Assembly (NCBI GenBank): GCA_947085255.1
Contig: CAMTVQ010000002.1
Coordinates: 68,688 to 132,687 of the forward strand
Origin: an uncultured bacterium
Lineage (GTDB): Bacteria > Bacteroidota > Bacteroidia > Sphingobacteriales > Sphingobacteriaceae
DNA length: 64,000 nucleotides
Direction: 5' to 3'
Of the stretch, positions 1 through 64,000 are shown piece after piece. Position 1 is the first letter of the stretch. Each line of letters starts with the position of its first letter. The position numbers and the translations under genes were made by a program. The notes beneath the pieces are model-generated. The model was not told the DNA's origin. It ran no database searches and saw only the letters and a list, made by a program, of their open reading frames with translations.

Positions 1-1
1 G

Positions 2-535
2 AATTGGCATTTTTTCACAATACTCTTTTAGTTTTGTCAAACCTTGATCAAACTGATCCTCTAAGGCACCCTTCATCAGTACATTCATATAGCGCATCAT
101 TGGGTTATTGCTTTCTTGACCAATGCTCCACCAGGTTACTTTTACCCCTTCTGGAACCGATTCAAACGTCCATTTGTCTTCTGAATGTGCATCAAAATCT
201 GCGAAATACAAGTCATTTACAATAACACTATTAGGAGTAGTTTCGGTACGTGTCATCGATCCTTTTCCAACTTTATCACCTTCCCAAGAGTATTTGTACT
301 CTGCTTCTCCCTTAGTACCTTCAATGGTAGTTTTGGCTTCAGGATCCATTACATGCCATGGGCTGTAATTATTAAACTGATCGAAATCAGCTACTACTTC
401 AAAAACAGCTGCTGGTTCTGTAGCAACTACAATACTTCTACTCATTTCTAACTTGGTGGGCAAGAAGAAACTAATAAGGGCTAATACAAGCACAAGGGCC
501 GATAAGCCGATTAAAATCTTTTTAAATACATTCAT
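2..535 (-). CDS. SRPBCC (START/polyketide-cyclase-like) family protein; C-terminus runs off the left window edge
   Basis: Absent from the ORF track because it is open-ended. Minus-strand ATG at 535-533 reads MNVFKKILIGLSALVLVLALISFFLPTKLEMSRSIVVATEPAAVFEVVADFDQFNNYSPWHVMDPEAK... with no stop down to position 2. N-terminal membrane anchor plus SRPBCC-like core by recognition. The + strand ORFs 4-451 are its shadows. Confidence 0.6.
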   Translation of the reverse strand, partial: MNVFKKILIGLSALVLVLALISFFLPTKLEMSRSIVVATEPAAVFEVVADFDQFNNYSPWHVMDPEAKTTIEGTKGEAEYKYSWEGDKVGKGSMTRTETTPNSVIVNDLYFADFDAHSEDKWTFESVPEGVKVTWWSIGQESNNPMMRYMNVLMKGALEDQFDQGLTKLKEYCEKMPI

Positions 536-605
536 AACATTGGTTTTTTGTTTAAGTAAAACTACCTATTTTAAACCAACAGTCAATTATTTTGTAATAA
601 AAAAA

Positions 606-1508
606 TTACAAAATATCTGCTATAGCTGCTTTTATATCCGGGAACTCAAACTCAAAACCCATTTTTTGTACACGCTGCACAGAACATCGGTTACTGTTGA
701 GCACCACCTTACTCATCTCTCCTAACATAATTTGTAGTGCCCATACCGGAACGGCTGGCAGAAAGAATGGCTTATTTAAATGATTAGCTATCACTTTAGT
801 TACTGCATAATTCGTTTCTGGTTGAGGTGAAGCTGCATTATACACTCCTTTATAATCAGTTTGCTCAACTACCTTCAAAAAGAGTTTACATAAATCGGAT
901 ATATGTATCCAAGACATCCACTGCTTACCCGAGCCTAACGCTGCAGCCAAACCCCATTTTATAGGTGCTGCTAATTGCACTAATGCGCCACCATCGGCAG
1001 CCAATACGACCCCAATACGCAACTTTACGGTACGGATACCCAAACCTGCAATTGTATCGGCAGCTTGTTCCCATTGCTTACAACAGGTGCCCATAAAATC
1101 CATTGCTACTTCATGCTCTTCTGTAATCAATGCATCAGCCGTATCGCCATAATACCCTACTGCCGAAGCCGACACATAAGTAGTTACCTGATGCGTATTA
1201 TTTTTAAGAAAATTATATAAGGTATACGTACTTTGAACACGGCTATCAATCAATTCTTTTTTGCGTGCAGGTGTCCATCTTTTTTCGGCTATGCCTGCCC
1301 CTGCTAAGTTTATTACCGTATCTACACCATCAAAAGCACGCAGATCTATGGTATGCATCTGTGGATTCCATGCGTATTTTTTTATGTCTGCTTGTAAATC
1401 ATCCGACCGGCTCAACCATACCACTTCATGCCCCTTTTTGAGCAATAATTGAGTAAGCCTTTTGCCTAACAATCCGCTACCACCAGCTATGAGTATTTTT
1501 TGTTTCAT
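606..1508 (-). CDS. TIGR01777/YfcH-like NAD-dependent epimerase family protein (with DUF1731-type C-terminus)
   Basis: 300-aa ORF. N-terminal Rossmann motif ILIAGGSGLLG. Overall layout typical of the YfcH/TIGR01777 family. Confidence 0.75.
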   Translation of the reverse strand: MKQKILIAGGSGLLGKRLTQLLLKKGHEVVWLSRSDDLQADIKKYAWNPQMHTIDLRAFDGVDTVINLAGAGIAEKRWTPARKKELIDSRVQSTYTLYNFLKNNTHQVTTYVSASAVGYYGDTADALITEEHEVAMDFMGTCCKQWEQAADTIAGLGIRTVKLRIGVVLAADGGALVQLAAPIKWGLAAALGSGKQWMSWIHISDLCKLFLKVVEQTDYKGVYNAASPQPETNYAVTKVIANHLNKPFFLPAVPVWALQIMLGEMSKVVLNSNRCSVQRVQKMGFEFEFPDIKAAIADIL

Positions 1509-1545
1509 TGGCCTTGTAACAACACATATTTAAGTAAGTTTGCGC

Positions 1546-1863
1546 ATGAGATTCAAAAAACATGTTTTTATTTGCGTTAACGAACGTCCCGAAGGCAAGA
1601 AATGTTGTGGTGAGGGACATGGAATGGCATTAGTAAATGAGTTTAAACGATTAATAAAGGATCAAGGACTACAAGTAACGATGCGTGCCCAAAAAACAGG
1701 CTGTTTTGATTTATGTGCTTTTGGCCCAACGGTAATGATTTACCCCGAAGGAAGAATATATGGCAAGGTACAACTTAGCGATGTAAGTGATATTATAGAG
1801 TTAGATTTGAAAGAGAATAAAGTCGTAACACGATTATTGGTAGAACTGCCAATCGTTTCCTAA
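1546..1863 (+). CDS. thioredoxin-like (2Fe-2S) ferredoxin domain protein
   Basis: ORF 1540-1863. The ATG at 1546 is preferred over the TTG at 1540. HVFICVNERPEGKKCCGEGHG ... GCFDLCAFGPTVMIYPEG shows the Cys pattern of 2Fe-2S thioredoxin-like ferredoxins. Confidence 0.7.
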   Translation: MRFKKHVFICVNERPEGKKCCGEGHGMALVNEFKRLIKDQGLQVTMRAQKTGCFDLCAFGPTVMIYPEGRIYGKVQLSDVSDIIELDLKENKVVTRLLVELPIVS

Positions 1864-1979
1864 AAAGGTACTTTTCAATAACAGCTCAGAAATGCGCAGA
1901 ATGATTCTAAATTTTAATATAAAGCGCTTTTAAGAAACATCTTTAGCTTTATGCTGTTGAATGATCTATTGTAGCACTA

Positions 1980-2879
1980 ATGAGAAATTTTTCTATTCGA
2001 GACATTGAATCACTTACTGGCATAAAAGCTGGCACAATACGTATTTGGGAACAGCGATACAATCTCATTACTCCAAAACGTACCAGCACAAATATTAGGT
2101 ACTATGACGATACCGATTTGCGACTATTGCTCAATATTTCGGTACTCACCAGCAATGGATATAAAATATCGGAAATAGCACAATTAAGCACACCCATTAT
2201 TGCTGAAAAAGTACGTTGTTTATTGGAAGATAGCGCCACTGCCTGTTTACAAAAAAATGCGCTTTGCGATGCCATGATACATATGGATGAAAGTGCTTTT
2301 GATAAAATACTACATACCTCTATCCTAAAAATGGGATTTGAGAACACCATGGAAAACCTGATACTGCCTTTTTTGAAAAAAATTGGCAACATGTGGCAAA
2401 CAGGAGCTATTAATCCCGCACATGAGCATTTTGTATCTCACCTTATCCGTCAAAAATTAATGGTGGCTATAGATGGTATTTCTATTACCCCAAATTGCGA
2501 GATTAAAAAGTTCTTATTGTTTTTACCAGCGGGAGAAAATCACGACATCAGTTTGTTGTATGCCAAATATCTCATAAAATCTAGGGGACATTTTGTGCTT
2601 TACTTAGGCAACAATATCCCATTAACTGATTTAGAGACCGTATCGCTCCATTTTAAGCCAGATTATGCACTTACCTTACTCACATCTGGATTAGTCACAG
2701 ACCCTACTGCTACTACACACACAATTAGCCAAAAACTAAATTGTCCTTTGCTTATTTCTGGAGCTCAGGTAATAGATAAAGTAGAAAGCACAGAAGATAT
2801 CATCGTGCTTAAAGGTATATCTTGTTTATTGAAACAACTTGCCTTGTTTAGTACTGCTTCTGTAGAAGCAGTTGCCTAA
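1980..2879 (+). CDS. MerR-family regulator with C-terminal cobalamin-binding domain (CarH/LitR-like)
   Basis: N-terminal MerR HTH (FSIRDIESLTGIKAGTIRIWEQRYNL). Contains WQTGAINPAHEH, which fits the Wx9EH motif. ENHDIS fits an ExHxx(G/S) B12-binding-like motif, followed by an SGL (SxL-like) motif. Confidence 0.7.
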   Translation: MRNFSIRDIESLTGIKAGTIRIWEQRYNLITPKRTSTNIRYYDDTDLRLLLNISVLTSNGYKISEIAQLSTPIIAEKVRCLLEDSATACLQKNALCDAMIHMDESAFDKILHTSILKMGFENTMENLILPFLKKIGNMWQTGAINPAHEHFVSHLIRQKLMVAIDGISITPNCEIKKFLLFLPAGENHDISLLYAKYLIKSRGHFVLYLGNNIPLTDLETVSLHFKPDYALTLLTSGLVTDPTATTHTISQKLNCPLLISGAQVIDKVESTEDIIVLKGISCLLKQLALFSTASVEAVA

Positions 2880-2921
2880 TTTGAAAGAAGAGTAGCTACT
2901 CAAACCAAATATCAAAGGCCC

Positions 2922-2943
2922 TTTTGGCGGAGAGGGCGGGATT
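2922..2943. repeat. 22-bp exact direct duplicate of the tRNA-Ser 3' end (ttttggcggagagggcgggatt)
   Basis: 2922-2943 is identical to 3071-3092. The second copy covers the last 19 nt of the tRNA (including the encoded CCA) plus 3 flanking nt. Confidence 0.9.
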
Positions 2944-3073
2944 ATTCCGCTGCGCTCCATGAATCCTCCACGGGCTTTTACCCACAACCCGTCGGATTTC
3001 AAACCAGTTCTCATCCCTCCTCAATCACACTAAACAAAAAAAGCACAACGTTGTAGTTGCACTTCCATTTTTT

Positions 3074-3163
3074 TGGCGGAGAGGGCGGGATTCGAACCCG
3101 CGATACCCTTGCGAGTATACTAGCTTTCCAAGCTAGCTCGTTCGGCCACTCTGACACCTCTCC
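3074..3163 (-). tRNA. tRNA-Ser (anticodon GGA), CCA encoded
   Basis: Reverse complement reads GGAGAGGTGTCAGAGTGGCCGAACGAGCTAGCTTGGAAAGCTAGTATACTCGCAAGGGTATCGCGGGTTCGAATCCCGCCCTCTCCGCCA. It has a 7-bp acceptor stem, anticodon stem CTAGC/GCTAG with loop TTGGAAA, a long variable arm and a GTTCGAATC T-loop. Confidence 0.9.
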
Positions 3164-3185
3164 TTTTTTTGAACGCCCAAAGGTA

Positions 3186-4205
3186 TCAATTTTCAGTCAA
3201 CTCGCCCCGTAGGCTTTGCTCCATTTGCATTTTTAGTTCGCTATCCGAAAGTTGCTGAGGCAGTAAAAACATCAGTTTTGTGAGTGCCGCTTCAAAAGTC
3301 ATATCATACCCACTTATTACTCCTAAACTCACCAAATGACTACTTGTAGCATAACGCCCCAATTCTACAGAACCACCTGCGCACTGCGTAATAGCTACAA
3401 TTAATTTTCCAGCGGTTATAGCAGTACTTAATTCATCAATAAACCATTGTTCGGTAGCTGTGTTGCCCGAACCAAAGGCTTCGATAATAATTGCTTTATG
3501 AGTGTTTTCTTGCAATACGGCATGCACACTGGCAGGACTAATACCTGGAAAAAGTTTTAAACTGCCTACTTGCGTACTCATCTGTTTGTATACTCGTAGC
3601 GCTTTTGTAGAAGTTGTACGCAATTCGTTCTCGCTAAAAAGCAAATGCACCCCTGCCTCGGCTAGTGGCTGGTAATTTGGTGATTGAAATGCTTCAAACT
3701 TAGTAGCGTGTGCCTTAGTAGAACGATTACCACGCAACAACAAGTAATCAAAGTAAATACATACTTCGGGCACTAATGGATGACCATTTTTGCGCGATGC
3801 AGCAATTTCAATTGCTGTGATTAAATTTTCTTTGGCATCTGTTCTTATCTGCCCAATAGGCAATTGCGACCCTGTAAATACTACTGGTTTACTTAAATTT
3901 TCGAGTAAAAAACTTAGTGCAGAAGCTGTATAAGCCATTGTATCGGTACCGTGCAATACTACAAAGCCATCGTACTTTTCATAATTTTCGGCGATTAATG
4001 CAGCTAGCTCTATCCATATTTCCGGTTTCATGTCCGACGAATCTATAATGGGACTAAAAGAGTGTACCGTTAAACGATGATCGAAACGCTGCAATTCGGG
4101 TACATTTTGCAAAACCTGTTCAAAATCAAACGGCTTAAGCATTCCCGTATGTGCATCATGCACCATACCTATGGTACCTCCTGTATATATAATGAGTATA
4201 TCCAT
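3186..4205 (-). CDS. ansA: type I (cytoplasmic) L-asparaginase
   Basis: 339 aa. N-terminal [12 protein letters not shown] active-site motif and HGTDTM motif. Confidence 0.85.
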
Positions 4206-4208
4206 TTT

Positions 4209-4973
4209 TTATACGCCAAATATCAGTTTAGAATTTTGTGTGGTAATTGTTGCTACTTCCTCAATACTTATGTGTTTTATATCAGCTACTTTTTGAGCAA
4301 CATGGTACAAGTAGGCACTTTCGTTGGGTTTACCTCTAAACGGTACAGGAGGCAAATACGGCGAGTCGGTTTCGAGCACAATATTTGATAGTGATACGTT
4401 TTCCAACACTTTATCCAAACCTGCATTTTTATACGTTACCACACCACCAATACCCAAATAAAACCCCAAGGCAATTACTTGGTTAGCTTGTTCTATTGTT
4501 CCGGTAAAGCAATGGAAAATTCCGCGTAGCAATTCGTCTTTTTCTTCTTGTAAAATGGCTAACACCTCATCAAATGCATCTCTGCAATGGATTACAATAG
4601 GTAATTGTAATTTTTTAGCCCAGGCTATTTGTTTGCGGAAAGCCGCTTGCTGTTGTACTAAAAAGGTTTTATCCCAATACAAATCAATGCCTATTTCGCC
4701 AATAGCAACTATCTTTTTATTGAGGTGCTGTTCGATTACGGCTAGTTCCTCTTCTACTCGCTCGTTTACCGAACAGGGGTGCAAACCCATCATAGCAAAG
4801 CAATGCTCAGGGTAATTACCTGCCAAACGCCATACATCCGCAACCGATTCGCTATCAATATTTGGCAAGAAAAATCGGGTTACACCTGCATCAAAAGCAC
4901 GTTGCATCATACTGGCTTCATCTGTAGCCAATGCAGGTAAATAAATATGGGTGTGGGTATCGGTAAGTATCAT
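4209..4973 (-). CDS. TatD-family metal-dependent hydrolase/DNase
   Basis: 254 aa. N-terminal LTDTHTHIY and EIGIDLYWDK motifs, typical of TatD/YabD. Confidence 0.85.
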   Translation of the reverse strand: MILTDTHTHIYLPALATDEASMMQRAFDAGVTRFFLPNIDSESVADVWRLAGNYPEHCFAMMGLHPCSVNERVEEELAVIEQHLNKKIVAIGEIGIDLYWDKTFLVQQQAAFRKQIAWAKKLQLPIVIHCRDAFDEVLAILQEEKDELLRGIFHCFTGTIEQANQVIALGFYLGIGGVVTYKNAGLDKVLENVSLSNIVLETDSPYLPPVPFRGKPNESAYLYHVAQKVADIKHISIEEVATITTQNSKLIFGV

Positions 4974-5024
4974 AAAAAGAAACGCCTGTAAGAATCATCT
5001 TACAGGCGTTTTTGGAGTGTTTTA

Positions 5025-5873
5025 CTACTTAATGTCTATCAATTCTACATCAAAAATGAGTGGTTCAAATGGACCGATTGACCCACCTGCGCCTCTAGCA
5101 CCATATCCTAATTTAGAAGGAATAAGTAATGTAGCTTTAGCACCTTTGTTTAACAACGCAATACCTTCGTCCCAGCCTTTTATTACCTGACCTACACCAA
5201 TAGTAAATTCAAATGGTTCATTACGATCTACAGAAGAATCGAATTTTTGGCCATTGACCAATCTACCTGTGTAATGCACAACTACTGTTTTGCCATTTTC
5301 GGGCTTAGGGCCAGTTGCAGCTTGGGTAATAACATATTGCAAGCCACTTTCTGTTTTTTCAGGCTGTAACTTATTATCTGCTATATATTTAGACAACACA
5401 ACTGTTTCTTCTTTCTCTTTCATTTCTGCTTCTGCTTGTTGCTCTCTTAAAAGGGCATCTTGATTAGTTACCTTATTTACTTTTATGTAAAACTTAAGTG
5501 CTGTTCCCTTTTCGATAAAAGGAGGCAGAGGTTGACGAAACGTTTTTTGAAATAACGAATCAGCATTGATCTTAAAAATTCCGCTATCGCCAAGTGTTAA
5601 CAATTTCAAGGCATCGTTTAAATCGCCTTTAAAATCGCCATCGCTTACAATAAGTTGTACCGGCTGGCCAATTACTTTCTTATTATCAAACAAGATAGAA
5701 TCTTTAGCATTAGCATAACTTAAATCTACAAAAACAACGTCATTATTTTTGATACGCTCACCTTTATTTGGCTTTACGATAACGTACTCTAATCCACTTT
5801 TTGTTTTTTCGAACTTTTGCGCAAATGCCGTTGTTGCAAACAGCACTGTTGCTATAATTAGTATCTTTTTCAT
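5025..5873 (-). CDS. secreted FKBP-type peptidyl-prolyl cis-trans isomerase
   Basis: 282 aa with a signal peptide. C-terminal FKBP domain (VVVHYTGRLVNGQKFDSS ... GWDEGIALLNKGAKATLLIPSKLGYG). Confidence 0.85.
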   Translation of the reverse strand: MKKILIIATVLFATTAFAQKFEKTKSGLEYVIVKPNKGERIKNNDVVFVDLSYANAKDSILFDNKKVIGQPVQLIVSDGDFKGDLNDALKLLTLGDSGIFKINADSLFQKTFRQPLPPFIEKGTALKFYIKVNKVTNQDALLREQQAEAEMKEKEETVVLSKYIADNKLQPEKTESGLQYVITQAATGPKPENGKTVVVHYTGRLVNGQKFDSSVDRNEPFEFTIGVGQVIKGWDEGIALLNKGAKATLLIPSKLGYGARGAGGSIGPFEPLIFDVELIDIK

Positions 5874-5987
5874 CTGTTTATTTTTGATTTTTTATGGTCA
5901 GATGGAACTCGCAAAAATAATCATCACCCTTGTGGTAAGAACTAACATGCTCGTTTCATTTGTTTAAAATTTAGGTGGTTAAAGCTA

Positions 5988-6860
5988 TTACTTCTTTACA
6001 ACATCTATTAATTGTACATCAAACAATAATGTTGCGTTGGCAGGTATTACACCACCACCAGCACCATTAGGACCATATCCTAAATGAGAAGGAATAACCA
6101 AAGTTGCTTTTGCTCCTTTTTTAAGCAAGGCAATACCTTCGTCCCATCCTGGAATTACTTGTCCTTCGCCAATTGGGAAACGGATAGCTTCGCGTCCTTC
6201 TGAAGAATCGAACACTTTACCATCTAATAGTTTACCTGTATATTTTACTACTACGGTATCACCAGATTGTGGCATTATGCCTGTTCCTTCACGGGTAATA
6301 ATGTATTGCAAACCTGTACCAGTAGCTTTTGCTTGTAACTTATTATCGGCAATGTACTGATCGATAATTTTCTTTTCGGCACCAATTTGTGTGGCTTTTT
6401 CGCGATCTAATTCTTCTTGCAATTTTGCTTTTGGTGTTACTTTATTAATTTTCAATTGAAAAGTAATTGGGCTACCTGCAGGAATAAACTCTGGACGAGG
6501 GAAACCAAATGTGCGTGTAAACAACGAATCAGCATTGATTTTGCACGTCATGCTATCGCCTGCTGTACACAACATTAAGGCATCCATTAAATCGCCTTTA
6601 AAAGTTGGTTTCATAATCATTAAATCTACCTTACGACCTTGCTCATAGGTATTAAAAAGAACTGAATCCTTATCTAAAGAATCCGAATGGTATGAGTAAA
6701 TCATATCCATACTGATATAATCACCTTCAGTGATTTTAGCACCTTCATTTTCGGTATGAATTTTATACGTTAAGCCATCATCAGTTGTCTTAAAGCCATC
6801 TCCGCAGCTTTGCAAAAGTGCCATTGCAACGGCGCTTATAAGAATTAGTTTTTTTTGCAT
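5988..6860 (-). CDS. FKBP-type peptidyl-prolyl isomerase lipoprotein (tandem paralog of 5025-5873)
   Basis: 290 aa. Lipobox LLQSCG. Same domain layout and FKBP motifs as its neighbour. Confidence 0.85.
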   Translation of the reverse strand: MQKKLILISAVAMALLQSCGDGFKTTDDGLTYKIHTENEGAKITEGDYISMDMIYSYHSDSLDKDSVLFNTYEQGRKVDLMIMKPTFKGDLMDALMLCTAGDSMTCKINADSLFTRTFGFPRPEFIPAGSPITFQLKINKVTPKAKLQEELDREKATQIGAEKKIIDQYIADNKLQAKATGTGLQYIITREGTGIMPQSGDTVVVKYTGKLLDGKVFDSSEGREAIRFPIGEGQVIPGWDEGIALLKKGAKATLVIPSHLGYGPNGAGGGVIPANATLLFDVQLIDVVKK

Positions 6861-6873
6861 GTTCTATTTGTTT

Positions 6874-7893
6874 TTATTGATTTAATAATTGTTTGTATTC
6901 TGGTAAAATTGATTTGAATTTATGAACTACCGCGTCTAATGGTTCTTTAGACTGTCCGCCTGCTGCATTGCGATGCCCGCCACCTTCAAAATACTTTTGG
7001 GCAAATTCGTTTGCTGGAAACTCTCCCTTAGAACGAAAAGATAGCTTTACTAAATCTTTACGCTCTACAATAAAGGCTGCAAATTTAATACCCGCTATTG
7101 CCAAGGCATAGTTTACCACCCCTTCGGTATCGCCAGTAGTAATCTTATAACGCTCTAATTCCTCTTTATTAAGATAAATGAGTGCTGTATTGTATTCGTG
7201 GTAAATTTCTAATTTGTCCTTTAAGCAAAACCCTAAAAATCGCAAACGCGATTCGGTAAAGGTATCGTACACTTGCTCGTGAATATGGGAATTATTAGCC
7301 CCCGCTTCTATCAAATCGGCTACTTTACGGTGCAAAGAAGAAGTAGTAGACGGAAAACGGAAAGAACCAGAATCTGTCATAATACCAGCGTACAAACACG
7401 TAGCTATTTCTTTAGTTAGTAAGGCTTTATCACCCATTAGTTCGATAAAATCTAACACTAACTCGGCAGTAGCGCAGGCTTTCGTACTCCATAGGCGGTA
7501 ATCATCAAATCCTTGAGGAGCTAAATGGTGGTCAATCATCACCTTTACGGCTGCTGATTTTTCTACCAAAGCGCCTAACTCATAAATTCTACCCAGATGA
7601 TTGAAATCCAAGCAAAAAATAAGTTCTGCATTCGCTATTATATTTGCCGTCTCTTCTAGATGTTCGGTATATACCAAAACATGTTCGTTGCCAGGCATCC
7701 ACTGTAAAAAGTAGGCGTAATCACTAGGGGTAATTACTGTTACCTCGTGACCCTTTAACTTTAAGTAGTGATACAAGCCCAAAGACGAACCCATTGCATC
7801 ACCATCGGGTTTGTGATGCGTTGTGATAACAATGCGCTTACTGGAGGAGAGGATGGCTTTAAGTGCCGATAAGTTTTCCATTAAAGGAGGCAA
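6874..7893 (-). CDS. nrnA: DHH/DHHA1 phosphoesterase (NrnA-like oligoribonuclease/pAp phosphatase)
   Basis: 339 aa. HHKPDGDAMGS (DHH subfamily motif), DHH at MIDHHL, GGGHRNAAG near the C-terminus. Confidence 0.75.
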   Translation of the reverse strand: MPPLMENLSALKAILSSSKRIVITTHHKPDGDAMGSSLGLYHYLKLKGHEVTVITPSDYAYFLQWMPGNEHVLVYTEHLEETANIIANAELIFCLDFNHLGRIYELGALVEKSAAVKVMIDHHLAPQGFDDYRLWSTKACATAELVLDFIELMGDKALLTKEIATCLYAGIMTDSGSFRFPSTTSSLHRKVADLIEAGANNSHIHEQVYDTFTESRLRFLGFCLKDKLEIYHEYNTALIYLNKEELERYKITTGDTEGVVNYALAIAGIKFAAFIVERKDLVKLSFRSKGEFPANEFAQKYFEGGGHRNAAGGQSKEPLDAVVHKFKSILPEYKQLLNQ

Positions 7894-8034
7894 AGTTATT
7901 GAAAATACTTACATTTCAGTTGTAAATAATTTGTTTTTAACCAACTGAAAAGAATCGCTAAAACGCGCCTCGTTTATACCTATAAATAGTTGGAAACAGT
8001 AAAAACAAAGTGCTAAACTTTTACTTTTATAGCA

Positions 8035-9339
8035 ATGACTCCTATTTCTATTTTTTGGTTTAGAAGAGACCTTCGATTGGAAGACAATGCCGCATTGTAT
8101 CACGCCCTTAAATCAGGACTACAAGTCCTGCCTATTTTCGTTTTCGACATCAGTATATTAAATCAGTTGGAAGACAAAACGGATGCTCGTGTCTCTTTCA
8201 TCCACCAAACAATTAGTACATTAAAAAAAGAGCTGGAAGCATTAGGGACTTCTCTGTATGTACACCATGGAACAGCAACCGAGGCCTTCGGGAAATTACT
8301 AAACGAGTATAGTGTAAAAGCCGTTTATACGAACCATGACTATGAGCCATCGGCAATAGCACGTGATGAGCATATCACAACCTTATTGGGAGAATTAGGC
8401 ATTCCGTTAAAAACCTATAAAGACCAATGCATTTTTGAGAAATGCGAAGTAACAAAAGATGATGGTAAGCCTTATACTGTTTTTACGCCCTATAAAAACA
8501 AATGGCTTGCTAAGCTGAATGATTTTTATTTGAGCAGTTACCCTACCGAAAACTATTTCAAAAATCTTTACCAAACAACTGCTTTTACACTGCCTTCTTT
8601 AACTGAGGTAGGTTTTGAGCAATCAGCTATCCACTTTCCTCCAACAACCGATTTTGAGCATTTACTAAAAGATTACCAAACCAATAGAGATTACCCCGCA
8701 TTAGGTGCTACAACGCGTTTAAGTGTGCACTTACGTTTCGGGACGGTAAGCATTAGAAAATTGGCTAAGTTGGCTCAACAAACATCCGATACTTGGCTAA
8801 GCGAATTGATATGGCGTGATTTTTACTTTCAGATTCTGTATCATTTTCCGCATGCAACAAAAGGTGCTTTCAAACCTCAATACGATGCCATACAGTGGCG
8901 AAACAATGAAGTTGAATTTGAAAAATGGTGTAATGGGCAAACGGGTTACCCCATAGTAGATGCTGGCATGCGCGAGTTAAATACTACTGGATTTATGCAC
9001 AACCGCGTACGCATGATTGTTGCCAGTTTCCTCACCAAACACTTATTAATCGACTGGCGTTGGGGAGAGGCTTATTTTGCCAAAAAATTACTGGATTTTG
9101 ACCTATCGGCTAATAATGGTGGCTGGCAGTGGGCGGCGGGCAGTGGCTGCGATGCGGCTCCTTATTTCCGAATTTTTAACCCGTATGAGCAAACCAAAAA
9201 GTTTGATGCTGATTTAAAATACATCCGTAAATGGGTACCCGAGTTTCAGCAATTAAATTACCAAAAACCTATAGTAGATCACAGTATGGCGAGAGAACGT
9301 TGCCTTACTGTATATAAAAATGCGCTAAAAACTGACTGA
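8035..9339 (+). CDS. phrB: deoxyribodipyrimidine photolyase (cryptochrome/photolyase family)
   Basis: 434 aa. N-terminal IFWFRRDLRLEDNAAL and C-terminal FAD-binding motifs (WREFY-like LIWRDFYF, NNGGWQWAAGSG). Confidence 0.9.
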   Translation: MTPISIFWFRRDLRLEDNAALYHALKSGLQVLPIFVFDISILNQLEDKTDARVSFIHQTISTLKKELEALGTSLYVHHGTATEAFGKLLNEYSVKAVYTNHDYEPSAIARDEHITTLLGELGIPLKTYKDQCIFEKCEVTKDDGKPYTVFTPYKNKWLAKLNDFYLSSYPTENYFKNLYQTTAFTLPSLTEVGFEQSAIHFPPTTDFEHLLKDYQTNRDYPALGATTRLSVHLRFGTVSIRKLAKLAQQTSDTWLSELIWRDFYFQILYHFPHATKGAFKPQYDAIQWRNNEVEFEKWCNGQTGYPIVDAGMRELNTTGFMHNRVRMIVASFLTKHLLIDWRWGEAYFAKKLLDFDLSANNGGWQWAAGSGCDAAPYFRIFNPYEQTKKFDADLKYIRKWVPEFQQLNYQKPIVDHSMARERCLTVYKNALKTD

Positions 9340-9361
9340 TTTAGGTCTGACTTGAAACACA

Positions 9362-10501
9362 CTAAAATGCTTCGCCAATGTATATATAAAACCCCGGACC
9401 TTCATTGGTAAAGGCTGCATCAGCCCGTACAAAAACATCTTTCTTAGGAAATAAAAGGTACCTGATTCCGCCACCTCCAGCCACTAAAAAATTCTTGAGG
9501 TATAAATTATCTAAACGATTATAAACAGTTCCTGTACTAATAAAAGTGGCTAGACCCAAGCGCTTAGTAAATCTAAAAGGCAAAGGCAGCATGCGGTATT
9601 CTACCTGTGCTGCAAGACTATTTTTATCGCGGTAACGTCCGTAATAATAACCTCTCATAATGGTTTCTCCCCCCAACAAAGCCAACTGATTAAATGGGAC
9701 ATTGCCAGAAGTAACAATGCTTACAGCCTGCGCAGCTAACACGTTATTACGTCCTAAGGGTTTATACCATCTATTGTCCAGCATAAGCGTGGTAAAAGAA
9801 AAATCACTTCCCAACGTTTGGTTGGCGTGCAAAAAAGCCAATTCGCTGTAGGCACCCTTACGCACGTTAAGTACATTATCTCTATTGTCGAACACCAAAC
9901 CCATGCCCATACCTAAATTTGCCGAACCTCGACTACCTTCAGGTAGTTCGCTCAATCCCACACCTACTGGAGTAAAAGTAACAGAACTAAGTTGTTGAAA
10001 ATCTAATTCAGGACCAAGATAAAGGTTGTGAAACAATTGATACAGCAGCCGTTGTCGAATTTGAGTACTAAAGGCATTAACTTGTGCAAGTGGCCGTTCT
10101 GAAGAATTCGGACCAATGCCATGGTATAAAAGTGGGTAGCTTTGAAAACGCATTTTACCTAATAAAAACCATTCTTCTTGATCGGAATACAGGGCATTGT
10201 CGAGCCACATACCGTACTGATTTTCAAACGTATAAAAAGCAAATCCACTTATTTCTGAAAGTCGATTAGTAGTATCGTTTTTTGCATAAAAAACGTAAAG
10301 CCCGCTTGTGCCCAGCTCCCAACTGGTTTCGGGTGAATATGCCAATGTAGGATATATAACAAACTGGGGGCGAGCTGATTCTGAGGTGTCATTTACTAAC
10401 TTCTGAATATACTTTTTGCCAGCCTCAATGGGCTTGGGTTGCGCCAAAAGCGTTAAAGAAAACAGTAGTTGTAAAAAAAGCAGGTAATAGTTTTTTATCA
10501 T
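9362..10501 (-). CDS. Omp85/BamA-TamA-family outer-membrane beta-barrel (bacterial surface antigen domain only)
   Basis: ORF 9362-10531. The internal ATG at 10501 (MIKNYYLLFLQLLFSLTLLAQ signal peptide) is preferred. C-terminal aromatic-rich beta-barrel ending in F. Confidence 0.6.
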   Translation of the reverse strand: MIKNYYLLFLQLLFSLTLLAQPKPIEAGKKYIQKLVNDTSESARPQFVIYPTLAYSPETSWELGTSGLYVFYAKNDTTNRLSEISGFAFYTFENQYGMWLDNALYSDQEEWFLLGKMRFQSYPLLYHGIGPNSSERPLAQVNAFSTQIRQRLLYQLFHNLYLGPELDFQQLSSVTFTPVGVGLSELPEGSRGSANLGMGMGLVFDNRDNVLNVRKGAYSELAFLHANQTLGSDFSFTTLMLDNRWYKPLGRNNVLAAQAVSIVTSGNVPFNQLALLGGETIMRGYYYGRYRDKNSLAAQVEYRMLPLPFRFTKRLGLATFISTGTVYNRLDNLYLKNFLVAGGGGIRYLLFPKKDVFVRADAAFTNEGPGFYIYIGEAF

Positions 10502-10716
10502 TATTTCGGTATCCTCCACTGACTCATGCAAACGACAACAAGAGAAAGCAATATTTGTTAGACATGCTCAATAAGTTACCTGCTTACATAAAAATTCCAA
10601 CCACAATCAAAATACCGAATCTATCAGAGCAAAACTATACAAAAAAGTAGTAGTGATTTTTAGGTTATAATATTAAGATCGACGCGGTATTTAACCTCGT
10701 CGACCTTAATAAATAT

Positions 10717-11148
10717 TTATGCAGGCCAACAAGTTAAAATAAAGGCCGCAATTAATACGGATACTAAATCATATCCTGCATTGATACAAAACAAGGTCCA
10801 TGATTTTTTCTCCCATACCGTATTTCCTAAATGAGCAGGCAGGTAAAAACCCAACCATGTAAATATACCTGCGCTTATTGCATTAGAGATAGCGCCCATT
10901 TCATTCATACCAGGAACAAAGCTCCAAGCTGCAATATTGTGTGCAAATACCCACGCAAATAAGAAGTTACCGATTACCATAAATAACATCCCTTTCATCA
11001 TCACCTTTGAATCAGGTTTTTGGGTCATATCAAAACCCATTTCTCTGCCCCATACTTTACCAAACAATGGGGTGTACCATAAGAATCCGACAAAAAAATT
11101 AACTACAACAGCCACAGCTATGGCCATAAAATTTAACTGCATTTCCAT
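10717..11148 (-). CDS. DUF1761-family membrane protein
   Basis: The ORF track extends to 11316. The start at 11148 (MEMQLNFMAIAVAVVVNFFVGFLWYTPLFGKVW...) matches the usual DUF1761 N-terminus. Four predicted TM helices. Confidence 0.6.
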   Translation of the reverse strand: MEMQLNFMAIAVAVVVNFFVGFLWYTPLFGKVWGREMGFDMTQKPDSKVMMKGMLFMVIGNFLFAWVFAHNIAAWSFVPGMNEMGAISNAISAGIFTWLGFYLPAHLGNTVWEKKSWTLFCINAGYDLVSVLIAAFILTCWPA

Positions 11149-11384
11149 ACTAATTAAGGGTATAATTGGTCCTACTCTTATGGATTTTCGGTTACTCCCG
11201 TTTTTACTGTGTTTTCTGCTACACATAACAAATGTAGTATTTAATCGCATTGGAGAAAATTCAAGATAATCTATCTTTTTACAGCACATTACTGAAGAAC
11301 AATGTACTTTTGGCAAACCTTAACAACCACAGGTTTCTTTTAAAAACTTCACAAAAAACATCCATTAAATTACACGATAATCAT

Positions 11385-12710
11385 ATGCGTTACACAAAAT
11401 CTGGAATACTATTACTCAGCATTTTCCTAAGCACCAGTATTGCTTTACAAGCACAAGAAAGCACCGTTAAAATTCCTTTTGAAGGAATGGATTTGAGTTG
11501 GGTAAACGGGCAAAACAGACAGCAAAACTTTCCACTAGCGCTTACCGATAAAAATACTGGCGAAACCATACTAACAGGAGTGGCATTTTTAGATGCCTAT
11601 TACAATTACAATTTTGCCAATCCCAACGACAATACGCATACCATTAGCAGCAGCATTGGCAGGCACAATGAATTTACCGTAAACATGGCAAGCATTGGCA
11701 TTGAAACCAATTACAAAAATACTATAGGCAGGTTGTGGCTACAAACTGGGCAAATAGGAAGCATTGTACAAGATTTGGATGGCTCGGTACTACGCGGACG
11801 TAACACCAGCATCAACAATTTAAAATACATTAGAGAAGGTGCAGCTGGCTACCATTTTAACAAGTGGTACGGCATAAATGTAGAAGCTGGTATTTTTATG
11901 AGTTACATAGGCTTAGAGAGCTATGTAATGAACGAAAACTGGAGTTACCAACGTAGCATGGTGTGCGATTTTACTCCCTTCTATTTCTCTGGGGCACGTA
12001 TACAGGCATTTCCATCCAAAAAATTTAAGACAGAATTGTGGCTGCTAAACGGCTGGCAGAGCTATAATAGCTGGAGCAATGCGCCTGGTGTTGGTTCGTC
12101 TAACTATTACCGACCAAATGAAAACCTGCAATTAGTGGCTAACTTTTACTACGGTACCGATACCCGTAATAGCAAACGCACCCGTTTTCATCACGATAAT
12201 AGTATAGTAGCACGCTATTACAACAACAAACAAAGTGCAGGGGTATCTCAAGCTGCTTTTAGTTTAAATACGCATTACGGTTTTCAGGATAATGATGGCG
12301 TAACTCCATCTAGTAATTACATGACAGGTACTTCTTTGTCTAACCGTATTTGGTTTAATAAAAACAAATTAGCATTAACATTACGTGCAGATGTGGTAAC
12401 TAATCCTGGCTTGTACTTAGCCTTTTCACCAAGCCCAGTAACGCCAAATGATTTTACAGATGCTATTGCAGCTGATCCAAAACAAAAATTAGATATATTT
12501 CAAGGAACGGCAACACTTGATATTATGCCTTCTGACTTTGTAACCTTTCGTTTAGAATACGGCTACCGAAAAAGCAATGTGCCTTATTTTGCTGGCTCTG
12601 GAGGCACCACATCGCCTGATGGATTTATAGACACACCAACTGCTGGCTATCGCCCTGATTTGCGCAAAACGGAAAACAGAATTACGCTGGGCGTGAGTTT
12701 TAGGTTATAA
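11385..12710 (+). CDS. porin-like outer-membrane beta-barrel protein
   Basis: The ORF track starts at 11250. The ATG at 11385 gives a signal peptide (MRYTKSGILLLSIFLSTSIALQAQ). Alternating beta-strand pattern with a C-terminal ...LGVSFRL. Confidence 0.55.
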   Translation: MRYTKSGILLLSIFLSTSIALQAQESTVKIPFEGMDLSWVNGQNRQQNFPLALTDKNTGETILTGVAFLDAYYNYNFANPNDNTHTISSSIGRHNEFTVNMASIGIETNYKNTIGRLWLQTGQIGSIVQDLDGSVLRGRNTSINNLKYIREGAAGYHFNKWYGINVEAGIFMSYIGLESYVMNENWSYQRSMVCDFTPFYFSGARIQAFPSKKFKTELWLLNGWQSYNSWSNAPGVGSSNYYRPNENLQLVANFYYGTDTRNSKRTRFHHDNSIVARYYNNKQSAGVSQAAFSLNTHYGFQDNDGVTPSSNYMTGTSLSNRIWFNKNKLALTLRADVVTNPGLYLAFSPSPVTPNDFTDAIAADPKQKLDIFQGTATLDIMPSDFVTFRLEYGYRKSNVPYFAGSGGTTSPDGFIDTPTAGYRPDLRKTENRITLGVSFRL

Positions 12711-12724
12711 ATAATAATTATATT

Positions 12725-13051
12725 CTATAATGAAAAAAGACGGGTTCCAATCCTATCTATATGTATATCTGACGATAACAATTTATCTAAGTCCAAACAG
12801 ATGCAATCATCTTTTATGTCTATCCTTATAATACAATTATCAATTGCTGAACATCTATCAAATGAATAATTTGTAGATACAGACTTAGAATCTAACAATC
12901 TTACAAAAGTTATTTGTCCACCACCTATATCCCCTGTAGGTTCTGAAAATGATACTGAATATTTACCTAAATTTAAAGTTTCACCCATTACTTTTTGAAA
13001 GCAACTGTACAATGGCTCTTCTTTCCAGTCAGGCTTATTTGGTATTCCCAT
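12725..13051 (-). CDS. hypothetical cytoplasmic protein (108 aa)
   Basis: ORF lies 14 bp downstream of the ELWxxDGT gene on the same strand. No recognisable motif. Confidence 0.35.
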   Translation of the reverse strand: MGIPNKPDWKEEPLYSCFQKVMGETLNLGKYSVSFSEPTGDIGGGQITFVRLLDSKSVSTNYSFDRCSAIDNCIIRIDIKDDCICLDLDKLLSSDIHIDRIGTRLFSL

Positions 13052-13065
13052 TTTTATATTTGTTA

Positions 13066-15876
13066 TTAGTTCTTAATAATACTCGTTATTGTGCGTTCTC
13101 CCAATGAGTTTATAATGGCTATAAAGTACAAACCATTAGGACCAGTAATTACAGTATTTATTACATCCGTATTGTTATATTCTTCTGAATTTATTTTTTG
13201 CCCAATAGAATTATAAATTTCTATTGAAATAAAATCATATATTCTATTTAGATTAATCGTAAAGTGCTCGTTTGTAGGATTAGGGTAAATACTACTTATT
13301 TCATCAATCTTATCGTTAAATACTCCAGCAGAACCTACAAAACTACATTTAGAAGTATCGATACAAGTAGAATTTTTTGTTAGTATAACAGCATAGCTGC
13401 CTGATGTCTTAACATTATAAGACTTTTTAGTTGCAAACTCAATTGGCTTATAATTATTATTACAATCTACCCATTGATATGTAGAGCTAGCTTCATTACT
13501 TGTAATTGTTGACCCATTAATAGAAAGTGTTTTATCATTCTTAACTATGGTTAAATCTAACAACAGTATACTATCACATTGATGTGAATTAGGAACTGTA
13601 TCCTTGTAAATCCCAGACTTTGTAAAAGTATAACCTCTCCATTCATATTCATTGCAAACAGTAGTTTTAAATGAAGAACTATTACTTTTATTGATAATGA
13701 GTACCAAAGTCATAATACTATCACAACCTACTCTATTCATACCTTTTTTAATATATTGACCACTTACAGTATACGTATTCCCTTGCCAATAATACCTATC
13801 ACATGCTGTCACGGTATCAGTGCGATTAGTGCTTTTTCTGATTGTAAGATTGAGAGTTAATATACTATCACAACCAGCCTTATTAAAGACTGTGTCTTTG
13901 TAAGTTCCAGACTCTGTATAAGTATTTCCCTGCCATTGATAGCTATTGCGTGATGTCTTGTCTGTTGTTGAACTAGTACTTTTTTTAATGGTTAGGTTCA
14001 ATGTCATGGCACTATCGCAACCAGCTTTATTTGGAATAGTATCTTTGTAAACTCCACTCTTTGTAAACAATTTACCATTCCAAGTATAACTATCGCAAGA
14101 TGATGCATTCTTCGTAGATGAGGTCGATAAAATTTTCAAGTTAAGAGTCATTACGCTATCACATCCAACACTATTGGGAATAGTTTTCTTATATACACCT
14201 GTTTGAGTATAAGTAGCTCCATTCCAATCATAACTCTTACAAGCATTTGCATTAGCTGTTGAAGATGTATGAGCTTTACCCATACCTAATACAGCAAATG
14301 TAAATGGGCTTTCATTACCGTCATTATTAGTTAAACTAATGATGGCTTGGCGAATGCCAGCTGCTTTTGGAGAAAATTTTATCTTAAAAGTAGTAGATTC
14401 TCCAAAACGGATATACCCAGATGGCTGTTTTTCAATTGAATAATCACTTGCATTCACACCAGTAATACTAACAGGCACTGTAATTAATAACTTACCAGTA
14501 TCAGTATTATTGATAGAATATTCATATATTTTACTTCCACCAGTACACAATTTTCCAAAGTCAGTATTATTAGACTCAGAAAAAGATGAACTGCCATTAG
14601 AAATATTCATGTTATTGCCGGTTATTCCAATTTCAGAATTAAAACAGCCGTATGACCATAATTCAAGACCATAATAAGGGGGTTTTCCGTCGTTAGCGCC
14701 CATAAAAACAGCTCCATTAAATGCCTCAATGTCTGTAATATCTGAATTTTGAGTTCCCGATCTTATATCTTTAACTAAAGTAATTCCAGAGACCGTCCCA
14801 TCACACTGATAAAGTTCATCACCTATATTTTCATCTCTTGCTTTAAAATAAAGGATATTCTTAGCAATTGCAAAGAAGTCAGGATTAGTAATAATATTAT
14901 TAGGATTATCAAGCATTATTGTCCCTGAATCAGTCCCATCAGACATCCATAATTTATCAACCCCACTATTATCATGTGCTGCGAAGAAAAGCTTATCTTT
15001 ATAAACTATGAATGAATGTGGATCTGAAGGAAAATTTCCAATATTAATATCTTTTACCAATTGAGTTCCCTGATCCGTTGCATCTGTAACCCATAATTCA
15101 GATCCATAATTATTATCGTCTCCAGCAAAATATAGTTTTCCTTTGTACTCAATGAAACTTGAGTTTCCAATAAGGTTATTCTTAATATATGCCAAGCCGT
15201 TACTCGTACCATCTGAACTCAGTATGGCATATTGTAAGGGGCTATTAAAATTCCAAGCAAAAATTAATTTATTGTTATAGGCTTTTAAATACTTTATTTG
15301 TGACAAATCAAATTGAGAATCTGCAGGGTGATAACTAAAAGCAAATTTTGTGCCCCCTGATGTACCATCTGATTCATAAACTAATGCTGCATTTGAGGTA
15401 CCTTGTGCCACAAAAAATAACTTCCCGTTAAATACTGTTAAAAATCTTGGATAAGATGAAGCCCTACCATTATTGATATCCAAAACCAAGCTAGTTCCAT
15501 TGGTTGTTCCATCTGTGACCCAAAGCTCTATTCCTTCGTTTTCAGTTTCAGCGCTGAAATAAAGTTTACCATTAAACTCGAGGAAGTTACCCGGTTCAGA
15601 TCCATCCTTTCCTGCAAAAATATCCTTTACTAAAACGGTTCCATTTGCTGTTCCATCAGAACAAAACAATTCTTGACCATAGTAACCATTATCTGCTGAA
15701 AAATACAACTTGCCGTTGAACTTTACGAAGTTTTTGGGATTAGAATTTGCACTAGCAGGATTTGTATTAATCTTTTTAATAAAGGAGGTATCGCAAACTT
15801 GAGCTATTGAATTTTGTTTTATCAAAATTAAAAAAGAACAAACTAATAGTATAAAAATATTTTTCATGGTAATCAA
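13066..15876 (-). CDS. ELWxxDGT-repeat protein with Cys-containing repeats and a T9SS type A C-terminal sorting domain
   Basis: 936 aa with a signal peptide. Repeated GxELWxTDGTxxGT motifs. Five ~45-aa repeats (C..Y.W.G..YT.SG.Y....N..GCDS..TLNLTI). C-terminal IYPNPTNEHFTINL...GLYFIAI tail. Confidence 0.8.
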   Translation of the reverse strand: MITMKNIFILLVCSFLILIKQNSIAQVCDTSFIKKINTNPASANSNPKNFVKFNGKLYFSADNGYYGQELFCSDGTANGTVLVKDIFAGKDGSEPGNFLEFNGKLYFSAETENEGIELWVTDGTTNGTSLVLDINNGRASSYPRFLTVFNGKLFFVAQGTSNAALVYESDGTSGGTKFAFSYHPADSQFDLSQIKYLKAYNNKLIFAWNFNSPLQYAILSSDGTSNGLAYIKNNLIGNSSFIEYKGKLYFAGDDNNYGSELWVTDATDQGTQLVKDINIGNFPSDPHSFIVYKDKLFFAAHDNSGVDKLWMSDGTDSGTIMLDNPNNIITNPDFFAIAKNILYFKARDENIGDELYQCDGTVSGITLVKDIRSGTQNSDITDIEAFNGAVFMGANDGKPPYYGLELWSYGCFNSEIGITGNNMNISNGSSSFSESNNTDFGKLCTGGSKIYEYSINNTDTGKLLITVPVSITGVNASDYSIEKQPSGYIRFGESTTFKIKFSPKAAGIRQAIISLTNNDGNESPFTFAVLGMGKAHTSSTANANACKSYDWNGATYTQTGVYKKTIPNSVGCDSVMTLNLKILSTSSTKNASSCDSYTWNGKLFTKSGVYKDTIPNKAGCDSAMTLNLTIKKSTSSTTDKTSRNSYQWQGNTYTESGTYKDTVFNKAGCDSILTLNLTIRKSTNRTDTVTACDRYYWQGNTYTVSGQYIKKGMNRVGCDSIMTLVLIINKSNSSSFKTTVCNEYEWRGYTFTKSGIYKDTVPNSHQCDSILLLDLTIVKNDKTLSINGSTITSNEASSTYQWVDCNNNYKPIEFATKKSYNVKTSGSYAVILTKNSTCIDTSKCSFVGSAGVFNDKIDEISSIYPNPTNEHFTINLNRIYDFISIEIYNSIGQKINSEEYNNTDVINTVITGPNGLYFIAIINSLGERTITSIIKN

Positions 15877-15998
15877 TTTTTTAGTAAGCTAATGCTTACA
15901 AAAGTATAGCATACTACAGCTTATCTTATTGTAAATAAAAAATATTCTACCACCCTAAGTATTATTTTGCTACTTTTACGGAACAACAAAATATTACT

Positions 15999-16361
15999 AT
16001 GCTAAATATTGGTGATAACATTAAAAAATTTCGGGAGTTAAAAGACTTAACTCGTGAACAAATGGCTGCAAACCTAAATATGAGTTTAAGTGGCTACAGC
16101 AAAATAGAGCGTGGTGAAAGCGACCTCACAATATCAAAGCTTGTACAAATATCAGAAGTACTTGGCATTAGCTTAGCTCAATTATTAAGCTTTGATGCCT
16201 CACAAATTTTTAATATTTCCAATAACCAAACCGTACAAGGCATAGGTGCCAAATCTGAACACATGTATTTCCATGGGGATGAGTACCGTGAAAAATACAT
16301 TAAGATACTTGAAGAAGAAAACAATAGACTAAAGACGCAGTTAGCTACCAAGAATAAATAA
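15999..16361 (+). CDS. XRE-family helix-turn-helix transcriptional regulator
   Basis: 120 aa. IGDNIKKFRELKDLTREQMAANLNMSLSGYSKIERGESDLTISKLVQISEVLGISLAQLL is a classic HTH_3/Cro-C1 fold. Confidence 0.8.
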   Translation: MLNIGDNIKKFRELKDLTREQMAANLNMSLSGYSKIERGESDLTISKLVQISEVLGISLAQLLSFDASQIFNISNNQTVQGIGAKSEHMYFHGDEYREKYIKILEEENNRLKTQLATKNK

Positions 16362-16576
16362 TCTGCATTTTTATTTAAACAACCACTTCAACCACAATCC
16401 AAACACGGGATCAATCAAAAACAGCTTCCCTTCTACCCTGTCGATAATTTCCTTTTGTTACATGGCAGTCAAAATACTGTTTACATTGGCGGAAGTGCCA
16501 AATTTGCATTACTTTGAGAGCTAACAACGTTGTAACTAACAATATTGTTAGTTTATATTCATCAAAACCAAGTAAA

Positions 16577-16604
16577 AGGTCGGTAAGAATAATCCTACCG
16601 ACCT
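16577..16604. terminator. hairpin between convergent genes (candidate bidirectional terminator)
   Basis: AGGTCGGTA (16577-16585) pairs with TACCGACCT (16596-16604). 10-nt loop with A/T-rich flanks on both sides. Confidence 0.5.
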
Positions 16605-16690
16605 AATAAAATATATAGTGTCTGTACAATTTAGAAGAAAAGCACTATCTGTCTATCGTCTAATATCTATTGACTTACGACTAAAGACTA

Positions 16691-18481
16691 TTAAAAACAA
16701 TACTTGTTCTCTTCAATCAGTTTTTTAGCTACACGTTGGCGTGCGTCTTTTACATTAAAAGATTCTGCTTTGGTAAAGCGTTTTATCCCCATCAATAGCA
16801 TGCGTTGTTCATCCCCTTCGGCAAAACTATTAATGGCTTCTTTACCAGCCAATCCTACTTTATCTAAGGTTTCGGACAAGTAAATACGTGCCATATCTAA
16901 TTGCAAAGCACAGGCTGCTTCGCCACGTTGTAAAATAAGCTTTTCGGTACGCAGAATAGTTGACTCGGCAACGTACGTTAAGCTTGCCATGTCGGCAATA
17001 TTCATCAATATTTCTTGCTCCTTAGATAAAGTCAGCATAAACTTTTGAACCGCTGCTCCAGCAACCATCAATGTTGCCTTTTTTAAGTTTCGTAGGTATT
17101 TTTTCTCTGCTGCAAATAAGGTAGTATCCTCTTCTCCAAAATCAGGGATTGCCATTAATTCAGCAGCAACTGCTTGCGCAGGTCCCATTAAATCCAATTC
17201 TCCTTTCATGGCACGCTTTAGCATCATGTCAACAGTCAATAAGCGGTTGATTTCATTCGTTCCCTCAAAAATACGGTTGATACGTGCATCGCGATAGGAA
17301 CGATCCATAGGCGCTTCGGCCGAAAATCCCATTCCTCCATAAATTTGCACGCCCTCGTCTACCACATAATCCAATGCTTCGGAAGCCGTTACTTTAAGAA
17401 TAGCACACTCGATTGCAAAATTTTCTACACTTTTCAATTTAGCTTTAGCAGATTCCATCCCTCCAGCAACCAAAGCATCATAAGCATCATCAATATTTTG
17501 ACCTGCACGGTACGTTGCCGATTCGTTGGCATAAATTTGCGTAGTCATTTCTGCCAACTTGTAACGAATAGCACCAAACTTAGAAATCGGCAATTCGAAT
17601 TGTGTACGCTCATTGGCATAATTCACTGCTTTGTTAACTACTTCTTTAGAAGCACCGATTACTGAAGCAGCCAATTTAATACGTCCGATATTCAGAATAT
17701 TTACCGCGATTTTAAAGCCATTTTCACGTTCCGAAAGCATATTCTCTACAGGAACTTTACAATCGTTGAAGAAAACTTGACGGGTAGAAGAGCCTTTGAT
17801 ACCCATTTTATGCTCCTCTGGATTCATGGTAATTCCACCGAATCCTTTTTCTACTATAAAAGCCGTTAAGTTTTTATCGTCGTCAATTTTAGCAAACACA
17901 ATAAACAAATCAGCGAAACCACCATTGGTAATCCACATTTTTTGTCCCGTAATTACATAATGCTTGCCATCTGCTGTTAATTTAGCTTTAGTTTTGCCTG
18001 AATTGGCATCCGAACCAGAGTTGGGCTCTGTTAAGCAATACGATGCCTTCCATTCGCCAGAAGCTAATTTTGGTAAATATTTAGCTTTTTGCGCTTCATT
18101 ACCATAATACAAAATTGGCAAGGTGCCTATACCTGTATGTGCCGATAGTGCTACGGCAAACGAATGACCTGCGCCTACCACTTCGGTTACCAGCATCGAA
18201 CTGTTAAAATCTTTACCAAATCCACCATACTCTTCGGGTACAGATATACCCAACATGCCCAATTCGCCTGCCTTATTCATTAAACTTTGCATCAAACCTT
18301 CTTCCTGATTGTCGATGCGATCCAAAATTGGATACACTTCTTGATCCAAAAAGTCGTAACAGGTTTGCGCAATCATGCGTTGCTCTTCGGTCCATTCCTC
18401 AGGGATAAAAATATCTTGAGCTTTAGTTTCTTTGATTAAGAATTCGCCACCAGTGATGGCTTTTTTAGTTTGAGTTTCCAT
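16691..18481 (-). CDS. fadE: long acyl-CoA dehydrogenase (FadE-type, ~600 aa)
   Basis: 596 aa with ACAD motifs (YCLTEPNSGSDA, QIYGGMGF). Last gene of a fadN-fadA-fadE-like arrangement. Confidence 0.85.
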   Translation of the reverse strand: METQTKKAITGGEFLIKETKAQDIFIPEEWTEEQRMIAQTCYDFLDQEVYPILDRIDNQEEGLMQSLMNKAGELGMLGISVPEEYGGFGKDFNSSMLVTEVVGAGHSFAVALSAHTGIGTLPILYYGNEAQKAKYLPKLASGEWKASYCLTEPNSGSDANSGKTKAKLTADGKHYVITGQKMWITNGGFADLFIVFAKIDDDKNLTAFIVEKGFGGITMNPEEHKMGIKGSSTRQVFFNDCKVPVENMLSERENGFKIAVNILNIGRIKLAASVIGASKEVVNKAVNYANERTQFELPISKFGAIRYKLAEMTTQIYANESATYRAGQNIDDAYDALVAGGMESAKAKLKSVENFAIECAILKVTASEALDYVVDEGVQIYGGMGFSAEAPMDRSYRDARINRIFEGTNEINRLLTVDMMLKRAMKGELDLMGPAQAVAAELMAIPDFGEEDTTLFAAEKKYLRNLKKATLMVAGAAVQKFMLTLSKEQEILMNIADMASLTYVAESTILRTEKLILQRGEAACALQLDMARIYLSETLDKVGLAGKEAINSFAEGDEQRMLLMGIKRFTKAESFNVKDARQRVAKKLIEENKYCF

Positions 18482-18483
18482 GT

Positions 18484-18539
18484 GTTAGTGATTAGCCTTG
18501 AGCTGTTAGCAATGAGCTTTGAGCCGCCAGCAGTTAGCT
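18484..18539. repeat. tandem heptanucleotide array (8 units, core T[T/G]AGC)
   Basis: gttagtg attagcc ttgagct gttagca atgagct ttgagcc gccagca gttagct, read directly from the sequence. Inverted relative to the array at 18926-18960. Confidence 0.8.
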
Positions 18540-18545
18540 TTAATA

Positions 18546-18899
18546 TTATTTATTTAGTGTTTGTTGAAAACCAAAAATCATCTTCTGAATTTCCACAGTT
18601 TGTTTATTTAAGTTCTCTAATGTTGTAGATGATACCATCTGTAAATCATTTGAAATTTGAAGCAAAGTTTGAACTTCATAAGCCGAGCCTGAAGCTATAC
18701 CTAAAAACTGCTTAAATTCTCCATTAGTATTTCTCCCCGCACCTTCGGAAATATTAGCAGCAATAGAAACAACAGCACGTCTCAACTGAGATACTAATCC
18801 ATATTGTTCCTCTTTAGGAAAATCCCTAGTAATCATATAAACCTCCTTTATTAAAGCTCTTGCTTTATGCCAAACCATTATATCTTCAATTTTTCTCAT
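18546..18899 (-). CDS. four-helix-bundle protein (23S rRNA intervening-sequence protein / Avd-like family)
   Basis: 117 aa. FPKEEQYGLVSQLRRAVVSIAANISEGAGR ... FLGIASGSAYEVQTLL is the signature of the TIGR02436/PF05635-type family. Confidence 0.85.
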   Translation of the reverse strand: MRKIEDIMVWHKARALIKEVYMITRDFPKEEQYGLVSQLRRAVVSIAANISEGAGRNTNGEFKQFLGIASGSAYEVQTLLQISNDLQMVSSTTLENLNKQTVEIQKMIFGFQQTLNK

Positions 18900-18925
18900 A
18901 GCAGTATATTAAATTAATTGTGCCT

Positions 18926-18960
18926 TCTCATAGCTCAAGGCTCATCGCTCACTGCTATAA
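18926..18960. repeat. tandem heptanucleotide array (5 units, core GCTCA, the reverse complement of TGAGC)
   Basis: tctcata gctcaag gctcatc gctcact gctataa. Overlaps the thiolase stop codon. 18932-18946 is the inverted partner of 18490-18504 (14 of 15 positions match). Confidence 0.75.
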
Positions 18961-20133
18961 AAGCTCAAATATCCCCGCAGCTCCCTGCCCTGTCCCCACA
19001 CACATACTTACCATTCCATACTTGTTTTTACGTCTGCGCATTTCATTGAAGAGTTGCACCGATAATTTAGCTCCTGTACATCCCAATGGGTGACCTAAAG
19101 CAATTGCTCCTCCATTTACATTCACGATTTCTTTATTTAATCCCAACTCTTGTATAATAGCCAAGGATTGTGAGGCAAACGCTTCATTCAATTCTATCAA
19201 TTCGATATCCTGTAATTTCATATTAGCTCTTTTCAAAGCAGCAGGAATTGCCTCGATTGGCCCAATACCCATGATGCGCGGAGGAACGCCGGCTACGGCA
19301 TAACTCACCAAACGCGCAATAGGCTGTACATTCAATTCCTTCAACATCTTTTCAGAAACAATTAATACGAAGGCTGCTCCATCTGATGTTTGCGAAGAAT
19401 TTCCCGCCGTAACACAGCCTCCTTGTGCGAATACAGGTTTCAACTGAGCCAATTTGGTGATGTCTGTATCAGCACGAGGCCCTTCATCTGTATCTACTAC
19501 ATAATTGCGGGTTTTGCGCTTCTCATTTCCATCTAAAAATATTTCCTCTATATTAATGGGGGTAATATCATCCTTGAACTTACCTGTCTGTATGGCAGCA
19601 ATAGCTTTTTTATGAGAATTAAATGAAAACTCATCCTGGGCCTCGCGACTAATATTGAAATCCTTGGCGACAGCTTCAGCAGTTAAACCCATTCCCCAAT
19701 ACCAATCAGGATTAACCTTTGCGATATCGTAATTCGGGATTACTTTCCAACCGCCAAAAGGAATCGGCGACATTACCTCTACCCCGCCAGCAATGATGCA
19801 ATCAGCCATGCCTGCTTTAATTTTAGCAGTAGCAATTGCAATCGTTTCTAAGCCTGAGGAACAATAACGGTTTACTGTCATGCCCGGAACTTTATCCGTT
19901 TGCAAACCCAATAAAGAAATCATACGGCCTATATTCAAGCCTTGTTCCGCCTCTGGTGTGGCATTGCCGACAATAACATCGTCAATACGTTCCTTATCTA
20001 ATTGAGGGATAGTTTTTAAAATATGTTGAATAACCTGTGCCGACATATCTTCGGGACGAGTAAAGCGGAACACCCCACGTGGAGCTTTTCCTACTGCGGT
20101 GCGGTAACCTGCTATGATGTATGCTTCTTGCAT
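18955..20133 (-). CDS. fadA: acetyl-CoA C-acyltransferase (3-ketoacyl-CoA thiolase)
   Basis: 392 aa. Thiolase motifs VNRYCSSGLE (active-site Cys), NGGAIALGHPLGCTG, C-terminal CVGTGQG. Confidence 0.9.
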   Translation of the reverse strand: MQEAYIIAGYRTAVGKAPRGVFRFTRPEDMSAQVIQHILKTIPQLDKERIDDVIVGNATPEAEQGLNIGRMISLLGLQTDKVPGMTVNRYCSSGLETIAIATAKIKAGMADCIIAGGVEVMSPIPFGGWKVIPNYDIAKVNPDWYWGMGLTAEAVAKDFNISREAQDEFSFNSHKKAIAAIQTGKFKDDITPINIEEIFLDGNEKRKTRNYVVDTDEGPRADTDITKLAQLKPVFAQGGCVTAGNSSQTSDGAAFVLIVSEKMLKELNVQPIARLVSYAVAGVPPRIMGIGPIEAIPAALKRANMKLQDIELIELNEAFASQSLAIIQELGLNKEIVNVNGGAIALGHPLGCTGAKLSVQLFNEMRRRKNKYGMVSMCVGTGQGAAGIFELL

Positions 20134-20142
20134 GTTGTAGTA

Positions 20143-20184
20143 TTTAGATATTAGACAATAGACGTTAGATTTTAGACTTTAGCG
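20143..20184. repeat. tandem heptanucleotide array (6 units, core TTAGA)
   Basis: tttagat attagac aatagac gttagat tttagac tttagcg. Overlaps the 3' end of the four-helix ORF. 20153-20169 is a perfect 17-bp inverted partner of 20540-20556. Confidence 0.8.
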
Positions 20185-20524
20185 ATTCTTGTAATCCACG
20201 ATTCATCTTCTGAATTTCATCTAATTGGGTTAATAGTAAATTTAATTGGTCTTGGCTTATTAGTTTTAATTGATGTGATAGAATTAATTGTGTTTGTAAT
20301 TCGTAAGATGAGCCTTGTGCTATTCCTAAAAAATGAATAAACTCAGCAGTACCATTTCTACCTGCACCTTCTGAAATATTAGAAGTTATTGACACTGCAG
20401 CTCTTCGAATTTGACTTATCAATCCATATTTTTCTTCTTTTGGAAAATTGGCAGTAACCTCATAAACAACAACTGTTAAGTCCATTGCCTTTTGCCATAT
20501 TTTCAATTCTTTCAAATTATGCAT
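20165..20524 (-). CDS. four-helix-bundle protein (23S rRNA IVS / Avd-like family), second copy
   Basis: 119 aa. FPKEEKYGLISQIRRAAVSITSNISEGAGR ... FLGIAQGSSYELQTQL. By-eye alignment shows it is a clear paralog of 18546-18899. Confidence 0.85.
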   Translation of the reverse strand: MHNLKELKIWQKAMDLTVVVYEVTANFPKEEKYGLISQIRRAAVSITSNISEGAGRNGTAEFIHFLGIAQGSSYELQTQLILSHQLKLISQDQLNLLLTQLDEIQKMNRGLQESLKSKI

Positions 20525-20564
20525 CTCTAATATCTATCGTCTAACGTCTATTGTCTCTGCCCTA
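20523..20564. repeat. tandem heptanucleotide array (6 units, core TCTA, the reverse complement of TAGA)
   Basis: atctcta atatcta tcgtcta acgtcta ttgtctc tgcccta. Lies between the four-helix ORF start and the stop of the upstream fadN-like gene. Confidence 0.75.
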
Positions 20565-22967
20565 ATTCCTCAATATCTTCCCTTTAGTTAATAAACTCTG
20601 CATTCTTTCTAGCGTTTTGCGTTCGCCACAGAGCGATAAGAACGCTTCTCTTTCTAAATCCAATAAATACTTTTCGGAAACGATAGTTGGCTGCGACAAA
20701 TCACCACCACACAATACCCAACCTAATTTTTGAGATATTTTTTTATCATGCTCGGAAATGTAATTACCACTAAACATGGTATTAGCGCCTGCATACACAA
20801 TACCCAAACCTTGCTTACCCAATACTTTAATATCCTTACGCATTATCGGTTTGTTGTAACCTCTATCTGCCAATTCTATAGCGGCAGCTTTAGCATCTGT
20901 AATGAGTCTGCTGCGGCTCATTGTTACTGTATCTCGCCCTGCAACCAAATACCCTAAGTCAAAGGCATCGTACCCAGAAGTAGAAACCTTAGCAGTTCCA
21001 ATAGTCAAAAAACGCTCACGCAAACGAGGCAATTCTATATCCCCTTCTTTAAATTCATCGGAAGTACGTACCGCAAATTCTTTGGTACCCCCACCGCCTG
21101 GAATCAAGCCTACCCCAAATTCTACCAAACCCATATAAGTTTCGGCATGGGTAACCACTTTATCGGCATGCAAACACACTTCACATCCTCCACCCAAAGC
21201 CATATTAAACGGAGCGGCTACCACCGGAATATTGGAATAACGCAAACGCATCATTGTATTTTGGAACGCACGAACAGAAAAATCAATTTCATCATATTCT
21301 TGTTCGGCAGCCATCATAAAAATCATGCCTACATTGGCTCCTGCTGAGAAATTTGCTCCATCATTAGAAATTACCAATCCTCTATACTCTTTCTCTGCTA
21401 TATCGATCGCTTTATTGATGCCTGCAATGGTATCGCCACCAATGGTGTTCATTTTTGAATGAAACTCGGCATTAATAATTCCATCACCAATATCGATAAT
21501 GCTTACTGCAGCATTTTTCCAGATGGTTTTGCTGGCGCGAAGATTATCTAAAACGATAAAAGCCTCCGTTCCAGGAATTACCCTATAACTTTTGCTTGGG
21601 ATATCGTAATACTTACGTTGCCCATTTTCTACTTTATAAAATGAAGTATGCCCAGCAGCTAGCATTTCGTGCACCCAAGGTGCAGCTTCGTTGCCATACT
21701 TTTTCATTGCGGCAACACTCTCGGCAATACCGCAAGCATCCCACACTTCAAAAGGACCTAATTCCCAACCAAAACCTGCACGCAACGCATCGTCGATACG
21801 ATACAACTCATCGGCTATTTCTGGAATTCTGTCGGATACATATTCATTCAAGCCATAAAACAAGGTGCGGAAAAACTCTCCTGCTTTATCAGTTCCTTTA
21901 GAAAAAGCCTTCATCCGCAAAGCCAAATTATCTATAGGCTTTAAGGTTTCTAGCGTAGCAAATTTTACTTTGTTTTGCGGACGGTATTCCAATGTTTTAA
22001 GATCTAAAGCCAAAATTTCGGCTTTACCACTGGCATCCTTTGTTTTTTTGTAGAAACCCTGTTTAGTTTTATCGCCCAACCAACTGTTCTTTTCCATCTG
22101 CACCACATAATCGGGCAACTTGAACAATTCGCGCGCTTTATCATCAGGGCAGTTATCATATAATCCCTTAGCTACTTTAATCATGGTATCTAAACCTACC
22201 ACATCCGTCGTACGGAAAGTAGCCGATTTAGGACGACCTAATACTGGACCGGTTAGTTTATCAACTTCCTCTACCGTTAAATCCATTTTTTGCACCAAGT
22301 GCAACAAAGCCATAATCGAATATACACCTACTCGGTTGGCAATAAATGCTGGTGTATCTTTACACAATACGGTGCTTTTACCTAAATGTAAGTCGCCGTA
22401 GAGCATCAAGAAATCAACAATTTCGGGCTTGGTATATGGAGTAGGAATTACTTCCAATAATTTAAGGTAACGCGGTGGATTAAAAAAATGCGTACCACAG
22501 AAATGAGCTTTAAAATCATCCGAACGACCATCGGCCATTAAATGAATAGGAATACCTGAGGTATTGGAAGTAATGAGCGTGCCTTTTGTACGGAATTGTT
22601 CTACTTGCTCAAATACTTTTTTCTTGATATCCAGATTCTCCACCACCACCTCGATAATCCAATCGTACGCAGCAATATCCTTCATGTTATCATCGAAGTT
22701 TCCGATACTGACACGCGAAGCAAACGACTTGCGGTAAAGCGCTGCAGGATTAGCCTTTAAGGTACTCTGCAATGCATCATTTACAATGCGATTGCGCACT
22801 GCTTTACTTTCAAGTGTAAGTCCCTTTGCTATTTCAGCATCATTGGATTCCTTGGGTACTATATCTAACAAAAGCACCTCTACACCTATATTGGCAAAGT
22901 GGCAGGCAATACGGCTGCCCATAATACCAGAGCCTAATACAGCTACTTTTTTTATTGTTCTGTTCAT
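20562..22967 (-). CDS. fadN: bifunctional 3-hydroxyacyl-CoA dehydrogenase / enoyl-CoA hydratase (FadN-type order: HAD N-terminal, crotonase C-terminal)
   Basis: 801 aa. N-terminal NAD motif VAVLGSGIMGSRIA. C-terminal crotonase fold (NFSAGANVGMIFM ... ALGGGCEVCLH). Confidence 0.85.
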   Translation of the reverse strand: MNRTIKKVAVLGSGIMGSRIACHFANIGVEVLLLDIVPKESNDAEIAKGLTLESKAVRNRIVNDALQSTLKANPAALYRKSFASRVSIGNFDDNMKDIAAYDWIIEVVVENLDIKKKVFEQVEQFRTKGTLITSNTSGIPIHLMADGRSDDFKAHFCGTHFFNPPRYLKLLEVIPTPYTKPEIVDFLMLYGDLHLGKSTVLCKDTPAFIANRVGVYSIMALLHLVQKMDLTVEEVDKLTGPVLGRPKSATFRTTDVVGLDTMIKVAKGLYDNCPDDKARELFKLPDYVVQMEKNSWLGDKTKQGFYKKTKDASGKAEILALDLKTLEYRPQNKVKFATLETLKPIDNLALRMKAFSKGTDKAGEFFRTLFYGLNEYVSDRIPEIADELYRIDDALRAGFGWELGPFEVWDACGIAESVAAMKKYGNEAAPWVHEMLAAGHTSFYKVENGQRKYYDIPSKSYRVIPGTEAFIVLDNLRASKTIWKNAAVSIIDIGDGIINAEFHSKMNTIGGDTIAGINKAIDIAEKEYRGLVISNDGANFSAGANVGMIFMMAAEQEYDEIDFSVRAFQNTMMRLRYSNIPVVAAPFNMALGGGCEVCLHADKVVTHAETYMGLVEFGVGLIPGGGGTKEFAVRTSDEFKEGDIELPRLRERFLTIGTAKVSTSGYDAFDLGYLVAGRDTVTMSRSRLITDAKAAAIELADRGYNKPIMRKDIKVLGKQGLGIVYAGANTMFSGNYISEHDKKISQKLGWVLCGGDLSQPTIVSEKYLLDLEREAFLSLCGERKTLERMQSLLTKGKILRN

Positions 22968-22994
22968 GTTTTTTAGCTACTAGACTTTATTTTA

Positions 22995-24746
22995 CTAAGC
23001 GTATATCTGGTCAACCAGTTGGGCGTATCTTTCCAGAATAGCTTTGCGTTTCAGGCTCATTTTTGGGGTCATCTCACCAGCATCGATAGAAAATTCGCGG
23101 GGCAATAGTGCAATCTTCTTTACTTGTTCCCAATGACCAAAATCGGCATTGTAGCGTTCTATTTCACGATTAAATTTATCAAGCACGCTAACGTGTTTTA
23201 TCATTTCTTCATTGTTGGTGTAGGTAATACCTTTTTTCTCGCACCATTCTTTTAGTGCAGCAAAAGTTGGAACGATAAGAGCTGCTGGAAAGCGTTGATT
23301 CTCACCTATTACCATTATCTGTTCGATTAGTGGGCTCTCTTTGTATTTATTTTCCATCACCTGAGGAGCAATGTACTTACCTCCAGCTGTTTTAAATATT
23401 TCCTTTTTTCTATCGGTAATGCGTAGGTATTTGCCATGGTCTAACACGCCAATATCTCCGGTATGAAACCAGCCTTCAGCATCAATAGCCTCTGCCGTAG
23501 CATCGGGACGTTTGTAATAACCCTTCATCACATTCGGTCCTTTTACCAATATTTCTCCATCACTGGCAAATTTTATTTCTACGTGTGCTATTACCGAACC
23601 AGAAGAGCCAAAAACATTGTCTCCAGGACGATTTACAGTAGTTACTGGAGAAGTTTCAGTAAGTCCGTACCCTTGATACACGGGTAGTTTTGCGGCTGTA
23701 AATATTCTGGCTAAACGTGGCTGCAATGCTGCTCCGCCAGAGGTAATTCCTTTTACATTTCCTCCTAAGGCTTCGCGCCATTTAGGAAATATTAATACGT
23801 TGGCAATGGCCAATTGCACATAATACCACCAGCCATTACCGGTATACTCATACCGTAATCCCAAATCAAGTGACCAGAAAAATAGTTTACGTTTAATACC
23901 AGTAAGCTCAGATCCCTTTGCTACGATACGATCATATACTTTTTCGAGCAAGCGTGGCACTGTGGTAAACATCTGCGGTTTTACTTCTTGTAAATTGGCA
24001 GCAATGGTATCTAAACTCTCGGCATAATATACTGCCATACCCAAACTAAAGTACAGATACACTACCATGCGCTCAAAAATATGCGACATGGGTAAAAAAC
24101 TTAATGCTTTATTGGCACCTTGAGGTACAATGCTTTTACACGCTAAAAAATTAGACACTAAATTATTGTGGGTAAGCATTACGCCTTTGGGAGTACCTGT
24201 AGTGCCAGAAGTATAGATAAGGGTAAGCAAATCATCAGGACCTACCTGCTGTTGCAAGGCTACAATTTCGGTTTCACTCCTACCTTTTCCTAACGATTTC
24301 AACTCTGTCCAACAAGGTGTACCCGACAATTCATCAAAGGAGTAAACTGCGATTAATGATGGTATGTCTTTACGTACAAGTGCAATTTTTGCTACTAAAT
24401 CAGCGCTTGCGGCAAAAATTACTTTTACCTCTGCATCATTAAGGATATACCGCAAATCTTGCTCCGACAAGGTAGGATACAATGGCACTTGGGTTGCACC
24501 AATTTGCATGATACCAAAGTCGGTAAAGTTCCACTCTGGACGATTAGGAGACATTATGGCTACTTTATCACCTTTTTTAATGCCCAGTTCCAATAAGCCT
24601 AAGCTTACTGCATTGCAATTGGCAATAAATTCGTCTGTAGAGTACTTGCGCCACACACCCTTTTCTTTCATGGCTACCATATCCTCTTTTTGATGATAGA
24701 CTTTGCTGTATGCCAATAAATCAAAAACCCTACTTACTTCAATCAT
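22995..24746 (-). CDS. fadD: long-chain fatty acid-CoA ligase (AMP-dependent synthetase)
   Basis: 583 aa. AMP-binding motifs LIYTSGTTGTPKGVMLTH, GYGLTET, TGDIG...RKKEIFKTAGGKYIAP. Confidence 0.85.
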   Translation of the reverse strand: MIEVSRVFDLLAYSKVYHQKEDMVAMKEKGVWRKYSTDEFIANCNAVSLGLLELGIKKGDKVAIMSPNRPEWNFTDFGIMQIGATQVPLYPTLSEQDLRYILNDAEVKVIFAASADLVAKIALVRKDIPSLIAVYSFDELSGTPCWTELKSLGKGRSETEIVALQQQVGPDDLLTLIYTSGTTGTPKGVMLTHNNLVSNFLACKSIVPQGANKALSFLPMSHIFERMVVYLYFSLGMAVYYAESLDTIAANLQEVKPQMFTTVPRLLEKVYDRIVAKGSELTGIKRKLFFWSLDLGLRYEYTGNGWWYYVQLAIANVLIFPKWREALGGNVKGITSGGAALQPRLARIFTAAKLPVYQGYGLTETSPVTTVNRPGDNVFGSSGSVIAHVEIKFASDGEILVKGPNVMKGYYKRPDATAEAIDAEGWFHTGDIGVLDHGKYLRITDRKKEIFKTAGGKYIAPQVMENKYKESPLIEQIMVIGENQRFPAALIVPTFAALKEWCEKKGITYTNNEEMIKHVSVLDKFNREIERYNADFGHWEQVKKIALLPREFSIDAGEMTPKMSLKRKAILERYAQLVDQIYA

Positions 24747-24872
24747 ATTTTGCCGTTATTTGTTCAAACCTACTAAAGATAACTATTAAAGAAATATTTT
24801 GAAATTATGTTTTTATAAAACACCTTTATACCAAATTGGTATTTGGTACAAAAATAGCTTTATAACAATAAT

Positions 24873-25880
24873 ATGCAAGTAAAAAATACATTTACAAAAG
24901 AACTAGACCTACGGCTGCCTATTATTATGGCGCCTATGTTTTTGGTAAGTAACACCGCCATGTTAAAAGCCGCTATGGACGAAGGAATTATGGCTGTTTT
25001 TCCGAGTTTAAACTTCCGAAAAGAAGGCGAATTAGCAAGCGTATTGCAAGAATTAAATACCCACAAGCAAAACAGCAGCATTGGCAATTACGGTGTAAAC
25101 TTAATTGTACAAAAAACGAATCCTTTGTATGCTAAACATTTGGAGCTGTGTATAGCGCACAAAGTGCCTTTTTTTATTACCTCTTTAGGTAGCCCTGCCG
25201 AAGTAATAAAAGCTGCACACAGTTATGGCGCCAAAGTATATAGCGATGTAACGAACTTAGCCCACGCCGAAAAATGCGCAAGTTTGGGTGTAGATGGTTT
25301 TATTGCTGTAGGTCAGGGAGCTGGCGGACATGCTGGTCCTTATCCTTTACATATTTTAGTGGATTCCTTACAAAAGCGTTTTCCAAATATTCCGGTAATT
25401 GCAGCAGGAGGTATTGCTTCAGGCACGGCTATTCTTTCGGCACTAAGCAGCGGTGCTGCTGGTGTATCTATTGGAACACGTTTTATTGCCTCTACAGAAG
25501 CATCGGTAAGCGATGCCTATAAAAATGCTGTGGTAACCTCAAAAATGGAAGACATTGTACTTACCGAACGTATATCGGGTACGCCTTGCACCATTATTAA
25601 TACGCCTTACGCCAAAAAGATAGGTTACACCCAAAACTGGCTCGAAAAACTACTTTCTACTAACTCGCAGACTAAAAAATATTTTAAGATGTTGGTGCAG
25701 TTTAGAGGGATGAAAAAACTCGAAGCAGCCATTAAACCGGGCAATTATGACACTTTGTGGTGTGCAGGTCAATCGGTTGAATTAATTGACGATATTTTAC
25801 CTATAAAAACGATTGTGCAGCAGTTGGAAACAGAATTTGACGAGGCATATAGTACTCTAATTAGCCACATTACTATTTAA
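24873..25880 (+). CDS. nitronate monooxygenase / NPD-family FMN oxidoreductase (FabK-like)
   Basis: 335 aa. LPIIMAPMFLVSN, GAGGHAG, IAAGGIASG motifs. Confidence 0.8.
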   Translation: MQVKNTFTKELDLRLPIIMAPMFLVSNTAMLKAAMDEGIMAVFPSLNFRKEGELASVLQELNTHKQNSSIGNYGVNLIVQKTNPLYAKHLELCIAHKVPFFITSLGSPAEVIKAAHSYGAKVYSDVTNLAHAEKCASLGVDGFIAVGQGAGGHAGPYPLHILVDSLQKRFPNIPVIAAGGIASGTAILSALSSGAAGVSIGTRFIASTEASVSDAYKNAVVTSKMEDIVLTERISGTPCTIINTPYAKKIGYTQNWLEKLLSTNSQTKKYFKMLVQFRGMKKLEAAIKPGNYDTLWCAGQSVELIDDILPIKTIVQQLETEFDEAYSTLISHITI

Positions 25881-25886
25881 ATCATC

Positions 25887-26396
25887 ATGAAAAAACTTAC
25901 CGCCTTATTACAAAAAGCTAAAACATCTGCTTTTTACCGTTGGATACTAAATCAAGCTCTTTGGCGTGCTATTCCGTTCAACCACCCACACCGATTTTTG
26001 ATAGAGGAGGTAGCTGATGAATCTATTCGTATCCGTATGCCTTATCGTAAAAGCAACCTTAATCATATAAAGGGTTTGCATGCTTGTGGGTTGGCTACTC
26101 TTTGCGAATATGCCTGTGGCTTGCAATTGGTACATTTATTAGGTGCAGATACCTACCGTATTATTATGCAAAAAATAGAAGTGGACTACTTTTACCAAGG
26201 CAAAACCGATGCTGTATTGGAATTTGGCATTACGCACCATTTTATTGATACGGTGATAAAACCCGCGCTAGAAGAGCAAGATGCTGTACTTCATACTTTT
26301 TCGCTGGATGTACATGACATAAACAAGAATCATTTATGCACAGCAAAGGTTACTTGGCAAATAAAAGATTGGAAAAAAGTAAAAACAAAAATTTAG
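25887..26396 (+). CDS. DUF4442 / hotdog-fold thioesterase-like protein
   Basis: 169 aa. NHIKGLHACGLATLCEYACGL, typical of YiiD_C/DUF4442 hotdog proteins. 6 bp after the preceding gene. Confidence 0.55.
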   Translation: MKKLTALLQKAKTSAFYRWILNQALWRAIPFNHPHRFLIEEVADESIRIRMPYRKSNLNHIKGLHACGLATLCEYACGLQLVHLLGADTYRIIMQKIEVDYFYQGKTDAVLEFGITHHFIDTVIKPALEEQDAVLHTFSLDVHDINKNHLCTAKVTWQIKDWKKVKTKI

Positions 26397-26469
26397 TACC
26401 TTTAGTATAATAAGTATGTCATATTCTTAAATGGCAATTATTCCATTCATAGTACTAAAAAAAACAACC

Positions 26470-26970
26470 ATGAAACGTATCACATTATTAGCGACAATTT
26501 TGAGCACTCTGATTTACTCGATTGGAGAAGCACAAGTAGATTACAAACAGTCAGTAGGGATTCGATTAGGCGGCGATGCCAATGGATTAACCTATAAATA
26601 TCAGAAAAACAGCACTACTGGCATAGAGGGTATTTTGCATAGTGCTTCTTTTGGCAGAGGCTTTGGTCTTACAGGACTGTATGAGAAAAATCAAACCGCT
26701 TTTGGTAGAAAGGAATTCCAATTTTACTACGGCGCTGGAGCTCATATTGGTTTTTACAGAAGTGGTTTTTACAAAAGCAGATATAACAATACGTTATACT
26801 ATTATAACTCCACCAGCACCCAACTGGGTATAGATGGAATAATAGGATTACAATATCATATTCCTACTATTCCGTTTGCGATAAGTTTGGATATAAAGCC
26901 TACAATAGAGTTTTTTAGCCCAATTTATAGTTTTATAGACGGCGGATTTAGTATCAGATATACGTTTTAA
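26470..26970 (+). CDS. small outer-membrane beta-barrel protein (hypothetical)
   Basis: The ORF track starts at 26431. The ATG at 26470 gives signal peptide MKRITLLATILSTLIYSIGEAQ. Gly/aromatic-rich alternating strands, ending ...FSIRYTF. Confidence 0.5.
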   Translation: MKRITLLATILSTLIYSIGEAQVDYKQSVGIRLGGDANGLTYKYQKNSTTGIEGILHSASFGRGFGLTGLYEKNQTAFGRKEFQFYYGAGAHIGFYRSGFYKSRYNNTLYYYNSTSTQLGIDGIIGLQYHIPTIPFAISLDIKPTIEFFSPIYSFIDGGFSIRYTF

Positions 26971-28773
26971 CTATTCGGCTTTTAGCCATTTTTTGTACAC
27001 TGCATTTTGCTGAGCGGTAGCATTTTCTACCTTCTCTAGTTTGTAGCGCGCATTAGAAATGGTGCCCAACGTAACTGATAGTGTTTGAATAACTCCATCT
27101 CGACTGATTAGTAATTTAATCACATCGCCTGATTTTTTCATGTTTATCAGTTTAGATAAATCATCTACCCGGAAATTATCTACGGCAATAATCTCGTCGT
27201 TTACATTCAATCCATCGTTCCAAGCAGCACTACCTCGCACAACAGCTGTTACCAACGTTTTGCCATTTGTTACTGTTGTTTGCGCGCCCAAGTACGGTTC
27301 TTTACTATCGGCATCTTTATTCACCAATTTTAATCCTGCATAGGCAAAGTACGTAGCATAGTCTATAGCTTGTGTACCATGAATATAGCTAGCAAAGAAA
27401 GCATCCCATTTTACACCCGAAACTTCTTCTAAAGCCTTTATAAAATCAGCTTCAGTATAGCCTTTAGTAGTATTTTTGTAATGACGATCGTACATTAGTT
27501 TCATCACGTCATCCAAACTCTTTTTTGCTTTTGTGGCATCCATAATGCGCAAATCAATTAGAGTAGCTATAATAGAGCCCTTATCATAATACGAGATGGT
27601 GGCATTTCGTGAGTTTTCGTTACGGCGATAGTATTTTATCCACGCATCTAAACTAGCCTCCGACAAAGGCTGTACTTTATTACCCGGTGAATTTTCTACT
27701 GTACCAATATTACCCGCAACTGTATTTAAGTATTTTTCAACTGTGTTGAAATTTGTACGACGCACAAACAGTTCATCGTAATAAGCTGTAAAGCCTTCTG
27801 CTATCCACAATAAACTGGTATAGTTTTCTTCATCGTAATTAAAAGGCCCTAACTCTATGGGACGTAAGCGTTTTACATTCCACAAATGAAAATACTCATG
27901 CGCCACTAAACTTAAAAACCCAGCATAAGCCGTTTCGTCTTGGTAAGTAAAACGTGAAGTTTGTAAAGTAGTAGAATTTAGATGCTCTAAGCCACCGCCG
28001 CCATTAGCAACATTATGCACAATAAATGTGTAATTTTTGCAAGGATTTTCGCCAAACATTGCTGTTTCTTCCTCTATAATTTTTGTAAAATCTTTTATTA
28101 GTCTCTCCTTATCATACGTTGCCTGCCCATACATGGCAATGCTGTGAGGAATATCTGCCGCCACAAAATCAACCACCGCATGGTTACCTATTTCGAAAGG
28201 AGAATCTGCCAATACATCATAATTAGGAGCAGAAAACATCAACTTATTTGTTGTACTGCGCTCTAAAGCAGTAGAAATTTGCTGCCAACCTGTATAAGGC
28301 TCAATCGTAATAGTACTAGGTAACTCTTGTGCACCATCTACATACATAAAAATGCTGCTGCCGTTTAAATACGCATGCGAAGCATCTACAAAACTGGTAC
28401 GTACAGTAAGTTCATACGCATACACCTTATAGGTAATAGTAATTATACTGTTTGGTTTTGATTTAATCTTCCACGCATTTTTACTCGTTTTTTCTACTTG
28501 CAGTATTGCATTTCCAACTTTTGCTTCAAAAGCTTCTACATGACGCGAAAATTCACGGATAAGGTAAGACCCTGGTGCCCATACTGGCATTTTTACAAGC
28601 AGTTCTTCGCCCGCTACATTTTCTATCTGCATGGTTACATTTACGTAATGTGCTTGCGCCTCTGGGAACGATAGCGTGTAGCTAATGGGAGACTGGGGCA
28701 TATTTGCGTAAACAGAATGTGCAGTCATAATTAGTAGAAGGAAAAGTGTGGTTTTAATTTTAGAACAACTCAT
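26971..28773 (-). CDS. M61-family glycyl aminopeptidase-like metallopeptidase with C-terminal PDZ domain
   Basis: 600 aa with a signal peptide. HEYFHLWNVKRLRP zinc motif characteristic of M61. PDZ-like C-terminus (GLNVNDEIIAVDNFRV). Confidence 0.8.
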   Translation of the reverse strand: MSCSKIKTTLFLLLIMTAHSVYANMPQSPISYTLSFPEAQAHYVNVTMQIENVAGEELLVKMPVWAPGSYLIREFSRHVEAFEAKVGNAILQVEKTSKNAWKIKSKPNSIITITYKVYAYELTVRTSFVDASHAYLNGSSIFMYVDGAQELPSTITIEPYTGWQQISTALERSTTNKLMFSAPNYDVLADSPFEIGNHAVVDFVAADIPHSIAMYGQATYDKERLIKDFTKIIEEETAMFGENPCKNYTFIVHNVANGGGGLEHLNSTTLQTSRFTYQDETAYAGFLSLVAHEYFHLWNVKRLRPIELGPFNYDEENYTSLLWIAEGFTAYYDELFVRRTNFNTVEKYLNTVAGNIGTVENSPGNKVQPLSEASLDAWIKYYRRNENSRNATISYYDKGSIIATLIDLRIMDATKAKKSLDDVMKLMYDRHYKNTTKGYTEADFIKALEEVSGVKWDAFFASYIHGTQAIDYATYFAYAGLKLVNKDADSKEPYLGAQTTVTNGKTLVTAVVRGSAAWNDGLNVNDEIIAVDNFRVDDLSKLINMKKSGDVIKLLISRDGVIQTLSVTLGTISNARYKLEKVENATAQQNAVYKKWLKAE

Positions 28774-28889
28774 GGCAATATTTTTGCAAGTATAAAAATT
28801 AAAATCAGGGTATCGAAACCATGTTCACCTCTTTGCGTTGTATGAAAATTAAATTATATTGCACTTTATTAACACAATTATTTCGTAAA

Positions 28890-31109
28890 ATGAATTATCG
28901 TATCATTCTAAAACATGCAGCTATTTTAGCTTTATCACTTTGCAGTACAGGCACTTTTGCACAAATTGCTATCAATAAGATTTGGAGTGACGTAAGCATC
29001 GAAAGAAGTGCAAATACTGCTACCCTACCAAGTGCATTTAGAGCAGTAAGCATACAAACCGACAATTTAAGGTTACTACTTAATAGCGCCCCTTTAGAAG
29101 CCATAATTACAGCAAAAGCATCACCAGTAGTTATTTCATTACCTATGCCAGATGGCAGCATGCAACGCTTTAGCTTTGTAGAAGCCCCTATTATGGAAGC
29201 CGAATTGGCGGCAAGATACCCTGAAATAAAAACCTATTTAGGTCAAGGAATAGACAACCCCGCGGCAACTGTTCGTTTCGATCTTACTTCTTTGGGATTT
29301 CATGCCATGATATTAAGCTCTGAACATACTGTGTTTATTGACCCTATAACACCCGAAAGTTCTCTATTAATTAGCTATTACAAAGAGAATATGCAGCCAA
29401 GCACAGAATTGCGAAACTGTGCAACAAATACTGCCGAATTAGAGGAATCTACTTCACCACAAAACAAAACAACAGGAACAAACTCAACAGGTAGCACCCT
29501 ACGCACCTATCGTTTGGCCTTGGCAGCTACTGCTGAATATACCAAAGCCCGTGGCGGAACTGTAGCAAAAGCACTTGCCAGCATGACCACTAGCGTTAAC
29601 CGTGTAGTAGGCGTGTATGAAAAAGAAGTGGCTATACGCATGGTATTAATTAGTAATACCGATCAATTAATATTTACAGATGCCACTACAGATGGGTATA
29701 CCAATAGCAATGGAAGTGTTATGCTGAGCGAAAACCAAACAAAGATAGACCTTGTTATTGGAGGTGCTAATTATGACATTGGACACGTTTTTAGTACAGG
29801 CGGTGGTGGTATTGCCGATTTACAATCGCCATGCAGTAGCAACAGAAAAGCACGTGGAGTTACAGGTTCATCCAACCCAACTGGCGACCCTTTTGATATT
29901 GATTTTGTAGCACACGAAATGGGGCATCAATTTGGTGGATTACACACATTTAATAGTACGTTTAGTGGCTGTGCGGGCAATCGCTCGGCAAGTGCCGCTT
30001 ATGAGCCAGGTAGTGGAGTAACTATAATGGGATATGCTGGTCTTTGCGGTAGCGATAACATACTCAGCAACAGTATTCCTTACTTCCATGTAAAGAGTTT
30101 TGATCAGATAACCGAATTTTCAGCAGGAGGAGGAAATTGTGCCACCAGTTCGGCAACAGGTAATGCGGCACCATTAGTTGATGCAGGTAATGATTTTGTA
30201 ATTCCAAAAAGCACTCCTTTTCTACTTACAGGTACAGCTAGCGACCCTAATGGCGATGCGCTTACCTATTCTTGGGAACAATATGATTTAGGACCTGCTG
30301 GACCACCTAACCAAGCTACAGAAACCAATGCACCTTTATTTCGCTCGTTTGCGCCAAAGCCAACTCCATCACGCATGTTTCCTCAACTAAAGGATGTATT
30401 ATCGGGAAAACCTACCAAAGGTGAAATTTTGCCTTCGGTTGGTAGAGACTTAAACTTCCGTTTTATTGTACGCGACAATCGTGCAGGTGGTGGTGGAGTA
30501 GCTTATGATGACTTGTTAGTTATTGTAGATAATGCAGGTGGCCCTTTTATTGTTACAGATCCAATACAAGGAACAGCTTGGGCGTTTGGTCAACTTCGCC
30601 CCGTAAGATGGAATGTGGCAAACAGCAATAAGTCACCTATAAATTGTGCGCTTGTAAATATTCTCATTTCATACGATAGCGGCCTTACATTTCCTGACAC
30701 CCTTTTAAAAAACGCTCCTAATACTGGCGAAGCATTTGTGGTTACACCGAACAAGCTAACTACTAAAGGACGTATTTTAGTACAAGGGGTAAATAATGTA
30801 TTCTTCAATATTACTCCTTCTGATTTTGCCATTGTAGCTACAGGCGGAACTTCAGCTATTGAAACCGTATTAGCCGAGAGCATATCTATTTTTCCTAATC
30901 CTACAAAACATATTTTTACTATTAACCTAAATGGAGTTGATAGCAAAGCAGTAACAGTAACTAACTACTTAGGACAACTGATATACGAAACACGTACCGC
31001 AAACACTACTACTACAATTGATTTAAGTACTGAAAAAGCAGGCGTTTATTTTGTAAAAGTGCAAACAAAAGACAATTACTTTATCACCAAAAAGCTGATA
31101 AAATTATAA
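28890..31109 (+). CDS. reprolysin-like (M12B-type) zinc metalloprotease with T9SS type A C-terminal sorting domain
   Basis: The ORF track starts at 28821. The ATG at 28890 gives signal peptide MNYRIILKHAAILALSLCSTGTFAQ. HEMGHQFGGLHTF zinc site. C-terminal SIFPNPTKHIFTINL...GVYFVKV tail. Confidence 0.8.
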   Translation: MNYRIILKHAAILALSLCSTGTFAQIAINKIWSDVSIERSANTATLPSAFRAVSIQTDNLRLLLNSAPLEAIITAKASPVVISLPMPDGSMQRFSFVEAPIMEAELAARYPEIKTYLGQGIDNPAATVRFDLTSLGFHAMILSSEHTVFIDPITPESSLLISYYKENMQPSTELRNCATNTAELEESTSPQNKTTGTNSTGSTLRTYRLALAATAEYTKARGGTVAKALASMTTSVNRVVGVYEKEVAIRMVLISNTDQLIFTDATTDGYTNSNGSVMLSENQTKIDLVIGGANYDIGHVFSTGGGGIADLQSPCSSNRKARGVTGSSNPTGDPFDIDFVAHEMGHQFGGLHTFNSTFSGCAGNRSASAAYEPGSGVTIMGYAGLCGSDNILSNSIPYFHVKSFDQITEFSAGGGNCATSSATGNAAPLVDAGNDFVIPKSTPFLLTGTASDPNGDALTYSWEQYDLGPAGPPNQATETNAPLFRSFAPKPTPSRMFPQLKDVLSGKPTKGEILPSVGRDLNFRFIVRDNRAGGGGVAYDDLLVIVDNAGGPFIVTDPIQGTAWAFGQLRPVRWNVANSNKSPINCALVNILISYDSGLTFPDTLLKNAPNTGEAFVVTPNKLTTKGRILVQGVNNVFFNITPSDFAIVATGGTSAIETVLAESISIFPNPTKHIFTINLNGVDSKAVTVTNYLGQLIYETRTANTTTTIDLSTEKAGVYFVKVQTKDNYFITKKLIKL

Positions 31110-31163
31110 GTCAAGTATATTAAAAAGGGTTGGGATGAATGCTGAACTCTTATCTTATTGCCT

Positions 31164-31217
31164 ATCCACAAAAACACAAAATCCGACTAATTAGTCGGAT
31201 TTTGTGTTTTTGTGGAT
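31164..31217. repeat. 54-bp perfect palindrome (27-bp arms, no spacer); possible terminator of the protease gene and left edge of the island
   Basis: atccacaaaaacacaaaatccgactaa / ttagtcggattttgtgtttttgtggat, read directly. Both arms are exact reverse complements. Confidence 0.9.
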
Positions 31218-31714
31218 TTAGATGGAGAGTTTTCGAAACTTCTATTTGAATTCGGGAAAGTAGTAACACAAATAAACCTCCCCTCCCTGGTTGATTCAAT
31301 CTTAATAGACCCAATACCACATTCGACCATTTAGTAAACGTGATTTATGCTATCAATTAGCTTGTTATCAAGGATAATTAGTTACTTTTATAACAGATAG
31401 CGCTAAAATCCCCAACTCTTACACACCACAAAATAGTGGTAGCGCTGGTATAAAACAAGTTTATTACCCTTTATACCTATACCAATAAAAGGCCACGACC
31501 TGTAAACTCCAAAATGGGTTGCTTAGTCGGATTACAGGCGCATTACATACGGCTGAACAACACAAAATGGCAGCTGTATCTCCCCAATAACAAAAGATGT
31601 AGTGTTTGAGCAACTGGCTATTATTGGTGCAAATTATTCTTGCCCTATTAGCTACAAAACCCATTTAAGGGTGGCAAAGCTATTCTTTTACCAATTCTTA
31701 ACGTATTAAAATCT

Positions 31715-31750
31715 GTGATTTATGTAACTATTTTACAGATTTATGTAACA
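31715..31750 (+). promoter_or_regulatory. 36-bp promoter module, copy 1 (upstream of the AraC-type regulator)
   Basis: GTGATTTATGTAACTATTTTACAGATTTATGTAACA. Hexamers at 31724 and 31744, 21... correction: exactly 20 bp by start position 31724 vs 31744 under the hexamer call, while GTGA-to-second-hexamer spacing is 29 bp as in all copies. -7-like TTTG at 31774-31777. TTG start at 31805. Confidence 0.7.
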
Positions 31751-31804
31751 TCCACCTGCTTTAAACTGGCAATTTTGAAGTACCCTATTTAAAAGAAAAT
31801 TGAT

Positions 31805-32374
31805 TTGAAACTGTACATCAAATACATGGTAAGCACACGCTGTATAATGGCAGTAAAAGCTGAATTAAAAAAGCTTGGGCTGCATTATATTCTTGTGGAT
31901 TTAGGTGAGGTAGAGATTATGGAAGACCTTTCCTTAGCACAACGGGAGGAACTATCTGCTGCTTTGCGCGAATCGCGGTTGGAATTAATGGATGATAAAC
32001 GGTCTGTGATAATTGAACGAATAAAAACGGTCATCACCGAAATGATTCACTATTTGGATGATATGCCCAAGGTGAACTACTCTGAATATCTTAGTGAAAA
32101 GCTAAACTACGATTACACCTATCTTTCCAATATATTCTCGGAGGTAAAGGGTATTACCATACAGCAATTTATCATTCTACATAAGATTGAGCGGGTAAAA
32201 GAGTTGCTGATATATGAGGAACTAAATCTTACGGAGATTTCTTACAAACTCCACTACAGCAGCGTAGCCCACTTATCCAATCAGTTTAAAAAAGTTACGG
32301 GGCTCTCTCCATCTGATTTTAGACATTTAAAAGGACACAAGCGTATGCCAATTGAAGAAATTGGCGTCCGTTAA
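31805..32374 (+). CDS. AraC/XylS-family transcriptional regulator with a short N-terminal non-HTH domain
   Basis: 189 aa, TTG start. C-terminal HTH_18 (YDYTYLSNIFSEVKGITIQQFIILHKIERVKELL...LNLTEISYKLHYSSVAHLSNQFKKVTGLSPSDFR). The N-terminus MKLYIKYMVSTRCIMAVKAELKKLGL resembles the common Bacteroidota AraC N-terminal module. Confidence 0.8.
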   Translation: MKLYIKYMVSTRCIMAVKAELKKLGLHYILVDLGEVEIMEDLSLAQREELSAALRESRLELMDDKRSVIIERIKTVITEMIHYLDDMPKVNYSEYLSEKLNYDYTYLSNIFSEVKGITIQQFIILHKIERVKELLIYEELNLTEISYKLHYSSVAHLSNQFKKVTGLSPSDFRHLKGHKRMPIEEIGVR

Positions 32375-32420
32375 GGAGTGATGCACACAGAGCTATCCTA
32401 ACAGAAAACGGTTACACCAC

Positions 32421-34427
32421 ATGGAACTACTAAAAAGCAAAGAATCTCAATACGCCCGAAACTTAATTGAAGCGAGTTTGGATCCGTTGATTACGATTAA
32501 TACCCAAGGTAAGATTACAGATATGAATCAAGCAACCGTAAATATTACGGGCATATCACGCGAAAAATTAATTGGCACCGATTTCTTCGATTATTTTACC
32601 GAACCAGATAAAGCACAAGAAGTTTACAAGCAAGTGTTTGCTAAAGGCTTTGTGGCCGACTATCCGCTTACTATACGCGACCATAAACTGACCGATGTGC
32701 TATTTAATGGTTCGGTGTACAAAGACGAAGAAGGCAATGTAGCGGGCATAGTGGTGGTAGCAAGAGATATTACCGAACAAAAGAAGAATGAAAAAGAACT
32801 GACCGAAGCAAAAGTGTTTGCCGAATTGGCAACAGCTATTGCAGAAGAAGCAAAATGCAAAGCCGAATGTGCTATGCGTATAGCCGAAGATGCGGTAAAG
32901 GCAAAACAACAGTTTTTGTCGAATATGAGTCACGAAATTCGCACGCCAATGAATGCGATTATCGGGTTTACCAAAGTAGTACTGCGCACCGACCTTACGG
33001 CAAAACAAAAGGAATACCTTACTGCCATAAAAATGAGTGGTGATGCCTTAATTGTGCTCATTAACGATATTCTGGATTTGGCAAAAGTAGATGCCGGAAA
33101 AATGGTATTTGAACATACACCTTTCAAAATGGCATTATCCATATCGGCTATGCTGCATTTGTTTGAAACAAAAATACAGGAGAAAAACCTGCAAATGATT
33201 AAAGAATACGACAACAGGATTCCGGAAGTATTGCTTGGCGACCCTGTGCGTTTGCACCAAATTATTTTAAACTTAGTAAGCAATGCAGTAAAATTTACCA
33301 ATACCGGAAAGATTGTAGTAAAAGTGAGTTTAATGCACGAGGATGAGGATAACGTAACGATTGAGTTTGCCGTTACAGATACAGGCATTGGCATTGCAGC
33401 AGATAAACTAAAAAATGTTTTTGATGATTTTCAGCAAGCCACCAGCGGCACTTCCAGATTGTATGGCGGCACCGGATTGGGCTTGGCCATTGTAAAACAA
33501 TTAGTAGAACCACAAGGAGGAAAAATTACGGTAAAAAGTAAAATTGGTGAGGGTTCTACGTTTAGTTTCTTCCTTACTTTTCAAAAAACCATAGCACTGG
33601 CAGAGTTAGAAACCAGTATTGAGGAGTTGGATAAAGAAGTGACGAATATAAAAGTATTGGTGGTAGAAGATATTGCACTGAACCAATTACTGATGAAAAC
33701 CTTATTGGATGATTTTGGCTTTGAGCGCGACATTGCAGCAAACGGGCGCATCGCCATTGAAAAGGTAGAAAGCAAGGAATACGACATTATTTTAATGGAC
33801 TTGCAGATGCCCGAAATGAATGGATTTGAAGCCACCGAATATATTCGAAAAACGATAGGCTCCAACGTTCCGATTATTGCCTTAACTGCCGATGTAACCA
33901 CCGTTGATTTGGCAAAGTGCAAAGCCGTGGGCATGAACGATTACATTGCCAAACCCATAGACGAACGTTTGCTCTATAGCAAAATAATAGGCTTGGTAAA
34001 AAAACCAGCTATTGTTGCCCCTAAAAAAATAGTAAACGAAGCTGGTCAAAAGCTAAAATGCATTGACTTGGATTACCTAACACACCGCACCAAATCAAAC
34101 CCAGCGCTGATGATGGAAATGATTTTGTTGTATTTGGAACAAACCCCTGTTTTGATTAATAATATGAAACAAAGTTTTCAGGATAAAGATTGGCAGTCCT
34201 TATATGTAGCAGTACATAAAATGATTCCTTCTTTTGCCATAGTGGGCATTAGTCCAAGCTTTGAAACGATGGCAAAAAGGATACAGGATTTTGCCAGCAC
34301 ACAACAACAAGCCGACGAAATACCAGACTTGGTATTGCAACTGGAGAATGTATGCACACAGGCCTGCATTGAATTGGAAGAAGAATTTAACTTAATTAAA
34401 AATACAACTGATGAACAGCACAAATAA
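32421..34427 (+). CDS. PAS - HisKA - HATPase - REC - HPt hybrid sensor histidine kinase
   Basis: 668 aa. PAS (ITINTQGKITDMNQATVNITG). H-box [17 protein letters not shown]-boxes DTGIGI and GGTGLGLAI. Receiver (VLVVEDIALNQ...[12 protein letters not shown]...ALTA). C-terminal HPt-like helix bundle (AVHKMIPSF). Confidence 0.85.
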   Translation: MELLKSKESQYARNLIEASLDPLITINTQGKITDMNQATVNITGISREKLIGTDFFDYFTEPDKAQEVYKQVFAKGFVADYPLTIRDHKLTDVLFNGSVYKDEEGNVAGIVVVARDITEQKKNEKELTEAKVFAELATAIAEEAKCKAECAMRIAEDAVKAKQQFLSNMSHEIRTPMNAIIGFTKVVLRTDLTAKQKEYLTAIKMSGDALIVLINDILDLAKVDAGKMVFEHTPFKMALSISAMLHLFETKIQEKNLQMIKEYDNRIPEVLLGDPVRLHQIILNLVSNAVKFTNTGKIVVKVSLMHEDEDNVTIEFAVTDTGIGIAADKLKNVFDDFQQATSGTSRLYGGTGLGLAIVKQLVEPQGGKITVKSKIGEGSTFSFFLTFQKTIALAELETSIEELDKEVTNIKVLVVEDIALNQLLMKTLLDDFGFERDIAANGRIAIEKVESKEYDIILMDLQMPEMNGFEATEYIRKTIGSNVPIIALTADVTTVDLAKCKAVGMNDYIAKPIDERLLYSKIIGLVKKPAIVAPKKIVNEAGQKLKCIDLDYLTHRTKSNPALMMEMILLYLEQTPVLINNMKQSFQDKDWQSLYVAVHKMIPSFAIVGISPSFETMAKRIQDFASTQQQADEIPDLVLQLENVCTQACIELEEEFNLIKNTTDEQHK

Positions 34428-34848
34428 AATAGCCCTTTTTTTGGTAGATGATGATGCCGTGTTTTTAAAAACATTAGAGATTGAGCTCTTAGAACATGGC
34501 GATTTTGATATTGAAACCTTTGCCACAGGTGAGTTGTGCTTGGCACGCCTCGCATCATTCTGCCCTGATATAATCATTTTAGATTATCATTTAGATGGTA
34601 TTGAAAAAAATGCCATGAACGGCATGGATGCCTTGGATGCTATAAAGGCAATAAACTCAGAAATACCGGTAATCATGCTCTCTTCGCAAGATAAAATCGA
34701 GGTAGCTGTCAACTGTATGCATCACCGTGCTTTTGATTATGTGGTGAAAAGCGAAACTGCTTTTATGCGCGTACAAAAAATCATTACCAACGTATTTAAG
34801 TACAAAAAAATAGAGAAAGAATTAAAATGGTATATGGAGCGGATGTAA
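34411..34848 (+). CDS. single-domain response regulator (receiver only)
   Basis: 145 aa. LFLVDDD...IIILDYHL...MLSS...VVK receiver signature. Overlaps the upstream kinase gene by 17 nt. Confidence 0.8.
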   Translation: MNSTNKIALFLVDDDAVFLKTLEIELLEHGDFDIETFATGELCLARLASFCPDIIILDYHLDGIEKNAMNGMDALDAIKAINSEIPVIMLSSQDKIEVAVNCMHHRAFDYVVKSETAFMRVQKIITNVFKYKKIEKELKWYMERM

Positions 34849-34901
34849 ATCACATTACTTTGTTACTATACCTTGCTTAATACGCGTTTTAAACACTAAT
34901 A

Positions 34902-35366
34902 ATGGATCCTGAACAATTACCTACATCGTTGAAAATTCTACTGGCTGATGACGATACTGACGATCGCTTTTTCTTTGATAAAGCAATTAATGAAATACCC
35001 ATTGCAACGCAACTTGCAACTGTAAATGATGGGGAACAGCTAATGAATTACCTTTTTGAAAACGCAGTATGCTTACCCGATATTCTTTTTCTTGACCTTA
35101 GTATGCCACGTAAAACGGGGTTTGAATGCCTAACAGAGATTAAAGAAGATGAACGGTTTAAAAATATTCCGGTGATCGTTTTTACAACCTCATTTGGCAG
35201 AGGACAAGAATACGAGCAACGATTAATAGACACTCTCCAAAATATAGGAGCACAAGAATACATTCGGAAACCAGGTGATTTAAAACAACTTAAACAAGTT
35301 ATTCTCGATCAACTTGTAAAAGCAACAGAGAAAAAAAACGCTGACCCATCAGGAGACATTCTATAA
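34902..35366 (+). CDS. single-domain response regulator (Rcp1-like receiver)
   Basis: 154 aa. ILLADDDTDDRFFF ... LFLDLSMPRKTGFECL ... VIVFTTS ... YIRKP. Confidence 0.8.
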   Translation: MDPEQLPTSLKILLADDDTDDRFFFDKAINEIPIATQLATVNDGEQLMNYLFENAVCLPDILFLDLSMPRKTGFECLTEIKEDERFKNIPVIVFTTSFGRGQEYEQRLIDTLQNIGAQEYIRKPGDLKQLKQVILDQLVKATEKKNADPSGDIL

Positions 35367-35424
35367 TGCCTCTATTAATTACTAAAACTATTTTTCAATC
35401 AGATTATCCCCTAATTACCCTATT

Positions 35425-35868
35425 ATGAAACTAAAAGCTCTTAATATATTACTTGCAGATGACGATATTGACGATTGCGCATTTTTTCAGCAAGCGTTGG
35501 ACGAGTTATCCTTATCTGCACAGCTCACCATTGTACACGATGGAGAAAAACTGATGAAACACCTTTCAGAAAATTTAGAACACCTTCCACATGTTATTTT
35601 TCTTGATATTAATATGCCGCTCAAAAACGGTCCAGAGTGCTTATCGGAAATGAAAAAAAATACGCATTTAAAAGATATCCCCGTAGTTATGTTTTCTACC
35701 TCTAATTCTTGGGATACCATAAATACGCTATTTAAGAGTGGGGCGCATGTGTATATTCACAAACCAAGTGATTTTAAACAATTGAAACAGGTGATTCATC
35801 ATGCATTGCCGATAGCGGCAGAAAAAATATTTTCGAACGGACCCGTAAAGTATGTTCTTAACGCATAA
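35425..35868 (+). CDS. single-domain response regulator (Rcp1-like receiver)
   Basis: 147 aa. ILLADDDIDDCAFF ... IFLDINMPLKNGPECL ... VVMFSTS ... YIHKP. Confidence 0.8.
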   Translation: MKLKALNILLADDDIDDCAFFQQALDELSLSAQLTIVHDGEKLMKHLSENLEHLPHVIFLDINMPLKNGPECLSEMKKNTHLKDIPVVMFSTSNSWDTINTLFKSGAHVYIHKPSDFKQLKQVIHHALPIAAEKIFSNGPVKYVLNA

Positions 35869-35894
35869 AACACCTTTAAAAAACAACAACTCAT

Positions 35895-36395
35895 ATGAAT
35901 TTAGACCAAATGAATATTCTGCTTGCAGATGACGATACGGATGATTGTGTTTTTTTTAAAGAGGCTGTAGAAGAAGTACTACCAGCTACTAACCTTACTG
36001 CCGTGCATGATGGTGAACAATTAATGCGATTTCTTGCAAATGAGGGCAATAAACTTCCTGATGTACTTTTTTTAGACTTGAATATGCCACGTAAAAACGG
36101 TTTTGAGTGTTTGTCGGAAATAAAGCTAAATCACAAATTAAAGCAACTTCCGGTAATTATGTTCTCTACTTCTTATGAACAAGAAGTGGTAAACCAACTT
36201 TACCAAAATGGTGCCCAATACTTTATTCGTAAGCCTTCTGAATTTTCGCAATTCAAAAAAATTATTCAACATACCCTTTTGCAACTACAGCAAGAACTAT
36301 CTGCACCAATAAGTATGCTACAGGGCAGCGAAGCGGAGCATATTTTACAACCAACCAGAGAAGATTTTGTACTCTCTGTGCAAAGTAACAATTAG
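35895..36395 (+). CDS. single-domain response regulator (Rcp1-like receiver)
   Basis: 166 aa. ILLADDDTDDCVFF ... LFLDLNMPRKNGFECL ... VIMFSTS ... FIRKP. Confidence 0.8.
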   Translation: MNLDQMNILLADDDTDDCVFFKEAVEEVLPATNLTAVHDGEQLMRFLANEGNKLPDVLFLDLNMPRKNGFECLSEIKLNHKLKQLPVIMFSTSYEQEVVNQLYQNGAQYFIRKPSEFSQFKKIIQHTLLQLQQELSAPISMLQGSEAEHILQPTREDFVLSVQSNN

Positions 36396-36406
36396 CACTA
36401 AAACAC

Positions 36407-37723
36407 ATGATAGAACTAACGAAAGCGGACGAACTAACTATTGCTAGTAAGGAACTTGCTTTTCAGAACGATGAGAAAGAAAAACGGGCCGCCGAATTAC
36501 TAATTGCCAACAAAGAGCTTGCTTTTCAGAACGATGAGAAAGAAAAACGGGCCGCCGAATTACTAATTGCCAACAAAGAGCTTGCTTTTCAGAATGATGA
36601 GAAAGAAAAGCGCGCAGCCGAATTGTTAATTGCCAACAAAGAATTGGCTTTCCAAAACGATGAGAAAGAAAAACGTGCAGCAGAACTAACCATTGCTAAC
36701 AAAGAGCTTGCTTTCCAAAACGATGAGAAAGAAAAGCGCGCAGCCGAGCTGATAATTGCTAACAAAGAATTGGCTTTCCAGAACGACGAGAAAGAAAAGC
36801 GTGCAGCCGAACTGATTATTGCCAACAAAGAATTGGCTTTCCAGAATGATGAGAAAGAAAAGCGCGCAGCAGAACTAATTATTGCCAACAATGAACTAGC
36901 TTTCCAAAACGATGAGAAAGAAAAGCGCGCAGCAGAACTAATTATTGCCAACAAAGAACTTGCTTTCCAGAACGATGAGAAAGAAAAGCGTGCAGAAGAG
37001 CTGATTATTGCCAATAAAGAACTGCTTGCATTTACGTACATATCCAGTCATGATTTGCAAGAACCCTTGCGAAAAATACAAACCTTTGTTACGATTATAC
37101 TCGAAAACGAAAACAAGAATTTATCTGAAAAAGGTAAGTATCATTTCGAGCGCATGCAAGTGGCCGCAGGACGAATGCAGCAACTTATTGATGATTTACT
37201 GGCCTTTTCTCGCATTGCCACAACGGAGCTCAAGTTTGAAAAAACGGATCTCAATTTAATTGTAGAAGAAGTAAAAACAGAGCTTAGAGAAACCATTCAG
37301 GAAAAAAATGGTACTATAGAGGCCATAGAACTGGGTTCTGCCAATATCATTGCTTTTCAGTTTAGGCAATTGATGTACAATCTTATCAGCAATGCGCTCA
37401 AGTTTTCGAACCCTAATTTACCATCACATATTACCATAACAAGCAGTATTATAAAAGGCAGTAAACTAAACAACGAACGGCTTTCTGCCGGCAAAAACTA
37501 TTGCCACATTACTGTAAAAGACAATGGCATAGGCTTTGAGCCCCGCTTTAGTGAACGCATTTTTGGTGTATTCCAAAAGCTGCACGGCAAAGAAGTATAT
37601 GCCGGAACAGGTATTGGACTTGCCATTGTAAAAAAGATAGTAGAAAACCACAACGGCATTATTGCTGCCGCCAGTGAATTAAATAAGGGGGCAACTTTTA
37701 ATATTTATATCCCTGCTAACTAA
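36407..37723 (+). CDS. soluble histidine kinase whose whole N-terminal region is a tandem 21-aa coiled-coil repeat, joined directly to HisKA-HATPase
   Basis: 438 aa. No TM segment and no PAS/GAF domain. 9 full copies plus 1 partial copy of L(L/I/T)IANKELAFQNDEKEKRAAE. Then H-box FTYISSHDLQEPLRKI, N-box LISNALKF, and G-boxes DNGIGF and GTGIGLAI. Confidence 0.85.
   Translation: MIELTKADELTIASKELAFQNDEKEKRAAELLIANKELAFQNDEKEKRAAELLIANKELAFQNDEKEKRAAELLIANKELAFQNDEKEKRAAELTIANKELAFQNDEKEKRAAELIIANKELAFQNDEKEKRAAELIIANKELAFQNDEKEKRAAELIIANNELAFQNDEKEKRAAELIIANKELAFQNDEKEKRAEELIIANKELLAFTYISSHDLQEPLRKIQTFVTIILENENKNLSEKGKYHFERMQVAAGRMQQLIDDLLAFSRIATTELKFEKTDLNLIVEEVKTELRETIQEKNGTIEAIELGSANIIAFQFRQLMYNLISNALKFSNPNLPSHITITSSIIKGSKLNNERLSAGKNYCHITVKDNGIGFEPRFSERIFGVFQKLHGKEVYAGTGIGLAIVKKIVENHNGIIAAASELNKGATFNIYIPAN
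36434..37024 (+). repeat. 63-bp in-frame tandem repeat, about 9.4 copies (coding)
   Basis: Each unit encodes 21 aa (three heptads). The first copies are DNA-identical. Later copies differ mostly at synonymous positions (for example gcttttcagaac versus gctttccaaaac; aaacgggccgcc versus aagcgcgcagca). Confidence 0.9.
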
Positions 37724-37844
37724 GAAAATCAGCGGATAATATGTATATTCGCTATACATAGATGTTGATAATTACCAACCTGATTGATAGGTAATTATTG
37801 CTAAATCTTATTACGAGTAATATACCAGTTAGATAGGTAGTGCC

Positions 37845-40800
37845 ATGAAATTACTCACCCCCGCCTTACAAAAAAAAGTAGTTCTGCAAGAAAAGACCCC
37901 TGAACATTCATTTCCGATAGTTGCTATTGGTGCTTCGGCAGGAGGCTTGGAAGCCGTGAGCGAATTATTGAGAAATTTGCCGGCTAATACAGGCATGGCC
38001 TATATTTACGTACAACACTTAAGCCCCGATCATAAAAGTTTTCTCACTCCTATCTTATCTAAGGTTACTAAGATGAAAGTGCAGGAAATTGAAAATATGG
38101 AGCACATGGCTCCGAACAACGTATATGTAATTCCACACAATAAGGGAATAGAGGTTATTGATGGGCAGATTCAGTTAATTCCTCGCCTTAAAATCAGTAC
38201 TGGAAGTCTTACCATTGATGTTCTTTTTTCCTCGTTGGCAGAAACTCATAAAGAAAATGTAATAGGCATCGTTCTTTCTGGCTATGCCAGTGATGGCGCA
38301 ATTGGACTTAAAACAATTAAAGCTGCCGGAGGATTAACCTTTGCGCAGGACGACTCCGCTCAGGCAAGCAGTATGCCCGAATCGGCCATAGCCGTAGGGG
38401 CTGTCGATTTTGTGATGTCGCCAAAAAAAATAGCGCAGGAATTAGTAAAAATTAGCAAAAATGGCTTTCTGCGGACTATTATTAAGCTCCGACAAAATAA
38501 GAATACCCTTGAGGAGAATAATTTCAACCTGAAAACAATTTTTGAGCTCTTGCATAAGCAAACCGGTGTTGATTTTAGTCATTACAAAATGAGCACCATT
38601 AAGCGGCGCTTAAGGCACAGAATGCTTCAAACAGATATACATACTGTAGAAGAATTTACGGAGCACTTGCTTAAAAATACTGCTGAGGTAGATTTGCTTT
38701 ACAAAGATTTGCTAATACATGTAAGTAGTTTTTTTAGGGAGACCGAAACCTTTAAGTATTTGCAAACAGCTTTTTTGCCCAAACTTATTGCCAGCAAGCA
38801 CGCCGACGAAACACTACGGATATGGGTAACTGCCTGTTCTAGTGGAGAAGAAGCCTACTCTATTGCTATGCTCATTAGCGAAATTCAGAGCCATAACAAA
38901 ACAAAAATACCTGTACAAATTTTTGCTACCGACCTTAGCGAAGAAGCCATTCGTATTGCACGTATTGGTGAGTATACGCAAAAGGATGTTAGTGTAATTG
39001 CTAAAAAGAGAGTAAGTACCTTTTTTACAAAAACGGGTGATACGTACCGCATTGCTAAAGAAATTAGAGAGATGTGTATATTTGCACCTCATAATGTTTT
39101 GAGCGATCCTCCCTTTGCGCGGATTGATTTTATTAGCTGTTGCAACCTGCTCATTTACTTTGATATGCCTGCGCAAAAAAGAGCACTAGCAACCTTTAAT
39201 TTTGCGTTGAATGATGGGGGCTATTTGATGTTGGGCAAATCTGAAACCATAGGAGCAGCCTCTCCCTTTTTTACTCGAATAGATACTAAATTCAAGGTTT
39301 ATTCACGAAAAAAAAATACAGGCATTCGAAAAGTACCCGACCTGTTGCCGCGCATTCCCAGAACCGCTATTCCTGAAAAAAGCACAAAACCTGTTTTAAT
39401 GAAAAGTACAGCTATTAATTCGGCAGAGTTAGACAAGTCTATAGATGCTATTCTGCTTACGAATTACATGCCCGCCTGTGCAATCATCAATAAGGATATG
39501 GAAATCCTTCAGTTTAGGGGCTCCACCTCTGTATTTCTAGAGCATGCTTCGGGCAGGGCAAGTCTTAATATTTTGAAGATGATAAAGCCAGAGTTTGCTT
39601 TTGAACTTAGAAGTGTGATACACAAAGCACTAAAAAGCAAAACAACGGTACGCAAATCGGATATTGAGATGAAGATTGGTGCCAATTATAAAATGATTTC
39701 GTTGGAGGTATGCCCTCTTAAAATTGATTGGGATGAACCACTGCTGCTTATCGTTTTTACGATACAAGAACAGGTTGAAAAATATATTGGGGTTGGCAAA
39801 GATAAAAGGTTAGTCATTGGAACAAAAGAGCAAGAGCAAAAAATAAAAAGGCTGAGTGAAGAATTAGCTCTTGCACGTGCCGAAATGCATACGATTATCG
39901 AATCGCAGGAAATAGCTTATGAGGAACTGCAGGCAGCTAATGAAGAAATAACCTCTACCAACGAAGAGTTTCAGACCTTGAATGAAGAACTTGAAACCTC
40001 TAAGGAAGAAATTGAGGCTACCAACGAAGAGCTTATTTGTACCAACCATGAGTTGCAAATACGCAATGATCTTTTGACGGAGTCGTACAGATACTCGGAA
40101 GCTATTATAGCTACTATTCATGAACCAATGATTGTTCTTGACAGTAATCTTCATGTAAAATCTGCCAACAAATCGTTTTACAAAAAATTTCGCACTACTA
40201 AAGAGGATACCGAAGGAGTGCTCGTGTTTGAATTAGGAAACAAGCAATGGGATATTCGTCAGCTACATCTATTGCTCGAAAATATTGTTTCGAAAAATAG
40301 TGATTTTAATAGTTTTGAGGTAACGCATACATTTCCGGGTATAGGCGAAAAAATAATGTTGCTTAACGCACACCGTATTGTTCAAAAGATTCATCATGAG
40401 CATTTAATTCTTCTTGCTTTTGAAGACATTACAGAACGTGCCAACTATTACCTCAATGAAAAGGCCATTCTTAGCCGCGAAAAGCAAATAGCAGAAATGG
40501 CGGTTCATTCCAAACAACAGTTTTTGTCGAACATGAGCCACGAAATTCGCACGCCTATGAATGCGATTATTGGCTTTACCAAAGTGGTTTTAAAAACAGA
40601 TTTAACTGAAAAACAAAAGGAATACGTAAATGCCATTAAAGTATCGTGTGATGACTTAATCGTTTTGATAAATGACATACTTGATCTTGCCAAGGTAGAC
40701 GCCGGCAAGATGACTTTTGAGCAATCTAAATTTGCAGTACTGCCATCCATTACGGCTATACTCCATTTGTTTGAAACAAAAATTCAAGAAAAAAGCTTAG

Positions 40801-42017
40801 AATTAATTACAGTATACGACACTACTATTCCTAAAGTAGTACTTGGCGACGCTGTACGACTAAACCAGATTATTCTGAATTTAGTTAGTAATGCCATTAA
40901 ATTTACCGAAAAGGGAAAAATTACTGTAAGTGTGCGTAAGATAGCCGAGGATGAGGAAGGCACAACTATTGAATTTGCAGTGAAAGATACTGGAATTGGA
41001 ATACCAGCAGATAAGCTACCCAGTATTTTTCAAAAATTCCAACAGGCATCCAGCAGTACTGCACGATTATATGGAGGTACAGGATTGGGGCTTGCCATTG
41101 CTAAACAATTAGTGGAAGCACAGGGCGGAACAATTAAGGTTGAAAGCGAAAACAATATAGGATCTACGTTTACTTTTACACTTGCTTTTCAAAAAACAAC
41201 GGAGGAAATAGGCATTGAAACCGAAGATGTTGCATCAGGATCTGAATTTAAACACCTAAAAGTATTGGTGGTTGAAGATATTCAGCTCAACCAGTTGCTG
41301 ATGAAAACCATATTAGATGATTTTGGATTTGAAGGTGACATTGCTGCCAACGGAAAAATAGCCATAGAGCTGCTGAAACATAAATCGTACGATGTTATTT
41401 TGATGGATTTGCAAATGCCCGAAATGGATGGGTTTGAAGCCACAGAATATATTCGAAAAACGCTAGGTTCCACCGTTCCGATTATTGCCTTAACTGCAGA
41501 TGTAACCACGGTTGATTTAGCAAAATGCAAAGCCGTGGGCATGAACGACTATTTGGCAAAACCTGTAGACGAGCGTTTGCTATACAGAAAGATAGTTGGT
41601 TTGGTAAAAAAAACAACGACTGCACGAGGCAATAAGACTAAAAATAAAGCAGTTAAAAAACAAAAAACGGATACCTACACTAATTTGGATTACTTAGTGC
41701 AGCGTACCAAATCAAACCCAGCATTATTGGCCGAAATTATTTCTCTTTACTTGAAGCAAAATCCGCTCTTAATTGCTGCACTTAAACAAAGCTTGGTGAA
41801 TAAAGATTGGCATGCCATGCACATGGCGGCACATAAAATGATTCCCTCCTTTTCAATAATGGGTTTTAGCAACAACTTTGAAGATGCCGCCAAAAAAATT
41901 CAGGAGTATGCAAGTGCCAAAGAGCATCTGGATAAAATACCTGATTTAGTGGCGCAGTTGGATAAAGTTTGCACAGATGCCTATATAGAATTAGAAGACG
42001 CACTTACTAAACTATAA
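37845..42017 (+). CDS. CheB methylesterase - CheR methyltransferase - coiled coil - PAS - HisKA - HATPase - REC - HPt fusion protein
   Basis: 1390 aa. CheB-like ([15 protein letters not shown]...YVQHLSPDH). CheR SAM motif ([18 protein letters not shown]). EE-heptad coiled coil. PAS. The kinase/REC/HPt part is a close paralog of 32421-34427 ([24 protein letters not shown] identical). Confidence 0.85.
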
Positions 42018-42051
42018 CACAGTACCAAGGTACTTACTGCTATTATATACT

Positions 42052-42085
42052 TACCCATTATGCTTTGCGTAGTGGGTATTTTTTT
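42052..42085 (+). terminator. rho-independent terminator after the kinase operon
   Basis: TACCCATTA (42052-42060) pairs with TAGTGGGTA (42070-42078), followed by a T7 run at 42079-42085. Confidence 0.65.
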
Positions 42086-42095
42086 GTGATGTTCT

Positions 42096-42131
42096 GTGAT
42101 TTATGTAACTAATTTCCATTAGTGTGTAACA
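42096..42131 (+). promoter_or_regulatory. 36-bp promoter module, copy 2
   Basis: GTGATTTATGTAACTAATTTCCATTAGTGTGTAACA. -7-like ccTTTG at 42156-42159. ATG at 42194, 63 nt after the module end. Confidence 0.7.
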
Positions 42132-42193
42132 CCTGCACACCCAAAGGTCGCCACCTTTGAGCATTACAACTCAATCAAAAAAAAACACAGGTT

Positions 42194-42637
42194 ATGAAAA
42201 TATTATTAGCTATAGATGGTTCTGCGCATAGTATGGCCGCTGTTCAAGAAATTGCATGCAGGCCGTTTCCGCCTAAAACAGAAGTGCGCATTCTTGCTGT
42301 GTACGAAATTGCACCATTTATTATGCAAACAGAATTAGCAAGCATATCTCAAGAATACTATGCCGAAGCTGATAAGTATGCGCTAAAAGCAGCCACAACT
42401 ATTGCCGAAAAGGCAGCTCATGAATTACACACAAAAAATCCTGCACTCACAGTTAGTACTACGGTGGTAGAAGGCGCTCCAAAGAGTGTTATTTTAAAAG
42501 AAGCCGAAACTTTTGGTGCTAATTTGATTGTGGTGGGTTCTCATGGATATGGGGCTATAGAGCGTTTTTTGCTTGGCTCTGTTTCTCAATCGGTGGCATT
42601 ACATGCAAAATGTTCGGTAGAAATAGTACGCAAATAA
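42194..42637 (+). CDS. universal stress protein (UspA family)
   Basis: 147 aa. KILLAIDGS ... LIVVGSHGYGAIERFLLGSVSQSVALHAKCSVEIVR is the canonical Usp ATP-binding motif. Confidence 0.85.
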   Translation: MKILLAIDGSAHSMAAVQEIACRPFPPKTEVRILAVYEIAPFIMQTELASISQEYYAEADKYALKAATTIAEKAAHELHTKNPALTVSTTVVEGAPKSVILKEAETFGANLIVVGSHGYGAIERFLLGSVSQSVALHAKCSVEIVRK

Positions 42638-42671
42638 CAGTCAGATAAACAATAGTATAAATAAAAACAAC

Positions 42672-43415
42672 ATGAAATTACAACACAACACCCTAACAGC
42701 CTTTGCTTTGGTAACATTGCTTTTGGTAACCGCTTGTACAGAAGACAACAATAACCCAGGAGGTAATCCTATTGTAATTCCTCTTCAAACTACGGTACAT
42801 GCTATCGTTCCACTTGGAGGCACTATCAACTTTGCAGTACTTGCTGGTTCAGCTGTTACCAATACAGGTGCAACCGTAATTACTGGCGATTTAGGACTTA
42901 GCCCTGGCACTTCGGTAGGCGGATTTCCTCCCGGCATACTCAATGGCACACAACACATTAACGATACCATTGCCACCCAAGCAAAACAGGATTTAACTAC
43001 CGCCTATAACGATGCAGCAGGAAGAACAGCTACAGATATCGTTACCCTATCGGGCAATATCGGTGGACTTACACTTACCCCAGGGCTGTATAAATCTACC
43101 TCCTCATTGTCTATCTCTTCGGGTGATGTTACGTTTGATGCAAAAGGAAATGCAAATGCTGTGTTTATTATACAAATAGCTTCTGCTTTTACCACCACAT
43201 CTGGTCGTAAAGTTATTCTTAGTGGAGGTGCGCAGGCATCCAATATTTTTTGGCAGGTAGGCAGTTCGGCAACTTTTGGTACTACCTCTGTACTTAAAGG
43301 AACAATAATGGCTATGCAGTCGATTACGTTTAATACTGGAGCAACGCTTGATGGCAAAGCACTAACTAGAACAAGCGCCGTTACCCTATCGGGCAATACC
43401 ATTGTAAAGCAGTAA
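42672..43415 (+). CDS. ice-binding-like (DUF3494) family lipoprotein, single domain
   Basis: 247 aa. Lipobox LLVTAC. FAVLAGSAVTNTGATVITGDLGLSPG ... LTPGLYKSTSSLSISSGDVTFDAKGNANAVFIIQI ... IFWQVGSSATFGTTSVLKGTIMA ... LDGKALTRTSAVTLSGNTI is the DUF3494 beta-solenoid signature. Confidence 0.8.
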   Translation: MKLQHNTLTAFALVTLLLVTACTEDNNNPGGNPIVIPLQTTVHAIVPLGGTINFAVLAGSAVTNTGATVITGDLGLSPGTSVGGFPPGILNGTQHINDTIATQAKQDLTTAYNDAAGRTATDIVTLSGNIGGLTLTPGLYKSTSSLSISSGDVTFDAKGNANAVFIIQIASAFTTTSGRKVILSGGAQASNIFWQVGSSATFGTTSVLKGTIMAMQSITFNTGATLDGKALTRTSAVTLSGNTIVKQ

Positions 43416-43428
43416 TCAGCCAACCAGT

Positions 43429-45183
43429 ATGAGCACTAAAAAAACAGAACTACCTGTGGCGGAAACTGCCCCTAAATGGGCAAAATTCCGTTCGGATATG
43501 CTTAAGTCATTTCCATCTCCGTATAAAGGCGAAAAGGATTCTTTGGCAGATGCCATAGATAAAGCCATACGCCAGTTGGATAAACTAAAATCTGAAAAAA
43601 CAGGAGGTGCTGCGTATTTAGGAACCAACTCTGCTCTTACTATTGATTTCGAAAATGTAAAAGATTCTGCTCTATTACCACAAATGAGCACCTCGGCTGC
43701 GGTAATAGAGCAAGTAATCGAGTTATTTGAAGGATTGCCTAACTGGGGACATCCGCTTACCATGTGCAACGTAAGTCCGCAAGGAAATACAGCAGCAGTA
43801 GTTGCCGCCATTTTATCCGAAATATTTGCCCCCAATATTTTGGAAGGCGAGTATGCCTGGAATATTCACAAAGCAGAATTAGAATCAGCCGGAATATTAG
43901 CAAATCTTGCTGGCTGGGAGCCTAAAAAAGCAGGAGCAATTTATACCTATGGCGGTTCGGGCTGCTGGACCTACCACTTAAAATATGCCCTTACGCGCGT
44001 GCTGCCAAATTCGCGGAATACAGGCGTACGCACAGATGCAAAAGTAATTTGTTCGCAACAAGCGCATTATACCATGCTCAACAGTACCGATTGGACCGGG
44101 TTAGGAATGGATAATATTATCCGTATCCGCACAGATATGGATACCAATGCCATGGACATGAAACATCTGGAAGACGTATTGAAAGATTGTAGAGATAAGA
44201 AAATTCCTGTTGCTTCTGTGGTGTGCACGATGGCTACTACCGATGCAAATGCATTTGATCCCGTAAAAGAAGTACGCCAGCTAATAGACAAATACCCCAA
44301 CCCCAATGGCTATGGAAAAACCTTATTGTATTGCGATTCGGTAATTGGCTGGTCGTGGATCGCTTTCAAAAACTACGACTTCAAGGCCAATCCACTTGGT
44401 TTTTCTGAAGCAGTGCTTCCGTATATCGAACAAAACTATACGGCAATAAAAGACATTTTTTATGCCGATGCTTTTGGGGTAGATTTTCATAAAACAGGCT
44501 TTTCTCCGTACATCAGCAGTGCTTTTGTGTACAAAGATGCCGCCGAGTTTGAGGGTTTACTTACACGCGAAGGGCCTGCCTATTTGCAACCCCGCTCCCC
44601 TTACAACCCAATGGATTATACCTTAGAGGTTTCGCGCGCAGCAACAGGTTCTTTGGCTGGATGGGCTACCCTTAAATTTTTTGGTCACGAAGGTTTTCAG
44701 GCTGTGTTAGGCGGCATATTGGAGAACAAAGTGTACCTCAAAAATCAGATTGCCAAAAGAAGCGATATGGTTTGTGTAAACCCATCCGACTATGGATTGG
44801 TAACCCTCTTAAGAATCTATCCTACGGGAGTACATGCACAAACACAATTTGATGGTGAGTTAAGCGACCCTACTTACCGCAAGGCCTTAATTACCCACAA
44901 CAAACTAACTCATAGTATTGGTGATACCCTATTTAACTGGTTCCGTTCGGGCAAAAAGATACAGGGTAAATGCACTCCGTATCTTAGTTTCAGCACGGGT
45001 TTTCGTACCGCAGAATACAACCGAGATATGAAAGATGGAGAAGCACTTATTTACGCCCTTAAAATATTTCCGATGAACGTACACATTACTCCCGAAGTAA
45101 TGGATCATGTATTAGACTGTATCAGTGCCGCCAGAGATGAAGTAATGGCACTGGAAGAAAGCAAATACGTGGAGAGTTTTTAA
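43429..45183 (+). CDS. PLP-dependent group II decarboxylase-like enzyme (fold-type I)
   Basis: 584 aa. TMATTDANAFDP, LYCDSVIGWSW and DFHKTGFSPY (candidate PLP lysine) resemble the TLGTT..G..D / H.DAA / N.HK motifs of group II decarboxylases. Substrate unknown. Confidence 0.55.
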   Translation: MSTKKTELPVAETAPKWAKFRSDMLKSFPSPYKGEKDSLADAIDKAIRQLDKLKSEKTGGAAYLGTNSALTIDFENVKDSALLPQMSTSAAVIEQVIELFEGLPNWGHPLTMCNVSPQGNTAAVVAAILSEIFAPNILEGEYAWNIHKAELESAGILANLAGWEPKKAGAIYTYGGSGCWTYHLKYALTRVLPNSRNTGVRTDAKVICSQQAHYTMLNSTDWTGLGMDNIIRIRTDMDTNAMDMKHLEDVLKDCRDKKIPVASVVCTMATTDANAFDPVKEVRQLIDKYPNPNGYGKTLLYCDSVIGWSWIAFKNYDFKANPLGFSEAVLPYIEQNYTAIKDIFYADAFGVDFHKTGFSPYISSAFVYKDAAEFEGLLTREGPAYLQPRSPYNPMDYTLEVSRAATGSLAGWATLKFFGHEGFQAVLGGILENKVYLKNQIAKRSDMVCVNPSDYGLVTLLRIYPTGVHAQTQFDGELSDPTYRKALITHNKLTHSIGDTLFNWFRSGKKIQGKCTPYLSFSTGFRTAEYNRDMKDGEALIYALKIFPMNVHITPEVMDHVLDCISAARDEVMALEESKYVESF

Positions 45184-45204
45184 GCTGATTTTACTGCTGC
45201 TGCT

Positions 45205-46026
45205 TTAAATCTTTTTTTGTTGTTTTGGTGGTAAAAAATTTTCTCCTGTTACTACTTTTTTTCCTGTTTGCACCTCCAATTGCACCCTTGCATCTTTGGC
45301 AATTTTGCCTCCTTTTTTGCTTGCTTTTGCATTTTCAAGTAACCCTTTAGCGTCATCTGTTTGGGCTATTTGTCGTGTTGATAGTTCAGCTAAGGCAGTA
45401 AAAATCAATTCGGCTTCGCTCATGTGGTCACGCAGGTTTTGCGATTTTAAGCCCTTCAAATCTTTGTGTTTTTTTACCGATAAGCCTGTCCATTCCTGAT
45501 GAATAATATTTGTAAGCAATGCAAATTCATCCGCTTTTTCTACACCGCTCTCTTTCCAGTAATCCGTGAGTTTGTTTCGGGTTTCTTGCCCTGTCATTCG
45601 TTGCTGAATCCATTTTTCGCTACGTCCTAGTTTTTGCCAGTTTTCTCTGGCTCTATCTATACTTTGGCTAGGGTCGGCTATTTCTTGCATACGTTCGTAG
45701 CCCACTTTGGCTAGCCATTGTTTAAAAGGTTCTGCTTTGGGTGATGGTATGGATTGGATAAGCCTAAAAATATCTTGCGCATTGCCAGCCAAAGTTTTAC
45801 GCTTCTTTCCGTTTGATAACATTTCTACCTGGGGACAATTTGTCCCTAGGTAAGCGCCGAGTTCAGTGTCTCTTTTTCTGAGTTTTTTTAAATAATCAGT
45901 TGGATTAATCGATTCTGTAAGGGCTTCTACAATATCTACAACAGAAAAATACCAAATATCTTTTTCTGCGTCGTAATACCTACGTACTTGCCTGTTTTCA
46001 AATAAAATAATGTTTTGATTACTCAT
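45205..46026 (-). CDS. BRO-N domain / DNA-damage-inducible protein D (DinD)-like protein
   Basis: 273 aa. FENRQVRRYYDAEKDIWYFSVVDIVEAL ... FRLIQSIPSPKAEPFKQWLAKVGYERMQEI is the typical DinD/Bro pattern. It is the only minus-strand gene in the island. Confidence 0.75.
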   Translation of the reverse strand: MSNQNIILFENRQVRRYYDAEKDIWYFSVVDIVEALTESINPTDYLKKLRKRDTELGAYLGTNCPQVEMLSNGKKRKTLAGNAQDIFRLIQSIPSPKAEPFKQWLAKVGYERMQEIADPSQSIDRARENWQKLGRSEKWIQQRMTGQETRNKLTDYWKESGVEKADEFALLTNIIHQEWTGLSVKKHKDLKGLKSQNLRDHMSEAELIFTALAELSTRQIAQTDDAKGLLENAKASKKGGKIAKDARVQLEVQTGKKVVTGENFLPPKQQKKI

Positions 46027-46378
46027 AGATAAATTACTTTTTAGTTCCCCTCAATTAATTTTTTGTTCCTTCTCTTTCAAATCATACAATGTTTTGTTGG
46101 CATTTCAATAGTTACTATCTCGCCAATGCTTTTAGTGCTTTTTTTGGTGTTTGCGGTACTAATTTAATCACGGTTTATTTGCTTTTCATTTGTGTTATAG
46201 AAGATATTAAGCGGTTTAATCCAATAAGATCTGTCCATTATTAAGGTGTTAAAGTTAAGTTTTTAAACCGTTTTTAGCCCAAAAATGCCATCAAATTATC
46301 AACGGTCTGAACGTCCTGCTATCCGGCTGGGCATACTCAGATGCCGCTACTCTTAGCTACCCCCAACGCTTACAATAC

Positions 46379-46414
46379 GTGATTTGTATAACTCTTTTAC
46401 AGAGTTATGTAATG
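46379..46414 (+). promoter_or_regulatory. 36-bp promoter module, copy 3
   Basis: GTGATTTGTATAACTCTTTTACAGAGTTATGTAATG. -7-like ccTTTG at 46439-46442. The ATG at 46477 is 63 nt after the module end. The ORF-track start at 46384 lies inside the module and is rejected. Confidence 0.7.
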
Positions 46415-46476
46415 TTCAAGCCCCCCAAGCAACTGACCTTTGTGACGTAGCCATGCTACACGAATTTAGCTCCACA

Positions 46477-48207
46477 ATGAACATGAAAATTCTATTCCGA
46501 TTACTTACTCTACTGCTGCTAATACATGCAAGCACCGCATTTGCACAAGCTCCGCCTCAGGCATTCAAATACCAATCTATTGTTCGTAATACGGCTGGAA
46601 ACCCACTCGTAAATACCAGCATTCAGATACGTGCCACCGTGCATGAAAGTTCAGCAACGGGCGTTGCAGAGTATCAAGAAACGCATAATGCTATTACCAA
46701 CCAATTTGGATTGATAAACCTTGAAATAGGTACAGGAACAGTGGTAAGTGGCGTATTTGCTAACATTGATTGGGGAGCAGGAACTAAATGGATGCAAATT
46801 GAAGCCGATTTTGGAACGGGATATGAGCCAATGGGAAATTCCCAATTATTGAGCGTTCCGTATGCATTGTACGCCCCCAATAGAACAGCAGGAGTAACGG
46901 GCACAACAAGTGCTACTGGAGCAAATGGAATAAATGGTGCTACTGGAGCCACCAGCGCAACAGGCAAAGGAAATACAGGAACAACAGGCAGTACCAGCGC
47001 AACGGGCATTAATGGAATTACTGGGGCTACAGGGGCTACGAGTGCCACTGGAAAAGGAAATACAGGAACGACAGGATCTACCAGTGCAACAGGCACAGAA
47101 GGAATTACTGGAGCAACAGGCAGTACCAGTGCTACTGGTATGGGAATTACTGGAACAACAGGTTCTACTAGTACAACAGGTGAAATAGGCGCTACTGGAG
47201 TAACAGGCAGTACCAGTGCTACAGGCATGGGTATTACCGGAACAACGGGTAGTACAAGTGCGACAGGTGCAGAAGGAATTACTGGAGCAACGGGCAGTAC
47301 CAGTGCTACTGGCATGGGTATTACTGGAACAACAGGTTCAACTAGTGCCACAGGTGCAGAAGGTGTTACTGGAGTAACGGGCAGTACCAGCGCTACAGGC
47401 ATGGGTATTACCGGAACAACAGGTTCAACTAGCGCCACAGGTGCAGAAGGAATTACTGGAGCAACAGGCAGTACCAGTGCTACAGGCATGGGAATTACCG
47501 GAACAACGGGTAGTACCAGCGCAACTGGTGCAGAAGGAATTACCGGAGTAACAGGCAGTACTAGTGCAACTGGAGCTGAAGGCATTACCGGAACAACGGG
47601 TTCTACCAGTGCAACTGGCGCAATAGGAATTACTGGAACAACAGGTTCTACCAGTACAACAGGTGAAATAGGCGCTACTGGAGTAACAGGTAGTACCAGC
47701 GCTACAGGTGCGATAGGAATTACTGGAGCAACCGGCATTACCAGCGCAACTGGATTACAAGGAATTACTGGAGCAACCGGCAATTCAATAAATACTTATG
47801 CAGAGTTTTATGCACTAATGCCTACCGACAATGCTGCAACTATAGCAATTGGCGCACCCGTATTATTCCCTCGAGATGGGCCAACAGATGGGGTAATTAC
47901 CCGCATTTCTGCTGGTACTTTTCAACTAACGGATGTAGGAACATACCAAGTGTTTTTTCAGGTAAGTATATCGGAAGCAGCACAACTGGTGTTGGTACTC
48001 AATGGAACTGAACTTACCAGAACAGTAGTAGGACGTGCTACGGGTACCAGTCAGGTGGTAGGTATGTCATTTATCACTACCACTACAGCAAATTCCATAT
48101 TGGCGGTACATAATCCAGCTACGAATAGCACAGCACTAACCATTACTCCTATTGCTGGAGGTGCCAATGCGGTTTCGGCTAATCTGGTTATTATGAGAAT
48201 AAAGTAA
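46477..48207 (+). CDS. secreted collagen-like (GxT triplet repeat) protein with a BclA-C / C1q-like C-terminal globular domain
   Basis: Start re-set to [24 protein letters not shown] (signal peptide). ~110-aa N-terminal domain, ~300 aa of G-x-T triplets, and a ~140-aa beta-rich C-terminal domain ([16 protein letters not shown]...LVLNGTEL...ANLVIMRIK). Confidence 0.7.
46891..47781 (+). repeat. coding triplet-repeat region with an 87-bp (29-aa) higher-order period
   Basis: The unit [30 protein letters not shown] is repeated. G-x-T runs are interrupted by SAT and by 2-residue GM steps. The antisense PVAPV ORF 46674-47783 is a shadow. Confidence 0.85.
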
Positions 48208-48232
48208 CCCATTATTTAGACACCTAAATACC

Positions 48233-48763
48233 ATGAAGATGAAATTTAAAATCAGTACCCTACTTACCGTCCTATACTTTTATGGCGCAAGCAGTTGTTT
48301 GTATGCTCAATACTTCCCTCACCATGTGATTGCCTCCTCAGGAACTTTTACAACATCAGCAAGTGGTTCCATGGCTTGGACCCTTGGTGAAATCACAATA
48401 GAAACCTGTACCTCTATTGATAATTTTCTAACGCAGGGCTTTCATCAGCCATCTGAACGCGCAACAGCAGTAGTGCCTACCGATTTTTTTATTCCAGAGG
48501 GTTTCTCGCCGAACGACGATGTGGTAAACGACTTGTTTATTATTAGAGGCATTGACAATTACCCCAAAAACACCTTTGTGGTGCTTAACCGTTGGGGTAC
48601 TAAGCTATTTGAGGCAAGTCCGTATCAAAACAATTGGGACGGAAAAGCCAAAATGGGCATGCGCCTCGGAGAAGGTGAATTGCCCACAAGTACGTATTTC
48701 TACCTGCTCGATTTGGGTGATGGTTCTGAGGTGTTTAAAGGAACTATCTATTTGATTAAATAA
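48233..48763 (+). CDS. minimal T9SS type B (gliding-motility CHU_C) C-terminal-domain protein
   Basis: 176 aa. Signal peptide, a ~70-aa N-terminal part, then FIPEGFSPNDDVVNDLFIIRGIDNYPKNTFVVLNRWGTKLFEASPYQNNWDGK...GTYFYLLDLG...KGTIYLIK, closely similar to the C-terminus of 57677-60940. Confidence 0.8.
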   Translation: MKMKFKISTLLTVLYFYGASSCLYAQYFPHHVIASSGTFTTSASGSMAWTLGEITIETCTSIDNFLTQGFHQPSERATAVVPTDFFIPEGFSPNDDVVNDLFIIRGIDNYPKNTFVVLNRWGTKLFEASPYQNNWDGKAKMGMRLGEGELPTSTYFYLLDLGDGSEVFKGTIYLIK

Positions 48764-48799
48764 GTGAATTATGTAACTATTTCCGGAAGATGTGTAAAG
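48764..48799 (+). promoter_or_regulatory. 36-bp promoter module, copy 4 (starts 1 nt after the stop codon of 48233-48763)
   Basis: GTGAATTATGTAACTATTTCCGGAAGATGTGTAAAG. -7-like tcTTTG at 48823-48826. ATG at 48862, 63 nt after the module end. Confidence 0.7.
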
Positions 48800-48861
48800 C
48801 GGCAGCATACGAAGCAAGCATCTTTGTGGGGTGAAGATTCATTCACCCTAATTACAATAAA

Positions 48862-50487
48862 ATGAACAATCCATTACGCTATATTATAGCCACAGCCATT
48901 ACACTGTTAGCTATTCCTTCTGTAAATTTTGGACAGGCTCCTAACTTAGGATCAGCTGCCAATTTTGTATTATTTTCTACCGATGGTGCTGTAAGCAACT
49001 CGGGCATTTCTCAACTTACAGGTAATGTAGGTACCAACAATGGTTCTAGTACCAATTTTGGAAACGTAAACGGTGGCATGCACGACCAGGACATTACCAG
49101 TGCGCAGTGTGCCGCAGATTTACTGATTGCTTACAATCAATTGGATGCAGCTATTCCAACTATGTTTCCTGCTCCACTTCTTGGAAATGGCGATACACTT
49201 GATGCGGCAGTATATGCTGTAGCGCAAGCAGCTACTTTAAACGGAACCCTTATTTTGGATGGAAAGGGGCAACCTGGTTCTGTATTTGTTTTTCAGATAG
49301 ATGGCTCATTTTTAACAAGCGCCAACTCAAAAATACTATTGATTAATGGAGCACAAGCATGTAATGTATTTTGGAAAATAGAAGGTTTGGTAAGCATGGC
49401 TTCTGGAACAAGTATGAAAGGCACTGTGATTGCCAACAATGCTGCCATTGAAATGAACACCACCAATACATTGGAAGGCAGATTGCTTTCTACGGCTGGT
49501 GCGGTTACGGTTGATGGCGTATTGGCATATACACCTATTGGTTGCGGAAGTGCTGTACTTACTGGTCCTACTGCTCCTGCATTGGGCAGTGCTATCTGTT
49601 ATGCACTATTTTCTTCTAACGGAGCGGTTTCTAATACTGGTGTAACGTATGTTACTGGTGATATTGGTAGCAACAACGGAAGCGCTACTGGCTTCAATCC
49701 ATTGTTTGTAACAGGCACTATTCACCCTATACCTGATGGCTCTACACAACAATGTGCTAACGATTTATTAGTTGCTTATAATTATATAAACGCATTGCCT
49801 TTCGATATCGAATTATTATATCCTGAGCAGTTTGGAAGAAACTTGGTACTTACTCCACATACCTACCGTATGAACGGTGCAGTTACTTTTACTGATAGTT
49901 TGTACCTAAATGCACAAGGCAATGCCGATGCGGTATTTGTGATACAAGTAAACGGAGCACTTTCTACCAGCACATACGCAAAAGTGATTTTGATAAACGG
50001 AGCACAAGCTAAAAACGTGTATTGGAAAATAGAAGGTGCTGTAAGCATTAATAACTATTCTATTTTTAGAGGAACAATTATTTGCAACAACGGTGCTTTG
50101 GGAGCTTTTAATACAGGAGTTGAGTTGGATGGCAGAATGCTTACCACTACAGGTGCTTTAACAACTGCAGCAGTAAATGTAGTAGCTACCATGTTGCCTG
50201 GCAATTGTGCTACAGCAAGCATTTCGTCTCCTAATGAGGATACAAAAGCGGTAACTATTTACCCAAATCCATTTAGCACCATTGCTACTATTGAGGTAAA
50301 TGATGCAGCACATATTGGACGCGTTGAGTTGGTACTATACAACGTACTGGGAGCCGAAATAACCCGCACCCGCATTACAAAACAAACGACCACCTTGCAC
50401 ACCAATGACCTACCTGCAGGCGTGTATTTTTACAAGGTAATTGATGGCGCTAAAACCATACAATCAGGAAAACTGATTGCTCAATAG
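48862..50487 (+). CDS. tandem double DUF3494 (ice-binding-like) protein with T9SS type A C-terminal sorting domain
   Basis: 541 aa with a signal peptide. Two DUF3494 units (FVLFSTDGAVSNSG...VFWKIEGLVS...LEGRLLSTAGAVTV, and YALFSSNGAVSNTG...VYWKIEGAVS...LDGRMLTTTGALT). C-terminal IYPNPFSTIATIEV...GVYFYKV tail. Confidence 0.8.
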   Translation: MNNPLRYIIATAITLLAIPSVNFGQAPNLGSAANFVLFSTDGAVSNSGISQLTGNVGTNNGSSTNFGNVNGGMHDQDITSAQCAADLLIAYNQLDAAIPTMFPAPLLGNGDTLDAAVYAVAQAATLNGTLILDGKGQPGSVFVFQIDGSFLTSANSKILLINGAQACNVFWKIEGLVSMASGTSMKGTVIANNAAIEMNTTNTLEGRLLSTAGAVTVDGVLAYTPIGCGSAVLTGPTAPALGSAICYALFSSNGAVSNTGVTYVTGDIGSNNGSATGFNPLFVTGTIHPIPDGSTQQCANDLLVAYNYINALPFDIELLYPEQFGRNLVLTPHTYRMNGAVTFTDSLYLNAQGNADAVFVIQVNGALSTSTYAKVILINGAQAKNVYWKIEGAVSINNYSIFRGTIICNNGALGAFNTGVELDGRMLTTTGALTTAAVNVVATMLPGNCATASISSPNEDTKAVTIYPNPFSTIATIEVNDAAHIGRVELVLYNVLGAEITRTRITKQTTTLHTNDLPAGVYFYKVIDGAKTIQSGKLIAQ

Positions 50488-50505
50488 TTACACAAGTTAA
50501 CTATC

Positions 50506-50540
50506 AAAAGCCCCCTTGCTTTAGGCGAGGGGGCTTTTTT
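50506..50540 (+). terminator. rho-independent terminator
   Basis: AAAAGCCCCCT (50506-50516) pairs with AGGGGGCTTTT (50528-50538). T-run to 50540. Confidence 0.8.
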
Positions 50541-50548
50541 ATGAATGT

Positions 50549-50584
50549 GTGAATAATGCAAGTAATTATCAAAGTTGTGTAACA
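50549..50584 (+). promoter_or_regulatory. 36-bp promoter module, copy 5
   Basis: GTGAATAATGCAAGTAATTATCAAAGTTGTGTAACA. TAccTTTA -7-like box at 50605-50612. Confidence 0.65.
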
Positions 50585-50671
50585 GCTACCACAATATATG
50601 AGGGTACCTTTACAAGGCATTATACCTTTTAAATTAACTCCTGATATTTTGGGATTCAACTATTGACTACC

Positions 50672-51502
50672 ATGGCTATTACCTATTACATGCTTCAAAT
50701 ACCTACTATATGGCTATTTCTTTTGCTTGTTTCTTTTGGAGCACTTTTTACGGGTATGGCTACTTTTCTTTTTCGCAAATATATGAACGTGAAAATTCTC
50801 CGTTCGCACAATGAAGTAACTGGATTCTTTTTTATGGCTATTGCTAGCCTTTATTCCTTGTTACTTGGCTTTGTGGTGTTTGTGGTGTTTGGTCAATTAA
50901 ATGAAACACAAAGCAACGTGAGTAAGGAAGGCAGTTCTGCTATGGGTTTGTATCGCGATATTAAGTTTTACCCCGACACCTTTGAATCAAAGCAACTGAT
51001 GATCGTGTACCTCGATTTTGTGTTTAATGTAATAGATGACGAGTTCCCAAATATGGAACAAATGAAAGTAAGTCGCAAAACACCCGAATCATTTAATCGT
51101 GTGTTTTACAAAATGGAGCACTTAAATCCCAAAAATCCTTTCCAAATTCAGTTGGTAGCAGGAATGTTCAATCACTTAAACGAACTAGCTACTTACAGGG
51201 GACTCCGTACCGCTTCTACAGAGACAGAAATTCCTCCTTTTATGTGGTTGCCTATTATATTAGGTGCAATCATTACCATCACTTGTGCTTTGTTACTAGA
51301 TATTGAACATACCTCTGTACATGTGGGATTAAATGCACTTTTCGGTGCTTTTATTGGCATGTTCCTTTTCATCATTATTCTGCTGGACCACCCCTACACG
51401 GGCAGCTTGCGTATTAAGCCCAAATCGTATAAAGAAATATTTACGATGGAACAGTGGGCAAATGAAAACCACTCAAAAAAAGCAAACAAACTAACTAAGT
51501 AG
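50672..51502 (+). CDS. DUF4239-family membrane protein
   Basis: The ORF track starts at TTG 50663. ATG 50672 is preferred. N-terminal two TM helices, a soluble middle part and C-terminal TM helices with ...LLDHPYTGSLRIKP, as in DUF4239 proteins. Confidence 0.55.
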   Translation: MAITYYMLQIPTIWLFLLLVSFGALFTGMATFLFRKYMNVKILRSHNEVTGFFFMAIASLYSLLLGFVVFVVFGQLNETQSNVSKEGSSAMGLYRDIKFYPDTFESKQLMIVYLDFVFNVIDDEFPNMEQMKVSRKTPESFNRVFYKMEHLNPKNPFQIQLVAGMFNHLNELATYRGLRTASTETEIPPFMWLPIILGAIITITCALLLDIEHTSVHVGLNALFGAFIGMFLFIIILLDHPYTGSLRIKPKSYKEIFTMEQWANENHSKKANKLTK

Positions 51503-51521
51503 AAAATCTAATTCTAAAAAA

Positions 51522-52004
51522 ATGACTATTCCCGGAAAATTAATTCCCGCAATTATAATAGGCTGTTTCTTGACACTTATTATCACTGCTTGCGAATCAC
51601 GTGAGCAAAAAACAGACGATGCATTCGATCGTGTAAAGAAAGAAAAAATGAGCTTTAATGATAGCAACAGCGTTGATAGAGCAATGCTTCAGGAGCAAAA
51701 TAAAGTTGAGATTTTTAAGGCAACTAAAAAATTGGATGAGTGGGTTGTGTTTAAGATTGAAATGGAGAAAAAACTACTCACCAACGAAAATAAAATTGAA
51801 AAAATAAAGGGTATTCCTAATACAGGAAACAAGCTATCCAGAAAAATAACAAGCTTAGAAACAGCTAATCGTGATTTGAGAATACAAATGGATGAATACA
51901 AGAAAGAAACGAAAGCGAAATGGGAAAGCTTTAGGGCGAAAATAAATCAGGATGTAGATAAGATTGATATTGAGTTAAAAGACATCATCCTAAACGATAA
52001 GTAA
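51522..52004 (+). CDS. coiled-coil lipoprotein (hypothetical)
   Basis: 160 aa. Lipobox LIITAC. Lys/Glu-rich helical sequence. The C-terminal KAKWESFRAKINQDVDKIDIELKD resembles the C-terminus of 52404-52844. Confidence 0.5.
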   Translation: MTIPGKLIPAIIIGCFLTLIITACESREQKTDDAFDRVKKEKMSFNDSNSVDRAMLQEQNKVEIFKATKKLDEWVVFKIEMEKKLLTNENKIEKIKGIPNTGNKLSRKITSLETANRDLRIQMDEYKKETKAKWESFRAKINQDVDKIDIELKDIILNDK

Positions 52005-52024
52005 TAGTAAACGAGTTTACTATC

Positions 52025-52067
52025 AAAAGCCCCTGTCTGATTGAATTCAGCGCAGGGGCTTTTTTTA
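52025..52067 (+). terminator. rho-independent terminator
   Basis: AAAAGCCCCTG (52025-52035) pairs with CAGGGGCTTTT (52053-52063), plus inner CTGA/TCAG pairing and a T7 run. Confidence 0.8.
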
Positions 52068-52078
52068 TGCCTCAATAT

Positions 52079-52114
52079 GTGAATGATGTAACTAATTATC
52101 AAAGTTGTGTAATA
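52079..52114 (+). promoter_or_regulatory. 36-bp promoter module, copy 6
   Basis: GTGAATGATGTAACTAATTATCAAAGTTGTGTAATA. -7-like tcTTTA at 52139-52142. ATG at 52179, 65 nt after the module end. Confidence 0.7.
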
Positions 52115-52178
52115 TCTAAAGGGATGTATTTCCTCATCTTTAATCAGTGGTAATTAAGCCCTACAAAAAAATAAGACG

Positions 52179-52367
52179 ATGAAAAATACCCTAGAGTTAC
52201 AAGGCAATTGGAACGAAATAACAGGAAAATTGAAGCAAAAATTTGCTGTACTAACAGATAGCGATTTGCTACTAGTAGAAGGAAAAGCCGATGAGTTAAT
52301 AGGCAGACTGCAAATAAAATTGGGTAAAAGTAAAGAAGAAATACAAAAGCTTATCAGCGAATTATAA
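52179..52367 (+). CDS. CsbD-family general stress protein
   Basis: 62 aa. GNWNEITGKLKQKFAVLTDSDLLLVEGKADELIGRLQIKLGKSKEE is the CsbD signature. Confidence 0.8.
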   Translation: MKNTLELQGNWNEITGKLKQKFAVLTDSDLLLVEGKADELIGRLQIKLGKSKEEIQKLISEL

Positions 52368-52403
52368 ATCTAAAAAAGCAATAACCCCTTAAAAATAACG
52401 AAC

Positions 52404-52844
52404 ATGAAAAAGTCAATCGTAGTACTGGCAGTATGTACCCTTACAATAGGTATAGCAGCAACAAGTTGTAATAACTCGGCTAAAAAAGTAGAAAATGCTC
52501 AAGAAGAAGTTATAGAAGCCAATGAAGAATTGGATGAGGCCAACGAAGAATATATCGAAGATATGAATGAATATAGAAGAGAAACTGCAGAAAGAATTGC
52601 TGCCAACGAAAAAAGCATAGCCGAACTAAAAGCACGAGTAGAAAACGAAAAGAGTGAAGCACGTGCAGAGTACAATGAAAAAATTGCCAAGCTAGAACAA
52701 AGAAACAGTGACATTAAAAAGAAATTAGACGATTACAAAGCAGAAGGAAAAGAGAGTTGGAATACGTTCAAAGCAGAGTTTAATCGTGATATGGATGAGT
52801 TAGGCGAAGCGTTTAGAGATCTAACTGTTAAAAATAACAAGTAG
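52404..52844 (+). CDS. coiled-coil lipoprotein (hypothetical; paralog-like to 51522-52004)
   Basis: 146 aa. Lipobox AATSC. Glu/Lys/Asn-rich helices. C-terminal KESWNTFKAEFNRDMDELGEAFRD. Confidence 0.5.
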   Translation: MKKSIVVLAVCTLTIGIAATSCNNSAKKVENAQEEVIEANEELDEANEEYIEDMNEYRRETAERIAANEKSIAELKARVENEKSEARAEYNEKIAKLEQRNSDIKKKLDDYKAEGKESWNTFKAEFNRDMDELGEAFRDLTVKNNK

Positions 52845-52866
52845 TAATTTAAAGCAATTGGTGCAG

Positions 52867-53109
52867 ATGAAAAAGCAAAGTACTTCTAACAAAAACGAGG
52901 CGAAGAAAGCCAGTTTACCCACACCTGATTTTACCAGTCCGGAAATAAATACGGACAAAACCAGACGGGATAACGATGCCGACAAAACGATTAAAAGAAG
53001 CAAATCGAAAAAATCGAAATTGGAGATAGACCCTGACTCGACAAAGATAGATACCGACGCTGATAAAACAGATCGATTGAATTTGCCAAACAACCCAAGT
53101 AAGCAATAA
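52867..53109 (+). CDS. small highly charged, probably disordered (hydrophilin-like) protein
   Basis: The ORF track starts at TTG 52858. ATG 52867 gives MKKQSTSNKNEAKK... About 80 aa dominated by K/D/T/S with repeated DxDADKT motifs and no hydrophobic core. Confidence 0.4.
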   Translation: MKKQSTSNKNEAKKASLPTPDFTSPEINTDKTRRDNDADKTIKRSKSKKSKLEIDPDSTKIDTDADKTDRLNLPNNPSKQ

Positions 53110-53135
53110 TAAAACACTGCTAGTAATATTGAGTT

Positions 53136-54611
53136 ATGGAAAAGAAAAAATTAACAACCGCAAGCGGTAGACCTTACTACGAATTCGACAATACGATGTC
53201 TGTTGGCAACAGGGGACCACTCCTGTTGCAAGACTTCCTTCTGCACGAAGACATGGCTCATTTCAACCGCGAACGTATTCCAGAACGTGTAGTACATGCA
53301 AAAGGTGCGGGTGCTTTTGGCACTTTTACAGTAACGCATGATATTACCGCCTATACCAAAGCTCACTTATTTTCTAAAATTGGTCAGCAAACACCCATTT
53401 TTGCCCGCTTTTCGCAAGTAGGTGGCGAAAAGGGAAGTGCCGATACCGAAAGGGATCCACGTGGCTTTGCCATTAAGTTTTATACCGAAGAAGGCAATTG
53501 GGATTTAGTAGGTAATAATACCCCCGTATTTTTTATTAAGGACCCTAAAAAGTTCTCTCATTTTATACATACGCAAAAGCGCGACCCAAAATCAAACTGC
53601 AAAAGCCCCACCATGATGTGGGATTTTTGGAGCCTAAATCCCGAAAGCTTGCATCAGGTAATGATTTTGATGAGCGACCGAGGCACACCCTATTCTTATC
53701 GCCACATGCATGGATTTGGAAGCCATACGTTTTCGCTCATCAACAGTAAGGAAGAACGTACTTGGGTAAAATTCCATTTTGTAACCCTACAAGGCATTAA
53801 AAACCTATTAGGTAAAGAAGCCGATGAAATGCGCGGCATAGACCCCGACCATGCACAACGTGATTTGGTAGAAGCCATCGAAAAAAATGACTTTCCGAAA
53901 TGGGCACTCAAAATTCAGGTAATGACCACCGAGCAGGCAAAAACATTTAAATGGAACCCCTTTGACCTGACTAAAATTTGGCCACATAAAGAATATCCAT
54001 TGCTGGATGTAGGCATTATGGAGCTCAACAGAATTCCCGAAAACTATTTCCGTGATGTAGAACAAGCTGCCTTTGCGCCAGCCAGTATTGTAGCAGGCAT
54101 TGGCTTTTCGCATGATAAAGTATTACAAGGCAGGTTGCTTTCTTACCCCGATGCACACCGTTATCGTTTGGGGGTAAACTACGAACAAATTCCAGTAAAC
54201 AAGTGTCCATACGTGGTTACCAATTATCAACGCGATGGACACATGCAAATGAGCGAAAACGGAGGTGCAAGCCCCAATTATCGCCCAAATAGCTTTGACG
54301 ACATTGTGGCAGAAGAACAGTACAGAGAACCTGCAATAACATTAGATTCTAACGTTGCCGATTGGTTTGACCGTAATGAAAACGACGACGACCATTACTC
54401 TCAACCAGGGGCGCTTTACCGCAATGCCATGAACGAGGACGACCGTAAAAATTTGGCACACAACATCGTGCGCTCTATGAGTGGTATTACAGGAGAAAAA
54501 AAAGACGAGATTATTAATAGAACCTTAGGTCATTTCTCTTATGTAGATGTTCGGTTAGGAAATGCAATAGCAGCAGAATTAGGTGTAAGAACTATTAACG
54601 AATCTGTTTAA
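53136..54611 (+). CDS. monofunctional heme catalase (small-subunit type)
   Basis: 491 aa. FNRERIPERVVHAKGAGAFG (distal His), RFSQVGGEKGSADTERDPRGFA, and the proximal Tyr region RLLSYPDAHRYRLG. Confidence 0.9.
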   Translation: MEKKKLTTASGRPYYEFDNTMSVGNRGPLLLQDFLLHEDMAHFNRERIPERVVHAKGAGAFGTFTVTHDITAYTKAHLFSKIGQQTPIFARFSQVGGEKGSADTERDPRGFAIKFYTEEGNWDLVGNNTPVFFIKDPKKFSHFIHTQKRDPKSNCKSPTMMWDFWSLNPESLHQVMILMSDRGTPYSYRHMHGFGSHTFSLINSKEERTWVKFHFVTLQGIKNLLGKEADEMRGIDPDHAQRDLVEAIEKNDFPKWALKIQVMTTEQAKTFKWNPFDLTKIWPHKEYPLLDVGIMELNRIPENYFRDVEQAAFAPASIVAGIGFSHDKVLQGRLLSYPDAHRYRLGVNYEQIPVNKCPYVVTNYQRDGHMQMSENGGASPNYRPNSFDDIVAEEQYREPAITLDSNVADWFDRNENDDDHYSQPGALYRNAMNEDDRKNLAHNIVRSMSGITGEKKDEIINRTLGHFSYVDVRLGNAIAAELGVRTINESV

Positions 54612-54624
54612 AACATACAGCACC

Positions 54625-54963
54625 ATGGAAAAGCACCCAACAACACCAGCAGAAAGCAACCAAAAAATGGAACGTGCTCAAAAGGTAACGGAACAGGCGC
54701 TTTATGGAAATACACGGAAAGAAAAGCTACCTCACCCAGAAACAGAAGAAATGCTGAACGCCAAGATTTTGAAAATAACGATGAAGATACGCAACGAACA
54801 CCCCGAGCTATCTAAATACATAGAAGAAATGACGGTAACAATACCCGATGAGAAGCATCCAGAAATAACACTCCAAAATTTAAGATCCTACTACAATACG
54901 TTGTGCTTGGTGGTAAATAAATATGTAATAGAACATCCAGAGAACACACCCCTAAAGAAATAA
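54625..54963 (+). CDS. hypothetical protein (112 aa)
   Basis: ORF 13 bp after the catalase gene, same strand. No recognisable motif. Confidence 0.4.
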   Translation: MEKHPTTPAESNQKMERAQKVTEQALYGNTRKEKLPHPETEEMLNAKILKITMKIRNEHPELSKYIEEMTVTIPDEKHPEITLQNLRSYYNTLCLVVNKYVIEHPENTPLKK

Positions 54964-54996
54964 AACAATAATCAGTTACACCTAATAGTTAAGAAG

Positions 54997-55689
54997 ATGA
55001 ACGTATTCCTAAAAATAAACTCCGTAAATGTTATGTTGCTTATAAGCTGCATACTCCTTTTTGGTTATATCGGCTGTTCATGGGACAATCAATCAAAAGG
55101 AAATTTACTGGACAGAACGGTAGCCGTGAGCCAACCCGCCGTGGAGCTAAAAACCAATATGCGCAAGCTATGGGAAGACCATGTAATTTGGACCCGCAAT
55201 GTAATACTGTGTTATGTTGATGGACTTCCAGGATCAGACCAATCCATAGGCCGCTTACTGCAAAACCAAGTAGATATTGGCGAGGCTATTAAACCCTATT
55301 ACGGAGAAGAAGCGGGCGAGCAATTAACCCAACTGCTGTATCCACACATTACTATTTCTATTGAGGTAATAAAAGCGGCGAAAGCCAAAAACCCAGTAGC
55401 ATTAGCAGCTGCTAGTAAACGGTGGCACCAAAACGCTAACGATATTGCCCTATTCTTAAGCGAATCTAACCCAGCATGGTCATTAGATGATATGCAAATG
55501 ATGATGGAAGATCATCTTAGATTGACAACCGATGAGGTTCAGGAACGTATCAATAAAGATTACGAAGCCGATGTGGTTGCGTATGAAGAAGCACACAAAG
55601 GCGTTTTAGCCATGGCCGATATGTTATCGGAAGGTATAATTAACCAATTCCCTGAAAAATTCGAGTTGGAAATTGCCTACTCTAAATAA
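54997..55689 (+). CDS. hypothetical all-helical protein, probable lipoprotein/secreted (230 aa)
   Basis: N-terminal hydrophobic segment ending ...GYIGCSWD. The rest is predicted helical. No recognisable catalytic motif. Confidence 0.45.
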   Translation: MNVFLKINSVNVMLLISCILLFGYIGCSWDNQSKGNLLDRTVAVSQPAVELKTNMRKLWEDHVIWTRNVILCYVDGLPGSDQSIGRLLQNQVDIGEAIKPYYGEEAGEQLTQLLYPHITISIEVIKAAKAKNPVALAAASKRWHQNANDIALFLSESNPAWSLDDMQMMMEDHLRLTTDEVQERINKDYEADVVAYEEAHKGVLAMADMLSEGIINQFPEKFELEIAYSK

Positions 55690-55701
55690 AACTATACACA
55701 C

Positions 55702-56373
55702 ATGAAACAACACATTGTAAAAGTAAAGTCGATAAGCCCCGTAACACATGATGTGTTAAAAATTGTAACGGAAAAGCCAGAAAATTTTCACTTTATTCCG
55801 GGTCAGGCAACGGGCATTTCTATTAATAAACCAGATTGGGATAAAGAGAAAAGACCTTTTACTTTTACCTGCCTACCCACTGCAGATTACTTAGAGTTCG
55901 TTATCAAAACGTACCCGCTGCACAAGGGGGTTACCAACGAGTTGTTACAACTTAAACCGAAAGACGAGTTAATTTTGCACGATGTTTTTGGAGCTATTAA
56001 CTACAAAGACGAAGGCTTATTTATTGCCGGTGGCGCAGGCATCACTCCATTTATTTCTATCTTTAGATACCTACAATCGGTAAACAAAATAGGGGACAAC
56101 AAACTGCTGTTTGCTAATAAAACAAAAGGCGACATTATTTTGGAGCAAGAATTTAAAACACTTTTGGGTAAAAACTTCATTAATATTTTAGCCGACGAAA
56201 AAGCAGATGGCTATCTACACGGGCATATTACCAAAGAATTGATTGAAAAAACTGCTGGAACTACTAATAACTCCTATTACTTATGCGGTCCGCCGCCTAT
56301 GATGGATGCCATCGAAAAACAATTAGCAGAATTAAATATAGCTCCCAGCTCCATTGTAAAAGAGACGTTTTAA
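55702..56373 (+). CDS. ferredoxin-NADP reductase-like FAD/NAD(P)-binding oxidoreductase
   Basis: 223 aa. RPFTFTC (RxYS-like FAD motif), GGAGITPFISIFR (NAD(P) motif), YLCGPPPMMDAI. Confidence 0.7.
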   Translation: MKQHIVKVKSISPVTHDVLKIVTEKPENFHFIPGQATGISINKPDWDKEKRPFTFTCLPTADYLEFVIKTYPLHKGVTNELLQLKPKDELILHDVFGAINYKDEGLFIAGGAGITPFISIFRYLQSVNKIGDNKLLFANKTKGDIILEQEFKTLLGKNFINILADEKADGYLHGHITKELIEKTAGTTNNSYYLCGPPPMMDAIEKQLAELNIAPSSIVKETF

Positions 56374-56428
56374 AAACCGTTCTCAAAAAAGCATACCAAG
56401 CATTATCAGTTCACTCACACCTCAGATA

Positions 56429-57196
56429 ATGAAACACAAACGTATTCGATTAACAGACATATCCACACTGCCTACCGAAAAAATAGGTAAAGAAAAAGCT
56501 GCCACAGAAATTGCCCTTTTGATAGAAAAGCTATCAATCATACAGAACAAACTGTATGCGCAGCAAAAACATGCGGTACTTATTGTGCTGCAAGGCATGG
56601 ATACCAGCGGAAAAGATGGCGCTGTAAAAAATGTATTCTCGGGCGTAAACCCTGCAGGCTGCAATGTAAAATCATTTAAAGTTCCTACCGCAGAAGAAGC
56701 TGCCCATCATTTTTTATGGCGCATTAGCAAAGAGTGTCCACAAAAGGGGATGATTCAAATTTTTAATCGCTCGCACTACGAAGATTTACTAGTGCCTATA
56801 GTAAACAAAACGATAGAGAATAAACAGATAAAAATACACTGCAACGAAATAAATGCATTCGAAAAAGGATTAATTCACGATAATACGATCGTGTTAAAAT
56901 TTTACTTGCATATATCTCATAACCAACAGCTGGAGCGATTGGCAGCCCGCAAAAAAGAAGAACACAAACGCTGGAAATATCAAAAGGAAGATATAGCTGC
57001 TATCAGCAAACACAAAGAATACCGCAAAGCTTACGAAACTATTTTTAAGCATTGCTCGGATGTTGCGCCTTGGCAAATAATACCCGCCGATTTAAAATGG
57101 TATAAAAACTACCGCATACTAAAAGATATTGTACACGAGCTGGAACAATACCCTATTGACTACCCAAAAATTACCGAAAAACAATTGGATCATTAA
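56429..57196 (+). CDS. polyphosphate kinase 2 (PPK2) family protein
   Basis: 255 aa. VLQGMDTSGKDGAVKNVFSGVNP (Walker A-like), FLWR, FNRSHYEDLLV. Confidence 0.8.
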   Translation: MKHKRIRLTDISTLPTEKIGKEKAATEIALLIEKLSIIQNKLYAQQKHAVLIVLQGMDTSGKDGAVKNVFSGVNPAGCNVKSFKVPTAEEAAHHFLWRISKECPQKGMIQIFNRSHYEDLLVPIVNKTIENKQIKIHCNEINAFEKGLIHDNTIVLKFYLHISHNQQLERLAARKKEEHKRWKYQKEDIAAISKHKEYRKAYETIFKHCSDVAPWQIIPADLKWYKNYRILKDIVHELEQYPIDYPKITEKQLDH

Positions 57197-57207
57197 TTGT
57201 ACGAAGC

Positions 57208-57243
57208 GTGATTTATATAACTATTTGCAACTACTATGTAATA
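57208..57243 (+). promoter_or_regulatory. 36-bp promoter module, copy 7
   Basis: GTGATTTATATAACTATTTGCAACTACTATGTAATA. TAatCTTG -7-like box at 57264-57271. The ORF-track TTG start 57269 lies in that box and is rejected. Confidence 0.65.
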
Positions 57244-57313
57244 GTTAAGTACCTCATCTACCGTAATCTTGTGTTGTCGTGAAAATTCATTCACAACAAA
57301 AAAAATAATAAAG

Positions 57314-57511
57314 ATGAAAAATATTGAAAATCACAAAAAAGCTGCAATGCATTCAGAAGAAGCTGCAAAAAATCATCATGAAGCTGCAAAGCATCACGAA
57401 GCAGGTAATCATGATAAAGCACACAACCACACGGTTAAAGCTCATGGACATTCTACCTTAGCTCACGAAGCTCAGAAAGAAGTGCTAAAAGACCAAGCAT
57501 TAACTAAGTAG
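57314..57511 (+). CDS. small histidine-rich helical protein
   Basis: 65 aa from ATG 57314: MKNIENHKKAAMHSEEAAKNHHEAAKHHEAGNHDKAHNHTVKAHGHSTLAHEAQKEVLKDQALTK. It has its own promoter module and terminator. Confidence 0.5.
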   Translation: MKNIENHKKAAMHSEEAAKNHHEAAKHHEAGNHDKAHNHTVKAHGHSTLAHEAQKEVLKDQALTK

Positions 57512-57531
57512 TCCTTTTGCTGTATTTAGTC

Positions 57532-57568
57532 AAAAAAAGCATCCCGCCTAAGGCGGGATGCTTTTTTT
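57532..57568 (+). terminator. rho-independent terminator
   Basis: GCATCCCGCC (57539-57548) pairs with GGCGGGATGC (57552-57561). TAA loop, A-run before and a T7 run after. Confidence 0.85.
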
Positions 57569-57577
57569 ATGGAATGT

Positions 57578-57613
57578 GTGAATCATGTAACTTATTAAAG
57601 GAGTTGTGTAACA
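57578..57613 (+). promoter_or_regulatory. 36-bp promoter module, copy 8
   Basis: GTGAATCATGTAACTTATTAAAGGAGTTGTGTAACA. -7-like acTTTA at 57638-57641. ATG at 57677, 64 nt after the module end. Confidence 0.7.
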
Positions 57614-57676
57614 CATACCCCTACCAATGGTAGCAACTTTACATCGTGAAAACTTAATAACTAAAACTCAACTCAC

Positions 57677-60600
57677 ATGAAAATTAAACTACTCCATACC
57701 CTACTAATAGCCATAGGCTTATTATGTATTCCGAAGGTAAACTTCGGACAAGCGGTAGCACCTACATTAGGTACTGCAGCTAATTTTGCAATTTTCTCAT
57801 CTGCCGGCGCCGTAACCAGCTCCAGCAGTTTGTTATACCTCACACACGTTACAGGTAATATAGGTTCACAGCCTGCATCCACCTCTGGTTTTGGTAATGT
57901 GGACGGTGTGCTGTACCAAGGTGGTACTACGTTCGGTACGGGTACAACCGATGTTCAAGCTACCTATGCACAACTAAATGGACTAACACCCACCAATGCT
58001 TTAGCAACTCCTTTTGGAGCTGGTGTAGTGCTTGTAGAAGGTGTTTATGCGATATCAAGTGCATCACAACTTACCGGGGATTTGATACTGGATGCCCAAG
58101 GAGACGCCGACGCAGTATTCATTTTTCAACTGGGTGGCGCATTTAACACCGCCGCCAATACAAAAGTAAAATTGGTAAACGGCGCCTTAGCCTGTAATGT
58201 ATTTTGGAAAGTAGAAGGAGCCGTTACGATGGCTGCCGGAACCAGCATGAAAGGAACCATTATTGCCAACAACGATTTTATCAGCATGGCAGCCAACGAT
58301 ACCTTAGAAGGAAGAGCACTTTCTTTAAATGGAGCAGTAAGCATGAACCAAACGGTTGTTTACCTACCAAAAGGCTGCAATAGTCCGGTACTTACAGGAC
58401 CAATAGCACCAACACTTGGTTCTTCAGAATGCTACGGCATATTTACTTCCGACGGTCCTGTTACCGATGACGGTGCATCACGCGTAGTTGGCGATATTGG
58501 AACAAACGGTCCTGGTGATTTAACCATTGGCTATAATCCATTATTCGTAACGGGTACGATTCACCCTATAGCAGATGCTTCTACAGCACAGTGTGCTACA
58601 GACGTGGGCGTAGCTTATAGTTATGTAAATACGTTAGCAGAAGATATTATTTTACTACGCCCCGATTTGTTTGGGCATGATTTGGTGCTTACCCCACATA
58701 CCTACCGTATGAATGGTGCCGTAACCTTTACCGATTCGGTATTCCTTAATGGAGAAGGTAATCCAGATGCCGTATTTATCATCAAGGTGTATGGTGCTTT
58801 TAATACCAATGTAGGTTCAAAAGTAGTATTGACTAACGGAACACAAGCAAAAAATGTATACTGGATGATTAATGGTGCTGTTGATATAAACATCAACTCC
58901 ATTTTTAATGGTTCATTTATTAGTGCAGGTGCCATCGATTTACAAACTGGCGTACGCATGAACGGAAGAGCATTTACTACCGTTGGTGCCATTAATACCT
59001 ATGCCATTATTACTACATTACCTTCTGGATCGGCCGGCGCAGCTGGACCTATATCGGGCGACGACTCGGTGTGCAGCGGACAAACAGGAGTTATTTACTC
59101 TGTAGCTCCAATTGCTGGCGCAACCGACTATAGCTGGACAGTACCAATTGGTGCAACCATCACTTCAAGCGATACTACAAACACTATAGCCGTAACTTTT
59201 GGTCCACTTGCTATTAGCGGAAACGTAACCGTGCAAGGTACGGGTACGTGTAGCAATGGTTCTACATCAACATTTACAGTTATTGTAAACCAACCACCAA
59301 CAGTAAACTTTGTACCCAACCAAACGGTGTGCAACAACGAACAAACAATGCCAGTAATTTTTACAGGCACTATGCCAGGAACAACCTATAGCTGGACAAA
59401 TACCGACAGTACTATCGGATTGGCAGCAAACGGAACTGGAAACATCAATCCGTTTACCGCAATAAACACAACGGCACTTACCATTATTGCAACAATAACC
59501 GTAACACCTACTGCCAACGGATGCGATGGAGCTGATACTAGTTTTACCATCACCGTAAACCCAACACCGGTGGTTGATAGCGTAACAGACCAAGCGGTGT
59601 GTAACAACTCGCAAACAGCAGCAGTACTATTTACTGGTACCGTTGCAGGCACTACTTACAACTGGACCAATAGTGATACCACTATAGGATTAGCAGCAAG
59701 CGGAAGTGGAGATATTAATCCTTTTACAGCCACAAACACAACTGCAAATGCCGTTATAGCAACTATAACCGTAACACCTACTGCCAATGGTTGTGCTGGA
59801 ACAGATACTTCTTTTACCATAACCGTAAACCCAACACCAACAGTAAATAGTGTGGCCAGCCAAACGGTATGTGCCAACACAACCACAACAGCCATCGCTT
59901 TTGGTGGTAGTGTTGCAGGTGCTACGTACAACTGGACAAACGACAATACCTCAATAGGATTGGCTGCAAGTGGCACTGGAACGATTGCCGCCTTTATAGG
60001 CAGCAACACCACATTAGTAGCTAATACCGCTAACATAACCGTAACGCCTACAGCAAACACCTGTACTGGTGCAGCTACCAGTTTTACGATTACAGTAGAC
60101 CCAGCACCTATGTTGGATACCGTAGCCGACCAAACCTTGTGCAACACAGCAACAACTGCACCCATCGTATTTAGTGGAGCAGGCGTAGGCGCTACCTATA
60201 GCTGGACAAACGATAATACCTCTATAGGCTTGGCGGCAAGCGGAAACGGAGACATTAATTCGTTTACAGCAACCAATACTGGCTCAGTTGCCGCCATAGC
60301 AACTATTATTGTTATATCACCAGCACCAGGCTGTGATGGAACAACACTTTTTACGATAACCGTAAACCCAACACCAACAACCAACCCCGTAGGCAACCAA
60401 ACGGTATGCACCAATACAGCAACAACACCAATCACTTTTAGCGGCGCTGTTGCGGGTACTACCTACAACTGGACCAATAACAATACGTCTATCGGATTGG
60501 CTGCTGCTGGTAATGGAGATATTGCTGCCTTTACTGCAACCAATACAGGTGTAAATGTAGTTACAGCAACCATAACTGTAACACCTACCGAAACCACTAC

Positions 60601-60940
60601 TGGATGTGCCGGAAGCGCTACCGCCTTTACTATTGCAGTAGACCCTTGCCCTACTACCGACTTTCATATTCCAGAAGGTTTTTCTCCGAATGCCGATGGT
60701 ATAAACGATTTGTTTATCGTGAGAGGAATTCAGAACTACCCTGCCAATACATTCGAAGTATTTAATCGTTGGGGTGATAAATTATTTGGAGCAGCACCTT
60801 ACCAAAACACATGGGATGGTAAAGCTACAACAGGAGTACGTTTGGGTGATAATGAATTGCCTACAGGCACGTATTTCTACATACTCGACTTAGGTAATAA
60901 CTCACCTATTTATAAAGGAACTATTTATCTAAACAGGTAA
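57677..60940 (+). CDS. large surface protein: tandem double DUF3494 (ice-binding-like) head, PKD/Ig-like repeats, and a T9SS type B (CHU_C) C-terminal domain
   Basis: 1087 aa with a signal peptide. Its two DUF3494 units are close paralogs of 48862-50487 (LVLTPHTYRMNGAVTFTDS shared). One PKD-like unit plus five ~89-aa tandem repeats (...TYxWTNxxTSIGLAAxGxGxI..FTAxNT...ATITVTPTANGC.G...FTITVNP). C-terminal FHIPEGFSPNADGINDLFIVRG...GTIYLNR. Confidence 0.8.
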   Translation: MKIKLLHTLLIAIGLLCIPKVNFGQAVAPTLGTAANFAIFSSAGAVTSSSSLLYLTHVTGNIGSQPASTSGFGNVDGVLYQGGTTFGTGTTDVQATYAQLNGLTPTNALATPFGAGVVLVEGVYAISSASQLTGDLILDAQGDADAVFIFQLGGAFNTAANTKVKLVNGALACNVFWKVEGAVTMAAGTSMKGTIIANNDFISMAANDTLEGRALSLNGAVSMNQTVVYLPKGCNSPVLTGPIAPTLGSSECYGIFTSDGPVTDDGASRVVGDIGTNGPGDLTIGYNPLFVTGTIHPIADASTAQCATDVGVAYSYVNTLAEDIILLRPDLFGHDLVLTPHTYRMNGAVTFTDSVFLNGEGNPDAVFIIKVYGAFNTNVGSKVVLTNGTQAKNVYWMINGAVDININSIFNGSFISAGAIDLQTGVRMNGRAFTTVGAINTYAIITTLPSGSAGAAGPISGDDSVCSGQTGVIYSVAPIAGATDYSWTVPIGATITSSDTTNTIAVTFGPLAISGNVTVQGTGTCSNGSTSTFTVIVNQPPTVNFVPNQTVCNNEQTMPVIFTGTMPGTTYSWTNTDSTIGLAANGTGNINPFTAINTTALTIIATITVTPTANGCDGADTSFTITVNPTPVVDSVTDQAVCNNSQTAAVLFTGTVAGTTYNWTNSDTTIGLAASGSGDINPFTATNTTANAVIATITVTPTANGCAGTDTSFTITVNPTPTVNSVASQTVCANTTTTAIAFGGSVAGATYNWTNDNTSIGLAASGTGTIAAFIGSNTTLVANTANITVTPTANTCTGAATSFTITVDPAPMLDTVADQTLCNTATTAPIVFSGAGVGATYSWTNDNTSIGLAASGNGDINSFTATNTGSVAAIATIIVISPAPGCDGTTLFTITVNPTPTTNPVGNQTVCTNTATTPITFSGAVAGTTYNWTNNNTSIGLAAAGNGDIAAFTATNTGVNVVTATITVTPTETTTGCAGSATAFTIAVDPCPTTDFHIPEGFSPNADGINDLFIVRGIQNYPANTFEVFNRWGDKLFGAAPYQNTWDGKATTGVRLGDNELPTGTYFYILDLGNNSPIYKGTIYLNR

Positions 60941-60982
60941 TACCATTAAAACCAGAAAACACCATTAATAACGAACAAGAAA

Positions 60983-61924
60983 ATGAAAACACTTAAAAAT
61001 ATATCCCTCGCATTGGTCTTAACACTAGGGAGTTTAACCCTTAAGGCCCAACAAATACCAGCTTATACCCACTATATGAACAATACACTGGTAATAAACC
61101 CTGGTTACGCCGGAAGCAGAGATGCACTAACCGTAACGGCATTGCACCGCTCGCAATGGGTAGATTTTAAAGGGGCACCCACTACCCAAACCATAACAGC
61201 ACATACGCCATTGCGCAACGAACGCTTAGGTTTAGGTTTAGCAGTAATGAACGACAAAATAGGACCGACCAACAACACATCGGCCATTGTTGATTTTGCT
61301 TACAAACTAAAACTAACCGAAAAAGCCAAATTAGCTTTTGGTGTGGGCGCAGGTGCAAATATTATGCAAGCCGACTTAAATACGCTTGATTTAGATCAAC
61401 AAAACGACCCCTCTTTCCAAAACAACGTCAACAATAAGGTAACCCCTACTGTTGGTGTGGGTCTGTATTTGTCTAAAGAACGTTTTTATGCAGGTATTTC
61501 AACACCTAACGTATTGCAAAACACGTTTGCAGAAACCACACAGGCAAACGGAGCTACCCTTACAGCAAAAGAACAACGTCATTATTTTGCCATAGCAGGT
61601 GCTGTGTTTAATCTAAGCGAAAACTTAGCTTTTAAACCTACTACATTAATTAAAATAACGGCTGCTGCACCTATACAAGGTGATCTTACTGCATCTTTTA
61701 TCATCAAACAACGCCTATTAGTAGGTGCAATGGTACGCTCGGGTGATGCTGTTGGTGGTTTAATTGGATTTGATATTACCAATCAACTACACTTAGGATA
61801 TTCTTACGATTGGTCGTATGGCTTAGAAACAGGCAAATACAACCAAGGAAGCCATGAGTTGCTATTACGCTACGACTTCGTATTCTTCAACAAAAAACAA
61901 ATTCACTCACCAAGATATTTTTAA
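60983..61924 (+). CDS. PorP/SprF-family type IX secretion system membrane protein
   Basis: 313 aa with a signal peptide. QQIPAYTHYMNNTLVINPGYAGS ... LGLGLAVMNDKIGP ... C-terminal beta-barrel. Immediately follows a type B CTD cargo gene. Confidence 0.85.
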   Translation: MKTLKNISLALVLTLGSLTLKAQQIPAYTHYMNNTLVINPGYAGSRDALTVTALHRSQWVDFKGAPTTQTITAHTPLRNERLGLGLAVMNDKIGPTNNTSAIVDFAYKLKLTEKAKLAFGVGAGANIMQADLNTLDLDQQNDPSFQNNVNNKVTPTVGVGLYLSKERFYAGISTPNVLQNTFAETTQANGATLTAKEQRHYFAIAGAVFNLSENLAFKPTTLIKITAAAPIQGDLTASFIIKQRLLVGAMVRSGDAVGGLIGFDITNQLHLGYSYDWSYGLETGKYNQGSHELLLRYDFVFFNKKQIHSPRYF

Positions 61925-61964
61925 TCCCTTATCCTAAAATTTAATGTACAAAAAATTAGAAAAC

Positions 61965-63899
61965 ATGAAAAAGATACTTATTCCCCTAATTATATTCATA
62001 GCGCTATGCATTAATGCTTTTGCAAGTGTCAAATCAAACAAAGAATTAAAAGGCGATAAACGCTATGCGAGCTACTCGTTTACCAAGGCTATTAATGCCT
62101 ATACAAACGCAAAAGCGTTAACACCCGAAGGGCAACGTCGCTTGGCAGAAAGCTATAGCAGGATTAATAAAAATGCAGAAGCGGAAACGGCGTATTCAAC
62201 CTTGGTAAGTACACCAGAAGGTGTAGTTCCCGAAGATTATTACCGCTATGCAATGGTATTGAAAGCCAATGGAAAATACGAACAGTCAAACAACTGGATG
62301 GACAAGTTTGTGGCCATAAAACCAACCGATTTGCGTGCAAAAAGCTTTGCCGCCAACAAAAAAGAATTAGCCAATCTATCAAAAGATGATGGTAAGTATA
62401 AGTTAACAACCATGACGGCTAATAGCGATGATAGAGATTTTGGCCCAGCTTATTACAACAATAAAATTGTTTTTGCCTCGAACAGAGAAACTCCTGGCAT
62501 TATTTCTCGCAAATCCGCTTGGACAGGAAAACCTTTTTTAGACTTATACATGGCCGAAGTAGAAGCTGGTCAGCTAAAGGATCCTGAAAATTTTGACAGA
62601 AACCTAAATAGCAAAATGCACGACGGTCCTGCAAGTTTTAGCAACGACGGCACGTGTATGGCTTATACAGTAAACAACTACAAGGACAAAAGTAAAGACC
62701 GTGTAGTAGAGCTTAGAATCTTTTTTAGCAACTATGTAGACGGAAAGTGGTCGAAACCAGAAGGTTTTGCGCTAAACAATCCTGGTTATTCAGTGGGTCA
62801 CCCCTGCCTTACTGCCGATGGAAACACCATGTATTTTACCAGTGATATGCCTGGCGGATTTGGTGGAGCAGATATTTACCGCATTACTAAAGTAAGCAAC
62901 GGAACATGGGGTAAAGCCGAAAACATGGGCGATAAAATAAATACAGAAGGGAATGAAATGTTCCCGTTTTTTGAAGAAAACAACGGCGTATTATTTTTTG
63001 CCTCCGACGGACATTATGGGTTAGGCGGTTTAGATGTTTTTATCTGCATGCTTAACGGCACAGAAGCAGGCAAGATGTACAATGCTGGTTCTCCATTAAA
63101 TACTCGGTACGATGATTTTTCTGTCATCGTAAACAAGCAAGCAAGCAAAGGATACTTTGCATCAAACAGAGTGGGTGGTAGCGGAGACGATGATATTTAC
63201 GCATTCGACTTACTGCGCTCATTAAATGTTGGTAAACGCATAGAAGGCGTTGCCAAAGACAATAACGGCAACAGCATACCCCGCACTTTTGTAACCTTGC
63301 TCGACAACAATGGGGTGATTGTAAACACCATTACCACCAATGACGAAGGCGCATTCACCTTTTTAGTTGATCCAGATAAAATATTCAAGCTAATTGGCAA
63401 CAAAGAAAACTACACCGAAGGCACCAGTGCCGCCAGCACATTTGGTAGCGAGTTTATTGTAAAAGCCGATGTTACCTTACTACTAAAAACAGTTGCTAAA
63501 ATGGACGTGGGTGATGATTTGGCAACAATTGTAGTCTTTAATCCCAACAAAATTTATTTTGATGTAGACCAATTCGCTATACGCCCAGATGCGGAGAAAG
63601 AATTGAAAAAAATTGTAGATATCATGAATGAATACCCAAGTATGATAGTCGAGTTGCGTGCACATACCGATTGCCGCGCACCTAAAGAATATAACCAAAT
63701 ACTATCCGAAAAAAGAGCTACCGCTTCTGCCGAGTATATCCGCAACCGAATTGTAAACCCTGAGCGTATTTATGGTAAAGGCTATGGTGAAACAAAATTG
63801 GCTAACGGTTGCGAGTGCGAAGGCGAAGTTGTTTCTACCTGCAGCAATAATGAGCAACAGAAAAACAGACGTACCGAATTTATTATCGTAAGAAAATAA
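61965..63899 (+). CDS. OmpA-family protein (TPR-like, TolB/PD40-like beta-propeller, CarboxypepD_reg-like and OmpA_C domains)
   Basis: The ORF track starts at 61944. ATG 61965 (MKKILIPLIIFIALCINAFA) is preferred. C-terminal IYFDVDQFAIRPDAEKEL...ELRAHTDCRAPKEYNQILSEKRA...RRTEFIIV is the OmpA peptidoglycan-binding motif. Confidence 0.8.
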   Translation: MKKILIPLIIFIALCINAFASVKSNKELKGDKRYASYSFTKAINAYTNAKALTPEGQRRLAESYSRINKNAEAETAYSTLVSTPEGVVPEDYYRYAMVLKANGKYEQSNNWMDKFVAIKPTDLRAKSFAANKKELANLSKDDGKYKLTTMTANSDDRDFGPAYYNNKIVFASNRETPGIISRKSAWTGKPFLDLYMAEVEAGQLKDPENFDRNLNSKMHDGPASFSNDGTCMAYTVNNYKDKSKDRVVELRIFFSNYVDGKWSKPEGFALNNPGYSVGHPCLTADGNTMYFTSDMPGGFGGADIYRITKVSNGTWGKAENMGDKINTEGNEMFPFFEENNGVLFFASDGHYGLGGLDVFICMLNGTEAGKMYNAGSPLNTRYDDFSVIVNKQASKGYFASNRVGGSGDDDIYAFDLLRSLNVGKRIEGVAKDNNGNSIPRTFVTLLDNNGVIVNTITTNDEGAFTFLVDPDKIFKLIGNKENYTEGTSAASTFGSEFIVKADVTLLLKTVAKMDVGDDLATIVVFNPNKIYFDVDQFAIRPDAEKELKKIVDIMNEYPSMIVELRAHTDCRAPKEYNQILSEKRATASAEYIRNRIVNPERIYGKGYGETKLANGCECEGEVVSTCSNNEQQKNRRTEFIIVRK

Positions 63900-63918
63900 G
63901 TCTTAAATCAGCTTACGA

Positions 63919-63950
63919 GGCGCCATCTCTTAAACAAGGGGTGGCGTTTT
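63919..63950 (+). terminator. rho-independent terminator
   Basis: CGCCATCTC (63921-63929) pairs with GGGGTGGCG (63938-63946, with G-U pairs), followed by TTTT. Confidence 0.6.
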
Positions 63951-63964
63951 GCTTTACAAAATAT

Positions 63965-64000
63965 GTGAATAATATAACTTTTTGATAGAGATATATAACA
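63965..64000 (+). promoter_or_regulatory. 36-bp promoter module, copy 9 (its downstream gene lies beyond the right window edge)
   Basis: GTGAATAATATAACTTTTTGATAGAGATATATAACA. Same geometry as the other copies. The window ends at the last base of the module. Confidence 0.6.

Follow-up and report, generated by a model that had tools for sequence, protein, structure and literature searches.

Three DUF3494 genes and their products

The window analysed here is a 64,000-nt stretch of contig CAMTVQ010000002.1, from an uncultured member of the Sphingobacteriaceae (assembly GCA_947085255.1). Three open reading frames on its + strand concern us: gene 1 at 42672-43415 (247 aa), gene 2 at 48862-50487 (541 aa), and gene 3 at 57677-60940 (1087 aa). 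They encode five DUF3494 domains, one in gene 1 and two each in genes 2 and 3, and a whole-genome search of the 2.54-Mb genome detected no DUF3494 unit beyond these five. All three genes score above the cut-off of Pfam PF11999 (Ice_binding; 28.7 bits), with 220.8 bits and one domain for gene 1, 257.5 bits and two domains for gene 2, and 227.6 bits and two domains for gene 3. The 400-bit cut-off of the NCBIfam equivalog NF045625 (IBP_CFB) is missed by far (138, 98.2, and 91.1 bits for genes 1, 2, and 3, respectively), which places the three genes outside the IBP_CFB equivalog group, although related to it.

A previous sequence-only reading had counted five DUF3494 units in three genes, and had described a single-domain lipoprotein at 42672, a tandem-domain protein with a T9SS type A tail at 48862, and a tandem-domain protein with PKD-like spacers and a T9SS type B tail at 57677. 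The PF11999 scores and the whole-genome search confirm both the count and the family membership, and the three distinct export and anchoring signals (lipobox, type A tail, and type B tail) are all present, as detailed below.

An EfcIBP-like lipoprotein behind a universal stress protein gene

In its transcription unit, gene 1 comes second. A terminator hairpin (42052-42078) lies just 5' of a copy of a promoter module (42093-42131, + strand; motif scan) that heads the unit, the first gene of which encodes a universal stress protein (Usp) of 147 aa (42194-42637, +; PF00582, 92.6 bits). Gene 1 starts 34 nt past the Usp stop codon, and a scan found no terminator in this gap. After a further 13 nt begins a gene for a 584-aa protein with a weak pyridoxal-decarboxylase-like match (43429-45183, +), and this pair is also kept in loci L109 and L110. 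Gene 1 would be co-transcribed with the Usp gene and the PLP-enzyme-like gene.

Direct reading of the translation gives a signal peptide (residues 1-21) and the lipobox L-V-T-A-C22 (Cys22 codon at 42735-42737), followed by the DUF3494 domain (residues 56-244). Signal peptidase II would process the precursor, with a lipid on Cys22. A regular expression finds the lipobox cysteine in 112 of 120 gene 1 homologs, and at least 5 of the 8 misses show it by eye. For Bacteroidota lipoproteins, the optimal export signal is C-X-K-(D/E)2, while a minimal signal consists of a polar or positive residue and then two acidic residues, at positions +2 to +5; related S-D-D-type signals are functional (PMC5080379). 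In gene 1, the residues after Cys22 are T-E-D, and the resulting C-T-E-D conforms to the minimal signal as a variant of the K-K-D-D found in most homologs (more than 60% of the 120 carry K-K-D-D/K/E). Since Thr-Glu-Asp fits the export signal, the gene 1 product most likely faces outward from the outer membrane, to which a short tether would hold it. Alternatively, it could sit on the periplasmic side of the outer membrane and protect the periplasm, with no surface display. The lipobox alone is certain, and T-E-D does depart from the C-X-K-(D/E)2 optimum; however, given that it satisfies the minimal signal, that related signals are functional, and that the homologs are so rich in K-K-D-D-type sequences, we give the periplasmic location a real but minor chance and favour surface display.

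Gene 1 resembles EfcIBP (PDB 6EIO), which stems from the consortium of bacteria associated with the Antarctic ciliate Euplotes focardii. The alignment (E = 1e-96) is gap-free over 221 residues, of which 160 are identical (72%, or 74% over the domain), and both the size and the single DUF3494 domain match. The solved EfcIBP construct is without the N-terminus, whereas gene 1 and nearly all of its 120 closest homologs have a lipobox and an export-signal-like motif. We found no discussion of these motifs in the EfcIBP-like family in the open-access literature.

Two tandem-domain proteins with T9SS tails

The genome encodes T9SS components, with SprA (2574 bits), GldM (367 bits), and the PorU sortase (1283 bits) all above their cut-offs, as well as six PorP/SprF paralogs. 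Gene 2 has a module copy directly 5' (48761-48799, +), with a -7-like box CATCTTTG approximately 20 nt downstream; its unit is closed by a hairpin and T-run terminator read directly from the sequence (50506-50541, +), and the next module starts at 50546. The protein comprises DUF3494 domains A (residues 25-232) and B (residues 233-450) and a type A tail (residues 466-541; 50257-50484, +), which scores 44.1 bits against PF18962 (cut-off 27) and 47.7 bits against TIGR04183 (cut-off 23). It is IBPv-like: the match to IBPv of Flavobacteriaceae bacterium 3519-10 (5UYT; E = 3e-165) covers the full length including the tail, with 55% identity overall and 59% in the head. Both proteins have two DUF3494 domains and cleavage before QAP, the signal peptide of gene 2 ending ..NFG|QA in alignment with the first residue of mature IBPv. 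The C-terminal 75-88 or so residues of IBPv align with the gene 2 C-terminus; the last 88 are left unexplained in PMC5673226, whereas their equivalent in gene 2 scores as a T9SS type A sorting domain. IBPv is secreted by its own strain and has a thermal hysteresis of 2.2 C (PMC5673226). The gene 2 product would cross the inner membrane via Sec, be cut before Gln, and, by analogy with other type A cargo, pass to PorV and then to the PorU sortase for trimming. The mature protein would finally be either released into the medium, as described for IBPv in PMC5673226, or attached to a lipid.

Gene 3 likewise has a module copy directly 5' (57575-57613, +), preceded by a terminator hairpin at about 57535-57568. 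Behind a signal peptide that also ends ..NFG|QA lie the tandem DUF3494 head (residues 26-452; 57752-59032, +), six Ig/PKD-like domains (residues 456-990; 59042-60646, +), five of which are 90-aa (270-nt) repeats, and a type B (CHU_C) tail (residues 997-1087; 60665-60937, +). The spacers match PKD_6/PKD_5, and the tail scores 86.5 bits against PF13585 (cut-off 27) and 50.3 bits against TIGR04131 (cut-off 35). A gene for a 313-aa PorP/SprF-family outer-membrane protein (60983-61924, +; PF11751, 286.5 bits) begins 43 nt past the gene 3 stop codon, across a gap that has no hairpin, and is followed by one for a 651-aa PorE-like protein with TPR, PD40, carboxypeptidase-regulatory-like, and OmpA domains (61944-63899, +). 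The order type B tail, PorP/SprF, PorE-like is seen at 8 of 12 type B-tail loci, with 3 of the remaining 4 ending at the locus edge, and also in L108.

Complexes of PorE, PorP, and type B cargo, and cognate PorP/SprF shuttles, are established (PMC9143113, PMC12618676). SprB-SprF and PG1035-PorP-PorE in those studies show the same order of CHU_C cargo, PorP/SprF-like barrel, and PorE-like TPR/PD40/OmpA protein, with the cargo genetically linked to its partner as in gene 3. The PorP/SprF protein at 60983 is the probable cognate partner that shuttles the gene 3 product and anchors it. Unlike SprB-type cargo, the passenger is a predicted ice-binding head and not a motility adhesin. The type B tail would dock on this barrel and the PorE-like wall-binding protein, with the two-domain head at the tip, N-terminal to a stalk of six Ig-like domains that we estimate at roughly 20-25 nm if extended. 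The gene 3 product would then be a stalked, cell-bound ice binder and is possibly an ice adhesin. A partial parallel is SfIBP_1 of Shewanella frigidimarina (6BG8), a cell-tethered protein with a DUF3494 unit and tandem beta-sandwich domains; as cited in PMC11645318, Vance et al. (2018) proposed it to be an ice adhesin, and Ig-like domains of this kind have a suspected role in ice adhesion. By contrast, gene 3 bears two DUF3494 domains at its N-terminal tip, followed by PKD-like spacers, and its predicted anchoring runs through a T9SS type B tail and the dedicated PorP/SprF-like and PorE-like proteins, while the host of SfIBP_1 is a proteobacterium without a T9SS.

A shared promoter module and its putative regulator

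The 39-nt module occurs nine times in the window, always on the + strand; shuffled sequences are expected to contain 0.37 copies, and nine were reached in none of 100 shuffles. Genome-wide there are 16 copies, and the promoters with this design, about 16 in number, belong mostly to stress genes. The distance from module start to ATG is 101 nt for both the Usp gene (42093 to 42194) and gene 2 (48761 to 48862), and 102 nt for gene 3 (57575 to 57677). The claim that all three DUF3494 genes sit behind the module is correct as it stands for genes 2 and 3; gene 1 is second in its unit, behind the Usp gene, but all three belong to transcription units headed by the module. The link is conserved elsewhere. 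Modules lie 5' of DUF3494 genes in G031, G027, G037, G024, G021, and G015, and, among IBPv-like loci from other species, 49 of 74 have a module upstream of the match versus 7 of 74 control windows.

In the module, a direct repeat occurs twice at a spacing of 21 bp (GTGAWTnATGTAAC ... TGTGTAAC), its second copy at the -33 position, with a TAnnTTTG-like -7 box approximately 20 nt downstream. Its first copy in the window (31712-31750, +) is found 5' of a gene for a 189-aa AraC/XylS-type HTH protein (31805-32374, +; Pfam HTH_18/HTH_AraC), and AraC homologs adjoin modules or DUF3494 genes in at least 8 genomes. The arrangement is similar to those of AraC at araI1-araI2 and XylS at Pm, in which direct-repeat half-sites are 21 bp apart and the promoter-proximal one overlaps the -35/-33 region. 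As in those systems, the regulator gene carries the same site in its own promoter, suggesting autoregulation. The differences are the short regulator with its uncharacterised N-terminal half and the Bacteroidota -7 box. The most likely activator of the module promoters is the AraC-type protein encoded at 31805, a putative regulator through which genes 1-3 would respond to a putative signal.

The module might instead be a promoter recognised by an alternative, ECF-type sigma factor, with control via a sigma/anti-sigma switch. ECF sigma factors often run stress regulons in other phyla, and conserved blocks whose spacing and distance from the start codon do not vary would be in line with this. 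However, the two blocks are direct repeats of each other, and a normal Bacteroidota -7 box lies 20 nt past the second one, as expected for class II activation of a promoter read by the housekeeping sigma factor. Moreover, it is AraC-type and not sigma genes that adjoin modules in many genomes, and the promoters of those AraC-type genes carry the module. We consider a sigma promoter unlikely, and favour activation by the AraC-type protein.

Ice-binding residues and fold

Previously, ice-binding family membership had been proposed from signature motifs. Comparison with EfcIBP (6EIO) and IBPv (5UYT, PMC5673226), both experimentally active ice-binding proteins (IBPs), goes beyond motifs and strengthens the case for ice binding itself, with 72-74% identity for gene 1 and 59% for the gene 2 head. 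The small-residue row defined by experiment in IBPv domain B corresponds to A255, A432, A412, A393, and A366 in gene 2, i.e., to alanine at all five positions, and in domain A the row is A, A, A, L, S, as in IBPv. The equivalents of the domain B row in gene 3 are P261, A438, A419, A401, and A374; small residues occupy four of the five positions in each domain, the exceptions being F201 in the N-terminal domain and P261 in the second. Of the four disulfide cysteines, genes 2 and 3 both keep three. Gene 2 also has the fourth (C449), giving it the complete IBPv set, but alignment with IBPv shows that this cysteine is absent from the second domain of gene 3. Because of the bulky Phe201, Pro261, and the missing cysteine, the ice activity predicted for gene 3 may be weaker or altered.

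Structure prediction, suggested earlier as a check, gave a gene 3 model with a mean pLDDT of 79 and values above 85 for most of the head, fitting a right-handed triangular beta-solenoid with a long flanking alpha-helix. The head overlays the DUF3494 fold, with 5UYT as its best PDB match (TM 0.96, rmsd 1.4 A, 47% identity), and the model also matches 6EIO, 3WP9, FfIBP, and 3VN3 at TM 0.82-0.88. For genes 1 and 2, the same fold follows from the 72% and 59% identity to solved structures.

A different view is that these domains bind a surface other than ice, such as a mineral, polysaccharide, or other ordered material, and that the locus is a general adhesion or stress-surface programme. DUF3494 proteins are reported in non-freezing habitats and may bind other substrates (PMC11645318); aquifers, lakes, and soils are sources of close gene 2 homologs besides cold sites, and homologs are known from groundwater and lakes in addition to glaciers and permafrost; and the co-regulated catalase, Usp, PPK2, YtxH, and bestrophin-like genes indicate general stress, not specifically cold. 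Nevertheless, the identities to two proteins with measured ice activity, the conservation of mutationally defined ice-binding rows, and the many homologs from glacier-fed streams, permafrost palsa, and Antarctic dry valleys make a non-ice ligand improbable, and we continue to regard genes 1-3 as putative ice binders.

The gene 2 and gene 3 heads are not recent paralogs

The heads of genes 2 and 3 had been called recent paralogs with long identical strings in common. Such strings do exist, but LVLTPHTY and its neighbouring residues are invariant across the family, so that sharing them is no sign of recency. The heads are just 53-54% identical, and their nearest relatives lie in other genomes (80% for gene 2, 71% for gene 3). 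In a tree of 151 sequences, gene 3 belongs to a 13-member, all-type-B clade (99% local support), separate from the 541-aa, all-type-A group that includes gene 2, and both gene types occur together in L046, L064, L091, and G012. A recent in-genome duplication followed by a T9SS tail swap, which colinear two-domain heads with long shared strings in genes 7 kb apart on one strand might suggest, is contradicted by the tree and hardly credible. The related claim that the same passenger is coupled to both classes of T9SS tail holds in that both couplings are present; they are not special to this genome: each architecture forms a large metagenomic family, and no fewer than six switches between A and B tails are required by the tree.

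Taken together, these data make it likely that genes 1-3 encode true type-1 (DUF3494) IBPs from three old, widespread orthologous groups, with three surface addresses and one promoter design. Each part of the three-gene set is a well-populated known type, and the set is a clear but ordinary example. Its most interesting part is the conserved link of IBP genes to a stress regulon.

Inventory of the ice-binding genes

The region at 42672-60940 holds three plus-strand open reading frames of 247, 541, and 1,087 codons: gene 1 (42672-43415), gene 2 (48862-50487), and gene 3 (57677-60940). Pfam assigns one PF11999 domain (Ice_binding, DUF3494) to gene 1 and two each to genes 2 and 3, with all three proteins well clear of the 28.7-bit gathering cut-off. 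Over the entire genome (2.54 Mb, 99.9% complete), a six-frame search returned exactly these five DUF3494 units. The N-terminus of the gene 1 product (247 aa), MKLQHNTLTAFALVTLLLVTA-C22, is a standard lipobox. [quoted passage not shown] The sequence-only reading had thus described the reading frames, the five units, the lipobox, and both tail types correctly.

We rejected a foreign island as the origin of the region, given a G+C content of 0.37-0.45 across it versus approximately 0.385 genome-wide and a neighbourhood that recurs in distant relatives; an old conserved locus fits better. A BRO-N domain protein (45205-46026, minus strand) breaks the otherwise plus-strand run of units driven by the promoter module.

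Homology to tested ice-binding proteins

Gene 1 aligns without gaps to the tested ice-binding protein EfcIBP (PDB 6EIO; E = 1e-96), showing identity at 160 of 221 residues. The alignment of gene 2 runs over the full length of IBPv of Flavobacteriaceae bacterium 3519-10 (PDB 5UYT; E = 3e-165), the identity being 55% overall and 59% in the head, i.e., the tandem DUF3494 domains A and B. IBPv is secreted by its host, shows a thermal hysteresis of about 2.2 °C at 53 µM, and has ice-binding rows established through mutagenesis (PMC5673226). Its domain B row (A253, G429, A410, A391, A364) corresponds to A255, A432, A412, A393, and A366 in gene 2 and to P261, A438, A419, A401, and A374 in gene 3. For the domain A row (A41, A212, A193, L174, A147), the equivalents are A43, A214, A195, L176, and S149 in gene 2 and A45, A220, F201, A182, and A155 in gene 3. 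Three of the four disulfide cysteines of IBPv are kept in both proteins; at the fourth, gene 2 has C449, and gene 3 lacks a cysteine.

The identities to crystal structures (72% and 59%) settle the DUF3494 fold of genes 1 and 2. For gene 3, an AlphaFold2 model (mean pLDDT 79, most of the head above 85) agrees with the expected IBP-1 (DUF3494) fold, superposing on 5UYT with a target-normalised TM score of 0.96 and an rmsd of 1.4 Å at 47% identity; it also matches 6EIO, ColAFP, FfIBP, and TisAFP at TM scores of 0.82-0.88. All three proteins score well under the 400-bit equivalog cut-off of NCBIfam IBP_CFB and are relatives of that group, not members. Genes 1-3 are predicted ice-binding proteins, with stronger support than motif recognition provides.

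Three predicted export routes

The lipobox cysteine is conserved in at least 112 of the 120 closest gene 1 homologs, in which the residues that follow it are mostly K-K-D-D/K/E. In Bacteroidota, the optimal export signal by which lipoproteins are flipped to the cell surface is C-X-K-(D/E)2 (PMC5080379). Since most of the homologs carry this signal and the T-E-D of gene 1 satisfies the minimal rule (a polar residue, then two acidic ones), the gene 1 product is likely displayed on the cell surface. In relatives G012, G015, G021, G022, and G024 (loci L097, L100, and L105-L107), we also found a class of 468-692-aa single-domain DUF3494 proteins, several with a lipobox (..SGCKKD.., ..GSCRKD..) and several behind the promoter module described below; the window contains no member of this class.

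The end of the gene 2 signal peptide (..NFG|QAP) coincides exactly with the start of mature IBPv. The source genome encodes the SprA translocon (2574 bits), GldM (367 bits), and the PorU sortase (1283 bits) of the T9SS. Type A tails are recognised by the PorV shuttle, and in Porphyromonas gingivalis type A cargo is linked to anionic LPS (PMC9143113, PMC12618676). The last 88 residues of IBPv gave no density and were left unexplained in the structure paper (PMC5673226); the homologous stretch of gene 2 scores as a T9SS type A sorting domain, so that this tail of IBPv is now readable as such.

Type B cargo needs cognate PorP/SprF shuttles, which are often genetically linked to it, and in F. johnsoniae SprB is bound by SprF. 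A PorP/SprF-family gene (286.5 bits) begins 43 nt after gene 3 with no hairpin between them, and the next gene encodes a PorE-like protein that combines TPR, PD40, and OmpA domains with a carboxypeptidase-regulatory-like one. This order is kept in 8 of 12 other type B loci (3 of the remaining 4 are cut by the locus end) and in L108, the locus of the closest homolog. Since the sorting tail is C-terminal, the six Ig-like domains would form a stalk with the ice-binding head at its far end. After IBPv, the structures that best match the stalk are chains of Ig domains, among them a grappling-hook filament protein from Bacteroidota. The literature already holds the idea of tethered ice adhesins that combine DUF3494 and Ig-like domains (PMC11645318).

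Two side observations concern type B tails. Between the collagen-like gene and gene 2 lies a 176-aa protein (48233-48763) in which a signal peptide and a short N-terminal part are followed by a CHU_C type B tail (79.8 bits), the tail DNA of which is 71% identical to that of gene 3 (repeat family D8). In three other genomes (loci L046, L064, and L091, at about 540-5600 in each), an operon of type B tail, PorP/SprF, and PorE-like genes sits immediately upstream of an IBPv-like gene of type A; ice-binding genes of both tail types are direct neighbours there, whereas in the window 7 kb separate them and their order is reversed.

History of the tandem heads

The heads of genes 2 and 3 had been read as recent paralogs on the strength of long shared strings. 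They are colinear but only 53-54% identical, and the quoted strings (LVLTPHTY and neighbouring residues) are invariant columns across the whole family, a caution that common motifs are not a sign of recent duplication. Between the two genes, the N-terminal domains are 49% and the C-terminal domains 59% identical, versus 32-43% for cross pairs; same-position domains pair best, and the tandem fusion is therefore older than the gene 2/gene 3 split. Gene 1 is 28-36% identical to all four head domains. In a tree of 151 heads, gene 3 falls in a 13-member, entirely type B clade (99% local support) with a nearest relative at 71% identity, while gene 2 groups with 541-aa type A proteins, the nearest being 80% identical. 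With relatives elsewhere closer than the two heads are to each other, a recent duplication is rejected.

Both proteins belong to large families: gene 2 has more than 3,600 matches, the best 120 all at 67-74% identity and of the same architecture, the gene 3 head has 1,451, and gene 1 has 7,986. On the same tree, the tail label, assigned by the higher score since the iterated jackhmmer profiles for types A and B overlap (166 proteins match both), requires six changes, at least three of these being forced by well-supported branches, versus about 48 for shuffled labels. The higher-score classes agree with precomputed Pfam in 28 of 28 type A and 75 of 75 type B proteins checked. Tail type is therefore conserved, yet repeatedly swapped within the family. 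The coupling of one passenger to both tail classes does hold for this genome, but as a general family property and not as an event particular to it.

A shared promoter module

The module (consensus TnnGTGAnTnATGTAACTnnTTnnnAnAGnTGTGTAAnA) is built of two direct repeats 21 bp apart, with a CTTTG-type -7 box approximately 20 nt past the second. The window has nine copies, all on the plus strand, versus 0.37 expected. Sixteen copies are present in the genome, 12 of them between positions 100 and 150 kb on contig C2. Seven lie beyond the window (C2:132649-152000, C4:174367, C9:102768, C10:18119, C14:16896); an eighth in these intervals, C2:132649, is the copy at the window's end (63962). From module start to ATG, the distance is 101 nt for both the Usp gene (42194-42637) and gene 2, and one nucleotide more (102 nt) for gene 3. 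The sequence-only reading had placed all three ice-binding genes behind the module; genes 2 and 3 follow it directly, but gene 1 comes second in the Usp unit, with a 584-aa PLP-enzyme-like gene 13 nt after it. The copies at 42093, 50546, and 57575 each have a hairpin terminator ahead of them, indicating that the units are insulated.

Other module-driven genes encode a catalase, PPK2, a bestrophin-like protein, a Cys-rich four-helix protein, YtxH and DUF5670-type small proteins, and OmpA-family proteins. Outside the window, the module stands before genes for small lipoproteins, a YtxH protein, and a DUF5670-like membrane peptide, and before others for a Cys-rich four-helix protein, an OmpA protein carrying thrombospondin-type repeats, and a transporter of the AI-2E family. 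A collagen-triple-helix-repeat protein (46384-48207) with 87-nt and 45-nt DNA repeats has its own copy at 46376; the TTG listed as its start codon overlaps the module, so translation must begin at a point farther downstream. Immediately ahead of the gene 3 unit, a 65-aa His- and Lys-rich protein without a Pfam match (57314-57511) has its own module (57205) and terminator (about 57535-57568).

Conservation and a candidate regulator

The module lies directly 5' of DUF3494 genes in six other genomes (G031, G027, G037, G024, G021, and G015), including other families of the same class, and upstream of the lipoprotein gene in loci L109 and L110, where the pairing with the PLP-enzyme-like gene is also conserved. 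Among 74 IBPv-like loci from different species, 49 have a module within 330 nt upstream, versus 7 of 74 control windows. In L109 (8001-14452), L110 (2949-9400), and L108 (6945-9309), all on other metagenome contigs, the ice-binding lipoprotein and the PLP-enzyme-like gene occur together with MlaE/MlaF/MlaD-type lipid-transport genes and an LEA_2 protein, a hint that the island has to do with the outer membrane and desiccation.

As to what reads the module, a minority rival takes it for an ECF-sigma promoter. The geometry of the module resembles class II activation by AraC/XylS proteins, and homologs of the AraC-type protein encoded at 31805-32374 adjoin modules or DUF3494 genes in eight genomes (G012, G015, G031, G027, G024, G021, G022, and G035) and in L108, the order in G021 and G024 being AraC paralog, module, DUF3494 gene. 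With an AraC-type protein as the candidate regulator, we tentatively suggest, at somewhat under even chances, that ice-binding proteins belong to the conserved core output of a stress regulon found across the Bacteroidota, with an AraC-type switch, a phosphorelay, and a stalked adhesin. In such a regulon, a multi-receiver phosphorelay would feed an AraC-type activator that would jointly switch lipid-tethered, secreted, and stalked ice binders, a three-layer ice-management kit, and would also drive the catalase, Usp, PPK2, YtxH, and bestrophin-like genes and outer-membrane proteins. The stalked type B protein would serve as an ice adhesin, with a PorP/PorE pair of its own as docking anchor.

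Significance

Individually, the proteins are ordinary members of large, named families, each having a relative of known structure and measured activity; the lipoprotein export signal and the two T9SS tail classes are established, and annotation pipelines already label these tails. The open-access literature searched gave no match for DUF3494 combined with type IX secretion; "ice-binding protein" and "T9SS" do co-occur there in two papers, at least one of which draws no link between them. Nor did the papers searched describe a stress regulon with ice-binding outputs. As no such combination was found, the explicit secretion-route reading and the regulon link seem undescribed in the open literature, in which the regulation and positioning of bacterial ice-binding proteins are little covered. 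The observation made in the sequence-only reading is confirmed and its interpretation partly supported: the value of the locus is a clean predicted three-position deployment and the conserved stress-regulon control, not a recent duplication or a unique tail swap. One organism would place one fold at three distances from the cell by three well-understood sorting signals, and the promoter design recurs ahead of DUF3494 genes in many uncultured Bacteroidota. The locus gives a testable case for localisation, inducing signal, and candidate regulator. If the regulon reading is true, freezing protection in these bacteria would belong to a general programme of dormancy or freeze-desiccation instead of a cold-shock response.
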